From Acutalibacteraceae bacterium (GTDB lineage: Bacteria > Bacillota > Clostridia > Oscillospirales > Acutalibacteraceae): a stretch of 64,000 nt of DNA. The translations under genes were made by a program, and so were the position numbers. The notes beneath the pieces are model-generated. The model was given only the letters and a program-made list of their open reading frames with translations. It searched no databases and was not told the DNA's origin. Positions within the stretch are counted from its first letter, which is position 1; every line of letters starts with the position of its first letter. Location of the stretch: assembly GCA_045602965.1 (NCBI GenBank), contig JAZSCO010000006.1, positions 3,008-67,007 on the forward strand. The letters are read 5' to 3'. Below are positions 1 through 64,000 of the stretch, in pieces.

Positions 1-685
1 GGTAAGTATATTCACTCGTAACGTCAATTCCGAGGCTCATAATATAGTCGAGCATCTTGTTTCTTGCCTCATCCTGCTCATGCATTTCTGTTCTCGGCCC
101 GAAATTTTCCGCAATGCAGAAGTTATCGAGATGAACCGTGCCCGCCTCTCTGACAGGAATAACCTCGCAGAATCGGTCAAAATATTTTTTGAAAAGACCG
201 CTCTCCCAATACTGCTTATATGATGTTTTATATGCATTTCTTCCGTAGAAAACCTCAATAACCGCCGGAGTACCGTCGGGATACTTTGTTATTGCGCTTG
301 CTTCAACAAATTCGGGATGTGATTGATTTGCATCATATTCGTCAGCAAGATTACCGTGAACACTTACTACCGTGTTGTATTTTTCAGCTTCTTCATAAAG
401 CCACATAAAGCTGTCTCTCGGCGTAGCATCGCAGTCTCGCTTGAGATACGGATTGATAACTTCCATTTCGGGGTAACAGTCATCATGTCCGAGTCCCTGC
501 CAACCGACAAGGTAAACAATCTTCTTTATACCCTGCGTTATGTTATCCATCATCCTGATTATTTCAAGTGCCTGTTCAAAAGTGATAAGAACCTCGGATG
601 TTTTTTTCTCCCAATCGGGTTTTGCAAGAAACATCTTCATCCACAATGTTTTTGAATAGTCATAGTTGAATTTTTTCTGATTCAT
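1..685 (-). CDS. GH101-like (endo-alpha-N-acetylgalactosaminidase family) protein, partial, runs off window start
   Basis: Not in ORF track. Manual translation from ATG 685 (RBS GGAGGGT) is open to the window edge: MNQKKFNYDYSKTLWMKMFLA..TFEQALEIIRMMDNITQGIKKIVYLVGWQGLGHDDCYP..VSVHGN..TVHLDNF..GIDVTSEY, resembling the GH101 TIM-barrel motifs. Confidence 0.65.
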   Translation of the reverse strand, partial: MNQKKFNYDYSKTLWMKMFLAKPDWEKKTSEVLITFEQALEIIRMMDNITQGIKKIVYLVGWQGLGHDDCYPEMEVINPYLKRDCDATPRDSFMWLYEEAEKYNTVVSVHGNLADEYDANQSHPEFVEASAITKYPDGTPAVIEVFYGRNAYKTSYKQYWESGLFKKYFDRFCEVIPVREAGTVHLDNFCIAENFGPRTEMHEQDEARNKMLDYIMSLGIDVTSEYTY

Positions 686-904
686 TATTCACCCTCCCGT
701 TTGAAACGCTTTTATTTTGCATAAATCGCAATTTAAATTAATATCTATATTATAATATAACAAAATGCACAAATCAATACCGATAAGTGCATTATTTTTG
801 TGTTTTTTAATCAGATAATATAATTTTCTCTGATTGGTGAAGAACCTGTTGTAATCTGAAATATATTACCGTTTCTTCAGAAATCTCGTAAAAATTACCT
901 TTCA

Positions 905-937
905 AAAAAGCTGTCTTTGTGATTCAAAGACAGCTTT
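905..937 (-). terminator. Intrinsic terminator downstream of half-SASP copy 1
   Basis: aaagctgtctttg-tgatt-caaagacagcttt inverted repeat; the + strand A-run gives a U-tract on the minus strand. Confidence 0.7.
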
Positions 938-961
938 CGACACATTATATTGATTATTTTG

Positions 962-1081
962 TCATAGAATGTGTATGTTTTCTTCGAGAGGTAATTGAAC
1001 GCCAACTTCTCTTGCAGCTTCCATCTTGAACCGGTCAAGAGCAGCTCTTGCCTGAGGAACAACTGAATTATTCTTTGACAT
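962..1081 (-). CDS. Truncated alpha/beta-type small acid-soluble spore protein (39 aa, N-terminal half only)
   Basis: MSKNNSVVPQARAALDRFKMEAAREVGVQLPLEENIHIL*; matches clostridial SASP helix 1 and the GPR site region (EAAREV); RBS AAGGGGTG. Confidence 0.8.
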   Translation of the reverse strand: MSKNNSVVPQARAALDRFKMEAAREVGVQLPLEENIHIL

Positions 1082-1356
1082 TTTCATTACACCCCTTCAA
1101 ATTCAATTTGCGTTTGCCTTATTATTGTTGCAAACCATTCGGGGTTTATTAATGTTAATTTTTTGATTAATTAAAACTTATTGGAATCCTGCAAAATATT
1201 TATAGGTATTGCAAACAGTAATTTTATCTGCTAAAATAATTATAATTTATTATTTTGTCGAAAAAAACAAAATAATAATATAACCAATAAACTGACCTTC
1301 AAAAACTTCACACAACAAATAACACTGACTGATAAGCAATATTACGGAGATTTATT

Positions 1357-2184
1357 ATGCCTGAAAATCACATGAAAGATTTACAAAAAGTCGAACTGGA
1401 AATACTTATTGAAACTGATAGGATTTGCAAAAAACACAACATACGTTATTTCTTGGTTGCAGGAACTCTTCTTGGTGCAATCAGACACAAAGGCTTTATC
1501 CCATGGGACGATGATATTGACATATGTATGCCGATTGAAGATTACCGCAAATTCTGTAAAGTGGCAAAAAAAGAGTTAAATAAAAACTATTTTTTACAAA
1601 ACTATAAAACGGATTTCAGCGGAATGTGGTTTTCGAAAATCAGAAAGAATAACACTACCGCTATTGAAAAAAACTTCGAATCAAAACTTCACCATCAAGG
1701 CATATGGATAGATGTTTTTCCGCTTATAGGGATAAAACACGAAAAAAAATGGATAGAAAATCTTAAAAGTAAAGTATTGCCGGCAAAAAAATTGATAAAT
1801 AAAAAAATTGGAATAATGGAGGATATCGACAAAAAACCAATTTTTAAGATATTAAACTTCTTTATTTCTATGAATCTGTTACGACTTATAACTTCTGCAA
1901 TTTACCGTGTTTCGTTCAAGAGCCCTTCAGTTTATAAATACTGTTATTATCTGTGGGCTAGTTCAGCAATAAAACCCCGATTCGAATCTGAATGGTTTTC
2001 CGAATCTTGTGAGGTTGAATTTGAAGGTCATATGTTTCCGGCACCAAAAGATTGGGACAAATACCTTACGATTGAATACGGTGATTATATGACTCCTCCA
2101 CCGCCTGAAAAAAGAAACGGCGGTTCCCACACAATTTCTATAGTGGACATTAACAATAACTACACGAAATATATCAAGAAATAA
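1357..2184 (+). CDS. licD: LicD family phosphocholine transferase
   Basis: GTLLGAIRHKGFIPWDDDIDI, IDVFPL and YLTIEYGDYMTPPP motifs. Confidence 0.92.
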   Translation: MPENHMKDLQKVELEILIETDRICKKHNIRYFLVAGTLLGAIRHKGFIPWDDDIDICMPIEDYRKFCKVAKKELNKNYFLQNYKTDFSGMWFSKIRKNNTTAIEKNFESKLHHQGIWIDVFPLIGIKHEKKWIENLKSKVLPAKKLINKKIGIMEDIDKKPIFKILNFFISMNLLRLITSAIYRVSFKSPSVYKYCYYLWASSAIKPRFESEWFSESCEVEFEGHMFPAPKDWDKYLTIEYGDYMTPPPPEKRNGGSHTISIVDINNNYTKYIKK

Positions 2185-2206
2185 AAGCATTTAAATTATA
2201 ATAGTA

Positions 2207-2243
2207 AAAAGCTTAAACTGATGATTGAACAGTTTAAGCTTTT
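2207..2243. terminator. Bidirectional terminator between convergent licD and SSS genes
   Basis: aaaagcttaaactg...cagtttaagctttt inverted repeat. Confidence 0.7.
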
Positions 2244-2250
2244 TACTATA

Positions 2251-3840
2251 TTATATGCCTTTAAGATACGGAATAACCCACAACACCAACAATGCGACTG
2301 TAATAAGCATTCCAAGAGGAATCGAAGAAGCAATTATCATCTTTGTCTTCTTTATTTCCTTGGGATCTTTTTCTTCTTCGGGAACTTTAAACAATAATTC
2401 TCTTTCCTCTTTTTCTTTCGGTGTTACTTTTGTCATTAAAGAACCTATTATCATTGCGATTATGCCTGACGCAATCCCGACAAAAAACGGATCAAAGTAA
2501 ATCGGAAGCAAGATTTCTTCAAAAGAGACATATATTTTCATTGCGGCACTCACCACAAATCCGACAAGCATCCCTGCAAAAGCTCCAACTTTTGTAACAC
2601 GCTTGCTCCAGACGCTTGCAAGTGCAACAGGTAACCAAGAACAAGCAACGATAGTTGCACCTAAATAGGTTATCCAGAAAATCTGTGGGGGCTGATATAC
2701 ACAAACCAAGCAAATTATAACAGCAACTATAAGAAGTGCAATTCTGCTGTATATCAGTTTTCTTTTTTCGTTTTTTATCTTTACAACATCATTAATTATA
2801 TTTGAACCTATCAATGACAAAAAAGTGGTTGCAGATGATAAACCTGATGCTAACACACCGGATAAAACCACAATACCCAGAATTGAAGGCATAACATTCA
2901 TAGACGCCCATATCAAAGCTTGTGAAGGTGCTTTCATGCCAGGATTCATCTTTTGAGTGAATACGCCTGCCATACACATTAAAAACTCAATCAGGAATAC
3001 GCTAACGGATGCCACAACACCTGAACGCACGACAGTGTGTTCGTTTTTTGCCATAAGGTATCTGCTTGATTGCCAGGGCGCAACCATAAGAACTGCCATC
3101 CAAGCAATGCCGTATCCACAAGCCCATATCATATTTTCTGCAGCTGTCGGATAAAAATAATCTAAATTACCGCTGCCGGCAAGAATATCGGGAATTTTTT
3201 CGTATGTAGCCATTTCTGAAACAGTATTCGTCCATCCACCAACTTCTTGTGCAATGAAAAGCGCTCCGGTAATTGTTGCAACAGAAAACACAGCAAACAT
3301 AATTGTATCGGTTATCAAAACACCTTTTGCACCTGAAAAAACAGTTATCAATGAAAAAACAACGACAACCACAACAATGCAAATTTCGTATTTTAATCCG
3401 GTAACTGCAGTCATAAGTGTTCCGATACCTTGCACACAGGATAAACTATATACCAACATAATTATAGTGCTGGTGACCGTTGCGAGTTTCATCAATGCAG
3501 GCGAATCAAAACGCTTCCCGAAATATTGCGGAATAGTAAAAACCTCGCTTCTTCTGAGATATCTTCCAAAAAATACAGACCCGACAATATACCCTACCGA
3601 AAGGACACCGACAGCCACCATTATAGGTGCAAAAAAACCGCTGTAGGATTCTCCGACATCGCCCATAAACAGCCCAACACCTATAAAAGATGCAACCAGT
3701 GAACCGGTTATAAGGAAAGATGGCGCATTTCTGCCCGCAACATAAAAATCGTTAGCAGTTTTAACCTTTCGACTAATTACGGCACCGACAAGCAAGTATA
3801 ATACCATTGTAACACCAATGCCGATTATAAAAACATTCAT
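2251..3840 (-). CDS. Sodium:solute symporter (SSS) family protein, probably choline uptake by context
   Basis: DFYVAGR, TIPQYFGKRF, SGAKGVLITD, LASGLSS motifs; about 13-14 TM segments; co-transcribed with the LicC/LicA fusion. Confidence 0.88.
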   Translation of the reverse strand: MNVFIIGIGVTMVLYLLVGAVISRKVKTANDFYVAGRNAPSFLITGSLVASFIGVGLFMGDVGESYSGFFAPIMVAVGVLSVGYIVGSVFFGRYLRRSEVFTIPQYFGKRFDSPALMKLATVTSTIIMLVYSLSCVQGIGTLMTAVTGLKYEICIVVVVVVFSLITVFSGAKGVLITDTIMFAVFSVATITGALFIAQEVGGWTNTVSEMATYEKIPDILAGSGNLDYFYPTAAENMIWACGYGIAWMAVLMVAPWQSSRYLMAKNEHTVVRSGVVASVSVFLIEFLMCMAGVFTQKMNPGMKAPSQALIWASMNVMPSILGIVVLSGVLASGLSSATTFLSLIGSNIINDVVKIKNEKRKLIYSRIALLIVAVIICLVCVYQPPQIFWITYLGATIVACSWLPVALASVWSKRVTKVGAFAGMLVGFVVSAAMKIYVSFEEILLPIYFDPFFVGIASGIIAMIIGSLMTKVTPKEKEERELLFKVPEEEKDPKEIKKTKMIIASSIPLGMLITVALLVLWVIPYLKGI

Positions 3841-3862
3841 ATATATTCCTCACTGATGCATA

Positions 3863-3952
3863 TTATTTATAATCCCTAAAAATCATCATTGTCGCAATTA
3901 ATCCCGACAAAGAAAACCAAGCACCCAGACCAACTGCAATTGCTATTTCCAT
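3863..3952 (-). CDS. Small single-TM protein (29 aa), putative SSS accessory subunit
   Basis: MEIAIAVGLGAWFSLSGLIATMMIFRDYK*; TGATG coupling to the upstream stop; RBS GAGGAG. Confidence 0.65.
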   Translation of the reverse strand: MEIAIAVGLGAWFSLSGLIATMMIFRDYK

Positions 3953-5739
3953 CAGAAATTCTCCTCGTTGTCTTGCTCACTCATCATAGACAAAGCAAGT
4001 TCTCTGTAATACAGCATTTTATCATACCAATCCATCAAGTATTCTGATACTCCTTCGCTGTTTTTTTCGGCAAAGGTTCCCCAGATATACCAATAATAAT
4101 AAATAACCGCCGCGCAGGATATTAAATGCAATTTTTCCTTCTTCGTTATTTTCCTCCCGAAATAAGGATAAACCCAGGCATCGATTTCTTCTCGGGATGG
4201 TGTAACCAAAGAAAAAAGCTTGCAAATATCAAAGCCTATATCTGCATCACCGGCAAATTCCCAATCAATCAAAGATAAGTAATCGCCTTTAACCAACAAG
4301 TTGGGTTCGTAAATGTCATTATGACATAAGGATATATGCCACTGATCTTTTGTCAGATACTCAAAAACCGGCTCCATTATTCTTTTTTCAGATAAACTTC
4401 TGCCGTATTTCATTGCATCAAAGTATTTTTCGGCATCGATGATTTTATCAGCTTCTGTTTTATAATCAAAGCCAAAACCAACCGAAACCTCGGCAGAATG
4501 GAGCTTTTTGAGTTTTTCGGCAAGCAGATTTATATGCTTTTTATTTTTGAAATCAAAGCACTCGTCTGTTTCAATATATTTCGATATTTTCCAGCCTTCG
4601 TCTTCATTTATGAAAAGAAAAGTTTCATCCATCTGCTGTTCTTTTGCAACATTCAAACAAACAGCCTCTTTTTTACGATCAACAACAGTCGATGCATTTA
4701 CTCCCGGATGACGGTATACATATTCCTCGCCTTTGCATCTGAACTTAAAAGATTGATTGTTCAATCCTTTTTTTATAACTTCAATATCTTCGATATCGGT
4801 TATATCGCATTTTAATATGCTGCAGATATTGTCAAAAACCTTTACCTTATTGTGATAAATATAGTCTTTGTCAAACTGCTTGAGCTCATCCATGCTGTCA
4901 AACTCAAGGATATCCTCATTTTTGCATTGCTTTACCCACATCGGAAGCTCTTTTACATTTTCGGCATAAATAGTTTCCCAGTACATATATTCTATTCCCG
5001 GTCTGCCGAAATAACTTTCCAGTATGGGCCTAAACTTTCCTGTAAACACTTCGTCAAAATAAGCATGGCCGTACATAATCCACTGATCTTTGGAGGGCTT
5101 GTTTGTATCATAAATCAAACCCGAATTGTCAAACCGGAACGCGCGCTCAACATGGCTGATGCCGGGCAGATAAACAGAGCAATAATATGCTCTATACTCA
5201 TATCGATGAAACATATTATTTGGATAATAATTATCAGAGCAACAAATATATGTGTTGCTGAGATAATCCCGAGAAACATAAATACTGCTGTGGGTGTTTT
5301 TAGATGCATACTCATTATTCACAACGAGTTTAACACCATATTTATCGCGCAGATAAAAAAATTTTTCCATCATATAGCCAACAACAACTATGATTTCCTT
5401 GATACCTGTTTGCTTCAGCTGCTCAATAATGCGCTCAATCATTATATCGCCCTTAACCGAAATAAGTCCCTTTGGTATTTCGAATGAAACTGGAATAAAA
5501 CGAGTGCTCATACCGGCTGCCAACACAATTGCATTCTTGACTTCATATGGTGCTAATGCATCCAAACCTTTTTTTGTCAGAAGGTATGTATTATCTATAA
5601 ATGCTGTTTCTTTAAGGTTTGAAACAATTTTATTTATGCTGCCCAAAGACAAACCTGTTTTTTCGGAAATCATTCTTTGGGTCTTCTCTCCACCGTTTTC
5701 AGCAAGAAATCTTAAAACCTCAAATGTATTCTTATCCAT
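3952..5739 (-). CDS. wHTH - phosphocholine cytidylyltransferase (LicC-like) - choline kinase (LicA-like) fusion
   Basis: N-terminal TQRMISEKTGLSLGSIN HTH; AIVLAAGMSTRF..IPKGL NTP-transferase; CHNDIYEPN and LIDWEFAG kinase motifs. Confidence 0.9.
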   Translation of the reverse strand: MDKNTFEVLRFLAENGGEKTQRMISEKTGLSLGSINKIVSNLKETAFIDNTYLLTKKGLDALAPYEVKNAIVLAAGMSTRFIPVSFEIPKGLISVKGDIMIERIIEQLKQTGIKEIIVVVGYMMEKFFYLRDKYGVKLVVNNEYASKNTHSSIYVSRDYLSNTYICCSDNYYPNNMFHRYEYRAYYCSVYLPGISHVERAFRFDNSGLIYDTNKPSKDQWIMYGHAYFDEVFTGKFRPILESYFGRPGIEYMYWETIYAENVKELPMWVKQCKNEDILEFDSMDELKQFDKDYIYHNKVKVFDNICSILKCDITDIEDIEVIKKGLNNQSFKFRCKGEEYVYRHPGVNASTVVDRKKEAVCLNVAKEQQMDETFLFINEDEGWKISKYIETDECFDFKNKKHINLLAEKLKKLHSAEVSVGFGFDYKTEADKIIDAEKYFDAMKYGRSLSEKRIMEPVFEYLTKDQWHISLCHNDIYEPNLLVKGDYLSLIDWEFAGDADIGFDICKLFSLVTPSREEIDAWVYPYFGRKITKKEKLHLISCAAVIYYYWYIWGTFAEKNSEGVSEYLMDWYDKMLYYRELALSMMSEQDNEENF

Positions 5740-5930
5740 CTTCAAACCTCTTTATTGTTCGTTCATTTTTTTGACGTTTTTTTCATTTTTGAACGCACTC
5801 AAATTTAAAAAAGCCAAAATGGCTAGTTAAAATTATAATCTTATATATCTGTTTTGTCAACTCCTCACACTAATTCTTAGTTTTATTACATTTTATGATA
5901 AAAAATTTTTCACATAATACAAAACCTTAT

Positions 5931-6199
5931 AAAAAACTGCCTTTTAAATTAAAGACAGCTTTGTAACACATTACATCGAGTTAATTTGTCATAAAATATG
6001 TAGTTTTTCTTCAAGAGGTAATTGAACGCCGACTTCTCTTGCAGCTTCCATCTTGAACCGGTCAAGAGCAGCTCTTGCCTGAGGAATAACTGAATTATTC
6101 TTTGACATTTCGTTTACACCCCTTCAAATTCAATTTGCGTTTGCCTTATTATTGTTGCAATCCATCCGGAGTTTATTAATTTTAATTTTTTGATTAATT
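5931..6199 (-). repeat. SASP-like repeat unit copy 2
   Basis: Direct repeat of 905..1172; terminator stem partly decayed. Confidence 0.9.
5989..6108 (-). CDS. Truncated alpha/beta-type SASP (39 aa), copy 2
   Basis: MSKNNSVIPQARAALDRFKMEAAREVGVQLPLEEKLHIL*; same RBS and same stop position as copy 1. Confidence 0.8.
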   Translation of the reverse strand: MSKNNSVIPQARAALDRFKMEAAREVGVQLPLEEKLHIL

Positions 6200-6228
6200 T
6201 GAAAGTAATTCATGAAATTTAAAATTGC

Positions 6229-6259
6229 AAAAGCCAACAGCGTTAACTGTTGGCTTTGG
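6229..6259 (-). terminator. Terminator after surface protein gene
   Basis: aaagccaacag-cgttaa-ctgttggcttt hairpin. Confidence 0.65.
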
Positions 6260-6272
6260 TTTTTATAAGGTA

Positions 6273-8285
6273 TTAAACATCATAATTAATGCCGAACAAG
6301 TTTCTCCACAATATGGAAAAAGCTTCTCTGAAAAGGTACAAAAATCTTACGGAGAAATACTCAACTGGGTTATGAATTATCTCAATAAGTTTATTAGCCT
6401 GCAACTTATATCCGTTAAGCTTTTCAATTTCGTATTCACTCAAATTATCATCTTCTAAAAGACTGTTAATCTTTGCGATAACAGAACTAATTGCTTTTTC
6501 ATCGAAGACAGTCACTTTTTCTTCGTCAAACGTTTCAAGTATTGCTTCAACATCTTCGATTGTTGTACTCGTTTCAACAATCTTCTTAAGAAGTTCGTCG
6601 CATTTATCGGCAATCGCCTTGTATTCAGCTTTTTTCGCATCGTCTGCAAGGTCGGTTTGAGCATTTTCGACTGATTCCTTAACCGCTTCTATCGATTCCT
6701 TGTCGTCTGATTTTACATTATCAACGCTGAGATTATCAATCAATACCGTGTTGGGGGCGATTTCATAAAGCATTGTTTTTGAGCCTGTGAAATTTCCCTT
6801 GCCCGTGATTGTAATTTTATAAATACCAACATTTGTTGCGGTAGTACCTGTTGCATCATATGTTACAGAAAGACCGTCAACCGTCACACCTGCAATGGTC
6901 TGGGTCTGCTCTGTGCCGTTATAAATGAGAGCATCGCCAAGGACAATTAATGCATCAGAGATATCTTTAGAAACAATGTTTGCTTTTGTTATGATATAGT
7001 AATTTTCTTTTTCGGGAATAGATATACTGTCTTCGAGAATATCATAATTATCTGCATCTTCACCGCCTGCATAATATGCAATATTCAAAGTCTTATTGTT
7101 GCCTGCATTTGGTGAAAGAAACATACCGACACATTTGGTAACTTCAAAATCATCACCGTCAACGATACCGTCGAAGGTAATTGAGATTAATGAACTGTCA
7201 ATTAAATTATTGCCGTCATAAACCTTATCTTGAACAACAGCTTTTGCAGTGACAAGTTTCTTTGTAATTATAAAATTTGTTGAAGATTCACCTTTGAGTT
7301 TACTGCCTTCAACAGCTTTGACAGATACAGTGGCTGTACCCGCTTTTATGTTGTTTGTATAAACAAGAATATAATCCTCGTTCTCTGTAAGAGTATCCCC
7401 GAAAAGCTTTACGGTCACATCAGGTTTGCATTCTTTTCCGCAGTATACAAAACTTGTCTGTGAAAGAGTAATCTCTGCTCCGTTTGTAACTTTAACATAT
7501 CCGTCGATTTTCGTAGTGTTGTCGGTAACTTCCGCAACATCGCCGTTTTTATCGAAAAAATAATAACCGTCAGCAAGAACTGATTTTGCCGAAAAATTCA
7601 GAATTCCGTCGTTGTTTATTGAAAAACCGTTGGGATATATTCCGCCCTTAACCGTGATTTCTCCGTCGCTGTTTTCAAATGTATCCGGGCTTGTAAATGT
7701 ACCCCCGTTTATTTCAACGTTTGAAACATGAGATGTGTTTGGGTTTTTTATTTTTGTTAAAGTTCCGCCATTGACAATCAAACTGCCGTTATTTGTTATG
7801 CTTCCTTGAATAACGCCACCGTCAATAACGACCTTTCCGTAAGAATAAATTCCATACGAAGTGGAAATTCTTCCGCCCTTGATTATGAGAGTACCGTCAT
7901 TCAGAAATCCGAAATTTGCAGCAACGATTTCGCCGGTAAGACCGCTGTCAACAACAGTCAGTTCAACTTCCGAATCGATAACGAAGCCATCTCCGGCGAC
8001 GTCTTCGTTTGTTATTGTTTTTCCGTTCAAATCCAGCGTAAATTTTCCCGATTTGATTTTTTGCCTTTTTTCGATAACAACATCATCAATTAAGGTGATA
8101 ACACTCTCTTGGTTTATCTCTGCAACAGATATCGCATCGGGCAGGGTTGCAAAAGTGCCGATTTTGTAGCCGTTCTTATCTGCAACATAAGCAACTTCTC
8201 CGTTTGCGGCAGTTGCAAACGGAACCATAGAGAAAATCATCGCCAACGCAAGAAAAACACATATAAACTTTGGGGAATTTTTCAT
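6273..8285 (-). CDS. Secreted/surface protein with beta-helix-like region, YDG/MBG-type Ig-like repeats and helical C-terminus
   Basis: Signal peptide ending ATA-A; TLDLNGKTI; VYTNNIKAGTATV; DKVYDG; GKGNFTG; amphipathic aromatic C-terminal helix. Confidence 0.75.
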   Translation of the reverse strand: MKNSPKFICVFLALAMIFSMVPFATAANGEVAYVADKNGYKIGTFATLPDAISVAEINQESVITLIDDVVIEKRQKIKSGKFTLDLNGKTITNEDVAGDGFVIDSEVELTVVDSGLTGEIVAANFGFLNDGTLIIKGGRISTSYGIYSYGKVVIDGGVIQGSITNNGSLIVNGGTLTKIKNPNTSHVSNVEINGGTFTSPDTFENSDGEITVKGGIYPNGFSINNDGILNFSAKSVLADGYYFFDKNGDVAEVTDNTTKIDGYVKVTNGAEITLSQTSFVYCGKECKPDVTVKLFGDTLTENEDYILVYTNNIKAGTATVSVKAVEGSKLKGESSTNFIITKKLVTAKAVVQDKVYDGNNLIDSSLISITFDGIVDGDDFEVTKCVGMFLSPNAGNNKTLNIAYYAGGEDADNYDILEDSISIPEKENYYIITKANIVSKDISDALIVLGDALIYNGTEQTQTIAGVTVDGLSVTYDATGTTATNVGIYKITITGKGNFTGSKTMLYEIAPNTVLIDNLSVDNVKSDDKESIEAVKESVENAQTDLADDAKKAEYKAIADKCDELLKKIVETSTTIEDVEAILETFDEEKVTVFDEKAISSVIAKINSLLEDDNLSEYEIEKLNGYKLQANKLIEIIHNPVEYFSVRFLYLFREAFSILWRNLFGINYDV

Positions 8286-8420
8286 AGAGTTCATCTCCTT
8301 ATTGCAATATACTTATGTTTGATACAATATATTTCTTCTATCACAAATTATATAATAGAGGCTTTTAAAAATCAATATTTTCTTTGTTTCACCCATGTAT
8401 TTACTACAAATTCCACACAT

Positions 8421-8475
8421 ATTATAGGACTATTAGTCCTATTTGTCAATAGGGCATATTGTCCTACGGTATAAT
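8421..8475. promoter_or_regulatory. Divergent promoter region with two operator-like palindromes
   Basis: Minus-strand TTGACA(8449-8444)-17-TATAAT(8426-8421); palindromes TAGGAC-tatta-GTCCTA and TAGGGC-atatt-GTCCTA; + strand TATAAT at 8470. Confidence 0.7.
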
Positions 8476-8493
8476 TTCTATGGGTGATGTACT

Positions 8494-8706
8494 ATGAAAT
8501 TGCGCATCAAGGATATGCGTGAAGACAACGATTTAACGCAGAATCAGATTTCAAAGTTACTGCTCTGCGACCAATCGCTTTATTCCAAATATGAACGAGG
8601 CGAACGCGAAATACCTCTTAAAATTTTAGTCGCTCTTGCAGACTATTACAAAGTAAGCGTAGATTATTTAATTGGAAGAACCGACAATCCTGAAATAGGC
8701 AAATAA
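8494..8706 (+). CDS. XRE family HTH transcriptional regulator
   Basis: RIKDMREDNDLTQ..YSKYERGERE..YYKVSVDYLIG. Confidence 0.9.
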   Translation: MKLRIKDMREDNDLTQNQISKLLLCDQSLYSKYERGEREIPLKILVALADYYKVSVDYLIGRTDNPEIGK

Positions 8707-8740
8707 ATCCACTGTCCAACTTGCGAACAGTGGATTTATT
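8705..8740. terminator. Terminator hairpin after XRE gene
   Basis: taaatccactgt...acagtggattta inverted repeat. Confidence 0.65.
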
Positions 8741-8759
8741 AAATTATATGTTATTATGT

Positions 8760-8818
8760 TGTCATAGAATGTGTATGTTTTCTTCGAGAGGTGATGAACG
8801 CCAACTTTTTTGCAGCTT
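8760..8818 (-). pseudogene. Decayed half-SASP repeat, copy 3 (3' part)
   Basis: tgtcatagaatgtgtatgttttcttcgagaggt is identical to 960-992, followed by gaacgccaact...tgcagctt with indels. Confidence 0.8.
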
Positions 8819-8876
8819 AAAGCTTTGCCTTATCTGGCGCATCGGTTGCGCCTTGATGTTGCTTTGGTTTTGCAAT

Positions 8877-10037
8877 TCAAATCGACCAGCTGCTGTCGGT
8901 AAAACGTGTGTGACGGTAAGGAAAAGCTCTGAAGAAATCATCTGCATTGCCTTTGATTTCAACGCCGTCAATGTATAAAGCGGTCTGCGAATTATGTCCT
9001 TCACCCGCAAGCATAAGCCTTGCGGCAGCTGATGCCGTAAGAGATATATCATAATCGCCTTCGGATTTGTGTGTGACAACTGCTTTCCCGTTTTGATACT
9101 CAACCTCAAAAATTCCGTTGTTCTGCTCAAATTCGTCAATACATCTCAAACGGAAAATACCGTATTCTTCGGGATACGAGTTGTTTTCAAGAAGCTTTTG
9201 CAGGTTATAGATTCTTCCTGCCGCTCCGCCGTTGGATTCATATGTTACGCCGTCAATTCTGTCTGTGACACAGGCAAAATCACTGCCTTGATACTGCTTT
9301 TTGACAATCAGATTTTTAACTATTCCGTCGTAATTGCGCAGAAAACCGATTAAACCGTAAAGCGCTTCGGGCGAAAGAACAAACAGTTCTTCAACGATAA
9401 GGTCATTTGGTCTGCTGACGGTAAAACGCACATAACCGTCAGCAACTCCGTCGATATCGTATCTTATATATGTGTAGTCGGCGCTTTCGAGGGGCGTGTC
9501 GCAGAAATGCTTTTTCTCCTCACGCAGAGTCATCAGATTTTCTTTCAAAGCGCATTTTTCATGAAGGGCACTGAGTTCTTCAAACTGTTCGCCCGTATAA
9601 AGAACAACATCGGTGTTGCGCGGAATATGTTTGAGGTTTTCAAACGGAACCTTTATTGCAAACATACGGTTAAGATTTGCATAACCGAATTTTTCGTAGT
9701 ATGCAATTGAAAAGGGGTGAAGGAATCCGAATGTCCAGTCATTTTCAATTGCAGTTTCGCCGATTTTTTTCATAATCTCACGAATACCGCCCATTCTTCT
9801 GTACTCGGGCTGACTGCAGACACCGCTTACAACGACTGAATTGAGGAACTTTCCGCAGTAGTTGGTTCTGAAATCAAAGATTTCAACTCCTGCGATAAGT
9901 TTTTCTCCCTCGAATGCCGCAAGAACGGGTATTTCAACCGTACTGTCCTCTTCGACATTGAATTTCCATATAAATGAAGCTGCTGACACTTTTTGATAAT
10001 CGACTGCTTCATCAGGTTTTATATATCTTATTTCCAT
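8877..10037 (-). CDS. Eis-like GNAT acetyltransferase with SCP2-like C-terminus
   Basis: GVCSQPEYRRMG, LHPFSIAYYEKFGY, EQNNGIFEV motifs; 386 aa. Confidence 0.88.
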   Translation of the reverse strand: MEIRYIKPDEAVDYQKVSAASFIWKFNVEEDSTVEIPVLAAFEGEKLIAGVEIFDFRTNYCGKFLNSVVVSGVCSQPEYRRMGGIREIMKKIGETAIENDWTFGFLHPFSIAYYEKFGYANLNRMFAIKVPFENLKHIPRNTDVVLYTGEQFEELSALHEKCALKENLMTLREEKKHFCDTPLESADYTYIRYDIDGVADGYVRFTVSRPNDLIVEELFVLSPEALYGLIGFLRNYDGIVKNLIVKKQYQGSDFACVTDRIDGVTYESNGGAAGRIYNLQKLLENNSYPEEYGIFRLRCIDEFEQNNGIFEVEYQNGKAVVTHKSEGDYDISLTASAAARLMLAGEGHNSQTALYIDGVEIKGNADDFFRAFPYRHTRFTDSSWSI

Positions 10038-10101
10038 ATTTTTCTCCTCCGTTTTATTATTTGCCGTACCATTTAAAAGCTTATCTCACGCTGTCATAAA
10101 T

Positions 10102-10330
10102 TTAATAGAAGTTCGAGATAAATGATGTCGCGGAATTCTTGTCGCAGCCAAGAGTCCACACATTTTCACTCTGAGGCTCATCAATGAAGGTTTAGGTGTC
10201 TTCATAGAAATTATCATATTCATCAATATTGAATTTCTCATAATCTGCAATTGCCGCCGCATAAGCGCAGAGGGTATCATAAGGCACATAACCAACACCA
10301 ACGAAATAACAGTCATAAGTGTTTTTTCAT
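10102..10330 (-). pseudogene. Frameshifted remnant of a secreted-protein gene
   Basis: ATG AAA AAA followed by out-of-frame TLMTVISLVLVMCLMIPS, then second-frame AYAAAIADYEKFNIDEYDNFYEDT*; signal-peptide-like with two frameshifts and stops. Confidence 0.45.
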
Positions 10331-10541
10331 GAATTAAAACATCTTTCAGCAACGAAGTGCTGTTGTTTCAATATTAACATTACAATTATAAAAAGTAAAT
10401 GATTATTATTTATCTACCCAAATAAATCTGCAATTTTCGTTTCAGTAATAACCCATATATGCCTGTGAAAAAACTTTTTCCATAAAAGCGACTGTTAAAC
10501 AAGTTGTATTGATTTTTTCACTGAATGTGCAGTTTATGCAG

Positions 10542-10627
10542 TGAACGCCAACTTCTCTTGCGGTTTACGGCTTGAATCGGTCAAAAGCGGCTTTTGTTAG
10601 AGAAACAACCGAATTATTCTTTGGCAT
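10542..10627 (-). pseudogene. Decayed half-SASP repeat, copy 4
   Basis: MPKNNSVVSLTKAAFDRFKP*TAREVGVH, with an in-frame stop. Confidence 0.8.
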
Positions 10628-10682
10628 TTTGTTTGCACGGTTTCTGTGGTAATGCCTGCAAAAAATTAATATAAAAAAACTG

Positions 10683-10711
10683 TTGCATTTTAAAAGATAA
10701 CGTGCTATAAT
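10683..10711 (+). promoter_or_regulatory. Sigma-A type promoter upstream of glycine riboswitch
   Basis: TTGCAT-17-TATAAT with extended TG. Confidence 0.7.
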
Positions 10712-10732
10712 GCCAAAAAATAAATATTTTAT

Positions 10733-10899
10733 GGTTGATGTTTGCAGAAGAAGCATGACGCTGCCGAAGGAGTAACGCTCTCAGGCTTCCCGAAAGGGAA
10801 AAGGACTGCAAACGGACATAACTTTGGAGAATCTCATTAAATTGAGTGCCGAAGGGGCAAGGCGGTTTTCGCTAATCTCTCAGGCAAAAGGACAAAGTT
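10733..10899 (+). ncRNA. Tandem glycine riboswitch
   Basis: Two aptamers, each with GCCGAAG..CTCTCAGG..AAGGAC cores and closing stems (tttgcag/ctgcaaa; actttg/caaagt); upstream of an alanine/glycine symporter. Confidence 0.92.
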
Positions 10900-10939
10900 T
10901 TTAATTCCCTGTTTTATCGGGAGAAAAATTGTGCTTTTT

Positions 10940-10972
10940 GTCGGATTACGCCCTGTAATCCGACTTTTTTTA
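10940..10972 (+). terminator. Leader terminator (riboswitch expression platform)
   Basis: gtcggattac-gccct-gtaatccgac followed by a T7 run before the start codon. Confidence 0.8.
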
Positions 10973-10997
10973 TTTTTATTAATCCGGAGGAATTCAA

Positions 10998-12536
10998 ATG
11001 GAAAGTTTTTTTGAAAAAGTGGCGGAGATAAACGGCTCTGTCAATGGCGTTGTATGGGGCAGTTTCGGTCTGTTTCTGCTCATCGGAACGGGTATCCTTA
11101 TGACCGTGTGCACAAAAGTGTTTCAGATAACACACATCGGTCTCTGGTGGAAAAACACGATAGGAAGCCTTTTCACCAAGAATGTTATCGGACATTCGAA
11201 AGAAAAAGGGTCTATTTCGCCTTTCCAGGCTCTTTGCACTGCTCTTGCCGCAACAGTCGGCACGGGCAATATCGCAGGCGTTGCTGCAGCAATATGTATC
11301 GGCGGTGCCGGCGCGGTTTTCTGGATGTGGGTTGCCGCATTCTTCGGAATGATGACGAATTATTCAGAAAACGTTCTCGGTATTTATTTCCGTCGCCGCA
11401 ATATAAAAGGCGAATGGTCGGGTGGTGCAATGTATTATCTTCGTGACGGTCTCGGCAGTAAAAAAGGCTGCAAAACAATCGGTAAAATTCTTGCGGTTCT
11501 TTTCTGCATTTTCACAATGCTTGCATCTTTCGGCATCGGCAGCATGGGTCAGGTCAACAAAATTGTTGCCAATGTTGCATCTGCTTTTGATGTTGAGGCA
11601 ATTTCATCAATTCAGGTTATGGGCGGAATTTCGCTTTATAACATCATTCTCGGCATAATTATTATGGCTCTTGTTGCGCTTATCACCCTCGGCGGTCTGA
11701 AAAGAATCGCAAGCGTTGCCGAGAAAATCGTTCCCTTCATGATTATTCTCTTTATTGCAGGCAGTCTTGTTATTATCGGCGTAAATTACGATCAGATTAT
11801 TCCTGCTTTCAAAACAATTTTTGTTAATGCTTTCAAACCCGAAGCTTTTGTAGGCGGAACGCTCGGTGCGGCAATCAGTGCTGCAGTTACTCAGGGCTTT
11901 AAACGCGGTGTTTTCTCAAACGAGGCAGGTCTCGGCTCATCCGTTATGGTTCATTCAAACTCCAATGTAAAAGAGCCTGTAAAGCAGGGTATGTGGGGCA
12001 TATTTGAAGTTTTTGCCGACACAATGGTTGTTTGCACGATGACAGCTCTCGTTGTTCTCACTTCAGGCGTGTTTGATACAAAGACAGGTGCTATTGCAGA
12101 AGGTCTTTCCGATGCAACTCTTGTTGCAGGTGCATTCAATTCCGTTTTCTCTTGGGGCAATATAGGTGAAAAATTCATTGCGGTTGCAATGTTCCTCTTT
12201 GCATTCACAACTGTTCTCGGCTGGTCACACTACGGCTCAAAGGCATGGGAATATCTTTTCGGCACAAAAACAACCGTTATTTTCAAGATTATCCACGTTA
12301 TCACCGTTATTTTCGGTGCAGTAATGACATCGTCACTTGCATGGGACATTTCCGACACATTCAACGGACTTATGATGATACCCAACCTTATCGGCGTTGT
12401 TGTTCTCTTCCCGCTTGTTATAAAAATCACCAAGAACTACATTGACCGCAAGGTTAAGAATAAAAACGAAAAACCCGTTCTTTCCTATGATTCCGGAATT
12501 CAGGCTGAAGCAGAAGAAAATATTGCAGACGAATAA
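10998..12536 (+). CDS. Alanine/glycine:cation symporter (AGCS family)
   Basis: ISPFQALCTALAATVGTGNIAGVA, GGAGAVFWMW, RGVFSNEAGLGS, NGLMMIPNLI. Confidence 0.95.
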   Translation: MESFFEKVAEINGSVNGVVWGSFGLFLLIGTGILMTVCTKVFQITHIGLWWKNTIGSLFTKNVIGHSKEKGSISPFQALCTALAATVGTGNIAGVAAAICIGGAGAVFWMWVAAFFGMMTNYSENVLGIYFRRRNIKGEWSGGAMYYLRDGLGSKKGCKTIGKILAVLFCIFTMLASFGIGSMGQVNKIVANVASAFDVEAISSIQVMGGISLYNIILGIIIMALVALITLGGLKRIASVAEKIVPFMIILFIAGSLVIIGVNYDQIIPAFKTIFVNAFKPEAFVGGTLGAAISAAVTQGFKRGVFSNEAGLGSSVMVHSNSNVKEPVKQGMWGIFEVFADTMVVCTMTALVVLTSGVFDTKTGAIAEGLSDATLVAGAFNSVFSWGNIGEKFIAVAMFLFAFTTVLGWSHYGSKAWEYLFGTKTTVIFKIIHVITVIFGAVMTSSLAWDISDTFNGLMMIPNLIGVVVLFPLVIKITKNYIDRKVKNKNEKPVLSYDSGIQAEAEENIADE

Positions 12537-12556
12537 ACAGAACTTATATTTATAAA

Positions 12557-12604
12557 ATACAACCGCTTCATTGATGCTACTCATCGGTAAAGCGGTTGTA
12601 TTTT
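12557..12604 (+). terminator. Terminator after AGCS gene
   Basis: atacaaccgctt...aagcggttgtat followed by T-run. Confidence 0.6.
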
Positions 12605-12688
12605 ATTCAATACTTGGTAGATATTTTTGGTCGCGATATAATTCTGACGAGTATTATTTTCCTTATTTACTGATTGGCGGTGATTCTG

Positions 12689-12979
12689 ATGCAAAAAGCA
12701 GAAAACATCTTTTCAAAAGCCAAAGCCATGCTTGAAGAAATAGTTTTATATTGGAAAAATCCGCGTCCCGGTGAATATGTTCCGTATAAAGAAATTGTAA
12801 TGCTCAGCGTAGGCTGGCTTGCGCAGTATTTTGTTGTTCAGTTTTCAATCGGTTTCAGCGTAGGTACTGCGTTTGCAGGCGCTTTTCCGCAAGCGCTGAG
12901 AGCAAACAAAACAGCAAAAATGATTGATAACGCTTTGATGGTTTTCATACAATCGCCCCTTTGGATTATGTCAATATAA
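12689..12979 (+). pseudogene. 5' fragment of an MFS/GPH-type transporter gene
   Basis: YWKNPRPGEYVPYKEIVMLSVG resembles the N-terminus of clostridial GPH-like MFS proteins; similarity ends after about 60 codons. Confidence 0.5.
12838..12948 (-). pseudogene. 5' fragment of a lipoprotein gene
   Basis: MKTIKALSIIFAVLFALSAC-GKAPA.. with lipobox and RBS AAGGGG; stops after 36 aa inside the antisense MFS fragment. Confidence 0.55.
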
Positions 12980-13114
12980 TTGTATAGTGTAAATGTGAAT
13001 TATTTTGCTGTTTTTTTAAAAAATTTATTATTCCTCATCAGGAAGCTATGGTACGGTTACTTTTGCCGCTTTTATCAAAAATTACAAAAAACATATACAA
13101 AGGTTGCGCACACA

Positions 13115-13152
13115 AAAATACCGCCGAAAAAAATTCTTCGACGGTATTTTTT
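13115..13152 (-). terminator. Terminator after cstA
   Basis: aaaaataccg..cggtattttt inverted repeat. Confidence 0.65.
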
Positions 13153-13162
13153 ATTCAACAGG

Positions 13163-14893
13163 TTAATTCATTTTTTTAATTTCTTCATTTTGATTTTTTC
13201 TCTTGTACTCATTTTCCTTTATAAAAAGCTTTTTAAAACCTTCAATCACAACGCAGACACCGAGAATAATAATCAGCGTTGCAAATACAAGCTGAAGCAT
13301 ATCGCCGAAAACATCTGCGCTTGAAGATGTGATGAGTGCAGTTGCCTTGTTGTAAACTGTCATGCCCAGTGCAGTGAAGGTTACGGCAAGCATAGCACCG
13401 AGAGGAATATACATAAACCAACGAACCTTTTTGCTTCTCTTGAGGAAGACTGCGCAGGCAAGGAATGCAAATACGGACAGAAGCTGGTTTGATGCGCCGA
13501 AAAGTGCCCAGATATTTTTATAGCCCACAAGAGTGAGACCGTATGCGAGCACAAGAGTGATAATTGTTGCGAAATACTTGTTTGTCAGAACCTTTCTGAC
13601 TTTGCCCATATTTTCATCAGTTATGGAATCGTCAAGGAAAAGCTCCTGGAATGACAGTCTGCCAACACGGGCAACGGAGTCAAGAGAGGTCAGCGCAAAG
13701 GCTGAAATTGAAAGAGTGATGAGTGTATAAACTATATCAGAAGGCAAGCCGAGAGTTGTCAGGAAGTTGGATACTGCACCTGCAAAAACCTGAGCGGGTG
13801 TATTCCAGCCCTGTGCAGCGGCTTCACCGCTTGCAAATGATGCAACAGCAATGAGTGCGATTACGGCAAGCATACTTTCGAGAAGCATTGAGCCGAAAGA
13901 TACGGGAAGCATATCCTTTTCGTTTTTAATCTGCTTTGATGCCGTACCCGAAGAAACCAATGAATGGAAACCGGAAACAGCACCGCAGGCAATTGTGACA
14001 AAAAGAATCGGAAAAAGATAACTGCCGTCAACTTCAAAACCGATGAATGCAGGCAGATTAATCTGAGGATTGGCAACAAATACGCCAATAACCGCCGCAA
14101 CTATCATTGCAACAAGCAGATAACTGTTAAGATAATCTCTCGGCTGCAAAAGAATCCATACGGGAACAACCGAAGCGATCAGGATATAAATAAAAACAAG
14201 GATATGCCAGATATCAAGCGAAAGAAAAATCGGCATTTTAAGCCCGATGATTATTGATGCAACAAGCATTACGATTGCGATGGCAGTATTCACGACTGTC
14301 GGCAATTTAGTATATTTGAGGATAAGACCGAGAGCAACTGCGAAAACGATAAACATTACCGATGTTGTAGCAACAGCACCGTTTGCTGCTATATTTGTGC
14401 CTTGCACTCCGTCAGTTACGGCGAAGCCCATAAAAGTACCTGCCACTATATCCGCAAATGCTGCAACAACCAGAATGCAGAAAAGCCAGCAGAAAAGCAG
14501 AAACATCTTTTTGCCTGTTTTGCCGATATATTTTTCAATTATGTAGCCAATGCTTCTGCCTTTGTTTCTGACGGAGGCGTACATGGCTGCAAAGTCCTGA
14601 ACAGCGCCGAAAAACACACCGCCGATGAGTACCCAAAGCAACACGGGCACCCAACCGAAGATAGCCGCCTGAATGGGGCCGTTGATAGGACCTGCGCCTG
14701 CTATTGAAGCGAACTGATGACCGAAAACAACGCTCTTGGGTGCAGGCTCATAGTCCACGCCGTCGCGCTGTTCGTAAGCGGGAGTTTTCCTTTTTGGGTC
14801 AACTCCCCATTTTTTTGCAATCCACCTGCCGTAAAGAATATAAGCAAGAATCAAAACGGCAAGAGAGATTATCATTATTGTAACACCGTTCAT
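13163..14893 (-). CDS. cstA: Carbon starvation protein A (peptide/pyruvate transporter family)
   Basis: FGHQFASIAGAGPINGP, LLQPRDYLNS, TIACGAVSGFHSLVSSGT, WALFGASNQLL. Confidence 0.95.
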   Translation of the reverse strand: MNGVTIMIISLAVLILAYILYGRWIAKKWGVDPKRKTPAYEQRDGVDYEPAPKSVVFGHQFASIAGAGPINGPIQAAIFGWVPVLLWVLIGGVFFGAVQDFAAMYASVRNKGRSIGYIIEKYIGKTGKKMFLLFCWLFCILVVAAFADIVAGTFMGFAVTDGVQGTNIAANGAVATTSVMFIVFAVALGLILKYTKLPTVVNTAIAIVMLVASIIIGLKMPIFLSLDIWHILVFIYILIASVVPVWILLQPRDYLNSYLLVAMIVAAVIGVFVANPQINLPAFIGFEVDGSYLFPILFVTIACGAVSGFHSLVSSGTASKQIKNEKDMLPVSFGSMLLESMLAVIALIAVASFASGEAAAQGWNTPAQVFAGAVSNFLTTLGLPSDIVYTLITLSISAFALTSLDSVARVGRLSFQELFLDDSITDENMGKVRKVLTNKYFATIITLVLAYGLTLVGYKNIWALFGASNQLLSVFAFLACAVFLKRSKKVRWFMYIPLGAMLAVTFTALGMTVYNKATALITSSSADVFGDMLQLVFATLIIILGVCVVIEGFKKLFIKENEYKRKNQNEEIKKMN

Positions 14894-14938
14894 AACATAC
14901 TTCCTTTTAAAATATAATCCGTATAATTCATTCCGCTG

Positions 14939-17641
14939 TTAATAATGCGTTTCACCGCATTCGCATTCGGGCAGGACGCCGAAAACGCTGTGGAAGAAGT
15001 TTGCAATTCTCCAGATCATGTTCCAGAACCAATGATCGCTGTGGCATAAGCATTCGCAATAATAAATGTTTTCTTTGCCGCAAAGGTCGCAGACTTCGTC
15101 AAGGTCATCGTCGATGTGATAATATTTATTAATTCCCAAATCCTCGTGACCTGAAACGAATTCATCACAAACGGCGCAGTAAAGTCCGTCTGCGTATCCT
15201 TTTTCCGTGCAGTTGGGGAATGTTCCTTCAACATACTCAACATTATGTTTGCTGCCATCAGCAGCGGTATGAGTAAGAAGGGTGAAAACAACTGTGAAAC
15301 TGCCTTCACCGTAATACTTCTGAACATTATAATAATAGGTTTCGCCTGCAGTAAGATTGAAAACAAGGTCGAAATCCATATCGTTGACATCATAACTGCC
15401 TGCAAGCCAATCGCCTTCTGCGTTATAGATGAAGCAGTCGGGATCAAGCTCTGAATTATCCGATACGGATTTGAATGAATATGCGCCGCTTATTTCGGGA
15501 GTAAATCTGAACCATGAGTTTTCATTCGTTTCGGAATCAAGCACGTATTCATTGTCGGGAATCAGGTTTTCTCCCAAGTAAATTTTTCCGCAGGGACAGT
15601 AGCCGAGTGAACTCATCTCGCTGTGATCGCAGATTTCGCCGCATATTGTGCAAACTTCGTCTTTGAATGAATGACCGCATTCAAGGGTGATTTCATATTC
15701 GTAGTCGCCTTCATTGTATACGCCGATATAAAAATAATATGTTTTTCCGCTTTCGAACTCATACTCAAGAATGAAATCCATGCCGTTTTCATCATCTGCC
15801 GACATAAGAGCTTCTTCGCCCTCGTCGAAAAGGAAACAGAAAGTGTCCAGTTCATCCGATGCCGCCTTCAACCTATAGACGGAATCTGCTTCGGGAGCAA
15901 ATTTTACGATTGTGGTATTTTCACCGTTAACGGAAACTCTAAGAGTTTCACCGCATTTGATTTCATAATCGAATGCGGGTGCGTCGGGGTCTGTGTCAAT
16001 AATTGTAATTCTTCCGTCGCCGTCGGGATTGCTGTATTTATCCGCAGGGATTTTGCCGTTCAGGGTCTCGGTAAAATATTCGATAAGCATTTCGTTGTCG
16101 CAAGGAAGACCGTCCTTCTGAATAACCTTTGCGTCGTCAAGCATTGTCAGACCGTCACCGCCCTGAGTGAGAACGTACTGGCTGCCAACGATTGTGTAGG
16201 TTTTTTCAAGGTCAACGGGTTCACCGCCAACGAGAACGTTCTGAACTCTGCGCTGCTTGGTTTCATCAATTTCGATGAAATTATCAAGCTGGTCGCAGAT
16301 AATGGGAGTTTCTCTGTAGGTGTGAATTTCGAACGATATACCCGAAACCTGGAAGAAGCTACCCAAGAATTCGGGACAAGCGCGTGCACCGTGTTCAAGC
16401 ACGTCGATAAGCTGCTGACCGGTAATTTCAAGAACACACATGGAATTGCCGAACGGATTCATATCCATGAGCATTTTTCTTGTAACATCGCCGGCATTGA
16501 TTTTATTTCTGATTCCTCCACCGTTGGCAACCGCGATATCAGCGCCCGTTATCGCACGGTAAGCGTCGGCAACAAAGTCACCTGCGTTGGTTTCTTTTCT
16601 GCGTACAAGCCAGTTGAGGTCAGCATCACCGGTTACAAGCTCAACCTCAGATGTGCCGATGGGGTCATAAAGATAAGCGATGTCTTCGTTATAGCCGTCA
16701 ACCTTCTCCTTAACGGTGTCATAAGCTGATTTTGCCTCTGCCGACATCGCATCGATATCAACGTCGTCTGGGTTTACAAGCTTCAAGTTAATGTCATCGC
16801 CGCTGACTGTCATTACGCCGAAATACATAAATTTTGCGCCTGTTGAGGAGAGAAAAACATCCTCGTCATTTTTATTTTTGTAAACGGATTTTTCGATTAT
16901 TTCTTCGGAATGAGCATCAAGGAAACAGTCGATGCCGTCAGTGTTTGCAATTATATCGGTTGATTTCCAGCCTTCCGTTGTTTCATTAATGCCCATATGA
17001 CCTAACGCAACTACAAGGTCTGCACCTTCAGCAACGGCGCTGTCAACACTGTTCTGAACATTTTCATAGAGGATTTCGTTTGTCAGCTCGCCGGGGTATG
17101 CGGGGAAACCGTAAATGAAATTTCCGTTTTCATCTTTGAAGAATTCGGGAGTTGACTTGGAAACGCTTTCAGGGGTTGTGATTCCCACGAAAGCAATCTG
17201 ACAGCTGCCGAAATCCTTGATTGCGTAGGGCGCAAAAACGCTTTCATTGTCGGGAAGATAATAGAAGTTGGAGCTGATATATTCATATTCCGCTTTGGTC
17301 TGTGCAAGGTTGAGGAACACATCCATGCCGTAGTCGAATTCGTGGTTGCCGGGAATGACATAGTCATATTCGACGGTGTTCAGGATGTCAACAATTGCTT
17401 CGCCTTTGGTGAGAGCGCCGATGACTTCGCCCTGAATCGCATCGCCCGCATCAACAAGAACAACATTTTTACCCTGTGCAATAAGTTCAGCTCTGTAAGC
17501 AGCAAGCACCGGATAATCGTCGATGGCGCAGTGAACATCGTTCGTGTAAAGAATAACCGTTTCCGCTTCTGCCGCAAATGATACGGACAGTACGGACGCA
17601 GTCAAAACGAAAGCAAGAATAACCGATAAAATCTTCTTCAT
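14939..17641 (-). CDS. Secreted bifunctional metallophosphatase/5'-nucleotidase with C-terminal beta-sandwich and Cys/His-rich domains
   Basis: Signal peptide; YTNDVH, DAGDAIQG, PGNHEFDYG, ALGHMG, DAHS, NGGGIR, PFGN, GGDG. Confidence 0.9.
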   Translation of the reverse strand: MKKILSVILAFVLTASVLSVSFAAEAETVILYTNDVHCAIDDYPVLAAYRAELIAQGKNVVLVDAGDAIQGEVIGALTKGEAIVDILNTVEYDYVIPGNHEFDYGMDVFLNLAQTKAEYEYISSNFYYLPDNESVFAPYAIKDFGSCQIAFVGITTPESVSKSTPEFFKDENGNFIYGFPAYPGELTNEILYENVQNSVDSAVAEGADLVVALGHMGINETTEGWKSTDIIANTDGIDCFLDAHSEEIIEKSVYKNKNDEDVFLSSTGAKFMYFGVMTVSGDDINLKLVNPDDVDIDAMSAEAKSAYDTVKEKVDGYNEDIAYLYDPIGTSEVELVTGDADLNWLVRRKETNAGDFVADAYRAITGADIAVANGGGIRNKINAGDVTRKMLMDMNPFGNSMCVLEITGQQLIDVLEHGARACPEFLGSFFQVSGISFEIHTYRETPIICDQLDNFIEIDETKQRRVQNVLVGGEPVDLEKTYTIVGSQYVLTQGGDGLTMLDDAKVIQKDGLPCDNEMLIEYFTETLNGKIPADKYSNPDGDGRITIIDTDPDAPAFDYEIKCGETLRVSVNGENTTIVKFAPEADSVYRLKAASDELDTFCFLFDEGEEALMSADDENGMDFILEYEFESGKTYYFYIGVYNEGDYEYEITLECGHSFKDEVCTICGEICDHSEMSSLGYCPCGKIYLGENLIPDNEYVLDSETNENSWFRFTPEISGAYSFKSVSDNSELDPDCFIYNAEGDWLAGSYDVNDMDFDLVFNLTAGETYYYNVQKYYGEGSFTVVFTLLTHTAADGSKHNVEYVEGTFPNCTEKGYADGLYCAVCDEFVSGHEDLGINKYYHIDDDLDEVCDLCGKENIYYCECLCHSDHWFWNMIWRIANFFHSVFGVLPECECGETHY

Positions 17642-17717
17642 AATTTCAACTCCAATCGGAATTTGAGATATTTTTATTTTAATAAAATGAGGTTAATCTG
17701 TCAAGTTCGTAATGCCG

Positions 17718-17766
17718 TAAAAAAACGGCCTGACCGGATGCTGTTCCGATCAAGCCGTGATTTTTA
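17718..17766 (-). terminator. Probable terminator at the end of the vWA-tubulin operon
   Basis: acggc-tga-cgga...tccgatcaagccgt imperfect hairpin with A7 on the + strand. Confidence 0.55.
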
Positions 17767-18894
17767 TTTTTCAACAAGAAGGGTTACAATAACCAACACA
17801 ACAAGGAATGAGGTATTGATAAGCGTAAACAGACCCATGTATTTCTTGAAGTTTTTGGGCTGGTGCTTCAGATACTCCTTGAGAGTAATCAAGCTTGCAA
17901 GAGAGGAAATAATGATGCCCAATGAACCGATATTAACCGAAACAAGAAGTTCACGGTAGTCCTGAGTGAACTTTGAAAGGAAAATAGCGGTGGGAACGTT
18001 ACTGATGAACTGGCAGGAAACGATACCTGCGATGAGGGTGTTATCAGCAACGATGCTTGCGATGAAGTCCTTTATGGTATCGATTCTTGCGATGTTGCCG
18101 GAGAAAATGAAGAATACGCAGAAGGTCAGGAGAAGTGCGTAGTCAACGTGTTTAAATCTCTGTCTGTCAACAATCAGAACGGCAATAATAACAATTGCAA
18201 GGGTGATAACATGAGGAACGACACGGAAGATGCTGAGAATAACGAATACAAAAAGAACGGCATAAACTGCTAATTCCTTCTTTTTGATTTCGAATTTTTC
18301 CTTATTTTCAAGAACGAGTTTATCGTTTTTGATGAAGAGACATCCGACAAACAGAAGTACGGCAACCGTTATTGACTGGATAAGCAGAACGCCGAAGAAT
18401 TCAAGGGTCGGAATCTCGTAAAATGAGTAAAGGTACAGATTCTGGGGATTACCGTATGGCGTTATCATACCGCCCATGTTTGCGGCAATTGTCTGCATGA
18501 TAAACGTAAACGCAAGATATTTGTCGTTGTTGGTTGAATGCAGAACAATATATGTAAGGGGGAGGAAGGTAATCAGAGACATGTCGTTTGCAACGATCAT
18601 ATCAAAGAAGAATGTACCGTAAATAAGCGAATAAATAACTGCTCGTCTGGTTTTGAACATACCGATAAGTTTTTTGGAAATAAGTTCAAAAACGTTTGTG
18701 TTTTTAAGACCTGCAACAACTGCAAGCATGCAGAACAGAGCAATAAGTGTTTTGAATTCAAAATAATTGAGGTATTCTTTGTCAATCGGAACGAAGAACA
18801 AAGTGATTATCGTTGCAACGGTTGCAACAGACAATACAACCTCTTTTTTGGCAAATGCGATAACCTTGCCAAAAAATGTTTTAACAGCATTCAT
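17764..18894 (-). CDS. IT superfamily permease (ArsB/NhaD/CitM/SLC13-like)
   Basis: MIVAND..ITFLP, AANMGGMITPYGNPQNLYLY, VDYALLLTF, QFISNVP, VNIGSLG. Confidence 0.88.
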   Translation of the reverse strand: MNAVKTFFGKVIAFAKKEVVLSVATVATIITLFFVPIDKEYLNYFEFKTLIALFCMLAVVAGLKNTNVFELISKKLIGMFKTRRAVIYSLIYGTFFFDMIVANDMSLITFLPLTYIVLHSTNNDKYLAFTFIMQTIAANMGGMITPYGNPQNLYLYSFYEIPTLEFFGVLLIQSITVAVLLFVGCLFIKNDKLVLENKEKFEIKKKELAVYAVLFVFVILSIFRVVPHVITLAIVIIAVLIVDRQRFKHVDYALLLTFCVFFIFSGNIARIDTIKDFIASIVADNTLIAGIVSCQFISNVPTAIFLSKFTQDYRELLVSVNIGSLGIIISSLASLITLKEYLKHQPKNFKKYMGLFTLINTSFLVVLVIVTLLVEK

Positions 18895-18912
18895 TGTTTT
18901 TCACCTCAGAAA

Positions 18913-20568
18913 TCAGTCATCGTATTTATCAGACAGTCTTGCTTCCTTAATACCGTTGCGGCGGCAATATTCCTGAGCAAGAGAACCTTCGTTACAGTAA
19001 ACAACAACTTTGTCTTCGCAACCGTCAAAGATGCCCCAGCCCATATCCTTAACGGAGTCGGGGATGATAACGGTGTCAAGGCTTGTGCAGCCTCTGAATG
19101 CGCAGTCGTCAATCTTGATAACGCTGTTGGGAATCTCAATTTCGTCAAGAAGTGTGCAGTTGCAGAATGCACCTTCACCGATTTCGTTAACGCTGTCGGG
19201 CATTGTGATTCTGTTGAGCTTTTTGCTGTCGCAGAATGCCCAGTCGCTGATAACGGTAACGCTGTCGGGAATATCATACTGAACCTCACGGCTGTTTGCG
19301 GGATATGCAATAAGTATTGACTTGTTCTTGTTGAAGAGAACGAAATCGTTACCGTCACGCTTGTTGGGCTCTGACTTGAACTGCATATTCTTGGGGTCAA
19401 CCTTGATTGACTTCATGTTTTCGCAGCCTCTGAAGGGAGCTTCCGAAATGCTTATAACCGATGCGGGGATTTCAACCTTGGTGAGCGATTTGCAATTTTT
19501 GAATGCACTCTTACCGATTTTTCTCAAACCGTAGGGAAGTTCAACCGATGAAAGAGAGATACAGCCGTTGAAAACAAGGTCATCAATCTTTGTAACTGTA
19601 TCAGGAACAGAAATTTTTTCAAGTCCTACGCAGTCGGAGAAAGCATTTTCGCCGATAATTGTAAGATTTGAGGGAAGTTTGATATTCTTAAGGCTCTTGC
19701 AGGAGTTGAAAACGCCGCCATAGAGCTCTGTGAGACCTTCGGGAAGAGTGATATTTTCAAGAACTGCACAGTTTTCAAAAGCTCTTTCGCCGATTTTGAT
19801 GCAGTCATTATCAACTACAAGGGTCTTAAGGCTTACGCAGTCACGGAAAGCACTTTCGCCAACACGCACGGTCTTCTGAGGAATATGCATTGATTTGAGA
19901 TTGCTGCAGCCGCGGAAAGCTTCTGTTTCGATATCTTCAAGGCTTTCGGGAAGAGTGATTGTCTGAAGCTGCTTTCTGTCCTTGAATGCGCCTGCGCAGA
20001 TGATGCGTACGCCTTCGTCAACGTCAATTGTTTTACCGTTGTCTTCGCATTTCTTGAGCTTGCCGTCATCAAGAGTAAGTCTGTCCATAGCTTCTGCAGG
20101 AAGGTCTCTGACCATTGATTTGATAAGCTTATCCATGTTGTCTGCAGTGCTGTGGTGAGTATTTGCAAGAAGAATTTCGAATGCGGGAGGAACAGAGGTA
20201 TCTTCATCGAGATAGATGGGATAAAGTCTCTTGCCGTTTTCGCGTGCAACGATAACTTCCATGCCGCAGAAGGGAGATGACATTGAAGATTCGGATACAA
20301 AAAGGATAACTGCGGAGCAGCCCTCGATTCTCTTGCGAAGTTCATCTCTGAAGTCGTTGCCGTTTTCGCAGGATTCGTCGTACCAGATGCGGTATTTTCT
20401 GTCGTACAGTGCGTCAAGAATGGGATAAACTTTTGCAGTATCTCTGTGAGAATAGCTTACAAAAAGATAGGGTTCACTGCCGGTGTAAGCTTCGAATTTT
20501 GTAAGAATCAAGGGATATTCTTCACCGGTTTTCGGATTAGTCGCTGTCTTTTTTGTCTGATTAGCCAT
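18913..20568 (-). CDS. TIR domain - BspA-type leucine-rich repeat protein
   Basis: PYLFVSYSHRD..IWYD..SSPFCGMEV TIR motifs; more than 10 BspA repeats (I-xx-xAF-xxC-xxL-xxI-x-LP). Confidence 0.9.
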   Translation of the reverse strand: MANQTKKTATNPKTGEEYPLILTKFEAYTGSEPYLFVSYSHRDTAKVYPILDALYDRKYRIWYDESCENGNDFRDELRKRIEGCSAVILFVSESSMSSPFCGMEVIVARENGKRLYPIYLDEDTSVPPAFEILLANTHHSTADNMDKLIKSMVRDLPAEAMDRLTLDDGKLKKCEDNGKTIDVDEGVRIICAGAFKDRKQLQTITLPESLEDIETEAFRGCSNLKSMHIPQKTVRVGESAFRDCVSLKTLVVDNDCIKIGERAFENCAVLENITLPEGLTELYGGVFNSCKSLKNIKLPSNLTIIGENAFSDCVGLEKISVPDTVTKIDDLVFNGCISLSSVELPYGLRKIGKSAFKNCKSLTKVEIPASVISISEAPFRGCENMKSIKVDPKNMQFKSEPNKRDGNDFVLFNKNKSILIAYPANSREVQYDIPDSVTVISDWAFCDSKKLNRITMPDSVNEIGEGAFCNCTLLDEIEIPNSVIKIDDCAFRGCTSLDTVIIPDSVKDMGWGIFDGCEDKVVVYCNEGSLAQEYCRRNGIKEARLSDKYDD

Positions 20569-20585
20569 GGTTGTAGACCTCCTGT

Positions 20586-22502
20586 TTATTTAAGTTTAAT
20601 TATTTTGTATTTTTTGCCGGCAACGTTCCATTTGTCACCGAGTATATCCGGAATTCTGAGAACAAGTTCTTTATCGTAAACCGTTGTGTCTTTTCCTTCA
20701 AGGTCTTCGGATAATTCCTTGAGCTCCTCATATGCACACAGATACGGGTGCATTTTAAGTATCGGACAGTTGTGTCTGCCCTTGCTTATGCCGCTTTCAC
20801 GGTAAGCGTAAACATCTTCCTTCGTGGATTGAGTCCAGCCATCGGAATCGAGGAATGCCATCCATCGGTCATGTTCCGAAACGGAGAGACGTTCGATATA
20901 TTCCTCTGTATAATAATCGTTCATCTTTACGCATTCTGAATCGTCTGCATCTGCGGAATAGTCAAGTCCCATGAGGTTGAGCTTATATCTGATATGCAGT
21001 GCGTTGGCGCGGTTTGAACGTTTATTGACTTCAAAAATGTTGTATCGTTTCAATGCATCCTTGACATCAATTTCTCCGTCGGAGAAGATTTCTTCATATG
21101 CCAGATGAACATTTTTGGCGAGCTTTTCAAGCTCAGAGTCAACGAGAATTTCGTATGAAAAAACTTCTGACAGGCTTCCGAACGGAATCAAGTCATAGCT
21201 CATTTTTCTTTTTGCGTTGGATTCTGCTGTTGTTAAATTTTTGACAATATTAATCTTTGCGGGGTCTTGGATATGGCAGAAAATCGGGGGACAATTCTTG
21301 AAGTCCTTGTCCAGCTTGTAAAACAGGCGTCTGAGAACAAGACCGCTTTTCATTGTTTCGTTATCGGTGTCATCTGCAACGATAATGTAGTTTGCATCTG
21401 CCGCATTCTTGGTTATTGCATCGACCATTTCCTTATCGGTTTTGCAGTCATAAAAACTGATATTATAGCGGTCGGTAAATAAGTTGGGAGCGGAGAGCTT
21501 GAGGTCGTCGATCTTACTGTTTATGTCGATGCCCACAACGGATATTTTCATTCCGAAGCCGTTCAGCTGTCCGCACCAGGCAATCGCCTTGAGGGCAACG
21601 GTTGTCAGCGGAGTCATTCCGTGGAGCAAAACGTGAATATCGGATTCAGTATATTTGAACAGGGGATATTTATCGAGAAGGTTATAAACAAGAGTTTCAT
21701 ATTCATTGATGCAATGAACATCCAGCGAATCCTTATCTGCCGAGTCGATATAAACGGCATAGTCTTCGTGTCTGGAGAATTGATAAATATGAATGTGCTC
21801 CTGCTCCGAATCTTTGAGCTTTGAATATTTTTCTATCAGCTGAAGAGTGTGACTCAGAGAATCATCTTCGTTTTCGGAAATACAGAAGAAATAAACCTCC
21901 TTGTCTTTCCTGCCTTTGATATTCAGCTCTTCGATTTCTTCTTCTTTAAAAATATAACCAAGTTTGTTTTCATTTTCATCGGTTAGAGTATCGTCTGCGC
22001 TGTCTGCAAAAACAATGTCGCACTTCATTCTTTCAAGACTCTTTGCAAGTTGCAGTGAGCGTTTGTTAGCCTCAGAAAAGACAAACACGGGTCTTTTTCT
22101 TGTGTTGGCAATGAACAGCTGCATTGATGAGAAACAGCGGAATAAAACCGTTACCGCTGAAATTGCAGAGAGTGCAGGGAGTGAAATGTGAATTAATCCC
22201 AGTAAAACCATATAGATTTTAGTGAGAACGGGGTGTGGCATTCCCGAACTTATAACATCGTAGAATTCCATGATGTCTGCATCGATTGTCACAACCTGAA
22301 GGATATGAATGAAGTTGCCTACAAGACCTGATACAACGTCATATTTATTAAGGTAAGCGGGTAAATAAGCAATATAGGTTGCGCCGATAAGGCAGAGCAG
22401 AACAAATAAAACCCTTAAAGAACCTTTCCTTTTATCGAAAAAGGCTCGGACACCCAATATAATGAGGGTGAAAGAGATAGCTGCGCATATTATCCAGATC
22501 AT
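20586..22502 (-). CDS. Membrane protein with channel-like N-terminus, RCK/Rossmann-like domains and C-terminal RyR domain
   Basis: 3-4 N-terminal hydrophobic segments; EKLAKNVHLAYE..KRSNRANALHIRYKL..SEHDRWMAF..GW..HPYLCAYEEL matches the RyR repeat. Confidence 0.75.
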   Translation of the reverse strand: MIWIICAAISFTLIILGVRAFFDKRKGSLRVLFVLLCLIGATYIAYLPAYLNKYDVVSGLVGNFIHILQVVTIDADIMEFYDVISSGMPHPVLTKIYMVLLGLIHISLPALSAISAVTVLFRCFSSMQLFIANTRKRPVFVFSEANKRSLQLAKSLERMKCDIVFADSADDTLTDENENKLGYIFKEEEIEELNIKGRKDKEVYFFCISENEDDSLSHTLQLIEKYSKLKDSEQEHIHIYQFSRHEDYAVYIDSADKDSLDVHCINEYETLVYNLLDKYPLFKYTESDIHVLLHGMTPLTTVALKAIAWCGQLNGFGMKISVVGIDINSKIDDLKLSAPNLFTDRYNISFYDCKTDKEMVDAITKNAADANYIIVADDTDNETMKSGLVLRRLFYKLDKDFKNCPPIFCHIQDPAKINIVKNLTTAESNAKRKMSYDLIPFGSLSEVFSYEILVDSELEKLAKNVHLAYEEIFSDGEIDVKDALKRYNIFEVNKRSNRANALHIRYKLNLMGLDYSADADDSECVKMNDYYTEEYIERLSVSEHDRWMAFLDSDGWTQSTKEDVYAYRESGISKGRHNCPILKMHPYLCAYEELKELSEDLEGKDTTVYDKELVLRIPDILGDKWNVAGKKYKIIKLK

Positions 22503-22587
22503 TTGATTACTTCCTTATCATATATCGGGGATAACCCCGACTTTGCGACTGCATTCCGATTGCAGAATGCAGTCGCGTAATCATTAA

Positions 22588-25500
22588 TTAAAGGGGTGGA
22601 TTCTCCTTGAACGGAGTTTTTGTAACGCTTGATTCTTCCGACAAAGGATATTTCTGAGTATAAATAATGAAACCTCTGCCGTATTCGTCATTTCTGAGAA
22701 TGGTTGTTATTTCCTGACGCTTTGCATACTGTTTTTCGTTCATGAGCATCAGATATTGGATTTCAGCCCATTTTGCCATGCCTTCATAGACTTCAAGCAT
22801 ATTCTGCTCTCCGTATTTGTTGGCAAGTTCGGCTTCATTCCAATTGAGATATTGCCATATATGGGTCAGTTCGTGAGCAATTGTTGCTGTTGCGGCGAGT
22901 TTGGGAGAGCCGTTTTCGATATAAAGGCTGTAGCCTGTTTTATCCTTTCGTGCAAATCCGAGAACTCTTCCGTCGAATCCGGGTGTTGCACCGAATTCCA
23001 TTCCTACGTGCTTGGCAATTTGCTTTGCGTTGGTTGTTCTGACCTTAACGGCAACATTGAGTTTGATTCCGTAGAAGGCTTCCATATTTCTCAATACGGT
23101 TTTGTAAAGAGCTTTGAAGTCATCAACCTTTTTGACCGCTGTCATTGAGCAGCGGTTGCAGCGCTCACGTCCGTCTTTGAGGACTTCATATTCGCCGCCG
23201 ACAAGCTCAACGCCACAGAAGTCGCACATATGAGCGCCGTACTTATTCGGGTCATATTCGCTGATTCCTTCCTGAGCCTTTCCTGATGTTTCACGGACTT
23301 GCTGAAGCGGATTCTTATCAAATTCAAGCTCTCTGAGCAATTCGAGAGTGCCGCTTATATCGAGAACTTCATCGAAATCGTCGAAACCGAACTTCAGGAA
23401 GCAGGTATTCTGATATGTAGTTGCCTCTTCTTCCTTGACAACCACAACTCCTGCAAGTTCTTCATCTTCACCGCCGATATCAGATGTTGCTTCGGATTCT
23501 TCTTCTGCATCTTCCGTTGTTTCTTCAGCGTGAACTTCGGATTCTTCGGGATTTACGTTCTTCATAATGCTCAACAAGCTGAACGAGCCTTCGGTATCGT
23601 CAGCCGTTTCATCGGTTGATTCTGCATCCGTATCGAATTCGGAAATATGTGTGGCGTCAGGAATTTCTTCTGCTGTTTCCTCTGTGATATTTTCGGAAAC
23701 TTCTTCTGAAATTTCTTTGTCCGGAATTTCCGGTTCAACCTCTGCAATTTCCTGCGGATTATCTTCTTCGGAAATTTCAGCAGGGATTTCTTCGTTGATT
23801 TCTTCCGGAATCTCTTCTGCGATTTCCTCTGCAGTTTCAGCGGGAGTATCGGCAGTTTCTTCAACTTCGGGTTCAGCTTCGGTTGCTTCCGTTTCCTCAT
23901 CCTTTTTCTTTTTGCCGAACAGCTTGCCGAGAGCTTCCTTGGCGTTATCGATTATGCCCTTGATTCCCTTCTTTTCGGGCTCGGGCTTATCGCCGAAATC
24001 AGGAACGAATTCTTCATCGCTCTCTTCTTTGGGCTCGGCAGGCTTTTCATCCATCTTTTTGGTATGCCAGTCAAGAACATCTGCAATAATTCCGAAATAT
24101 CTGTTGAGATTTCTCTCAACAGAAACTATAAGACCAAGGTCGATGTCGCTGTCTTCAACAATATAGATGCAGTTTTCTTCGTTTTCACCGTCAAGACGGT
24201 AGGTTGCGAAGGCGAGGTTTTCGGATTTGATTTCATCCGAATAAGGCGTCAGAGCCGAAATATAATGATAGGTTTCAGGATAGGTTGTGCGGAAAATTTC
24301 ATTCAGCAGTAAGCAGACAGTGTATCTTATACGGCTTGTGCTGCTTTCGGGAAGTTTGACCTTGAGAACGCTCTTATTGCGATATTTTCTGGTTGGGATT
24401 CCGTTGAGCTCAACCTTCTTTGCCTTTTTAAGGTTGCCGTAGGAGCTCATATCCAGATATCCGTCGGTTTCAACCGTAATATCGGCATATCCGCGAGTAA
24501 TTTCAATGTCGGAGGATGTTCTCTTGCTGCCCATTTCCGTTCCGTCAGCCCAGCTTTCGATTGCAACGCGGCGAATCTGTCTGTAGTAACGGCGGTCGGT
24601 GATATGGTCGGCAGCTCTTCTGACAACAACACCGTTGAGAGGCGTTACCGTCTGAACTTCGTAGTATTTTCCGTCGAATGTCATGAACTGTCCCGGCAAC
24701 ATTGCCTGGAAAACATGACCGTAGAGTTTTGCACCGATGAAGTGGCTTTCGCCCTCTTCGTCTTCGGCGATATAATAAGCGTTTTTAAGGAACTTTGCGT
24801 ATTCAAAGAGCTCGTTGGTTTCGTTGATTTCGTAGTGTTTGATAACAATGCTGTTGAGAGAATCGTTCTGAAGTTCTTCCTTGAATCTGACGCTCAGAGA
24901 AGCATCCTGAACGTTGCAGTGCTTGAATATCAATTCTTTCAATGTTGTGTACGGATCTTCAAACGGAATACCGCACAGCATGAGCTCTTTTGCAATTCTG
25001 TCTTCACTGACCGGTTCGTAAGCCATCATCATGATAAGCTTGAGTATCATGTTGCGTTCGGTTCTTGCGTAATCGGGAACAATGGTGGGAATTGCTTTGG
25101 GGTCTGCCGTGAAGACTTCAACGTTATCGAGCATATAATCTCTCAGGAAATAATTTTCGCTGATAACGTTAACAAAGCCCTGGCTTCTTGATCTTGAAGC
25201 GAATACACGGGTGATTTCAAACAAATTCTGGAATTCGTCTTCAACAACGAGGAAGGAATTGTCTTTTCTTTCAGTGCTCCACAGGTTCGAATAAACATTG
25301 AAAGTACGGTCAAACGAAGCCTGGCTTTCGGGCAAATCTGCATAGCGGCAGATGGTTTTGTGATACTGTCCCGCAATCCATTTCATATCAAGAACGGGAA
25401 ACTTTTCACTGCCGACCCAGCCTGTGTGATCGAGCTTATATTTCATTGCAACCGCATTGATTTCCGTACCCATGCCGAGATATCTGGAAATATTAGGGAA

Positions 25501-26946
25501 GATCTTGTGGTGCATATAGCTTCCGTCGGCATTCCAGTACATATTCGAGTTGTTTCCGCCGCCGTTAACGGTTGCGGTAACTTCGGTTATGCTGGTTTTG
25601 AGCGTATGGGAAAGTGCGTCAACAAGACCGTCACAGTTTCGGTCGCAAGCGCAGAACACGATGTCTTTACCTGTGCCTTCACAGTTGTTAACAAGAAGAC
25701 TAAGACCAATCTGACCGCTGGCAAGGATTCTTGAAGGTTCGACAATCAGAATAAAACCGACCTTTTTCAAGAATTCTTTGTTTGCTCTGTGGATTTTGAG
25801 GTTATGAATATCGCAGAACTTGATAATACCCACATCGGATACGTTTCCGTGCTCATCAAGCACTTGTGATTGCCAGAGACTGTCGGTGTTTGAGAAGTTT
25901 TCAAGACCTGTATCAATCCATTCCTTGACATCGTCAAGAGCAGAATCTCGACCGAGAACAATCAGACACTTTTTATAGCTTATAAGCTGTTTTATCATAG
26001 GAAGTGTTATGTAATGGGTCAGATCGCGGTAGAAAGGATTGCAGAAAAGGGTGCTTTTTCCGTTGAGGAGGCTGACCGTGCTTCTGACATAGTTTATGTC
26101 AATATCGGCACCGCTGTTTTTGAGATTCTGATAATAGGAGCCTATCATTTTCAGCGAAGGGTCATCGCTCTTTGTCATTTCTTCAAGCTCATCGAAGGTT
26201 TCGGAAATGCCGTCGGAAGTGTCGCAGGTATTTTCGTGGAGAACTCTGTCAGTGAAAAGGTCACGAAGGATTTCTCTGAGAATACCGTAGTTTGCGGTTT
26301 TGTATGATTCTTCGTCTTCTCCGAGAACATCTTCAACGAATTCCGTCTTTGTCATGCCCGAAAGGAAATAAACTATTTCGCCAAGGACAAGCAGACCGAA
26401 TACGGGATAGAAATTAGCTTTGAAGAATATGGATTCGGGGTAATTCTGTGAAAGAACGAACACTGCCATTGAAACAATCAGCGACGCAATATAGAAGCCT
26501 TTGACTAAACCTCTGAAGTTTGCAAATTGAGGTCTGAGCAACCATTTGTCAACGTCTTCTTCGCGGTCATAGAACCAGCCGGAAGTATAATCGTTGAGAG
26601 TTGCGGAGGATTTCCAGATTTCGTTGATTATCGGCAGTACAATGCCTTTGACAATGAAAAATCCGACAACCAATGCTGAGTTGAGCACATAGCTTGAGAT
26701 ATTCTGCCACGAGATTCCGACAAGGAAGGAGAAAATTTCTCCGAGCAGACTGAATACCGTGCGAAGAATATCTTCAATAAAGTCAAGCAAAACGACGCCT
26801 GCTATGCAGTATGCGAGCGCAACGACAGGCATGAGGAACTGTCTGGAACGATCAGCTTTGTTTAAATTCGTTTTGAATCCGGCTAAACAAAGTCCGAGGA
26901 AAGGCAGAACTCCCACTAATGTTTTTAAGAAATAAAGAAACTCCAT
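22588..26946 (-). CDS. 1452-aa membrane protein: TM region, degenerate SF2 (MrfA/Hrq1-like) helicase fold, acidic linker, Zn-finger + DA1-like HExxH peptidase
   Basis: About 5 N-terminal TMs; LPGQFMTFDGKYYEV and IYIVEDSDIDLGL resemble the MrfA/DUF1998 region; CDFCG..DGRERCNRC; IAHELTHIWQ..EGMAKW..YGRGF. Confidence 0.65.
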   Translation of the reverse strand: MEFLYFLKTLVGVLPFLGLCLAGFKTNLNKADRSRQFLMPVVALAYCIAGVVLLDFIEDILRTVFSLLGEIFSFLVGISWQNISSYVLNSALVVGFFIVKGIVLPIINEIWKSSATLNDYTSGWFYDREEDVDKWLLRPQFANFRGLVKGFYIASLIVSMAVFVLSQNYPESIFFKANFYPVFGLLVLGEIVYFLSGMTKTEFVEDVLGEDEESYKTANYGILREILRDLFTDRVLHENTCDTSDGISETFDELEEMTKSDDPSLKMIGSYYQNLKNSGADIDINYVRSTVSLLNGKSTLFCNPFYRDLTHYITLPMIKQLISYKKCLIVLGRDSALDDVKEWIDTGLENFSNTDSLWQSQVLDEHGNVSDVGIIKFCDIHNLKIHRANKEFLKKVGFILIVEPSRILASGQIGLSLLVNNCEGTGKDIVFCACDRNCDGLVDALSHTLKTSITEVTATVNGGGNNSNMYWNADGSYMHHKIFPNISRYLGMGTEINAVAMKYKLDHTGWVGSEKFPVLDMKWIAGQYHKTICRYADLPESQASFDRTFNVYSNLWSTERKDNSFLVVEDEFQNLFEITRVFASRSRSQGFVNVISENYFLRDYMLDNVEVFTADPKAIPTIVPDYARTERNMILKLIMMMAYEPVSEDRIAKELMLCGIPFEDPYTTLKELIFKHCNVQDASLSVRFKEELQNDSLNSIVIKHYEINETNELFEYAKFLKNAYYIAEDEEGESHFIGAKLYGHVFQAMLPGQFMTFDGKYYEVQTVTPLNGVVVRRAADHITDRRYYRQIRRVAIESWADGTEMGSKRTSSDIEITRGYADITVETDGYLDMSSYGNLKKAKKVELNGIPTRKYRNKSVLKVKLPESSTSRIRYTVCLLLNEIFRTTYPETYHYISALTPYSDEIKSENLAFATYRLDGENEENCIYIVEDSDIDLGLIVSVERNLNRYFGIIADVLDWHTKKMDEKPAEPKEESDEEFVPDFGDKPEPEKKGIKGIIDNAKEALGKLFGKKKKDEETEATEAEPEVEETADTPAETAEEIAEEIPEEINEEIPAEISEEDNPQEIAEVEPEIPDKEISEEVSENITEETAEEIPDATHISEFDTDAESTDETADDTEGSFSLLSIMKNVNPEESEVHAEETTEDAEEESEATSDIGGEDEELAGVVVVKEEEATTYQNTCFLKFGFDDFDEVLDISGTLELLRELEFDKNPLQQVRETSGKAQEGISEYDPNKYGAHMCDFCGVELVGGEYEVLKDGRERCNRCSMTAVKKVDDFKALYKTVLRNMEAFYGIKLNVAVKVRTTNAKQIAKHVGMEFGATPGFDGRVLGFARKDKTGYSLYIENGSPKLAATATIAHELTHIWQYLNWNEAELANKYGEQNMLEVYEGMAKWAEIQYLMLMNEKQYAKRQEITTILRNDEYGRGFIIYTQKYPLSEESSVTKTPFKENPPL
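23764..23838 (-). repeat. Imperfect 12-bp (4-aa) tandem repeat in acidic linker
   Basis: TAEE-IAEE-IPEE-INEE-IPAE-ISEE. Confidence 0.65.
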
Positions 26947-26948
26947 AG

Positions 26949-28985
26949 TTAAGATTTCGCCTCCTCTTCGTCAAACAAATCCTCGCGTTCAATCCACAGT
27001 TTTTCGATGAATTTATAGGGCGCCGTAACGTAATCACCCGTGGAATTGATGGGGATATCTTTTTCGTCAATGTTTGCAGCGAAATAATATAACGGGTTTT
27101 CTCTGGGAATGATGTCCGGCTTGAAGAATGAGGTTACTGTGGGAATCATTTCGTCGATACGGGTAATGCCGTAAGAGAAAATCCATTCTTCGTCTCTTTC
27201 GATAGCGGAGTGCAGAGCGCGTCTGTGAGAATTGAGAACGCTGTAATTCGAAAGAGCATTCTCCTTGCGGATATTAATTCCGTCAAGTATTGACTGAGCT
27301 TTCATGTAAGTGCAGATATCGGAAAAATATGTTTCGAATTTCGAAGCATAGGCTCTGATATTTCCCACAATGCCTCTCATGAGAGAATTGAAGCTCTTCA
27401 TTACATTAATTATATGTATTCTTTGAAGCAGAAGCGCAGCGAATCCGCCGACTGACGAGAGGATGAGCATGAGAAGGACAAGTCCGATTCCGGCTGTGAA
27501 TGCTTTGTCTGAAATTTCCTGCATTCTGATAAGATAGGGGATATAGCCGGCAAGAATAATCAAAAGAATAATGATTCCGCCGATTATTGCGGTTTTCTTC
27601 CTGAGACGGAAACTGATTTCTCTTCTTACCTTCTTATCGACTTTTGCAATTTCATCATTGATTTTTTTCTTATCAATGAGATTTTCAGCGCCGGAGGAAA
27701 TTATCTTCATTTCCAGTTCGGCCATAATCTCTTTGAGGTCGTCAAGCTGAAATTTATCGAGCTCATAATATTCGCCGACAAAGCTGTCGGTTTTCAGCCT
27801 GAGCATATTGGCTGATTTGTTGATTGCGCGACGGGGCATCTTGAGATAATTGCTGAGATTTATTTTCTTTTCTCTCAGCTGAGAGCTCCAGAATGCATTT
27901 TCGTCGGTGGGGCAGTCTCTGCAAAAGCCGATTTTTTTGAGGTTCATGTACAAGCCTTTTCCTTCGCTCTTTTCAATGACAACGGGAATATTCTGACGGG
28001 TAACGATTTCTTCTTCCTCGTCAAAGCTGTAATCCGGTCTGAGCTTAAGCTGTTCTTTTACGAAAGCATAAGCGGAGGTCATCTTGTTAAGATGCATATT
28101 GACGATTTTCCCGAGTTCTTCCTGAGAAACGTCAATGCGCATTCTGTAAACTCTGTATGCCTGCAGAGTACTTGCTGCTATTTTATTGATGGACAGGGTA
28201 AGAACTGACAGCCAGAATTCTGTTAATTCTCTCTGGTACATTGAATTATCGGTGTTGGCGATATCGTAGAAAAGGAATCTGCAGTTATTGGGATACTTAT
28301 TGCGCTCCCAGAAGGTTGAGCTGGTCATTTCCAGATGGTTTTTCCATGACTCAACAATTCTCGATTTTTCATTATTCTCAACCTTTTTCTTGGTTGACAC
28401 CAGAAGAATCTCTGTTGGACGGATATCGGTGAAAACGTATTTTTCGGAGAGTTCCTCCTGAAGTCTTGCAACTTCGGGATCTTCTGCTTTTTCCATATAA
28501 ACGGAAGTCAGGTTTTCATAATGATCGAGTGATAACTGATGGATTTCTTCATCGGTGAGTTCGGATTCGCGTACGCGGATCTTTTCGCCGCTTTCTTCAT
28601 CAATATATTCAAATGCTTTTTCGAATTCTTTGGTCGGTGCAGACGAATATCCGCCGATTATATGGGTAAGTCTGATAATCGGAACCGGACTTTCGTGCGG
28701 CAGTTCTTCCTGATCATAGCTTGAATAATCAAAGGGGTTATTACGACTCGGGCTGATAACACCTTTGTAATCATAAACTGAATCTGTGTTTAAAATCAAA
28801 GCGCGCCACTCTTTTTTGCCCTTAACAATGTTGTACAGATCCGGCACGGATGAGCGCACATCCGTACCGGACTCATTCCAGTCACAGAACGCAACGGAAC
28901 CGTCATCTATAAAAGGCTTGAACAAAAACTTATGATCTTTCATCAAATCGGAGGAGCGCTTGCTTTGAATGATGACCGTGAACAA
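26949..28985 (-). CDS. Hypothetical 678-aa protein with coiled coil and two TM helices
   Basis: Long ORF with RBS AGGAGGTG; two hydrophobic segments near aa 465-520; 2-nt gap to the next gene. Confidence 0.85.
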   Translation of the reverse strand: MFTVIIQSKRSSDLMKDHKFLFKPFIDDGSVAFCDWNESGTDVRSSVPDLYNIVKGKKEWRALILNTDSVYDYKGVISPSRNNPFDYSSYDQEELPHESPVPIIRLTHIIGGYSSAPTKEFEKAFEYIDEESGEKIRVRESELTDEEIHQLSLDHYENLTSVYMEKAEDPEVARLQEELSEKYVFTDIRPTEILLVSTKKKVENNEKSRIVESWKNHLEMTSSTFWERNKYPNNCRFLFYDIANTDNSMYQRELTEFWLSVLTLSINKIAASTLQAYRVYRMRIDVSQEELGKIVNMHLNKMTSAYAFVKEQLKLRPDYSFDEEEEIVTRQNIPVVIEKSEGKGLYMNLKKIGFCRDCPTDENAFWSSQLREKKINLSNYLKMPRRAINKSANMLRLKTDSFVGEYYELDKFQLDDLKEIMAELEMKIISSGAENLIDKKKINDEIAKVDKKVRREISFRLRKKTAIIGGIIILLIILAGYIPYLIRMQEISDKAFTAGIGLVLLMLILSSVGGFAALLLQRIHIINVMKSFNSLMRGIVGNIRAYASKFETYFSDICTYMKAQSILDGINIRKENALSNYSVLNSHRRALHSAIERDEEWIFSYGITRIDEMIPTVTSFFKPDIIPRENPLYYFAANIDEKDIPINSTGDYVTAPYKFIEKLWIEREDLFDEEEAKS

Positions 28986-29016
28986 ATACCGTCACCTCCT
29001 TATTGAGATGTTGCTT

Positions 29017-32000
29017 TTAGCCTCTTCTTTCCTGGGCTTCCTTACGGTGGATTCTGATTTCCTCCCAAAGGTCGTCGAGATCCTTATCTTCGAGGGATTC
29101 AGTTGCGACACGAATCATATCATCAATATATTCACTGAAGTTATCTTTCCAGTTTTCAAGATACCAGTCAATATTTGCGTCGAACTTCTTATACTGTTCA
29201 ACGATGAATCTGCCGTAAAGCAAGTCAACATCGTTTGAGAGGGTCATGGTCTTCATGTAGTCATAAACAACGTCGAGCATAACCTTCATGATATCTGCGC
29301 CGAGGTTCTTATCAAAGTTTGCGGAAGGGGTTGAAACCTTGAGAAGAGTTGCAAGGTCAAACAGAGTGAGGTTATCTTTGTTGTATTCCTTGGTTTCAAG
29401 AGCATCAAGTCTTGTCTTGAGCTTACTTGTTGCGAATGAAACCTTGGTTGCGCCGTTGATTTCCTTTTCGAAAATTCTTTCGGCGGCGCTGATAATGCAG
29501 TTAACGATAACGGGATTGATTGTGAGAGCGTCAAGAACTTCATAGAAGTTGTCGCAGGGAGTCTGGTTGGAAACAACGAAGTCTTCTGCCTTGCAGCCCT
29601 TGATTTCAAGTCTGTAAAGATATTTGCCTTCGGAAACCTTCGAATATTTGATCATGTCGAAGATAAGACCGAGCATGAATGCCTTGTAAATTTTGTTTTC
29701 CTGAGCAATCTGGTTCTTGTCGTCGAGGTCGGGGATAGCGGAAATGATATGCCAGTTACGGTCGATATGAGGAGTGATAACGGGAGTCTTGTCTGACTTG
29801 GGCTTGATCTGACTTACAAGTTCATAATAAGCCTTGAAGTATTCGCCTTCGCCTCTTCCTGTTTCGTCAGCGGGAGCAAACTTCGAGAGTTTGTTTGCTC
29901 TGAGACCGTAGATTGACTGATAGAACATAATCATGCCGAGAGGGATATCCTCATCGGGAGTACCGCCGTAGTTCTTGAGTTCTTTTGAGATGAGGCTTGA
30001 TCTGGGTGAATCGTCGCAGGGATCAAGCTTGGTATTATATGTGCAGGCGGAGATGGGAGCTTTCTGTTCGCCGAGAGGTCTTTCAATGAACGGATTGGAA
30101 AGCTTTCTTGTTTCAGCGATAACGTGCTTGACGTACTGCTCAACCTTTGCGGAATCGCATTCGTTCTGCTCAAGTTCAGCTTCTTTTTCAAGAGCGGTGA
30201 TGATGTCCATATTAACATCTTCGCCGTAGGTCTGCATGAGTTTTTTCTTGAAGTAGCCGATGATGCCGACTTCGAAGATTTCGCTGAAGTAGCCGTTGTT
30301 ATCGGGCTTATCCTTGAGCATTGAATAATTTCTGACCTTTGAGTAGATATCGTCTGCAAGGTCGCCGTCGATTGCAACAGCGCTGCCTGTGTAAGGCATT
30401 TTTGCAACAAGTTTGCCGAGGCAGTTGGATGAAGCGCAAACGTAACGAGCGGTCTTGCCTGAAGTGTGGTTATATTTCTTGGAGATAACGTTGATTCTTC
30501 TTGTGATGCTGTTGATCTTGCTTTCGAATGAAAGATAGAAGCTCTGGAAAGCATCGCAAAGACCGTTAACGTAGTCAATACCTTCTGCAAGAACAGCGGC
30601 AAGGATACCGTTAACGCGGTATTCGTCAGCCTTCTTCATGTAAGTGAGGAAGCTCTGCTTCATATCCTGCTGGTCGCCTGTGAGCTTACCGAGACGGTTA
30701 GCTGCGGAGATGCGGCGATCGCTGAGCTGATCGATTGATTCTTCGTCTTCTGTCTTGGGATCGTCGAATGTGTTCTTGAAATCTTCGAAGAACTTTTCAA
30801 CGTCACGGAGTCTCTTGTCAACCATTCTCTTTTCGGCCTTGAGAAGTTCGAATGCCTGATAGAGGAAATATCTTACTGCGTTGGGATGGATGAAGTTACC
30901 TTCACCGTCACGGAGATATGTTTCGAGCTGATAGCTCTGTTTTTCTTTTGTTACGGCATCGTTCTTTGCTTTGAAGATGGAGTAAGCGATTGTTCTTGCG
31001 GTGTCTTCGCTGCGCTTAACAATCATTGCGCGATATTTATCCATCTCTCTGAATGCATCCTGGAATTCGGACCATACTTCTGTGCCGCCCTTGATTTCGT
31101 CAACGGCAAGCTTTGCATTCTGCTTCTGGGAATCAAGGTCGGACTGACCTGATGAGGAGTTGATTTCAACGAATTTCTTGAGGTTGCCGACATACATCTC
31201 CCAACGAACGCCTTCCTTGGTGAGACCGCTTTCGTCGAAGATTGTGCACTGATTTACGATTGAGAGAGCAAAAGGATTCTTCTGCTTTGACATCTGTTCA
31301 ACGGATTCGATATAGTCGATGGCGGGGTTAGCGTCTTTTACTGCATAACCCTGGCTGCGCATTTCTGCGTTGTTGATGCACTTTTCTTTGTACATACGGT
31401 CGAAAACAAGCCACTGGTCGGAAACGCATTCCTGAGTCCACTTGAGAGCGATGTATTCTTTAACGTCATCAACGGGATAGATAAGCATTGGGCTGCCTGC
31501 GCCTGCATAACGGTTACGGCCCTGTTCTGCGCAAAGCTCACGGATTGTGTTGTCTTCAGAGGAGTTGCTGCGCTTGTTCATGGGACCGATTGACTGCGAA
31601 TAGATGCAGTTTGCAGCGTGATCAAGATACTGATTGAAGTCGTTGAGCTTTTTGCCTTCTGTATTCTGTGCATCGAAAAGGAAGCAGAAGTCATAGGGTC
31701 TTACGTTATATTCTTCAAATTCACCTGAGCCTACGCGGGGGAATTCAAGCTTGACTGTGTCAGCATATTTGTCGGGGAGAGTAGCGTCACCCTTCATTAG
31801 GAATGCATCAAGTTCGCGGAGAGTTGCATATGCATTGCACTTGAGGTTGTTACGTTCAGCCTGACCGCGGATAACTTCATAGAAAACTTCGGGAAGAATG
31901 AAGAAGCCTCTGGTGATGTTAGCGCTCTGCTGGAATCTTGTTGTAAGGAAATTTTTGATGTATGCAGCAACGGGGAGAATGAGACCCGAGCCTGTACCGC

Positions 32001-32442
32001 CTGCCAATGAGCTGACGATGATAACGCGGAGAGCCTGATCTGACTGCTCTTCCTCGAGCTTGTAAAGATCTTCGATTGCAGTGTGAAGGGGTTCCATGTT
32101 GCCTGCTCGGATAGCAGTATCAAGCGCAAGTCTTGAAATAGCACGCACCTGACCTGCACCTTCTGTGAGAGTTTTGCTGTTGAGGATTGCATTAACGGGG
32201 AACCAGGTATCTCTTGCATGAGTGTCGATGTTCAGATATTCTCCGACGGAGAGTTTTGTTGAAGTCTGAACAGTCTTGATGAAGGGATTTGCTTCGCGGA
32301 TTTCGCGGAGTTCGTTGATGTCTGTGTCGAAAACTGCGAATCCGATGCGTTTGCGCTGTTCCTCAGTTACCATTTTGGAAACACGGCAAACAATCTTAGA
32401 GCCTGTGCCTCCGAGACCTACTAATAATGTCGGTGCAATCAT
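29017..32442 (-). CDS. Tubulin/FtsZ-like GTPase (Tubulin_2/FtsZl1 type) with long helical C-terminal extension
   Basis: VGLGGTGSKI, FDTD, EGAGQVRAISR, SSLAGGTGSG, ILPEVF, NAYATLRELD nucleotide-binding loops. Confidence 0.9.
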   Translation of the reverse strand: MIAPTLLVGLGGTGSKIVCRVSKMVTEEQRKRIGFAVFDTDINELREIREANPFIKTVQTSTKLSVGEYLNIDTHARDTWFPVNAILNSKTLTEGAGQVRAISRLALDTAIRAGNMEPLHTAIEDLYKLEEEQSDQALRVIIVSSLAGGTGSGLILPVAAYIKNFLTTRFQQSANITRGFFILPEVFYEVIRGQAERNNLKCNAYATLRELDAFLMKGDATLPDKYADTVKLEFPRVGSGEFEEYNVRPYDFCFLFDAQNTEGKKLNDFNQYLDHAANCIYSQSIGPMNKRSNSSEDNTIRELCAEQGRNRYAGAGSPMLIYPVDDVKEYIALKWTQECVSDQWLVFDRMYKEKCINNAEMRSQGYAVKDANPAIDYIESVEQMSKQKNPFALSIVNQCTIFDESGLTKEGVRWEMYVGNLKKFVEINSSSGQSDLDSQKQNAKLAVDEIKGGTEVWSEFQDAFREMDKYRAMIVKRSEDTARTIAYSIFKAKNDAVTKEKQSYQLETYLRDGEGNFIHPNAVRYFLYQAFELLKAEKRMVDKRLRDVEKFFEDFKNTFDDPKTEDEESIDQLSDRRISAANRLGKLTGDQQDMKQSFLTYMKKADEYRVNGILAAVLAEGIDYVNGLCDAFQSFYLSFESKINSITRRINVISKKYNHTSGKTARYVCASSNCLGKLVAKMPYTGSAVAIDGDLADDIYSKVRNYSMLKDKPDNNGYFSEIFEVGIIGYFKKKLMQTYGEDVNMDIITALEKEAELEQNECDSAKVEQYVKHVIAETRKLSNPFIERPLGEQKAPISACTYNTKLDPCDDSPRSSLISKELKNYGGTPDEDIPLGMIMFYQSIYGLRANKLSKFAPADETGRGEGEYFKAYYELVSQIKPKSDKTPVITPHIDRNWHIISAIPDLDDKNQIAQENKIYKAFMLGLIFDMIKYSKVSEGKYLYRLEIKGCKAEDFVVSNQTPCDNFYEVLDALTINPVIVNCIISAAERIFEKEINGATKVSFATSKLKTRLDALETKEYNKDNLTLFDLATLLKVSTPSANFDKNLGADIMKVMLDVVYDYMKTMTLSNDVDLLYGRFIVEQYKKFDANIDWYLENWKDNFSEYIDDMIRVATESLEDKDLDDLWEEIRIHRKEAQERRG

Positions 32443-32473
32443 GATTGTTTCCTCCTATATAGAAAATATTTTT

Positions 32474-34624
32474 TTATCTGTTCAAATAGCAAGTGTATGT
32501 GAATTCTGTTGTTCTGAGTGAAATAGATGAACTTGCGCCGATGCGGTAAGGCTTTACTCTGCCGGCTTCAATTGCCATTCCGTTGAACGAGAATTCTTCC
32601 TTACCTGCAAAGTTTTTCATGTTTGTAATGTACATTCCGTTTCCGCCTGCAGCCTTGAGATGAGCTGTTTTCTTATGGGGTGACGGTGAGAAAACGACGA
32701 AGCCTGTTTCAGCTTTATAAGGAATCAAGGTCGACAGGGTGTTGCGTTTGAATTTGCCGTGAACCTCTTTGTCCTTACCGCCGATCTTTTCTGCACTGCA
32801 TTCAATGATGGGTCTTTTCTTGAGCTTTCTGGGAAGATATTTCTTGAAGGGGGGAATGTAGCCGAGAATGAGAATAAGGAGCGCAAGGCTGATTGTAAGT
32901 TCCGGCCAGTGATCTGACAGCCAATCCTTGACTCGGTCCATAAAGGTGATTGTGCTGCCGATTTCAAAGTTGTCTTCGAGCTTACCCTGTGCAGATGAAA
33001 GACCCTGTTTGAATCCGCCTTCAACAACCACGGGGATTTTTCCGCTTGCGGTTTCAAGAGGATTGCCGTCCTTAAGAGTGGGATAGACTTTGAAACTGCC
33101 GATTGTTTCAGCTTTTTCGATTCTGAATTCACCAAGATCAGCGGTTGTTGTGACGGTGGGAACGCCGAGAAGCTTCCACTGTTCTTCTGTCAGGTCAACG
33201 ATTCCGTCGCCGCTGTCTATCTGAACGCTGAGAATCATGGGGTCTTCAGGATTTTCAAAGCCGTCGGTGTTCAGAGTGTAAACGGGTTTTTTATCGAACT
33301 TGAAAATAATATCGTTTTTGCAGTAAACCTGATAAGAAAGATTTGCCGTAACGGTGTTATATTCAAGGAATCTTGCTGTAACGTCGATATCGATTTTTCC
33401 GTCTTTGATTGTGATTGTATCGCCCGACATGGCTTCGGAGGTTTTTGTTTCACCGTTTGAAGTTGTGTTAACGATAGAGGACTTATATTCGATATTGCCC
33501 AAAAGAGAGGTGTCCGTAACCTTTTCGCCGTTTGTACCGTTGACGAAACCAAATTCAAGTCGGTATGTGCCTGCTACGAGGTTGTCCTTTTCGGTAACCT
33601 CTTCGTTATCCTGGTTGAACAAATATGCAACGATTGAAACATTGGGTTTATAGTAAACCTGAATGTTGTCCGCACCGCTGACGTTCAATTTGTATGTTCC
33701 GGGTTCGAAGTCAGTGTTGAAGGTTGCAACGTAGCCGTTCAGATTATCGGCAACGATAACCTTATCGACGGGATAATTCTTGTCAATGGTTGCTGTCTGA
33801 CTGTACTGAACATGAACGTTTGATGAAGCATTCACCTTTTTACCGTCAGCAGAGGAAATGCCGTCTATCTTAACGGATTTACCCTGAGCAAAAACTATGA
33901 GCTGGCTCATCGGAATATTGAACGAAACGTTGTTTGCTTCGTCAACATTGAGGGCGTTACTCTGGAAAATGCGGTTGCAGATACGGGTAATCTTCAGAAG
34001 AATGTCTGTTGTGTTTTCTGCTTTTTCAAAGTAGATGTGCTTATCGGGATCGGGAGTGATAACAGCTGCTTCAGGTCCCATCGAAAGCATCATGACTCTT
34101 GTTTTGCCGTCATTAACGCATTCCTGAAAATAATTTTCAACTCTTGAGTTGCTTGCGTCGTTGAATTCACCGTCGGTAAGAACAACCAACCAGCGTTCAT
34201 CGGAATTGACTGTTTTCAGGTCTTCGTAAGCTTTCTTGACCGAACCGAAAGGAGTGTCGGAAGCATCAGTAATCAGGTCGTGAATCTTTTTGACGTTTGC
34301 CTCGGTTACGCTTGCATCCTTGCTGCCCTTCAGGCTTAATTTGGGCGGTGCAGTTGTTGACCCGTCGGCATAATCACTCATGTAATAGATGTTGAGGGTT
34401 TCTTTCTCGCCAAGCATACCCGCGAAAACTTCCATGGCGTATTTTGCCTGACACCAGGTATCAACATATTTGGAGCCTGTGTCGGAGCCGGTACGGATCA
34501 TACTTCCCGAGTCGTCATAAACCAGGTTAATGGTTCTTGTGGGAATAAATGTTTCGGCATGAGCCGTCAGGCAAAGAGGCAACAGCATCAGCAGAACCAA
34601 TGCAATCGCTGCAACTCGTTTCAT
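32474..34624 (-). CDS. Secreted, membrane-anchored von Willebrand factor A domain protein
   Basis: Signal peptide (AHA); MIDAS VYDDSGSM, DTP, LVVLTDGEFND; TM near aa 575-592; basic cytoplasmic tail. Confidence 0.88.
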   Translation of the reverse strand: MKRVAAIALVLLMLLPLCLTAHAETFIPTRTINLVYDDSGSMIRTGSDTGSKYVDTWCQAKYAMEVFAGMLGEKETLNIYYMSDYADGSTTAPPKLSLKGSKDASVTEANVKKIHDLITDASDTPFGSVKKAYEDLKTVNSDERWLVVLTDGEFNDASNSRVENYFQECVNDGKTRVMMLSMGPEAAVITPDPDKHIYFEKAENTTDILLKITRICNRIFQSNALNVDEANNVSFNIPMSQLIVFAQGKSVKIDGISSADGKKVNASSNVHVQYSQTATIDKNYPVDKVIVADNLNGYVATFNTDFEPGTYKLNVSGADNIQVYYKPNVSIVAYLFNQDNEEVTEKDNLVAGTYRLEFGFVNGTNGEKVTDTSLLGNIEYKSSIVNTTSNGETKTSEAMSGDTITIKDGKIDIDVTARFLEYNTVTANLSYQVYCKNDIIFKFDKKPVYTLNTDGFENPEDPMILSVQIDSGDGIVDLTEEQWKLLGVPTVTTTADLGEFRIEKAETIGSFKVYPTLKDGNPLETASGKIPVVVEGGFKQGLSSAQGKLEDNFEIGSTITFMDRVKDWLSDHWPELTISLALLILILGYIPPFKKYLPRKLKKRPIIECSAEKIGGKDKEVHGKFKRNTLSTLIPYKAETGFVVFSPSPHKKTAHLKAAGGNGMYITNMKNFAGKEEFSFNGMAIEAGRVKPYRIGASSSISLRTTEFTYTCYLNR

Positions 34625-34741
34625 AGAACATCTCCTCCGTTTCGGATTTGTTTTTGTTTTTTTGTCAAACTGATTTTAAAAATTACACTGCGCCTTCGAA
34701 AAATGCATAAAAATACACTTTTCGACTGTTACAGATAATTT

Positions 34742-34770
34742 ATTCTAACACTTTAAAATACTAATGTCAA
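34742..34770 (-). promoter_or_regulatory. Sigma-A type promoter for the vWA-tubulin operon
   Basis: TTGACA-17-TAGAAT with extended TG on the minus strand. Confidence 0.7.
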
Positions 34771-34830
34771 TTATTTATAATATAAATATTAAAAGAAACA
34801 TCACAGTTTTTAAAGCTAACGTCGGGGAAT

Positions 34831-34864
34831 AAAAAACCGACCCCGTCAATGGACGGAGTCGGTA
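34831..34864 (-). terminator. Terminator after CASTOR-like gene
   Basis: accgac-ccgtc-aatg-gacgg-gtcggt hairpin with A5 on the + strand. Confidence 0.7.
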
Positions 34865-34886
34865 TGCTGAATGATATTGAATTGAT

Positions 34887-36992
34887 TTAATGAGCAGCGA
34901 ACAAAATAATCTTGTCCTTTTCTCCGAATTCAACGGGAACATTGTTTAAATCACCGCCGAAAATCACAATCTCACCTTCGGGTTTAACATATCCGAGAAC
35001 GACGGTAGGATTGACAGTGCCGTATTCTTTTTCGTTTACGGACGCTTCGAAAACGCCTCTTATCAGTTGAGCTGCGGTTGTCTTTTCGGGAATACTGCTG
35101 AAATAGCGTTTGACTTTCTTTATATAAACTTCCTTGCTGCTGTATGTATGATCGTTTGAGGAATCATAGGAAAGGATATCCGAGTAAAGTTCAAACAAAG
35201 CGCTGTACTCACTTATCTGAGTAATCATCTTGCTTATGTATCTGTTGCTTATAACAACGTTGTTAACACTGTAACTGTTGACGATATCGTGGTGTTTGGG
35301 GTCGATGATTTCAACAACGATGTCAATGCTGTCAAGGTCATACTTCGGGTTTTCCTTCACTTTTTTATCGATAATATCTCTGACATAAATCAGATTTGCA
35401 AGAGCGCCTGCATCAATGTCTTCGTTGAGAACGGAGTCGTCGGAAAGGATCAGTATACTCACGTCTTCTGATGTTGAGGAAACGAAGCGTTCTATGGTTG
35501 AACAAATGATTTCTTTGTCATATACATCAGCTTCAACGGTTTCAACAACAAACGGATATTCACGGTAATGGTTCATTTTTTCAAGATGCTTTTTCTCGTC
35601 GATGACAACGATTCTTACGATTTCATCATCGCCTTTTTTCCACTCGTTGCTGAAGCTTGCAAAGCCGGCCATAATATTCTTGCACTTGCTGTTGTGACCG
35701 AGAATAATGACGTTTTTAGGCTCAATCCAATAATTACTGTTCAGTGAAACTTTGTAGGATGTTGACGGAATCTGAGATTTTTTATGAACGTCTTCATCGT
35801 TATTTGCAAGGTAGAAAGCAAATTCACCGTCTGAGGTTTTCATTGTTGTGACGGGAATTGCATGGTTATGATTTTTCAGATAACTGCCGATGAAGGCTTT
35901 TTCACTCTCAAAAGACTGCTTGACAGAGTGGAATTCTGCGCCTTTGTTGGAAAAAATTTCGCTGTAAACGGAGTTGAGTTCGGGCATAAGACAGAATTGC
36001 GAAAGCAACTGGCCCAGAACCTCGTTAACACGAACGGGAACAATATTGCATTTTCCGTCAACCTGTTTTGCCGTGATTATTTTCTGAACAAGTTCCATTG
36101 TCCAATCGTCGGTTATTTCAACAATAACCTTCTGGTTATCCGCCGAAGAAGCAGCGGCAGTAATATCCGCAACCTGCATCAGTGTTTTAACGGTTTGCGA
36201 ATTGCCACGGCCGTTTTCTTCTATTCTTTCTTTCTGTTCAAGTTTACATACTGTGTTATTGACGTCGTTTCCGAGAATAATAACCGCTTTTGCTTTTGCC
36301 AGGGAAACGTCATTGAGCTGCATGGAAGAAAAAACATCTCCGCAGCGAACGATAACCGTAACCTTTCTTTTGAAACGGTTTTTCATGATTGCGAGCTGTT
36401 TCTTGGGGAAGGGCAATGATTCATATTTTTTGATAATATCTCTGTTTTCCTTGTTGATAGTGTCCTGAAGTCTTTCTTCGATTTCTTTTTCTATCTCTTC
36501 TTTTCTGGACTGAACAAGAACAACAACCTTTTGTTTTTCGTCGCTGTAGAGCATATCATTTATGATTTCAGAGGCTCTGCTGTTCCAGTTAAGAATAACA
36601 AAGTGATTTGCAATATCAAGCTTTTTTCGTCCCGAATTCGAATTTTCAATGAAGCTGGAAATGTAGTTTGTAACGTAACCGATAACGGAGCCGGTAAATG
36701 AAATCATGCCAATCAACACAACGCAAAGGCAGACCAGAGTGATTGCTACGCCGGATTTACCGATATCTTCAACAACATACGAAATACATCCGGCATCCAG
36801 AATCATTGTTATGGTGCAGAATGCCGCTTCGATAATGCCCATTTTTTCTGTGCCTTCAAGAGACATCGCGCTGATTATAACCGATGCCAGAAGGAAAAAG
36901 ATGATGTTGAACAGTAAGATAACGCCAAGCACCATTCTTCCGGGGTTTTTAACCAACTGAATGCTGAACCACTCTTTGATTTTTGAAAACAT
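34887..36992 (-). CDS. CASTOR/POLLUX-like putative ion channel (2 TM + pore helix, tandem RCK domains)
   Basis: TM-(ITMILDAG pore-like)-TM; NHFVILNWN; KAKAVIILG; QFCLMPELNSVYSEIFSNKGAEF; IVVEIIDP..VVISNRYISKMITQISE. Confidence 0.75.
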   Translation of the reverse strand: MFSKIKEWFSIQLVKNPGRMVLGVILLFNIIFFLLASVIISAMSLEGTEKMGIIEAAFCTITMILDAGCISYVVEDIGKSGVAITLVCLCVVLIGMISFTGSVIGYVTNYISSFIENSNSGRKKLDIANHFVILNWNSRASEIINDMLYSDEKQKVVVLVQSRKEEIEKEIEERLQDTINKENRDIIKKYESLPFPKKQLAIMKNRFKRKVTVIVRCGDVFSSMQLNDVSLAKAKAVIILGNDVNNTVCKLEQKERIEENGRGNSQTVKTLMQVADITAAASSADNQKVIVEITDDWTMELVQKIITAKQVDGKCNIVPVRVNEVLGQLLSQFCLMPELNSVYSEIFSNKGAEFHSVKQSFESEKAFIGSYLKNHNHAIPVTTMKTSDGEFAFYLANNDEDVHKKSQIPSTSYKVSLNSNYWIEPKNVIILGHNSKCKNIMAGFASFSNEWKKGDDEIVRIVVIDEKKHLEKMNHYREYPFVVETVEADVYDKEIICSTIERFVSSTSEDVSILILSDDSVLNEDIDAGALANLIYVRDIIDKKVKENPKYDLDSIDIVVEIIDPKHHDIVNSYSVNNVVISNRYISKMITQISEYSALFELYSDILSYDSSNDHTYSSKEVYIKKVKRYFSSIPEKTTAAQLIRGVFEASVNEKEYGTVNPTVVLGYVKPEGEIVIFGGDLNNVPVEFGEKDKIILFAAH

Positions 36993-37303
36993 ACCCGATC
37001 TCCTTTTTTATAGCTGATGAAATACGCCGCGTTTTTAGTGAATATATCCGGGAATCAATTTCACAAACGTACTATTCAAAATTATATAGATACTCAAAAA
37101 TATTGTCAACCTTATTTGACAATTTACGATAAAAACCGACTGCTTTTTTGTTTAATTCGTTTCATCGTTGGTGTTTTGTTCGTGTGCTCCGAAAATTAAT
37201 TTGTTTGGCGATGTTTATTTGTGACGGTTTTTGCATTGTAATTTCCGACTGAATATGCTAAAATCAAAAAACGAAAAATTTTACGGAAAGAGAGGCGTAT
37301 GTT

Positions 37304-38950
37304 ATGGATTATGAACTTGGAACATCTGCGGCAACCGAAACTGCCTGCATGGGCAAATGCGGACATTCTCCCGTTATCGTTCTTCCGGGAATAAACCATT
37401 CGCCGACATATCTTTACGATAAAAATAATAAGCCTTGCATGTATAACGGCAGACGCATCGGCGGTACGCTTCTTATCCCCAACGAAGCTGCGCTTTCAAA
37501 AAAAGCAATTGCCAAGGTAATTGCGAGAGTGCTCGGAGCGGTTGTTTTCAGGACAGACTTTGGTATCGGCAAGGCGATGTATGATCTCGTTTGCGAAATT
37601 TTCAGGTTCCAGAGATGCGACGAAAAAGGTGATTATATTGAGAATCTTAAAACTCAGAGATGGAACCATTCTCTTAAAAATATGACTGAGGATGAGCTTG
37701 CCTGGGTTTACAGAATGGTGCCCATGAAGTCTCTTGTCGATGAAATCGGAGAGGATCATGTTTATTTCTTCACCTTCAATCTTGTCGGAGATCCCATGGA
37801 TTCCGCAGACGAACTCGACAAATATATCGAAATGGTAAAAGTGCAGACCGGTCATGATAAGGTAACGCTTCTTCCTGTCAGTCTCGGCGGAACAATTCTC
37901 ACTGCATATCTCGAAAAATACGGTCACGAAAAGATTGACAGAATCGTAAATACCGTTGCCTGTCTTGACGGTACAGACATCGCGGCAGATTTTTTTGCAA
38001 GAGAATGGCGGCTTGATGATGATTATTTTTATCACCAGTTTGTAACCGATGTTTTGGCTGAATCAAAGTGTAAAACCTCTCTCTCCCGTCTTGTAAATTC
38101 GCTTCTGCACATAATTCCGCAATCAGGCATTGACGCATTCCTTTCGGGTTCGATAAGCGGCATTCTTGACTCTATCATGCTCAATTGTCCCCAGTTCTGG
38201 GCGATGCTTCCTTCTTACAGATACAGCGTTCTTGCAGAGAGATATCTCGGCGGCAAACCGAAACTCAGAGCAAGAACCGACAGTTTTCAGGCGGCAAGAC
38301 TCAATCTCAGACAGAATATTCTCACCGCTGTTGCCGACGGCGTTCACGTTGACTTTATCGCATGTGCAAACCTTGATTTCGGTGAAGAAATGTATACATA
38401 TTTCAATATCGTTGCGTCGGCTGAAAAGGTTAATTCCGACGGCATCATCAACCTTTCGTCAACAACACTCGGCGCAACGGGAGCGTACGGCAAAAGCACT
38501 CTTGACGGTATGGATTACAAAAAACGCACATACTGCGATAATCCCGGCCATAACCACGTTTCATCCGACGGTACGGTTGATGTATCAACGGCGATTCTTC
38601 CCGAAAACACATGGATTTTTCTTGGACAGCACCATGAAGTGGGGCGTAACGATGTTGTTCTCAATCTCATAAAGGCGATAATTCTCGGCGAGGTTACAAA
38701 TGTCAACGATAACCCTGAAATGTATCCTCAATATAACGGGCTCTGCCATACTCAAAACATACGCAGATGGAAACTCCCCGAAGCAAAGAGGGTTGACCAA
38801 TCGAAACTTGGCGAAGATGACAAAGCAGAGCTCTGTGCAGCGATAGCTGAGGGTGAAGCCGTGCTCAGGTTAACCGTTGCTGACCAAACAAGAGCTGAGG
38901 CGGCGGAGGCGAGACTGATTGCAATTCTCCGTAAAGTCAGCACAGATTGA
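37304..38950 (+). CDS. Alpha/beta hydrolase (lipase/LCAT-like)
   Basis: PVIVLPGINHS, KVTLLPVSLGG nucleophile elbow, SDGII, late His (QHHE). Confidence 0.7.
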   Translation: MDYELGTSAATETACMGKCGHSPVIVLPGINHSPTYLYDKNNKPCMYNGRRIGGTLLIPNEAALSKKAIAKVIARVLGAVVFRTDFGIGKAMYDLVCEIFRFQRCDEKGDYIENLKTQRWNHSLKNMTEDELAWVYRMVPMKSLVDEIGEDHVYFFTFNLVGDPMDSADELDKYIEMVKVQTGHDKVTLLPVSLGGTILTAYLEKYGHEKIDRIVNTVACLDGTDIAADFFAREWRLDDDYFYHQFVTDVLAESKCKTSLSRLVNSLLHIIPQSGIDAFLSGSISGILDSIMLNCPQFWAMLPSYRYSVLAERYLGGKPKLRARTDSFQAARLNLRQNILTAVADGVHVDFIACANLDFGEEMYTYFNIVASAEKVNSDGIINLSSTTLGATGAYGKSTLDGMDYKKRTYCDNPGHNHVSSDGTVDVSTAILPENTWIFLGQHHEVGRNDVVLNLIKAIILGEVTNVNDNPEMYPQYNGLCHTQNIRRWKLPEAKRVDQSKLGEDDKAELCAAIAEGEAVLRLTVADQTRAEAAEARLIAILRKVSTD

Positions 38951-39024
38951 TATATAAAATCAAAACTACAATCACCCGAAGCGAGGAGATATCATGTTAT
39001 CAAACGTCTTGAAAGGGTGGTTTT

Positions 39025-39147
39025 TTGAACAAAGAATTATATGAAATAAATGCGGTCACATGCGTGGGGAATGTCAGAAAAAACAACGAAGACAACTTCT
39101 TCGCAAATGATTTTTTCTTTCTTATGCCCAAACAAATCAAGGGCTAA
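39025..39147 (+). pseudogene. 5' fragment of a PP2C-type Ser/Thr phosphatase gene
   Basis: RBS GAAAGGGTGG + TTG; MNKELYEINAVTCVGNVRKNNEDNFF..* contains the PP2C motif 1 pattern G-x-V-R-x-x-NED. Confidence 0.55.
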
Positions 39148-39292
39148 GTTACGGCGATGACGTTAAAGGTGAACTGAATTCATATTTCCAATTCCCCGAT
39201 CAGGTATCGGGATTTATTTTATACAAAAGTTATTGAAATGCCGATGAAAATGGTTTATAATATTACTGTACCTTTACAAAGGAGGATTGACC

Positions 39293-39493
39293 GTGGCAGT
39301 CAGACTGAACGAAGACAGGGAAATCGTTGAAAACATCAAAAAGGGACTTGAAGCAAAGGACGGTTACTGTCCGTGCCGACTTCCGAAGTTGCCCGAATAC
39401 AAATGCATATGCAAAGAATTCAGAGAGCAGATTGCAGACCCCGATTTTGAGGGTTACTGTCACTGTATGCTTTATTATAAATCCAAAGATTGA
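39293..39493 (+). CDS. Ferredoxin:thioredoxin reductase catalytic-subunit-like protein
   Basis: GYCPCR, KCICKEF, GYCHCMLY. Confidence 0.85.
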   Translation: MAVRLNEDREIVENIKKGLEAKDGYCPCRLPKLPEYKCICKEFREQIADPDFEGYCHCMLYYKSKD

Positions 39494-39510
39494 ATATAAG
39501 GAGAATCACA

Positions 39511-39822
39511 ATGTCTGTAAATAAACTTAACTCAAATGATTTTGAAAAGGAAGTTATCAATTTCAGCGGAACGGTTTTGCTTGATTTTTATGCTGACTGG
39601 TGCGGTCCGTGCAAACTGCTTTCTCCGATTATTGAAGAAGTTTCGCGTGAATATTCCAATGTGAAATTCTTCAAAGTCGATGTTGACGCAGACCCCGCAC
39701 TTGCAGTTAAATTCGGCATAGTCAGCATCCCTACGCTCCTCGTTTTTAAAGGCGGAAAACTTGTTTCGCAGAATGTCGGCTACTGCATGAAGGATGTTAT
39801 TGTCAGAATGCTTGAAGCATGA
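39511..39822 (+). CDS. trxA: Thioredoxin
   Basis: DFYADWCGPCK, SIPTL. Confidence 0.95.
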   Translation: MSVNKLNSNDFEKEVINFSGTVLLDFYADWCGPCKLLSPIIEEVSREYSNVKFFKVDVDADPALAVKFGIVSIPTLLVFKGGKLVSQNVGYCMKDVIVRMLEA

Positions 39823-40247
39823 AAAAAAGAATAATTCTGTTGGTGATTGCCGTGTTTTTTCTTTTTGGGTTAACGGGATGTCTTGCAAATGAGCCTGCGG
39901 TTTTTGAAGAAACAACTGTTTCCGCACAGTCCGCAACCTATGAGCAGATAACTCCCGAAGAGGCGAAAAAGATTATGGATACCGAATCGGATTATGTCAT
40001 TCTCGATGTGCGTACGCAGGAAGAGTTTGATTCGGGACATATCGAAGGTGCAATTCTGATTCCCGATTATGAAATCGAATCAAAGGCGGAATCGGTGCTT
40101 ACCGATAAGGACTGCCTGATTCTTGTTTATTGCCGAAGCGGCAGAAGAAGCAAGCTTGCTTCCGAAAAGCTTGTGCAGCTCGGTTATATCAATGTGAAGG
40201 AATTCGGCGGTATAATTGACTGGAAATATGAAATTGTGCAGAGTTAG
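39819..40247 (+). CDS. Rhodanese-domain lipoprotein
   Basis: Lipobox LTGC; LDVRTQEEFDSGHIEGA; VYCRSGRRS. Confidence 0.92.
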   Translation: MKKRIILLVIAVFFLFGLTGCLANEPAVFEETTVSAQSATYEQITPEEAKKIMDTESDYVILDVRTQEEFDSGHIEGAILIPDYEIESKAESVLTDKDCLILVYCRSGRRSKLASEKLVQLGYINVKEFGGIIDWKYEIVQS

Positions 40248-40266
40248 CTCGGATTGAGGCAGTATT

Positions 40267-40731
40267 ATGTTTGATAAAGCAAAAAAACATCTTGAAAAAA
40301 TCGGAATGGACGCTCTCGTGGCGGAGTTTGATGTTTCCTGTGCAACTGTCGGAGAGGCGGCAATAGCCGTTGGGGTCAGCGAAGGAGAAATTGCAAAAAC
40401 TCTCTCGTTTATTGTCGATGAAAAGCCGATACTCATCGTTGTTGCAGGCGATGTAAAAATCGACAACGCCAAATACAAGGCTGAATTTCATGCGAAAGCG
40501 AAGATGATTCCGTTTGAGATCGTTGAAGAGTTAATCGGTCATGCAGTCGGCGGTGTCTGCCCGTTCGGAATAAATGAAGGCGTGACGGTTTATCTTGATG
40601 AATCGCTCAGAAGATTTGAAATTGTTTATCCTGCCTGCGGAAGTTCGAACAGTGCGGTGAAGATGACAATTCCCCAGCTTGAAGAGGCGTCACTTTTCAC
40701 AAAGTGGATTGACGTGTGCAAGAACATATAA
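40267..40731 (+). CDS. YbaK/EbsC family aminoacyl-tRNA editing protein
   Basis: IAKTL, GHAVGGVCPFG, YPACGS. Confidence 0.9.
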   Translation: MFDKAKKHLEKIGMDALVAEFDVSCATVGEAAIAVGVSEGEIAKTLSFIVDEKPILIVVAGDVKIDNAKYKAEFHAKAKMIPFEIVEELIGHAVGGVCPFGINEGVTVYLDESLRRFEIVYPACGSSNSAVKMTIPQLEEASLFTKWIDVCKNI

Positions 40732-40789
40732 ATTGAAAAGCCGTCTGTTTCCGAAGAAGCAGACGGCTTTGTTATTGCCGATGTTATTA

Positions 40790-41431
40790 TCAAAGCTTTG
40801 AGAATCCGTGGCAGTTAATGAGAGCATCGAGCTTTTTGCCTTCTTTGCAAAGAGGACATTCGTGTGACGGGCAGGTGAAATAGCCGTCAAGGTCGTTGGG
40901 GTTGAAAACGGAATTGACGGTATGACCGTCGCATTCATCAACGGTTGCAAAGATTGAAGCGATACCGACAACCTCACCGCCGTAATACTTAACGGCTTCA
41001 ATGGCTGTTTTGGCGGTTGTACCCGTTGCAACGGAAACTGCAAGCACAAGAACGTGCTTGCCCTTAATCATGGGAACGATATTATCTCTGAACAAAAGCT
41101 GACCGTTAGTCATTTCAGGGGTAACAACATAGATGGTCTGGTGAGCATTTATGTTCATAAGATTGCTCTTGGTGAGCTCGTTGGCAAGGCAAGTGCCGAT
41201 AACCTCTGTGCCGTCGAGGCAGATAATCGTGTCAACAATTTTGACCTTATAGTTATAATGTGCGCAAAGCTCCTGAGCAACAGCTTTTGCTTCTGAAAGT
41301 CTGGATTTCTGGGCGGCAACGTCGATATAATAGTTGCTGTGGGAATGGCTTGTTGCAAAATGTCCCTGAGCAACACGAAGGAAAAGATTGTTTCTCTTTG
41401 TTTTGATTTTGGTAATGTTTGTTGTCGGCAT
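40790..41431 (-). CDS. Type I phosphoribosyltransferase-like protein (orotate PRT-like, atypical PRPP motif)
   Basis: GHFATSHSHSNYYID; VLVLAVSVATGTT in place of the usual VDD..TG motif; C-terminal CPLC. Confidence 0.75.
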   Translation of the reverse strand: MPTTNITKIKTKRNNLFLRVAQGHFATSHSHSNYYIDVAAQKSRLSEAKAVAQELCAHYNYKVKIVDTIICLDGTEVIGTCLANELTKSNLMNINAHQTIYVVTPEMTNGQLLFRDNIVPMIKGKHVLVLAVSVATGTTAKTAIEAVKYYGGEVVGIASIFATVDECDGHTVNSVFNPNDLDGYFTCPSHECPLCKEGKKLDALINCHGFSKL

Positions 41432-41518
41432 AAAAGCCCTCCTTGAATGGGATTGTTAATATATTTTACAATATCTCGATGCAATTTGCAATGATTTTAT
41501 GAAAAATGTGTCAGCTGA

Positions 41519-42838
41519 TTATTCTTCCACAGGTTTGTTTATTCCCTTTACAACATTGTATCCGAATTTGACTTTGAATTTTGTTTTGCCCTTTTTGTTT
41601 TCTTCGGTTTTCACAGTGAGAATATCTCCGAATTTAAAGGCTTGTTTCAGGATTTTTGCGGTGTCTTTATTTTCGGTGAAATTCTTTGTCGCAATAGGTT
41701 TTGACCATTTTTCTCCGATGATATCATAGCTGTCATCGGTGAGATTTGCAGGTTCGATTTTGCCGCTGAAAAGATAGATGAGATTATCTCCGCAGCCCTT
41801 GTAATCGCCGACAAACCAGGATGCACCCGTGTCGTTGAGTGCCGAAAGTGAGTAGTCAAGATTTTCTTCCGAGCGGATTTTACAGATGACAAACGGTACG
41901 TTGCGTGATTTAAGCAAATTAATACCGTTGACAAGAGCATCGGTTTCGAAAGTTGTGCGGAAGTGAGAATAGAGACCGTAAGCAACGTTGTCCTTGTGGA
42001 ATTCGTTTTCGGGAGGAAGAGTGTCGGGGTCAAACGGCGCCTGCATGATGATGATGTGATTATCCCCGACGTTTCTTATCGCCTTGTAAATTCTTCTGTA
42101 GAATTTATGGAGAGTATCGAGTTTCTTTTCCCAGTCAGCAACAAAATGCAAAGGTCGGTTGAGAAGGTCGTATGCAGCGACAGCAGGCTCATCTTTATAA
42201 TGCGCCGCAACCTGAGTCCAGAGTCTTATAACAGAGTTTCTTGCTTCAAATCCGTCTTTGCCCGAATTGAAAAGCGCACATTCTTCGCCCGTTGCGCAGG
42301 ATGAACTGCTGTTTTGAAATCCCGGTGCGGAGTGAAGATCAAAGATAACATAGATGCCGAGTTTTTTGCATTTCTCAACAAGAAAATCAAGTCTTTCGAA
42401 ATCGATATCTCCCTTGCAGTTTTCCTTGCGGTAAAGATATCTGTAGCGCAGAGGAATTCTCACGCAGTTTGCGCCGAGCTTTCTGATATATTTCAAATCT
42501 GACGGGGCTATGAATGCCTCGTTATATTTTTTGACAAGCTCTTTTGCTCCGTATCTGCCGAAACGGCTTTCAAGAGAGGCGAAAACATCGTAGCTCTTTG
42601 CGCTTTCATCAAGGTCTGCTTTGGTGAAACCGAAAATGTCATCGTTGAGATTGATGCCCTTCAGAGTAAAACGAGCACCGCATTCGGAAACAAATCCGCC
42701 GTTTTCCGTGCGAAGAAAATCTTCATCGGTAATCGGGCGTGGCGCAATCGCCTTCATATAGCCGTAAACCGTTGGTATGGCTGCAGCCGTAACACCTGCA
42801 GCAACACCTGCCGCAAGAATTTTTTCGCTGTCTGTCAT
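41519..42838 (-). CDS. GH5-like protein lacking catalytic glutamates
   Basis: LKGINL, GANCVRIP, YVIFDLHSAPGFQN, YDLLNRP (canonical NEP). Confidence 0.8.
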   Translation of the reverse strand: MTDSEKILAAGVAAGVTAAAIPTVYGYMKAIAPRPITDEDFLRTENGGFVSECGARFTLKGINLNDDIFGFTKADLDESAKSYDVFASLESRFGRYGAKELVKKYNEAFIAPSDLKYIRKLGANCVRIPLRYRYLYRKENCKGDIDFERLDFLVEKCKKLGIYVIFDLHSAPGFQNSSSSCATGEECALFNSGKDGFEARNSVIRLWTQVAAHYKDEPAVAAYDLLNRPLHFVADWEKKLDTLHKFYRRIYKAIRNVGDNHIIIMQAPFDPDTLPPENEFHKDNVAYGLYSHFRTTFETDALVNGINLLKSRNVPFVICKIRSEENLDYSLSALNDTGASWFVGDYKGCGDNLIYLFSGKIEPANLTDDSYDIIGEKWSKPIATKNFTENKDTAKILKQAFKFGDILTVKTEENKKGKTKFKVKFGYNVVKGINKPVEE

Positions 42839-43263
42839 GCTTGTTTCCTCCTTTTTATATTTTTGCAGATAATAATCAGTGATGTTACTACTGCAATTCC
42901 TGCCGCCGCACCGAGGGTATCAATGACGATATCCGAAATCTGGGCGGCACGTCCTTCAACGAAAAACTGATGGATTTCATCGGTGACGGCATAAGCTGCC
43001 GAAATGATGATTGAAAGAAAGGGTCTGGTGCGTAAACAGGACTGATAAAGCGCATTGTAAATAAGCACCGCAAGACCTGAATATTCAAGAAAATGTGCGC
43101 AGGCACGGACAAATTCACTGTTGAGTCCTAAGCCCAAAACAAAGATAAGATTATCGCTCAGCTGCTGAGAATCATCGCCTTTTTGTGCGGAAAGAATGAA
43201 TATTACAGCCATGCAAATCAGTACAGCTGTCCACGAAATAATTATTTTTACGCTTTTTTTCAT
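42835..43263 (-). CDS. VanZ family membrane protein
   Basis: VRACAHFLEY, YAVTDEIHQFFVEGR, DIVIDTLG. Confidence 0.92.
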   Translation of the reverse strand: MKKSVKIIISWTAVLICMAVIFILSAQKGDDSQQLSDNLIFVLGLGLNSEFVRACAHFLEYSGLAVLIYNALYQSCLRTRPFLSIIISAAYAVTDEIHQFFVEGRAAQISDIVIDTLGAAAGIAVVTSLIIICKNIKRRKQA

Positions 43264-44885
43264 CAGTCAAACCTCTTTGCACCAATGAATGAAACTGTGT
43301 TTTCCGCACCGTGGATTGTAATTCCTTCGATGTCCTCGTTTGTCACAAAACGGCTTGAGCGTGAGCAAAGGGGATAGCAGATTGCTTGCTGAAGGATGAA
43401 GTTTTCGGCAGTGAAGCATCCGCCGAGAAGTTCGCTGTCGCCTTCAACCTGAAGAAGTCGGTCAATAATCATGCCGTAGTCCTCGGACTTGAAACGGAAA
43501 ACTCCGCCTTTCTCGAGAGAAGCCAAAAAGTCAACGGCACTTTCGTTTTCGGACTCAATTCCGGAGAGTGCAATCTGATAGTTTCCGCTTGAAACGGAAT
43601 TCCTGATTTCGTCCGCAGCGGCATTTTCGATTGTTACCGCAATGCTGATACCCATTACCTGCTGCCATATCTGGAGCTGTCTGCGCACTGCCGAATCAAG
43701 TTCTTCGGGACAGATGACGGTGAGGGAGATTTTGCTAACGCCAAGCTCGGAAAGTCCTGTCTTCCATAGTGTTGCCGCAGCATCTTTGTCATAGACGATT
43801 TCAGGAGTCTGCGAGCCGACTGCGGCTCTGTAATTGAGACCGCCTGCCGTGCAGCTTTTGGGTACAAATCCTGACTGCGGAGTACCGTTTATGCTTTCAA
43901 ATTCAAAGAGACTTCTGTTGATTGAGGAACAGAGAGCCTTGCGAATATTTGCATTTTTAAGATTTGAATCCGAGCAATTGAAAATGAATCCGAAAACGGA
44001 ATTTTCGTTTTCTTTGGCTATAACCGTGTTTTCGGGAGTTTTGCAGTCGGGCGGAAGAAGCGCTGCGCCGAGAGTCTGGGCTTCAAGACGGTTGGTGATT
44101 GTTTTTAAATCATCTGTGAAGCTGAAAATAACCGATGAAGGGATAACGTTTTCAGGTCGCACATATTCGTCATTCTTCTTGATGATGAGTTGCGACGATG
44201 AATCCCACGAAGTAATATAGAAAGGTCCGTTGCAGAGAATGTGTTTCTGGGTCAGACCGTATCTGCCGCTCATTTTGGTGTAAAACTCTTCGTTGCAAGG
44301 CATAAAAACACCTTCGCTGAGTCTTTCGAGCATATCATCGCATTTTTCGCGAAGATTGATGACAAGGGTATAGTCATCGGGCGCAGTTACTCCGAGCGAT
44401 GAAGCATCAAGCTTTCCCGAATATATTTCCGTTGCGTTGGTTATGGCAAAAAGTCGGTGAGCAAGGGGTGAATTGATTTCGGGAGAAACCGCTCTTTTCA
44501 TTGCGAAAACAAAATCGTGTGCCGTAACGGGAGCAACGTTGAATTTATTATAGAATTCATCGCCGAATTCTTTTTGTATGACTGTCGGACATTTCCATTT
44601 TGTGTTTTGGTTGAGTCTGAAAGTATAAGTCAGACCGTCGGGGGATATCTCCCAGCTGTCGGCAATTCCGGGGACAACCTCACCGTTTTCCGAAACACGG
44701 ACAAGTCCTTCAAAAACGTTGTTGATAACAATCTGTGCAGAGGTTTCGCCTGCATACTGGGGGTCAAGCGTTGACGGAGATGCGTCGAGAGCATATGATA
44801 TCGACCCGCCTGCACCGTCATCGGAGCATGAGGCAAGTGAGAATATCATTATGAGTGCCAACATTAAAGAGAGAAAACGCTTCAT
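43263..44885 (-). CDS. Peptide ABC transporter substrate-binding lipoprotein (OppA-like)
   Basis: Lipobox LASC; TLDPQ, FEGLV, ISPDGLTYTFRL, VTAHDFVFA, NGPF. Confidence 0.9.
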   Translation of the reverse strand: MKRFLSLMLALIMIFSLASCSDDGAGGSISYALDASPSTLDPQYAGETSAQIVINNVFEGLVRVSENGEVVPGIADSWEISPDGLTYTFRLNQNTKWKCPTVIQKEFGDEFYNKFNVAPVTAHDFVFAMKRAVSPEINSPLAHRLFAITNATEIYSGKLDASSLGVTAPDDYTLVINLREKCDDMLERLSEGVFMPCNEEFYTKMSGRYGLTQKHILCNGPFYITSWDSSSQLIIKKNDEYVRPENVIPSSVIFSFTDDLKTITNRLEAQTLGAALLPPDCKTPENTVIAKENENSVFGFIFNCSDSNLKNANIRKALCSSINRSLFEFESINGTPQSGFVPKSCTAGGLNYRAAVGSQTPEIVYDKDAAATLWKTGLSELGVSKISLTVICPEELDSAVRRQLQIWQQVMGISIAVTIENAAADEIRNSVSSGNYQIALSGIESENESAVDFLASLEKGGVFRFKSEDYGMIIDRLLQVEGDSELLGGCFTAENFILQQAICYPLCSRSSRFVTNEDIEGITIHGAENTVSFIGAKRFD

Positions 44886-47059
44886 TTGTTTTCCTCCATC
44901 CATTTTGCAAGCTGGTCTGCAAGGGGATTGCTTGCGGTTTTCTGTTTTGACTGCTGCTGCATGTACTTTGCAACGTCTCTTTTACCTGCACCCGAGCTTT
45001 CTTTTCTCTTTTCAAAATCGGTGAGTTTTTCTCTGTATCCGCAGACGCAGAAGAAGGCTTTTTTATCGCCCTCGCCGCGCATTTCAAGCTTTTTGTGACA
45101 TTCGGGGCATCTCGCATTCGTAACAACCGAAATGCTCTTGCGGTATCCGCATTCTCTGTCCTGACAAACGAGCATTTTGCCCTTCTTTCCGTTGACTTCA
45201 AGCAGATATTTTCCGCATTCGGGACAAACTTCACGGGTCATGTTGTCGTGTCTGTATTTTGAGTCACTCGATTTTACGCACGAAACAAGCGATGTTGCAT
45301 ATGCACGCATTTCCTCAATGAATTTCTTGTTGTCCGCACCGCCTTTTGCGATAAGTGAAAGTCTTTGCTCCCATCTTGCAGTAAGCTCTGCGGATTTGAG
45401 GTCGGGAGGCACGATTTCAATGAGTTGTTTGCCTTTTGAGGTGGGGAATATTTCTTTCCCTCTGCGCTCAACGCAGAAAGAATCGAAGAGTTTTTCAATT
45501 ATATCGGCTCTTGTTGCAGGTGTACCAAGTCCGCCTGCAGTCTTGAGAGCGTCTTTAAGCGAGCCGTCATCAACCTGACCCGTCGGATTTTCCATGGCTG
45601 AAAGCAGAGTTGCTTCGGTGTATCTTGCAGGAGGAGTTGTTTTGCCGGCAACAATTCGGACTCCCTTGGGGAATACGGGCTGACCCTGCGAGAGAGCAGG
45701 AAGCTGCTGAGAAACGACATCATCGTCGCCGTCGTCGTCATCCGAGAGAGAAGAATCGTAGAGAGCTTTCCAGCCTGCCGATTTTACAGCCTGACCCTTG
45801 GTATAAAATTTATGCTTGCCGATTGTAACTGTGACCTGCATTTCGTCGTATTCAAACGGAGCACTCAGCACCGCAAGAAAACGGCGCACAACCAAATCAT
45901 AGATATGTCTTTCTTCACGGGAGAGCTTGTTAAGGTCAACATACTGCTCCGTGGGAATAATCGCATGATGGTCTGTAACCTTGGCGTCATTGACAATATA
46001 TTTGGTCGGGATGGGTTTTGAGCGCAGAATTGCATTCGCGAAATCTTTGTAAGGTCCGATTGCGATTGCACGCAGTCTTTCGGCAAGAGTTGCGGCAACG
46101 TCTTTTGTTATATATCTCGAATCCGTTCTCGGATAGGTGAGGAGCTTATGGGTTTCATAAAGACTCTGCATAAGTGAGAGAGTCTGTTTGGCGGAATATC
46201 CGTATTTTTTATTGGCATCCCTCTGAAGCTCGGTGAGGTCGTATGCGGCAGGGGGAGCTTTAAATTTATAGGTCTTTTTGACTTCGGAAAGAGAACCTCT
46301 CTGCCCTTTGACCGCATCGGCAACAGCCTGTGCATCTGCTGCATCAAAAAATCTTGCCTGATTGCGTGAATCTTTATATATAGCTGAAAAGCCTTCAAAA
46401 TCCGCTTTGACGGTGAAGTAATCTTTGGGTCGGAATTTCAGAATTTCTTCTTCACGCTTGACTATCATGGCAAGAGTCGGAGTCTGCACTCTGCCTGCGG
46501 AAAGCTGGGCATTATGTTTGCAGGTGAGTGCGCGGCTGACGTTGAGACCGATTAGCCAGTCCGCTTCTGCTCTGCACTGTGCACTTTTATAGAGATTATC
46601 GTACTGCGAAGCGGGTTTGAGTGCGGCGAAACCTTCTTTGATTGCTTTGTCCGTCTGCGAAGAAATCCACAGGCGCATCATGGGTTTTCTGCAGTTTGCC
46701 TTTTTGATAATCCAGCGCGCAACCAATTCACCCTCGCGACCCGCGTCTGTTGCTATAACAACTTTGTCAACTTCATTACTGCCAAGAAGCGAGCTTACCG
46801 CCTTGAATTGTTTGGACGTCTGACCGATAACAACGAGCTTCATATTTTGAGGCAGCATGGGCAAATCTTCCATACGCCATGTTTTATATTTATTGTCGTA
46901 GGCTTCGGGGTCGGCAAGAGTGACGAGATGACCCAGTGCCCATGTGATGATATATTTATCACCGATTATGCAACCGTTGCCGTTTTTCTTGCATCCGAGC
47001 ACTCGGGCAATATCCCTTGCAACAGACGGTTTTTCGGTTAAAACAAGAGTTTTTGCCAA
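44882..47059 (-). CDS. topB: DNA topoisomerase III
   Basis: EKPSVARDIA, ATDAGREGE, SAGRVQTPTL, TYPRTDS, GLGTPATRA; C-terminal Zn ribbons; likely TTG start at 47059. Confidence 0.95.
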   Translation of the reverse strand: MAKTLVLTEKPSVARDIARVLGCKKNGNGCIIGDKYIITWALGHLVTLADPEAYDNKYKTWRMEDLPMLPQNMKLVVIGQTSKQFKAVSSLLGSNEVDKVVIATDAGREGELVARWIIKKANCRKPMMRLWISSQTDKAIKEGFAALKPASQYDNLYKSAQCRAEADWLIGLNVSRALTCKHNAQLSAGRVQTPTLAMIVKREEEILKFRPKDYFTVKADFEGFSAIYKDSRNQARFFDAADAQAVADAVKGQRGSLSEVKKTYKFKAPPAAYDLTELQRDANKKYGYSAKQTLSLMQSLYETHKLLTYPRTDSRYITKDVAATLAERLRAIAIGPYKDFANAILRSKPIPTKYIVNDAKVTDHHAIIPTEQYVDLNKLSREERHIYDLVVRRFLAVLSAPFEYDEMQVTVTIGKHKFYTKGQAVKSAGWKALYDSSLSDDDDGDDDVVSQQLPALSQGQPVFPKGVRIVAGKTTPPARYTEATLLSAMENPTGQVDDGSLKDALKTAGGLGTPATRADIIEKLFDSFCVERRGKEIFPTSKGKQLIEIVPPDLKSAELTARWEQRLSLIAKGGADNKKFIEEMRAYATSLVSCVKSSDSKYRHDNMTREVCPECGKYLLEVNGKKGKMLVCQDRECGYRKSISVVTNARCPECHKKLEMRGEGDKKAFFCVCGYREKLTDFEKRKESSGAGKRDVAKYMQQQSKQKTASNPLADQLAKWMEENK

Positions 47060-47233
47060 AAAAATCTTCTCCAATCGTAGCTGAGATTATAGTTATACAC
47101 CATAAATATATCATACTTTCAACAAAATTACACCCCTTTTTATTATAATTTTTTTAATTTTATTTATATCATTTTTCAAAAAATTGTGATATAATTGCAA
47201 ATCATACGGAAGACACAAAAGGAGATAATGAAA

Positions 47234-48220
47234 ATGAGCATTCGTATCGGAATTATGGGCTACGGAAACCTCGGCAGAGGCATTGAATGCGCTGTCAAGA
47301 AAAACAGCGACCTTGAACTTGTAGCCGTTTTTTCGCGCAGAAATCCCGAAACCGTTAAAATATTGACTGAAACCGCAAAAGTATATCATGCAGATGAAGT
47401 AATGAATTTTACCGATAAAATTGACGTCCTTATTCTCTGCGGCGGAAGTGCAACCGATCTTCCCGTGCAGACTCCTGCGTACGCAAAGCATTTCACCGTT
47501 GTTGACAGTTTTGATACTCACGCAAAGATTCCCGAGCATTTTGCGGCTGTTGATGCGGCGGCGAAGGAAGGCAAAAACGTTGCCGTTATCTCATGCGGAT
47601 GGGACCCCGGTATGTTTTCGCTCAGCAGACTTTATGCCAATGCAATTCTTCCTGAGGGAAACGACTACACTTTCTGGGGCAAGGGCGTAAGCCAGGGTCA
47701 TTCCGATGCAATCCGCAGAATTGACGGAGTTGCCGATGCAAAGCAGTACACCATCCCCGTTGATGCTGCACTCGATGCCGTCAGAAGCGGCTCAAATCCC
47801 GAGCTTGCCGTTCGTGATAAGCATATAAGAGAATGTTTTGTTGTTGCAGAAGAAGGTGCGGACAAAGAAAGAATCGAGAACGAAATCGTGAATATGCCGA
47901 ATTATTTTGCGGATTATAACACGGTTGTTCATTTTATTTCAAAAGAAGAGCTTCTTCGTGACCACAGCGGAATTCCTCACGGCGGATTTGTTATCAGAAC
48001 GGGCAAAACAGGCTGGAACGATGAACACAGTCACGTCATTGAATATAGCCTTAAGCTTGATTCAAACCCCGAATTTACCGCGAGTGTTATTGCTGCCTCG
48101 GCAAGAGCTGCGTACCGCATGAAGATGGAAGGCATGGTTGGATGCAAAACAATGTTCGATATTCCTCCCGCATATCTTTCATCAGAAAGTGCGGAAGACC
48201 TTCGCAAAAGATTGTTATAA
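47234..48220 (+). CDS. ddh: meso-Diaminopimelate D-dehydrogenase
   Basis: GYGNLGRG, CGGSATDLP, DSFDTHA, GWDPG, TFWGKGVSQGHSDA, PHGG, NPEFTA. Confidence 0.96.
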   Translation: MSIRIGIMGYGNLGRGIECAVKKNSDLELVAVFSRRNPETVKILTETAKVYHADEVMNFTDKIDVLILCGGSATDLPVQTPAYAKHFTVVDSFDTHAKIPEHFAAVDAAAKEGKNVAVISCGWDPGMFSLSRLYANAILPEGNDYTFWGKGVSQGHSDAIRRIDGVADAKQYTIPVDAALDAVRSGSNPELAVRDKHIRECFVVAEEGADKERIENEIVNMPNYFADYNTVVHFISKEELLRDHSGIPHGGFVIRTGKTGWNDEHSHVIEYSLKLDSNPEFTASVIAASARAAYRMKMEGMVGCKTMFDIPPAYLSSESAEDLRKRLL

Positions 48221-48268
48221 TTTCAGAAAAAACGGCTTGTATGGAATTAACCGTACAAGCCGTAATTT

Positions 48269-49195
48269 TTATTCAAAAAGGGGAGTTGAGAAGTATCTCT
48301 CTGCCGTATCGGGAAGAACGGTTACAACAGTTTTGCCCTTGCCGAGTTTTTTGGCAAGTTTTATTGCTGCCGCAACGTTTGTGCCGCTGCTGATGCCGCA
48401 CATGATGCCTTCCTTTGAAGCAAGGTCCTTCGATGCCTGCAGAGCTTCTTCGTCGTTGATAATACATACGTCGTTGAAAATGTCAAGATTGAGAATGGCA
48501 GGAATAATGCCGTCGCCGATACCCATCTGAACATGAGTGCCGATTGAGCCGCCGGAAAGAATCGCCGCATTTTCCGGCTCAACAGCCCAGATTGTGATGT
48601 CGGGATTTGCTTCTTTGAGCACTTCGCCGATACCCGTGATTGTTCCGCCCGTACCGATTCCGGAGCAGAAACCGTGGATGGGTTTTCCGACCTGTTCAAG
48701 AATTTCTCTGCCCGAGCCGATACGCTGAATCTCAAGGTTTGCAGGATTTTCGAACTGCTGAGGAACGAAAACTCTCGGATCTTCCTCCTTCATTTTAAGG
48801 GCAAGCTCAAGACATTTTTCGATGCAAAGACCGATGTTGCCGTCGTCGTGAATAAGGATAACTTCTGCGCCGTAATGTTCAACAAGCTTTCTGCGTTCTT
48901 CGCTTACAGAGTCGGGCATGATAATCTTAACCTTATAGCCCTTTACCGCACCGACAAGTGCAAGGCCGATGCCCTGATTTCCGCTTGTAGGTTCAACGAT
49001 AATTGATTCGGAATTGATGATTCCTCTTTCTTCAGCGTCTTTTATCATGTTCATGGCGGTGCGTGTTTTGATTGAACCGCCAACGTTCAGACCTTCAAAT
49101 TTAACAAGGACTTCCGCAGAATCTTCATCGACCATATTGCGGAGTCTGATAATGGGAGTGTCACCCATCGCATCGAGAATAGTGTTGCAAATCAT
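48269..49195 (-). CDS. cysK: Cysteine synthase family PLP enzyme
   Basis: GGSIKTR, EPTSGNQGIG, GIGTGGT, GISSG, PDTAERY. Confidence 0.88.
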   Translation of the reverse strand: MICNTILDAMGDTPIIRLRNMVDEDSAEVLVKFEGLNVGGSIKTRTAMNMIKDAEERGIINSESIIVEPTSGNQGIGLALVGAVKGYKVKIIMPDSVSEERRKLVEHYGAEVILIHDDGNIGLCIEKCLELALKMKEEDPRVFVPQQFENPANLEIQRIGSGREILEQVGKPIHGFCSGIGTGGTITGIGEVLKEANPDITIWAVEPENAAILSGGSIGTHVQMGIGDGIIPAILNLDIFNDVCIINDEEALQASKDLASKEGIMCGISSGTNVAAAIKLAKKLGKGKTVVTVLPDTAERYFSTPLFE

Positions 49196-49253
49196 ATTAT
49201 ATACCTTCCTCAAAGAGTTATGTTACATTATATTTTTAATGCGGATAATCGGT

Positions 49254-49766
49254 TCACTCGCTTTTCTTTTTTCTGTATCTGAAAAGCGCGATAAGAGAAG
49301 AAATTATGCCTGCAAGCTGTGCAAAAACAGCGGTTGAGCCGAGAATTGTATGATAAACCGTCCATGTTGTCATGTTGCCGAGAAGAAAAAGTCGGATATT
49401 CTGCTCTTTTTTCTGGAACATCGCCAGCATATAGAGAATTGCGGCAATGATTGAAAGAATATCAATCGGTTTTTCAAAACCGATCACACCGCCTGCAACA
49501 TAGAGAACAAGAAAAACTATTTTCTCCGCAAGCGAAATCTCGGTGTTCTTTTTTTCGTGCCAGAGAGAATCGATAATCTGAAAAACGGCGACGAGGCAAA
49601 TGATAACTCCCGAGCTGAATTTGTCGAGAAGAAGAATGTTCAGAGCCGAAAGCACATTGACTATTGCGGAAACAATGAGCATCGGTTTTTTGTTTTTAAT
49701 CTGCATTGTCAGAATTGCACCTGCAGTAACAACCAGCCCCAAAGCCTGACCGATATAATATGTCAT
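49254..49766 (-). CDS. YgjV-like inner membrane protein
   Basis: Short multi-TM protein; IGQALG..QIKNKK..IRLF..W..Y pattern. Confidence 0.65.
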   Translation of the reverse strand: MTYYIGQALGLVVTAGAILTMQIKNKKPMLIVSAIVNVLSALNILLLDKFSSGVIICLVAVFQIIDSLWHEKKNTEISLAEKIVFLVLYVAGGVIGFEKPIDILSIIAAILYMLAMFQKKEQNIRLFLLGNMTTWTVYHTILGSTAVFAQLAGIISSLIALFRYRKKKSE

Positions 49767-49871
49767 AAAATCACCCATAACAAAAAATCAATGTATTTTA
49801 TCACATTTATCACAAAATGACAATATATAAATATAACAAAAAGCGGTTCGATTAACGAACCGCTTTGATTA

Positions 49872-50636
49872 TTATGCATTTACCGTTTCATTTTTTTCGG
49901 ATTCTTTTTCTTCGGGTTCTTCTTTTTTATCATCGGGAAGAACAACCTTCTGTCTGGAAACAATGAAGTTTGTTACCGATGAAGCAAGGAAGAGCGCACC
50001 GCTTACGAAAACTCCCCAGCTCGGAGCACAGCTTACCGCGTCTGCAAGGGTGCCCGATGCAAGTATATCCGAAAGACTGTTGAAGCAATAGGCGCTTGCA
50101 AACATCATCATGCTTGCAACGAAATTGGTTATGCAGAGTCCGAGACTGTTGAATTTCTTGAAGTTAAGCATAAGAAAAACAAGGCTCACGAGAAGCGAAA
50201 GTGCGCTGAGAACAACCAAAAGAAGCGCAAGAAGGAACATGAGAGCTCCGTTGCCGATGACAGCTGAAGAGGGCCCTTTTAAAATTCCTCCGATGTCAAA
50301 ATTGAGTATGTTCATAACGATTGTGATTGCGTTGAGTGAGAAGGTCTCTTCAAAAAACGGAATCGCAACCGAAAGAGTGCCGAGAGGAAGAAGAAATGAG
50401 AAGAGAGGAAGAACGCTGATGGGGATTCTTGCAATTCTAAGCTTTGTTCCCACGAAAGAATATTTGAATTTTTTCATGGTTTCGCGAAGCTTTGCAAATG
50501 CAATTTCCGCCTCAATTGCGTCCTGTTCAAGACGGTTTTCCCAGTCATAGTTTGCTATATTAACGCCGCAATCGGGGCATTCCGCTTTGACATTCCATAT
50601 ATGAAGTTTACGGTTACACTTTGGACACTTAGCCAT
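49872..50636 (-). CDS. Hypothetical membrane protein with N-terminal zinc ribbon
   Basis: CPKC..CPDC followed by about 4 TM segments. Confidence 0.75.
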   Translation of the reverse strand: MAKCPKCNRKLHIWNVKAECPDCGVNIANYDWENRLEQDAIEAEIAFAKLRETMKKFKYSFVGTKLRIARIPISVLPLFSFLLPLGTLSVAIPFFEETFSLNAITIVMNILNFDIGGILKGPSSAVIGNGALMFLLALLLVVLSALSLLVSLVFLMLNFKKFNSLGLCITNFVASMMMFASAYCFNSLSDILASGTLADAVSCAPSWGVFVSGALFLASSVTNFIVSRQKVVLPDDKKEEPEEKESEKNETVNA

Positions 50637-50698
50637 AAAAACACACCTTTATAATTGATATTTCTATTTTATATATTTTGCAGTGTTATGTCAAGAAA

Positions 50699-51388
50699 TT
50701 ATTTCTGTCCGTAATATGCGCCTGCACCGTGTTTTCTGTAATAATGTTTTTTGCGGATATCTTCGCTGGCGGGTTTTGCCTCAAGAGTTTTGCTCAGATA
50801 AGCCATTTTTGCAACTTCTTCGAGAATTGCTGAATTTTTGGCGGCTTCCATTCCGTTTTTGCCCCATGTGAAAGGGCCGTGGGAATGAACCAGCACTGCG
50901 GGTACTGCATTGCAGTCGATACCGCCGTTTTCAAATGCTTCGGCAATAACCTTGCCTGTGTTCAGCTCGTATTCGCCTTCGATTTCTTCTTTTGTCAAAT
51001 CCCTTGTGCAGGGGACAGCACCGAATGCAAAATCGGCATGAGTTGTGCCGTAGCAGGGGATTTCGCTTGCTGCCTGAGCGAACGATACGGCAAAAGTGGA
51101 ATGCGTATGAGCAACGCCGCCTATTTCAGAGAAACGGCGGTAAAGCTCAAGATGGGTCGGTGTATCGGACGACGGATTGAGTCTGCCTTCAACTTTTTCA
51201 CCGTCAAGGTTCATAACAACCATGTCGTCGGGCGTCATCTTATCGTAATCAACGCCTGACGGTTTGATAACAACAAGTCCGCTTTCTCTGTCGATTTCCG
51301 AAACATTGCCCCATGTAAAAAGGACAAGTTTATATTCAACGAGCTTAAGGTTTGCTTCATATACTTTTTGTTTAAGATTTTCAAGCAT
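50699..51388 (-). CDS. araD: L-ribulose-5-phosphate 4-epimerase
   Basis: FTWGNVS, IKPSGV, PSSDTPTH, HTHS, GTTHAD, HGPFTWG, RKHGAGAYYGQ. Confidence 0.95.
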   Translation of the reverse strand: MLENLKQKVYEANLKLVEYKLVLFTWGNVSEIDRESGLVVIKPSGVDYDKMTPDDMVVMNLDGEKVEGRLNPSSDTPTHLELYRRFSEIGGVAHTHSTFAVSFAQAASEIPCYGTTHADFAFGAVPCTRDLTKEEIEGEYELNTGKVIAEAFENGGIDCNAVPAVLVHSHGPFTWGKNGMEAAKNSAILEEVAKMAYLSKTLEAKPASEDIRKKHYYRKHGAGAYYGQK

Positions 51389-51398
51389 AATTTTTCTC

Positions 51399-51950
51399 CT
51401 ATATGAAAAGTGATGCGGCAACGGTTGAATAAACATGGACGGGATCTCTGAGGAAATTGCTTTTGAGCTGTTCGGCTTGCTCATAGTCAGCCGCATAGAC
51501 GGTGAGCTCCATGAGAGGTATGCTTTTATGCATAACTCTGAAGGTTACGAAATATCCGTTGTCCGTTTTTTGAATATCCACGGTGTTTTCGCTCTCGCGT
51601 TTTTCGATAAGAAGGAGCTTCAAGGCGTCTGCAAGGGCGATTTCCTTGACGGTATTCGGCAATTCTTCAGCAAGTTCGCTGAGCGATAAAATACCCTTCG
51701 GAGTGATATAAAGCATTCCGTCGGACTCGGAAAGATTACCGTTTTCGACAAGGTCATCAATCGCCTGAGTGACCTCAAAATAATTTGCAAGTCCGTGAAG
51801 CTGAAGCGCCTCAATGATAATAGAGGTACTTATCGGCTCTTTTATGTTTGCAACGAGATAATTTATGAGAAGTTTTATCTGCGTTTTGCTTCTTAATCCG
51901 CCGGGTTCAACTCCCTGCGAAAAAGCATCGAATTCATTATGCATTGACAT
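51399..51950 (-). CDS. DUF4364-like winged-helix protein
   Basis: GGLRS..IKLLI..ANYFEV..ITPKG pattern. Confidence 0.7.
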   Translation of the reverse strand: MSMHNEFDAFSQGVEPGGLRSKTQIKLLINYLVANIKEPISTSIIIEALQLHGLANYFEVTQAIDDLVENGNLSESDGMLYITPKGILSLSELAEELPNTVKEIALADALKLLLIEKRESENTVDIQKTDNGYFVTFRVMHKSIPLMELTVYAADYEQAEQLKSNFLRDPVHVYSTVAASLFI

Positions 51951-53349
51951 TTGCACTCTCCCTGCGTTCCTGAAGTTCCTTTATAATTTTGTCTTTCTTC
52001 TTGCCCGTATAATTATTGAAAAACATCGGGATTGCACACAAAGCAAGGCTGATTGCGGGGATGATTGAAATCATTATAAACATACCTCTGAGAGTTTCGT
52101 CAGACTGAGCCTGTGCAAGCTCGATTGTTACGCCGAAATCGTTTTTGGACTTGATGGGCTCAACGTAGTTATATGCTTCGAGCACAAAGCTTGTTATAAG
52201 GGTTGAAATGCCTGCGGTAAGCTTGCTGATGAAGGTCTGAGATGCAAAGCATATGCCTTCGGAGCGTCTGCCTGTTTTCCACTCAAGATAATCAACGCTG
52301 TCGCCGACCATTGCGTAGGTAATAACATTGAAAATTCCCAGAGGAAGACCTACGATTGCAAGCACGGCAAGAAGTGCATAGAAATTGTTGTAGCCCATGA
52401 AATAGAGAACAACATGAATTGCTGCTCCGAAAAGAGCGGAACCGATATAGATTTGTTTCAAGGAAAACTTTTTGCGAAGTGTCGGCATGACGAGCATTGC
52501 AATCATCATACCTGCACCGATTGCAACTGTCATAACAACCTGAACCGAGCCGTGAGGTACTATACCCGAATCCTGAATAAGATATGTTGCGATATATGAA
52601 CCCGATGTCTGAGCCATAAGCATCGCAGAACCGAGGATGCTTGCAGCGATGAGAAGAAGCAAGGGTCTGTTTTTGGTATATGCGGAAATAACCTCTTTTA
52701 CCGAAATTTTGTTTTTGGGAGGCTGTTCAACCTTCTCTTTTGTGCCGAAGAATGCAAGGAGAGAAATCATTGAACCGGTTATTCCGAAAATAAGTCCGCC
52801 GACAAAATAACCTTTTGTTATGCCGAGAGAGGATGTGCGGAGTACGGGGATGAGAACGGTGGGAAGAATACCGCCGACGGTACTGCCGATTCTTGCGATT
52901 GAAAGAAATTTATTGCGTTCGTTTTCAAGAGGAGTAACAACAGCGCTCAAGCCCCAGAACGGAACGTCCTGAATGGTGAAACAGATACCCCAGATAATAT
53001 AAGTAATTGCAGCGTAAGCAACCTTTGCACCGTAGCTCTGAAAATCGGGAACAGAGAAAAGCGCAATTGTGGATGCCATGATGAGGAAGGGTGAGAAGAG
53101 CAGATAGGGACGGAGTTTGCCGAATTTGGATTTTGTTCGGTCGGCAATCATACCCATTACGGGATCGTTTGCTGCATCGAAAATTCTTGCACCGAAAATA
53201 ATCCAGCCTGCGTGAGTTGCCTGAATGCCGGCAGCGTCGGTATAGAAAATGAGCAGATATGTTGACATGAGAGTGTATATCATGCTTCTGCCGAAAGCTG
53301 ATGTTGCGAACGAGGCTATTTCACTCGTTTTAAGATATTTCTTTTCCAT
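51937..53349 (-). CDS. GPH family (MelB-like) MFS sugar:cation symporter
   Basis: RIFDAANDPVMG..DRTKSKFGKLRPYL, DVPFWGL, DSVDYLEWKTGRRSEG. Confidence 0.92.
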   Translation of the reverse strand: MEKKYLKTSEIASFATSAFGRSMIYTLMSTYLLIFYTDAAGIQATHAGWIIFGARIFDAANDPVMGMIADRTKSKFGKLRPYLLFSPFLIMASTIALFSVPDFQSYGAKVAYAAITYIIWGICFTIQDVPFWGLSAVVTPLENERNKFLSIARIGSTVGGILPTVLIPVLRTSSLGITKGYFVGGLIFGITGSMISLLAFFGTKEKVEQPPKNKISVKEVISAYTKNRPLLLLIAASILGSAMLMAQTSGSYIATYLIQDSGIVPHGSVQVVMTVAIGAGMMIAMLVMPTLRKKFSLKQIYIGSALFGAAIHVVLYFMGYNNFYALLAVLAIVGLPLGIFNVITYAMVGDSVDYLEWKTGRRSEGICFASQTFISKLTAGISTLITSFVLEAYNYVEPIKSKNDFGVTIELAQAQSDETLRGMFIMISIIPAISLALCAIPMFFNNYTGKKKDKIIKELQERRESANVNA

Positions 53350-53909
53350 TATTTGCTTCTCCTTCTGCCTTTGATGTTTTTGCGGTTGCTTCTGTTTGGA
53401 TACATGGGCTTGCCGTATTTACCTCTGTTGATAAGCTCGGGGGTCAGAAAACGCTCTTTGGTTGCAAATGCTCCGCATTCGTTCGACCAGCCTTCACAAT
53501 ATGCCCTGTAATATGAAACGCCTTTCATCTTGCGAAGTTTCACAAAATACGGAACGTTGCACCAGATAACAGAGGGAATTGCGATAACAAAGAGCCAGAG
53601 AGGTCCGAGGATGAGTGACTGCACGGTGTGTCCGTATTCGTGAATTTTTGTGTCGTGAAGAGCATCGCCTTCTCTGTTTTTATTGATGAAAATAAACATC
53701 CCTAGGGAAACTCCGCCGAAATTTTTCTTATCGATATATGTGATAAGAGCGTTGTGATACCATTCGCTCTTTGCGCCCTTTGATTTGTGAACGATGAGCA
53801 TGATGAGACCGATGATATTCTGAACGATTGCATAAGTAAATTGCCAGAGATAAAAAAGAACGGATTTTATAATTTTCAAATAATCACCCACTTTAACATA
53901 TATAAACAT
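53349..53909 (-). CDS. Hypothetical membrane protein with HExxH motif
   Basis: GGVSLGMFIF, HEYGHTVQS..LGPL. Confidence 0.7.
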   Translation of the reverse strand: MFIYVKVGDYLKIIKSVLFYLWQFTYAIVQNIIGLIMLIVHKSKGAKSEWYHNALITYIDKKNFGGVSLGMFIFINKNREGDALHDTKIHEYGHTVQSLILGPLWLFVIAIPSVIWCNVPYFVKLRKMKGVSYYRAYCEGWSNECGAFATKERFLTPELINRGKYGKPMYPNRSNRKNIKGRRRSK

Positions 53910-53969
53910 AATAACATAAACTCAAAAATAATGCAACAGATTATATATTAATTATAATCTTTATAAATG

Positions 53970-53998
53970 TTGACATTGCAGAAATCCTGTGTTATACT
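53970..53998 (+). promoter_or_regulatory. Sigma-A promoter of ileS
   Basis: TTGACA-17-TATACT with extended TG. Confidence 0.75.
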
Positions 53999-54072
53999 TT
54001 TTCAGTATATAAAATAGATTCGTGCGGTCTTTTTTGCCGCATACGATTCCAAATAAATCGGAGGAATGCATA

Positions 54073-57000
54073 ATGTACGAAAAAGTTTCATCGAATTTTG
54101 ATTTCGTCACCAGAGAAAAAGCAGTGCTTGATTTCTGGAAAGAAAATCAGATTTTCGAGAAGAGCATTGAAGAAAGAAAAGGTTGCCCGACCTACACTTT
54201 CTATGACGGTCCCCCTACCGCTAACGGTAAGCCTCATATCGGCCATGTTCTGACCCGTGTTATCAAGGATATGATTCCCAGATACCGCACAATGAAGGGA
54301 TACATGGTTCCCAGAAAAGCAGGCTGGGATACTCACGGTCTTCCCGTTGAGCTTGAAATCGAAAGGGAACTCGGCATCAACGGCAAAGAACAGATTGAAA
54401 ATTACGGTCTTGAACCCTTCATCGGCAGATGTAAGGAAAGCGTTTGGAAATATAAGGGAATGTGGGAAGATTTCTCCGGCACAGTCGGTTTCTGGGCAGA
54501 CATGAATGATCCCTATGTTACTTATCATGACAGCTACATTGAGTCCATCTGGTGGTCACTCAAGGAAATCTGGAACAAGGGTCTTCTTTACAAAGGCTTC
54601 AAGATTGTTCCCTATTGCCCCCGCTGCGGAACTCCTCTGTCATCCCACGAAGTTGCACAGGGCTATAAGGCAGTAAAAGAGCGTTCGGCAGTTGTAAGAT
54701 TCAAGGTTGTGGGCGAAGATGCTTATTTCCTTGCATGGACAACAACTCCCTGGACACTTCCCTCAAACTGCGCTCTCTGCGTAAATCCCGATGAAACCTA
54801 TTGCAAGGTAAAGGCTGCAGACGGATATACTTACTATATGGCACAGGCTCTGCTTGACAAAGTTCTCGGTTCACTCGGTGACAAAGAAAACGGTGTTGCA
54901 GCTTATGAAGTGCTTGAAACATATGTCGGAACAGACCTTGAATATAAAGAATATGAACCTCTCTTTGCCTGCGCAGGCGAAATTGCAAAGAAGCAGGATA
55001 AGAAGGCTCATTTTGTAACCGTTGACAACTATGTTACCATGTCCGACGGTACAGGTATTGTTCATATTGCACCCGCATTCGGTGAAGACGACGCAAAGGT
55101 CGGCAGAAACTACGATCTTCCTTTCGTTCAGTTTGTTGACGGTAAGGGTAACATGACAGACGAAACACCCTATGCAGGTATGTTTGTCAAGGATGCAGAC
55201 CCCAAGATCCTTGTTGATCTTGACAGCGAAGGCAAGCTTTTCTCAGCTCCCAAGTTTGAGCATGACTATCCCTTCTGCTGGAGATGCGACACTCCGCTTA
55301 TCTATTATGCAAGAGAGTCCTGGTTCATCAAGATGACAGCTGTTAAGGACAATCTTGTTAAAAATAATAACACAGTTAACTGGATTCCCGAAAGCATCGG
55401 TAAGGGCAGATTCGGCGACTGGCTTGAAAACATTCAGGACTGGGGCATCAGCCGTAACCGTTATTGGGGTACTCCTCTTAATATCTGGGAATGCGAATGC
55501 GGCCACAGACATTCAATCGGTTCAATTGCAGAGCTCAAGTCAATGAGCAGCAATTGTCCCGAAAAGATTGAACTTCACCGTCCGTTTATCGATGAAGTTA
55601 CAATCAAGTGCGAAAAGTGCGGCGGCGAAATGAAGAGAGTCCCTGAAGTTATCGACTGCTGGTACGATTCAGGTGCAATGCCCTTTGCACAGCATCATTA
55701 TCCGTTTGAAAACAAAGAACTCTTTGAACAGCAGTTCCCCGCAGAATTTATTTCTGAGGCTGTTGACCAGACAAGAGGCTGGTTCTATTCGCTTATGGCA
55801 ATCTCGACCCTTCTCTTTGACAAGTCCCCGTATAAGAACGTTATCGTTCTCGGTCTTGTTCAGGACGAAAACGGTCAGAAGATGTCAAAGTCCAAGGGTA
55901 ATGCCGTCGACCCGTTTGATGCACTTGCAAAGCACGGCGCAGATGCTATCCGTTGGTATTTCTATACCAATTCGGCACCCTGGCTTCCCAACCGTTTCCA
56001 CGATAATGCGGTTGTTGAAGGCAAGCGTAAGTTCATGGGTACTCTCTGGAATACCTATGCTTTCTATGTTCTTTATGCAAATATCGATAAATTCAATCCC
56101 GCAGAGCATGAGCTTGATTACGATAAGCTTTCCATCATGGATAAGTGGCTTCTTTCAAAGCTCAACACCACTATTGATATCGTTGACGGTTATCTTGATA
56201 ACTACGCTATTCCTGAAGCTGCAAAGGCACTTCAGAGCTTTGTTGACGATATGAGTAACTGGTATGTACGCCGCGGCAGAGAACGTTTCTGGGCACAGGG
56301 TCTTGAACAGGATAAGATCAATGCTTACATGACCCTTTACACAGCACTCGTAACAGTAGTAAAGCTTGCAGCTCCCATGATTCCTTTCATGGCAGAGGAT
56401 ATCTATCGCAACCTTGTTTGCAGCGTTGATAAGAATGCTCCCATCAGCGTTCATCTCTGTGATTATCCCGTTTCCGATGCAAAGCTTGTTAACGCAGACC
56501 TTGAAGCTTCAATGGACGAAGTTCTCAATATTGTTGTTCTCGGACGTGCTGCAAGAAATACTGCAAACATCAAGAACAGACAGCCTCTCGGCAAGATTTA
56601 CGCAACCGCTGCAAAGGCACTCGACAGAGATTTCTGCGAAATCATTGAGGACGAGCTTAATGTTAAGTCGCTTGAATTTGTAACCGATTCATCGGGATAT
56701 GTTTCCTATAACTTCAAGCCTCAGCTCAAGACACTCGGACCCAAGTACGGCAAGCTTCTCGGAGCTATCAGAAACTATCTTGCTTCTCTTGACGGTTCGG
56801 CTGCAAAGGCAGAGCTTGACGAAAAGGGTGCAATCAGCTTCACCGCAGACGGAACAGAAATTTCTCTTGCAGTTGAAGACCTTCTCATTGAAACAGTTCA
56901 GAAGGAAGGCTATCATGCAGAAAGCGGAAACGGCGTTACGGTTGTTCTTGATACAAACCTCACTGACGAACTCATCGAGGAAGGCTTCGTAAGAGAGCTT

Positions 57001-57228
57001 ATTTCCAAGATTCAGACTATGCGTAAAGACGCAGGCTTTGAGGTTATGGATACAATCAGGATTTATGTAAGCGGTAACGAAAAGATTGAAGCAATCTTTA
57101 ATGCAAACGCTGACGAAATCAAGCATGATGTTCTTGCAACCGATATCCTTACCGCAGCAGGCGGCTCTTACACCAAGGATTGGGATATCAACGGCGAAAA
57201 AGTAACCATGGGTGTTGAAAAGAACTGA
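54073..57228 (+). CDS. ileS: Isoleucine--tRNA ligase (type 2)
   Basis: FYDGPPTANGKPHIGH, GWDTHGLPVE, WTTTPWTL, ISRNRYWGTP, KMSKS; type-2 C-terminus without Zn finger; RBS GGAGG before ATG 54073. Confidence 0.97.
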   Translation: MYEKVSSNFDFVTREKAVLDFWKENQIFEKSIEERKGCPTYTFYDGPPTANGKPHIGHVLTRVIKDMIPRYRTMKGYMVPRKAGWDTHGLPVELEIERELGINGKEQIENYGLEPFIGRCKESVWKYKGMWEDFSGTVGFWADMNDPYVTYHDSYIESIWWSLKEIWNKGLLYKGFKIVPYCPRCGTPLSSHEVAQGYKAVKERSAVVRFKVVGEDAYFLAWTTTPWTLPSNCALCVNPDETYCKVKAADGYTYYMAQALLDKVLGSLGDKENGVAAYEVLETYVGTDLEYKEYEPLFACAGEIAKKQDKKAHFVTVDNYVTMSDGTGIVHIAPAFGEDDAKVGRNYDLPFVQFVDGKGNMTDETPYAGMFVKDADPKILVDLDSEGKLFSAPKFEHDYPFCWRCDTPLIYYARESWFIKMTAVKDNLVKNNNTVNWIPESIGKGRFGDWLENIQDWGISRNRYWGTPLNIWECECGHRHSIGSIAELKSMSSNCPEKIELHRPFIDEVTIKCEKCGGEMKRVPEVIDCWYDSGAMPFAQHHYPFENKELFEQQFPAEFISEAVDQTRGWFYSLMAISTLLFDKSPYKNVIVLGLVQDENGQKMSKSKGNAVDPFDALAKHGADAIRWYFYTNSAPWLPNRFHDNAVVEGKRKFMGTLWNTYAFYVLYANIDKFNPAEHELDYDKLSIMDKWLLSKLNTTIDIVDGYLDNYAIPEAAKALQSFVDDMSNWYVRRGRERFWAQGLEQDKINAYMTLYTALVTVVKLAAPMIPFMAEDIYRNLVCSVDKNAPISVHLCDYPVSDAKLVNADLEASMDEVLNIVVLGRAARNTANIKNRQPLGKIYATAAKALDRDFCEIIEDELNVKSLEFVTDSSGYVSYNFKPQLKTLGPKYGKLLGAIRNYLASLDGSAAKAELDEKGAISFTADGTEISLAVEDLLIETVQKEGYHAESGNGVTVVLDTNLTDELIEEGFVRELISKIQTMRKDAGFEVMDTIRIYVSGNEKIEAIFNANADEIKHDVLATDILTAAGGSYTKDWDINGEKVTMGVEKN

Positions 57229-57239
57229 ATAAAATAGTG

Positions 57240-57275
57240 AATCCCCGATGTTCTGCTGAACATCGGGGATTTTTT
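57240..57275. terminator. Terminator after ileS
   Basis: aatccccgatgttc-tgct-gaacatcggggatt followed by T-run. Confidence 0.85.
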
Positions 57276-57492
57276 ATTTTCTCTTATACGGTTCTTTTTC
57301 GTCGGTTAGTTCCAAAATATAATCAACGCTTGTATTATAGAATTTTGCAAGAATAATCAACACCTCAGACGGTACATCTCTTTGTCCCAATTCATATCTT
57401 GAATAGGCAACCTGAGTGCAGTTGAGGATTTGGGCTATATTTTTTTGCAGCAAATCACTGTCTTCACGCAATTCTCTGATTCGTCTGTACAT
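57274..57492 (-). CDS. XRE family HTH transcriptional regulator
   Basis: RIRELREDSDLLQ..YSRYELGQR..FYNTSVDYIL; paralogous to 8494..8706. Confidence 0.9.
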   Translation of the reverse strand: MYRRIRELREDSDLLQKNIAQILNCTQVAYSRYELGQRDVPSEVLIILAKFYNTSVDYILELTDEKEPYKRK

Positions 57493-57529
57493 ATTGATAT
57501 ACTCCGTAAGTTTTATATCAATATTATAG

Positions 57530-57576
57530 ACAAACCAAAGTGGTATATTGACAAATAAACCAAAATGGTTTACAGT
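57530..57576. promoter_or_regulatory. Divergent promoter with operator-like palindromes upstream of XRE gene
   Basis: + strand TTGACA(57548)-17-TACAGT; TAAACCA-aaa-TGGTTTA in the spacer and a second AAACCA-aag-TGGTAT copy. Confidence 0.6.
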
Positions 57577-57622
57577 AAGGAAATATAAAAAGTTGCCTCA
57601 CAGAAGAGAGACAACTTTGATT

Positions 57623-58135
57623 TTAAAATCTGTCAAAAATTTTTGTTTTTCTGACCGCATAATAAAGCGGTATTCCGCCTGCAACGCAGACTGCAAGTTC
57701 TCCTGCCGCAACTTCAAGCGCATAAATCGCAAACGTTGCGAGTCTGGTTTTGTCCGTCGGCAGCAGTGCTGTCAATTCCGCACCGACTATGAGTGCATTG
57801 AAAATAACGGGCATAATAAGTGAGAGAACGGGGAAACCTCTGAATTTGATATTTCTCAATGCGCGCGCGGTTATTGCCGCAAGAAGTGTTGCGAGCGAAC
57901 CGAACACGATGTCCCATACTCCGAAAGGGCTCGAAAGATTGCCGATAATGCATCCGACGGTGAGTCCGGGAATTGCCGCAGGGGTAAATACGGAAAGAAT
58001 TGTCAGCGCTTCAGACATACGAAACTGAATATTTCCGTAAGCGATTGCAAAAACCGCACATAAATAGGTTGCCGCGGCATAGATTGCCGCTATCATGGCA
58101 CCGTGCGCCATGACAAGGATTTTTTTCTTGTTCAT
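57623..58135 (-). CDS. queT: QueT family queuosine precursor transporter
   Basis: AMIAAIY..YGNIQFRMSEAL..PGLTVGCIIGN..DIVFGSLATL; preQ1 riboswitch upstream. Confidence 0.92.
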   Translation of the reverse strand: MNKKKILVMAHGAMIAAIYAAATYLCAVFAIAYGNIQFRMSEALTILSVFTPAAIPGLTVGCIIGNLSSPFGVWDIVFGSLATLLAAITARALRNIKFRGFPVLSLIMPVIFNALIVGAELTALLPTDKTRLATFAIYALEVAAGELAVCVAGGIPLYYAVRKTKIFDRF

Positions 58136-58164
58136 TCTGATGCTCCTTTTGCTGCCGTGCAGCG

Positions 58165-58220
58165 CCTTTAGTTTTGTTTAGCACCGAGCAGATGCCCGTC
58201 AGGAAGGTTACGAACTGACG
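58165..58220 (-). ncRNA. preQ1 class I riboswitch
   Basis: CGTCAG-TTCGTAACCTTC-CTGACG stem-loop, then A-rich tail AAACAAAACTAAAGG, directly upstream of queT. Confidence 0.8.
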
Positions 58221-58242
58221 TTGTTTTTTTACTCTGTCTATA

Positions 58243-59028
58243 TCAAAGATATTCAGCAAGAGCCTTGAGATTCTCAACGGCTACGCTTGCCTTTATATCT
58301 GAGTTTGCATATTCTTCGGGAGTGGTTACGCCGCTGTAAACAAGGGCGCAGGGAATTCCGTGGTTTGCACCGATTGCAATATCCGTTGCGAGCCTGTCGC
58401 CGACAAATGCAAGCTCATCTCTTTCGCAACCGAGCATTTCGGTTATATAGTCAACAGTTGCTGTCATCGGTTTACCAAGCACGACGGGTCTTTTGCCTGT
58501 TGATGCGGCAAAAAGCTCAATCATTGAGCCTGTGTCAGGCATATAACCGTCTGCGGTGGGGCAGTTAAGATCGGGGTGGGTTGCAAGGTAAACTGCACCG
58601 CCGTCAATATAACGGACAGCATCCCACATCTTCTGATAGGTGAGAGTGGTGTCAAATCCGAGCACAACGATGTCGGGATTTTCGCTCACGAGATTGATAC
58701 CTGCTTTTTCAAAATCGCCTGTCAGTCTTTCGTTACCGAGCAGGAAAACTTTCTTGCCTGCATAGTTTTTGTTGAGATAGTCGGCGGCAACGTGGGATGA
58801 AATAATAACTCTGTTTTCATCAACGGGGAAACCCATTTTTTCAAGTTTTGCACGGCAGACTTCAACATTATTCGAAGAGTTGTTTGTGAAAAAATAAAAA
58901 TCTCTGCCGCTTTCTCTTACCTTTTCAATGAAATCCTTGGAGCCTTCAATGATATTTCCGTCAAGATAGAAAGTGCCGTCCATATCAATAATAAAATATT
59001 TTGTTTTTTCAAAAATACAATTTGCCAT
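58243..59028 (-). CDS. HAD-IIA family hydrolase (NagD-like)
   Basis: IDMDGTFY, FTNNSS, ATHPD, GKP, VGDRLATDI. Confidence 0.93.
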   Translation of the reverse strand: MANCIFEKTKYFIIDMDGTFYLDGNIIEGSKDFIEKVRESGRDFYFFTNNSSNNVEVCRAKLEKMGFPVDENRVIISSHVAADYLNKNYAGKKVFLLGNERLTGDFEKAGINLVSENPDIVVLGFDTTLTYQKMWDAVRYIDGGAVYLATHPDLNCPTADGYMPDTGSMIELFAASTGKRPVVLGKPMTATVDYITEMLGCERDELAFVGDRLATDIAIGANHGIPCALVYSGVTTPEEYANSDIKASVAVENLKALAEYL

Positions 59029-59132
59029 TTTATTACTCCTCCACAAAATTGTGACAATTCGGAACAATTGCTCAAAACACATCCGAATAAATGTATATTA
59101 TAACTGTAAAAAACGAAAGGATGTGAGGTGTG

Positions 59133-59540
59133 ATGAAAAAATTCTCTATGCTGGATGACAAAGCGGTTGGCGATATTCTCAAAATTTACAGAAAATCGAA
59201 CCGAATGACGCAGCAGAGAGTTGCGGATTATCTTGGCATTGCAAGGTCGACATATGCAAAATATGAAACGATGAGAATGCCTGAGCTTGACGTTGTTATC
59301 AAGCTTTCCGTGCTTTATAATACCTCGCTGGATGATTTCCTCAGTCCATTTCTCGGAGAAACAAATGCAGTAACTTATGCAAACTCCGATGATAATTCAA
59401 GCGAAACGCAGACCGTTACCAAGGCTGAAAAGCAACTTCTCGATTTTTACCGCGGCAGCATCCGCAAATCGGAAATTCTCAAAGCAGCCGAAGATATTTT
59501 TAACGCCGATATTGAAATTGTTAACGACGTTCAGGAATAA
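59133..59540 (+). CDS. XRE family HTH transcriptional regulator with C-terminal extension
   Basis: MTQQRVADYLGIARSTYAKYE..YNTSLDDF. Confidence 0.88.
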   Translation: MKKFSMLDDKAVGDILKIYRKSNRMTQQRVADYLGIARSTYAKYETMRMPELDVVIKLSVLYNTSLDDFLSPFLGETNAVTYANSDDNSSETQTVTKAEKQLLDFYRGSIRKSEILKAAEDIFNADIEIVNDVQE

Positions 59541-59589
59541 TTTTACACATTTATGCCCTCTGTCAGAAACAGAGGGCTTTGTTTTTTTA

Positions 59590-60360
59590 TCAGTTTGCTT
59601 CGGGTGCGTCGATTTTGCCGATAACGTTTTTGATGTTACCTCTTGCAGCCTGGATTTTTTCAAGACTTGCAGCGACGGATTCGTCAGCGGTTTTCATGAT
59701 TTCTTCAACAAAATCGCCTGCAGCCATTCTGATTTCCGAAGACCACTTGTTTGCCTTATCGATAGCTTCATCGGAGCGGCGTCTTGCGTCTTCAATTGTT
59801 CTTTCGGCGTGCTCTGCAGCTGCTTTTACGATGTTTTCAGCCTGAGCTTTTGCACCTGCGATTGTTGATGCAGCTTCTTCCTGAGCAGCAAGAGAAATTG
59901 ATTCTGCCGTTGCCTTGGACTGAATAACAATTTCGCTGCTGTCAACCATAGCTGCAGCTTCAAGCTGTGCATTTGCTCTGATGATTTTTGCGTCTTCGTT
60001 TGCGGTTGCTATAATCTGCTTTGCCTGAGCTTCTGCATCGGCAACCTTATTCTTTGTGTAGTCTTCTGTCTTAAGAACAAGAGTTCTTACCTTATCTTCT
60101 GCAGTTGAAATAAGAGCTCTCGACTTTTCCTGAGCGCCTGTAACTGCAGCGACAGCTTCGTTCTTTGCCTTGACAAGAAGGTTGTTTCTGTCGGCAACGA
60201 TTGCTCTTGCCTGAGTGATTTCATTCGGGAGGTTGAGTCTGATATCCTCAATGATTGTTCTAATGGCGCTTGCGTCAACGCCTGTTTTATTTGACAGAGG
60301 AACTTTTGAACCTGCCTCTAAAATATCTTCAATCTGGTCGAGTAAATTTTCAATATTCAT
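59590..60360 (-). CDS. Coiled-coil protein (ATP synthase b/DivIVA-like) downstream of coaD
   Basis: KVPLS..IRLNLPNEITQARAIV; Ala-rich helical repeats; usual rsmD-coaD neighbour in Clostridia. Confidence 0.75.
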   Translation of the reverse strand: MNIENLLDQIEDILEAGSKVPLSNKTGVDASAIRTIIEDIRLNLPNEITQARAIVADRNNLLVKAKNEAVAAVTGAQEKSRALISTAEDKVRTLVLKTEDYTKNKVADAEAQAKQIIATANEDAKIIRANAQLEAAAMVDSSEIVIQSKATAESISLAAQEEAASTIAGAKAQAENIVKAAAEHAERTIEDARRRSDEAIDKANKWSSEIRMAAGDFVEEIMKTADESVAASLEKIQAARGNIKNVIGKIDAPEAN

Positions 60361-60857
60361 TTTGAAAACCTGTTCCTTTCTTTTATTCTTTTTATAATGT
60401 CATCACAAATTACCGCAGGAACGAATTCGCTGATGTCTCCGCCGAATTCGCATACCTGCTTGACTACGCTGGACGAAAGATACATATTTTCCGCATTTGC
60501 AGTGAGAAATACGGTTTCAAGCTCAGGATTGAGTTTTTTGTTTGTCAGAGCTTGCTGGAATTCATATTCAAAATCTGAAACCGCACGCAGACCTTTTACG
60601 ACTGCGCAGGCGCCTTTTTGCTGTGCGTAATCCGCAAGCAGACCGCCGTACATTTCGATTTCGATATTATCGATGTCGGTAATGCTTCGTTTGAGAAGTT
60701 CAACTCTTTCTTCAACGGTGAAATATCCGTCAGGCTTATGATAGTTGAACATAACAACAACAATAACTTTATCAAAAAGCTTTGCTGCACGGTGGATGAT
60801 GTCGATATGACCTATTGTCACCGGGTCAAAGCTACCGGGACAAATTGCGATTTTCAT
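60357..60857 (-). CDS. coaD: Pantetheine-phosphate adenylyltransferase
   Basis: PGSFDPVTIGHIDII, KGLRAVSDFEYE, LSSSVVK. Confidence 0.97.
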   Translation of the reverse strand: MKIAICPGSFDPVTIGHIDIIHRAAKLFDKVIVVVMFNYHKPDGYFTVEERVELLKRSITDIDNIEIEMYGGLLADYAQQKGACAVVKGLRAVSDFEYEFQQALTNKKLNPELETVFLTANAENMYLSSSVVKQVCEFGGDISEFVPAVICDDIIKRIKERNRFSK

Positions 60858-60861
60858 AAAA

Positions 60862-61398
60862 TCATACCTTTCGGTAAAGAGTTACGGCAACCTTACTGTA
60901 TTTGTATTCTTTCTGCTTTTCAAGACCGCAGATTTCATCCTCAAGCTTTTCATTGAAAGGATGCTCACAGATTACGATGCCGCCCTCGGCGATATGCTCG
61001 CCGATTTTCGAAAGAGCTTTTTGCAGAAGACCCTTGCCGTAGGGCGGGTCAAGGAAGGCGACGTCAAAAATCTTGTCGGTCATGGTGATGAATGCTATGG
61101 AATCGGTTTGTGCAACCCAAGCAAGAGAATCGAGTTTTGTTTTGGCAAGATTTTCTTTTATGACTTTAACGGCATCCTTGTCGGAATCAACAAATACAGC
61201 ACTTTCTGCACCTCTGCTGAGTGCTTCAATTCCGAGCTGACCCGAGCCTGCAAATAAATCAAGTACGCGTCTGCCTTCAATTTCAAACTGAATTGCACTG
61301 AAAACAGCTTCCTTAACTTTATCGGTTGTGGGTCTGACATCGTTTCCTTCAAGTGTTCTGAGGGTCATGCCTCTTGCCGAACCTGTAATTACTCTCAT
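60862..61398 (-). CDS. rsmD: 16S rRNA m2G966 methyltransferase
   Basis: MRVITG, RPTTDKVKEA, LDLFAGSGQLGIEALSRGA, FLDPPY. Confidence 0.96.
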   Translation of the reverse strand: MRVITGSARGMTLRTLEGNDVRPTTDKVKEAVFSAIQFEIEGRRVLDLFAGSGQLGIEALSRGAESAVFVDSDKDAVKVIKENLAKTKLDSLAWVAQTDSIAFITMTDKIFDVAFLDPPYGKGLLQKALSKIGEHIAEGGIVICEHPFNEKLEDEICGLEKQKEYKYSKVAVTLYRKV

Positions 61399-61492
61399 AT
61401 AATTCTCCCTCGGGTATTATCGATTTATTATCTCATTAAATGTAATATAATGTCAAGACAAAATGTTAATAAAAGGAAAAAAAGTTACAAAT

Positions 61493-63340
61493 TCACCCGT
61501 CTTTGTCTGTATTTTTACCGTGAAATGCCTCAAAAACCGCTTTTGCTGCATTTTTATTCATGCCTTTAACAGAGGAAAGCTCATCAATGCTTGCTTCGGA
61601 AACGGCTCTGACGGTTTTGAAATGTTTGAGAAGAGCTTTGCATCTGCTTTCGCCGACACCCTCAATTGAAGTAAGCGTTGATGAAAGCGAAGCCTTCTTT
61701 CTTCGGCTTCGGTGATATTCGATTGAATAGCGGTGAACTTCCTCCTGAATGGTGGAAACAAGGGTGAATGCAGCTCTTTTTGATGTCAGGGAAAGCTCGT
61801 CGCCCGAGCAGGCAATCGCCCTGGTGCGATGGTGTGAATCTTTTACCATGCCGAAAAGAGGAATATCAAGTTTGTATTTTTCGAGCACAGGTTTTACTGC
61901 ATTGACCTGACCGCTTCCGCCGTCAAGCAAAATTAAATCGGGGAGTTTTCCGAAGCCTTCACCCGTTTCTTTTTCTTCGAAATAGCGAAGAATTCTTCTT
62001 TCAATAACCTCAGCCATCGAAGCATAGTCATCCTGCCCCGAAAAGCCTTTTATAGCAAACCGACGGTAGGCTTTTTTGTAAGGCACACCGCTTTTGAAAA
62101 CAACCATACCTGCAACATTTTCACTGCCTGCAGTATGAGAAATATCATAAGATTCAATGAATTCGGGTGTTGATTTCAGCCCGAGAAGGGTTGCAAGTTC
62201 ATCGAGTGCAGCGGTTGATTTTCCTGTTTTGCCAAGATAAATTCCGAGCTTCTGTGCCGCGTTTGAGCGACACATTTCCATGAGCGAATGTTGCTCGCCT
62301 CTTTGGGGAAGAGCAATGTTTACTTTGCGCTTTGCGAGTGAAGAGAGCCATTCACACAGCAGTTCACTTTCCGAAACTTCGCCGTCAACAGCGATTCTTC
62401 TCGGCACGAAATCACGCATCGAATAATAGCTTCTGATAAGCTCGTGCCTTGCTTCGGGCAGATTCTCGGGAGTGTCAAAAATAAAGTGCTCGGTGTCGTA
62501 AAGTCGGGATTCTCTGAATCGGATAACGGAAAGACAGGCTTTGTTTTCAGAGCATACAATCGCAAAAACGTCCTGCTCTTCGACAGAAGCTGCAACAACT
62601 TTCTGCTTTTCCGTAATCTTTTTTATGGCATTGATTTTGTCTCTGATTTTCGCCGCTTTTTCAAACTCGAGGTTTTCGGATGCTTCAAGCATTTTTTCGG
62701 TGAGTGCATCAATCGCCTTGCCCGAGCCGTTGATGATAAAATCTATTGCCTGCTCAATTGCTTCCGCATGAGCTTTTTCAGTTGTCTTGCCTGCACAAGG
62801 TGCAGAGCATTGGCCGATATGAAAATTAAGGCAAGGTCTGCTCTTGTTATAGTCTCTCGGAAAAACCTTTGAGCATTGGGGAAGGAGAAAGATTTTCTTT
62901 GCTTCTTCAACGGCGTTTGTTATTCCGAATGAATTTGTGTAGGGTCCGATGTATTCCGCACCGTCGTCAAGCTTTTGTTTTACCGCAAGGATATTTTTCC
63001 AGCCGTCAGACGTGATTTTTATATAATGATAACCCTTGTCATCCTTAAGCAGGATGTTGTATTTCGGGGAATGCTGTTTGATGAGCGAGCATTCAAGTAC
63101 GAGCGCCTCAAACTCGCTGTCGCACATGATATAGTCAAAATCCTCAACGTTTTCAACCATTCGGCGCACCTTTATGCCGTGGTTATTCTGCGAACCGAAA
63201 TACGTGCTGACTCTGTTTTTCAGAGCCTTTGCCTTGCCCACATAAATAATCTCGTTTTTCTTGTTTTTCATCAGGTATACCCCGGGAGTCAGTGGCAGGT
63301 TCATGGATTTTTTGCGAAGATAAGGCAGTCTTTCGTTCAT
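61493..63340 (-). CDS. uvrC: Excinuclease ABC subunit C
   Basis: PGVYLM..IYVGKAKALKNRV GIY-YIG, ESYDISH, PDLILLDGG, C-terminal HhH. Confidence 0.97.
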   Translation of the reverse strand: MNERLPYLRKKSMNLPLTPGVYLMKNKKNEIIYVGKAKALKNRVSTYFGSQNNHGIKVRRMVENVEDFDYIMCDSEFEALVLECSLIKQHSPKYNILLKDDKGYHYIKITSDGWKNILAVKQKLDDGAEYIGPYTNSFGITNAVEEAKKIFLLPQCSKVFPRDYNKSRPCLNFHIGQCSAPCAGKTTEKAHAEAIEQAIDFIINGSGKAIDALTEKMLEASENLEFEKAAKIRDKINAIKKITEKQKVVAASVEEQDVFAIVCSENKACLSVIRFRESRLYDTEHFIFDTPENLPEARHELIRSYYSMRDFVPRRIAVDGEVSESELLCEWLSSLAKRKVNIALPQRGEQHSLMEMCRSNAAQKLGIYLGKTGKSTAALDELATLLGLKSTPEFIESYDISHTAGSENVAGMVVFKSGVPYKKAYRRFAIKGFSGQDDYASMAEVIERRILRYFEEKETGEGFGKLPDLILLDGGSGQVNAVKPVLEKYKLDIPLFGMVKDSHHRTRAIACSGDELSLTSKRAAFTLVSTIQEEVHRYSIEYHRSRRKKASLSSTLTSIEGVGESRCKALLKHFKTVRAVSEASIDELSSVKGMNKNAAKAVFEAFHGKNTDKDG

Positions 63341-63462
63341 CGGGGTCACCTCCTGAAATTTATTTTTATATTATTATACATTTATTATATAGTTTCTGCA
63401 AGCAGAATGTTGATTTTTAATATCTGCATGATATAATTAAGAAAAAAGAAGTTGGTGGAATT

Positions 63463-64000
63463 ATGAAAAAAACAGTTTCTGTTTTGCTTGCAACGATCAT
63501 GCTTTTATCCGCTTTTAATACAGTGGTATTTGCCGATGCTGAAAGCAAAAACTATGTGACAGTCACGCCGAATCAGGGAATGGATGTTTCGGAAGAGATT
63601 CAGGGTATCATTGATTCGAATCCAAACAGAATAATATATTTTCCTGACGGTGAATATCTTGTTTCAAAACCGATTCTGACTCCTGCAAATCCCCGCAAAA
63701 GTGTTTCGCTTGAACTTTCGGATTTTGCGGTTATAAAGGCTGTTGGTGAATGGCAATCGGGAGAGGCTGTTATTCAGCTTGGCGGAAAGGATCCGTATAA
63801 CGACACTCATACCAACGGAAGCAACTATGCGCTTGATGGCGGAATCATTGACGGCAGCGGTGTTGCAAACGGCGTTTCGGTCAACAGCGGCAGAGAAACT
63901 GCCGTAAGAAACGTTTCAATCAAAAATACTGTTGTCGGTATTCACATCATGTACGGCGCAAACAGCGGCTCTTCGGATGCGGATATAACCGGTGTCAACA
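63463..64000 (+). CDS. Secreted pectin-lyase-fold (beta-helix) protein, partial
   Basis: Not in ORF track. Signal peptide MKKTVSVLLA..VFA; DVSEEIQGIIDSNPNRIIYFPDGEYLVSKPI; GGIIDGSG; open to window end. Confidence 0.75.
   Translation, partial: MKKTVSVLLATIMLLSAFNTVVFADAESKNYVTVTPNQGMDVSEEIQGIIDSNPNRIIYFPDGEYLVSKPILTPANPRKSVSLELSDFAVIKAVGEWQSGEAVIQLGGKDPYNDTHTNGSNYALDGGIIDGSGVANGVSVNSGRETAVRNVSIKNTVVGIHIMYGANSGSSDADITGVN

Follow-up and report, generated by a model that had tools for sequence, protein, structure and literature searches.

Operons in which a vWA gene and an FtsZl1 GTPase gene are joined to genes of the families B5 and B12 were tabulated by Makarova and Koonin in 2010 (Additional file 5, PMC2875224), with Ruminococcus lactaris RUMLAC_01529-01526 and Bacteroides capillosus BACCAP_04124-04121 among the examples. 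Membrane remodelling was proposed there for FtsZl1–vWA operons as a computer prediction, and no experiment on FtsZl1 operons was found in the literature. The accessible portions of that paper mention no helicase body in B12, no tubulin-like fold in B5 and no RyR, TIR, CASTOR or permease cargo. A second group of interest comprises the GAP1-N2 GTPase-centric conflict systems, which also contain tubulin and vWA components (Kaur et al. 2020, PMC7159879). TIR-to-channel signalling is represented by Thoeris type X, which consists of a TIR protein and the ion-channel effector ThsK (bioRxiv 10.64898/2025.12.03.692087). RyR domains have been described in phages as RyDEP (PMC13232231) and RyR Tad (bioRxiv 10.64898/2026.06.04.730250), two proteins with HxxW and H as ligand residues that act on cADPR isomers by binding or cleavage.

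The locus described herein lies in a window of 64,000 nucleotides (the whole stretch of DNA analysed) from an Acutalibacteraceae bacterium, and its genes g1–g4 have the same order and sizes as the vWA–FtsZl1–B5–B12 operon. A g4 homologue (P0069, 59%) and R. lactaris proteins fall into one 90% cluster, an indirect homology link that concerns g4 only. Since g1–g4 were already in the 2010 table, the original prediction of an undescribed system does not hold for them. The combination of this core with RyR and TIR genes was not found described in the openly searchable literature, a scope that ends before subscription papers and bioRxiv supplements. The locus resembles GAP1-N2, as far as the available text describes it, whose Firmicute operons comprise genes for tubulin domains plus coiled coils (two of them), an outward-facing transmembrane (TM) vWA protein and variable linked effectors. 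However, GAP1-N2 is defined by GAP1, a double GTPase and FNIII, none of which was detected by Pfam in g1–g7 or in the window; GAP1 was likewise found among 0 of 40 g3 homologues, and one sampled locus (L042) resembles the GAP1-N2 type through its DO-GTPase2.

As in Thoeris, a TIR gene stands beside a channel-like membrane gene in one operon, g6 following g5 by 17 nt. Unlike the Thoeris proteins in the accessible text, the TIR domain is here fused to LRRs and the candidate effector g5 bears a RyR domain. The main text of the Thoeris survey describes effectors without mention of RyR, RCK, TrkA, LRR or vWA, while its 29 putative effector types (Figure 1C/Table S1) may include the g5 family. The Repeat12 fold and the HxxW and H residues of the 2'/3'cADPR binders RyDEP and RyR Tad are kept in g5; those phage proteins, as described in the available text, are small and serve in anti-defence as hydrolases or sponges, whereas g5 is encoded by the host and is a membrane protein bearing an RCK-like region.

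Locus layout and transcription signals

The operon consists of seven minus-strand ORFs (Table 1) separated, from g1 to g7, by 31, 31, 2, 85, 17 and 18 nt, with SD-like purine-rich stretches ahead of the gene starts. The seven co-directional genes, their gaps, the promoter and the terminal hairpin of the original prediction were all confirmed from the sequence. The operon promoter is one of three 11/12 sites, among 43 sites found against 32.5 ± 5.7 expected from shuffles. Two hairpins, at 17758-17725 and 34863-34836, exceed all others in length among 27 terminator-like sites and bracket the operon, and g1–g7 are likely read as a single transcript, although there may also be an internal promoter.

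Table 1. Genes and transcription signals of the locus (positions in the window).
Feature	Coordinates	Strand	Size	Description
g0 promoter	37081..37109	-		Consensus TTGACA-17-TATAAT, read off sequence
g0	34887..36992	-	701 aa	CASTOR/POLLUX-like channel protein, separate transcription unit
Upstream terminator	34836..34863	-		Separates g0 from operon promoter
Operon promoter	34742..34770	-		Sigma-A-like TTGACA-17-TAGAAT, extended TG; 11/12 consensus match only
g1	32474..34624	-	716 aa	vWA membrane protein
g2	29017..32442	-	1141 aa	FtsZl1/Tubulin_2 GTPase, long C-terminal extension
g3	26949..28985	-	678 aa	TTG start; family B5 of the 2010 table
g4	22588..26946	-	1452 aa	Family B12; membrane pseudo-helicase/zinc peptidase
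Core/cargo junction	22525..22576	-		12-bp hairpin (22576-22545), then 6-bp hairpin
g5	20586..22502	-	638 aa	TM-RCK-RyR channel-like protein
g6	18913..20568	-	551 aa	Cytoplasmic TIR (36-132) fused to BspA-type LRRs
g7	17764..18894	-	376 aa	CitMHS/NhaD-like ion-transporter-family permease
Operon terminator	17725..17758	-		Intrinsic, 14 bp stem and U-tract

The remaining genes of the window are metabolic or housekeeping, the GC content of the locus is the same as that of the genome, and neither convincing flanking repeats nor an integrase were found in the window. Thus, the locus does not lie in a defence island. A mobile element with att sites was considered and rejected, given the lack of convincing flanking repeats and of an integrase within the window. 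PADLOC, which the original prediction had named as a check that the locus is unassigned, returned only weak TIR matches.

Two features are absent from that prediction, namely the CASTOR-like gene g0 just upstream and the 12-bp hairpin at the core/cargo junction. The match of g0 to CASTOR (CASTOR/DMI1 structures PDB 6o6j, 7vm8) has E 1.6e-6, and in relatives a CASTOR-like gene comes right after the core or the cargo. The 12-bp junction hairpin sits in the 85-nt gap between g4 and g5 and is followed by AAAG in place of a U-tract. Across loci, none of the 5 junction hairpins before a channel gene has a U-tract, against 8 of 13 before an unrelated gene (p 0.036), a small test that supersedes a first pass (0/3 versus 6/16) in which obvious hairpins were missed.

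A conserved four-gene core

At loci with room upstream of g4, g3 is found in 108 of 110, g2 in 94 of 97 and g1 in 79 of 81; the sampled loci L005-L043 were fetched via g2 and the other 90 or so via g4. The presence of the core is patchy (3/41 relatives, 19/401 genomes of the order, 10/131 congeners), and divergent variants occur inside one genus. A g3 profile had no match among 400 genomes drawn from across the phylum. Within what was searched, the cassette is thus seldom found beyond the order and Lachnospiraceae. Homologues also occur in a Myxococcota MAG and in Salinibacterium. A plasmid search with g4 gave no match, and viral contigs yielded one locus for g4 and one for g5.

Sequence and structure searches bore out the vWA, tubulin-like GTPase and pseudo-helicase assignments of the original prediction. 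The g1 protein has an N-terminal hydrophobic leader, the vWA domain, one TM segment (575-593) and a short basic tail, and is predicted to be an outward-facing receptor. Its MIDAS residues D37, S39, S41, T124 and D151 are intact and invariant in 27/27 homologues, and the domain weakly matches a collagen-VI profile (E 0.0056). In g2, Tubulin_2 (PF13809, E 2.6e-58) covers residues 6-340, with GGTGSG at 148-153. The loop reads AGGTGSG (family type GGGTG(S/T)G), and G148, G149, T150, G151 and G153 are invariant in 24/24 homologues. The family is described as having about 1000-1200 aa, a coiled-coil/helical extension and neither FtsZ_C nor Tubulin_C; the length of g2 agrees with this, and no second Pfam domain was found in it.

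An alpha/beta head, a long helical stalk and a 2-TM hairpin at the stalk tip make up g3. Superposition of the head on eight tubulin, CetZ and FtsZ chains gives Z 7.2-8.6 and rmsd 4.3-4.9 over 176-209 aligned residues. Foldseek returned no match for g3 at E 0.001, profile comparisons gave no support for tubulin, and an Atlas look-up of a homologue returned unnamed clusters below 0.9 only. The GTP-binding signature loop is absent from g3 and from its consensus. Taken together, the evidence is moderate, and the head may be a degenerate tubulin/FtsZ fold without the GTP signature.

PDB sequence-profile searches with g3 and g4 returned nothing useful. The order in g4 is about six N-terminal TM segments, a MrfA/DUF1998-type SF2 body, an acidic disordered linker, a zinc ribbon and a metallopeptidase. 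By structural comparison with MrfA (PDB 6znp; Foldseek E 5e-20; Z 15.4 over 548 residues), the modelled body has a MrfA-type helicase fold lacking the ATP motifs. Unlike MrfA/DUF1998 helicases, g4 has neither Walker A nor DExH, with FCNPFYRD and VEPS-type sequences in their place (17 rows shown of 100); it is also membrane-anchored and carries an added peptidase. The four-Cys zinc ribbon spans 1241-1266, with C1263 kept in 89/100 and C1266 in 91/100 homologues. As for the DA1 peptidase of the original prediction, the HExxH (1358-1362)...E1388 arrangement is present, with Cys pairs upstream, but the label was not confirmed: no DA1 Pfam match was obtained at E 0.1, only weak matches to uncharacterised metallopeptidases. 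DA1 is a presumed name for this domain.

Channel, TIR and permease cargo

Three hydrophobic segments, a pore-loop-like stretch, an RCK/TrkA_N-like region and a C-terminal RyR (Repeat12) domain follow one another in g5. The predicted RyR domain was recovered by a PDB profile search (E 2.5e-8), while g5 itself falls below the Pfam threshold (PF02026). The residues corresponding to the ligand pocket are H544, W547, K583 and H585; H544 and W547 are kept in 33/33 homologues and H585 in 32/33, and the ligand Asp is ambiguous, D605 or D610, behind an insertion. In contrast to RCK-gated K+ channels, no GYG or TVGYG selectivity filter is present, and the pore-like stretch VVTIDAD varies among relatives. 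Support for the putative RCK region comes only through a homologue with 64% identity, whose Atlas model resembles a TrkA_N+RyR cluster (TM 0.65-0.70, 474 residues). Profile comparison of g5 with CASTOR-like proteins was not significant, and g5 has no match in PADLOC 2023 or NCBIfam.

The TIR-LRR and permease assignments were equally sound. TIR_2 (E 1.1e-17) and LRR_5 (E 8.7e-82) match g6, as does ThsB_TIR. Glu104, within PFCGME, is kept in all four rows shown of five orthologues, and we take it to be the TIR catalytic position from the TIR consensus. By profiles, g6 is the sole TIR gene and g5 the sole RyR gene in this 82%-complete genome. A close TIR-LRR orthologue of g6 is absent from 88 congeners (best 41%). 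The family of g7 (CitMHS, E 2.9e-29) is present in 193/400 genomes, and 19 of the top 20 permease loci lack a TIR gene. The idea that the permease is unrelated was dropped because it stands behind TIR-LRR in 3/3 orthologue loci with room (L090, L100, L182); g7 is likely a conserved partner of TIR-LRR.

Linkage of core and cargo and its interpretation

Recurrence was counted over 59 core lineages, obtained by clustering at 90% those 92 of the 121 loci that have 2.5 kb or more of downstream sequence. Downstream of the core, RyR is found in 11 lineages, CASTOR in 5, either in 14 and a TIR gene in 14; one RyR label is weak (L087, score 62, no Pfam match), and some TIR labels are opposite-strand TIR-methyltransferases (E 4e-4). 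In 37 of the 59, no RyR, CASTOR, TIR or permease gene occurs within 7.5 kb. The chance of a RyR gene in 7.5 kb is well under 0.1%, from about 40 matches in 400 genomes. The full order of core, RyR, TIR-LRR and permease is also found in L100, whose core is just 28-39% identical, and L090 has the order g4, RyR, TIR-LRR, permease; on this point the linkage beyond chance that had been predicted is upheld. Among the three closest relatives two differ, one having CASTOR only (L008) and another an unrelated gene (L006). One genome (G260) has the core, the RyR gene and TIR-LRR-permease on three separate contigs. The survey of gene neighbourhoods that the original prediction had called for separates g1–g4 as core from g5–g7 as variable, and the locus is very probably a fixed four-gene core with a swappable three-gene cargo.

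The history of the two modules shows repeated recruitment of channel and TIR genes. On the g4 tree (FastTree, rows below 900 aa excluded), channel cargo turns up at dispersed places, with 13 changes (gains or losses), at least 9 of them forced by strong branches. On the RyR tree, a quick tree from which rows below 450 aa were excluded, the core-adjacent genes require 6 changes. The RyR family is present in 8/14 core genomes versus 24/386 others. Within families, co-occurrence of core and RyR is 8 observed versus 2.6 expected (P 4e-4), the two being adjacent in one genome only; within the genus it is 3/10 versus 10/121 (p 0.06), related genomes not being independent. The link between core and cargo is a statistical one. 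Among RyR loci from the 400-genome order sample, 33/33 have no adjoining core gene, 9 have a TIR gene (11 with DUF4062) and 6 an AAA+/M41 protease. The slot after g4 also holds TIR-WD40, TIR-HD, NB-ARC-TPR, KAP NTPase and SLOG genes, as well as FtsK with polymorphic-toxin and SUKH genes; this alternative cargo is of the conflict type.

These distributions bear on how the locus is to be understood. That all seven products are obligatory in one undescribed machine, as first predicted, is very improbable: the tight gaps, the single promoter and terminator and the same seven-gene order in L100 agree with it, but each module occurs without the others and the core was tabulated in 2010. The cargo-free lineages, the RyR loci without a core and the wide spread of the permease family largely refute it. 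It is somewhat unlikely that core and cargo are independent, the slot after g4 being merely a good landing site (a strong promoter and a leaky hairpin) that collects immune and signalling genes as defence islands do. Such hitchhiking would suit a cargo that is interchangeable and often missing, RyR genes that mostly lack a core, TIR-LRR-permease standing alone in L182, and the discordant identities of L090 (g4 68%, RyR 24%) and L104 (g4 38%, RyR 42%). However, the genes recruited span a narrow range, channel-like or TIR, with two RCK-type channel families among them, and were gained many times; moreover, core and RyR are non-adjacent in 7/8 co-occurring genomes, so adjacency alone is no explanation.

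Envelope remodelling with ion signalling rather than defence, in which g2 and the stalked g3 would shape or vesiculate the membrane on a vWA adhesion cue while ion balance would be adjusted by the channels, the TIR signal and the permease, seems quite unlikely. The head, stalk and TM hairpin of g3, a layout that we take to resemble that of membrane-shaping GTPases, would fit it, as would the position outside a defence island and the CASTOR-like and transporter genes, which are atypical as killing effectors. It extends the proposal of Makarova and Koonin for FtsZl1–vWA operons, but the patchy presence, the divergent variants in one genus and the conflict-type neighbours suit conflict systems better, and sister tubulin–vWA operons are classed as such.

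The preferred reading, to which about an even chance can be given, is that of a membrane surveillance (anti-invader) cassette that repeatedly recruited a Thoeris-like TIR-to-channel unit. The outward vWA protein g1 would bind a surface ligand, and the FtsZl1 GTPase g2 would assemble on membrane-anchored scaffolds, the predicted pseudo-tubulin and pseudo-helicase, unleashing the tethered zinc peptidase of g4. In the cargo, TIR-LRR g6 is predicted to convert NAD+ to a cADPR-type signal, which would enter the g5 RyR pocket and open the channel-like protein; NADase activity, cADPR binding and ion flux are predicted here from the literature on related domains. That the RyR protein reads the TIR signal is rather probable, a conflict or defence role for the whole locus is evenly poised, and it is doubtful that core and cargo are coupled directly at the biochemical level. 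A fuller version of surveillance, which must be considered unlikely, would be a trans-membrane immune pathway of eukaryote-like parts: an integrin-type vWA receptor would drive the assembly, at the membrane, of a tubulin pair with one active and one inactive member, a dead helicase would sense or hold nucleic acid and free the zinc protease, and an NLR-like TIR-LRR would make cADPR to open a RyR-domain channel, a host-side bacterial counterpart of cADPR gating of ryanodine receptors that would be connected to a tubulin-based sensor.

What the locus adds is the repeated coupling of a tubulin-like core with TIR-RyR cargo. For FtsZl1 operons, which have had a predicted function since 2010, the repeated recruitment of TIR proteins and channels with a nucleotide pocket offers a concrete, assayable output. 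A bacterial channel-like protein of 638 aa (g5), encoded beside its own TIR enzyme, would also allow a direct test of whether cADPR gates ryanodine receptors via Repeat12, a question to which the phage RyR papers of 2026 have returned.

Organization of the operon and its conserved core

The seven minus-strand genes lie between one promoter consensus and a terminator (see table); the single promoter, end hairpin and intergenic gaps of the original prediction are all recovered. GC contents of the operon genes (0.39-0.46) are in line with the genome (0.415), and the remaining genes of the window are metabolic or housekeeping. A secreted 5'-nucleotidase gene lies 3' of the terminator; linkage to the operon was looked for in relatives and none was seen. 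A lower-GC group (0.34-0.39) of LicD, sodium:solute symporter and choline kinase genes is likely a phosphocholine surface-modification cluster.

Coordinates of features in the window and in fetched homologous loci (L) or genome contigs (G:C)
Feature	Location	Strand	Remark
Promoter consensus, strong	34770-34742	-	Opens seven-gene unit; consensus match
Terminator	17758-17725	-	Closes seven-gene unit
Second terminator	34863-34836	-	Divides seven-gene unit from g0
g0, 701-aa CASTOR-like gene	34887-36992	-	Own promoter consensus; upstream of operon
5'-Nucleotidase gene	14939-17641	-	Own promoter consensus, 17704-17676
LicD/symporter/choline kinase group	1357-5745
CASTOR/POLLUX-like gene	L008:13675-15780, L026:14035-16128, L079:13570-15468, L100:19997-22102, L104:14588-16624		Downstream of operon
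739-aa protein gene	L013:5437-7656, L012:51-2201, L092:1813-4032		5' of vWA gene
Tubulin_2 gene, then TIR gene	L040:13286-16003, 11757-13154
RyR-family fusions	L149:5515-9753, L168:5012-8500 region, G868:C80

The first four genes, encoding a vWA protein (g1), a Tubulin_2/FtsZl1 GTPase (g2), a two-TM protein (g3) and a pseudo-helicase/zinc peptidase (g4), are a member of the FtsZl1-vWA class of 2010: they match the vWA-FtsZl1-B5-B12 operon as tabulated by Makarova and Koonin in 2010 (PMC2875224, Additional file 5), so that the claim of an undescribed seven-gene combination fails for g1-g4. An indirect sequence-cluster link, through a g4 homologue, connects this core to R. lactaris. Where loci have room upstream of g4, linkage persists for g3 (108/110), g2 (94/97) and g1 (79/81), and the proposed gene-neighbourhood survey separates constant g1-g4 from variable genes 3' of g4. 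The core is patchy, with tubulin matches in 3/41 relatives and 19/401 genomes of the order, and g4 in 10/131 congeners; its closest counterparts among named relatives are in uncultured Clostridia and Lachnospiraceae.

A core in a Myxococcota MAG (L020, g2 60% identical) and a g3 homologue in Salinibacterium (P0222) hint at transfer or binning error, and a lone 259-aa g4 fragment and g3-g4 pairs lacking g1-g2 (L165 on G019:C1, L120, L053) are remnants that show cassette decay. The 739-aa protein encoded 5' of some vWA genes has no Pfam match and equals family B13 in size, as listed in the 2010 table (PMC2875224). In Lachnospiraceae-type loci, KAP NTPase-methyltransferase and TIR-methyltransferase genes switch sides, lying 5' of the core at some loci and 3' of it at others (L011, L019, L060, L069; L015, L019, L058, L059). 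In one clade (L021-L023, L025, L115-L117, L120, L122, L123), the gene after g4 encodes an FtsK/SpoIIIE-type ATPase and is succeeded by HNH, ADP-ribosyltransferase, papain-fold and SUKH genes, a layout like that of a polymorphic toxin locus linked to secretion. L040 offers another tubulin-TIR pairing, a different Tubulin_2 gene followed directly by a CAP12/Pycsar-type TIR gene.

g1 comprises a leader, a vWA domain and one TM, with five MIDAS residues invariant in 27/27 homologues (19-77% identity), and g2 retains an intact signature loop. The g4 model (residues 253-1452, pLDDT 83) resembles the MrfA/DUF1998 helicase (E 5e-20, and Z 15.4 across 548 residues), with FCNPFYRD and VEPS at the Walker A and DExH places, followed by an acidic disordered linker, a four-Cys ribbon and HExxH...E. 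E1359 is kept in 93/100 rows and E1388 in 90/100, the exceptions being mostly rows lacking the peptidase domain; in some relatives the peptidase has its own gene, or a transglutaminase-like domain is either part of the protein or encoded next.

The g3 model (pLDDT 86) shows an alpha/beta head and a long helical stalk tipped by a TM hairpin. Among the 50 best rows from 48,161 chains, its large alpha/beta matches are confined to eight chains of tubulin, CetZ and FtsZ (Z 7.2-8.6), which rank above an ordinary Rossmann enzyme (Z 6.2). In the best local profile matches, which are non-significant (E 0.12-0.13), strand 192-200 aligns to the strand preceding the g2 signature loop and the last strand to g2's next strand; Foldseek and profile comparisons gave the tubulin likeness no support. 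On its modelled fold, g3 is somewhat more probably a pseudo-tubulin than not.

The downstream cargo and its linkage to the core

The cargo comprises a channel-like TM protein with a putative RCK region and an RyR domain (g5), a soluble TIR-LRR (g6) and a CitMHS/NhaD-like permease (g7). g6, whose TIR glutamate sits at what we take to be the catalytic position, is the only TIR found by profile search of the genome (82% complete). The permease follows the TIR-LRR gene in 3/3 orthologous loci with room; its family occurs in 193/400 genomes, and a TIR gene is missing from 19 of its top 20 loci. g5 ends in an RyR repeat and its sequence lacks a K+ filter; the Atlas model of a homologue (64% identical) matches a 1090-member TrkA_N plus RyR cluster. 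Across 47 family members, H544 (44), W547 (47) and H585 (45) are conserved and correspond to ligand residues of phage RyDEP (PMC13232231) and RyR Tad (bioRxiv 10.64898/2026.06.04.730250), which bind or cleave TIR-made cADPR isomers.

RyR channel-like genes have a second recurring partner, directly preceding them, in a soluble double-AAA+/M41 peptidase gene (~1130-1350 aa; L124, L137, L138, L140, L146, L148, L168, L172). RyR-family fusions also occur, e.g., kinase, RyR-family region and Card1-like nuclease, and on a viral-collection contig (L174) an RyR-family gene is convergent with a TIR gene.

The order of all seven genes is repeated in L100 (core 28-39% identical, TIR-LRR 73%), where a CASTOR-like gene (70% identical) follows the permease, and is matched by L090 and L005 over the extent of their contigs; in L008, the nearest relative, g4 is instead directly followed by the CASTOR-like gene. 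The window order, with this gene upstream, is a permutation of that in L100; a second CASTOR-like gene lies on contig C188 of the source genome. The notion of one obligatory seven-part machine draws on this shared order, but 37/59 core lineages (90% clusters) with room 3' of g4 lack RyR, CASTOR, TIR and permease genes alike in the 7.5 kb downstream and a core gene adjoins RyR in 0/33 fetched RyR loci, and we consider it very improbable. Downstream cargo among the 59 includes RyR (11), CASTOR (5; either, 14), TIR (14), permease (3) and FtsK (9). The 33 RyR loci have a neighbouring TIR gene in 9, a DUF4062 gene in 2 more and an AAA+/M41 protease in 6.

On the g4 tree, channel cargo requires 13 changes, of which at least 9 are forced; core-adjacent RyR genes require 6 on the RyR tree. 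The RyR family occurs in 32/400 genomes, namely in 8/14 core genomes vs 24/386 others; within families, 8 co-occurrences are observed vs 2.6 expected (P 4e-4; genus sample, p 0.06), values that kinship and shared habitat may inflate. In the window, L005 and L006, the hairpins 3' of g4 are recognizably akin. Only the one in L006, which precedes an unrelated gene, ends in a U-tract. U-tracts occur at 0/5 such hairpins with a channel gene next vs 8/13 with an unrelated gene next (p 0.036; a small, second-attempt test), which suggests that transcription reads through into the cargo.

Proposed mechanism, rival explanations and known systems

Our preferred reading is a membrane surveillance system whose output is a plug-in unit. 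From anatomy alone, we infer that the g1 vWA domain would bind outward, g2 would assemble GTP-dependently on anchored g3 and g4, and the tethered g4 peptidase would be released. In the cargo, the TIR product of g6 would act on the RyR domain of g5, a step proposed from the conserved residues and from activities already published for related domains. That the two modules are coupled is argued from repeated recruitment and co-occurrence only. Hitchhiking, in which cargo merely collects in a permissive slot, is a possible though doubtful account of that recruitment. A full immune pathway of eukaryote-like parts, with vWA receptor, tubulin pair, dead helicase and protease, and TIR-LRR cADPR opening an RyR channel, seems unlikely, as does envelope remodelling with ion signalling.

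The core is not one of the GAP1-N2 systems described in PMC7159879. The cargo resembles Thoeris in its working, on paper; it is not classed as Thoeris type X because the main text of that survey (bioRxiv 10.64898/2025.12.03.692087), to which the comparison extends, names no RyR or RCK effector. In the literature searched, no account was found of a host unit combining an RyR channel with TIR, nor of such a unit being linked to FtsZl1 operons. The locus is real and composite, a variant within a known predicted class, and its cargo hypothesis is well-posed and testable.
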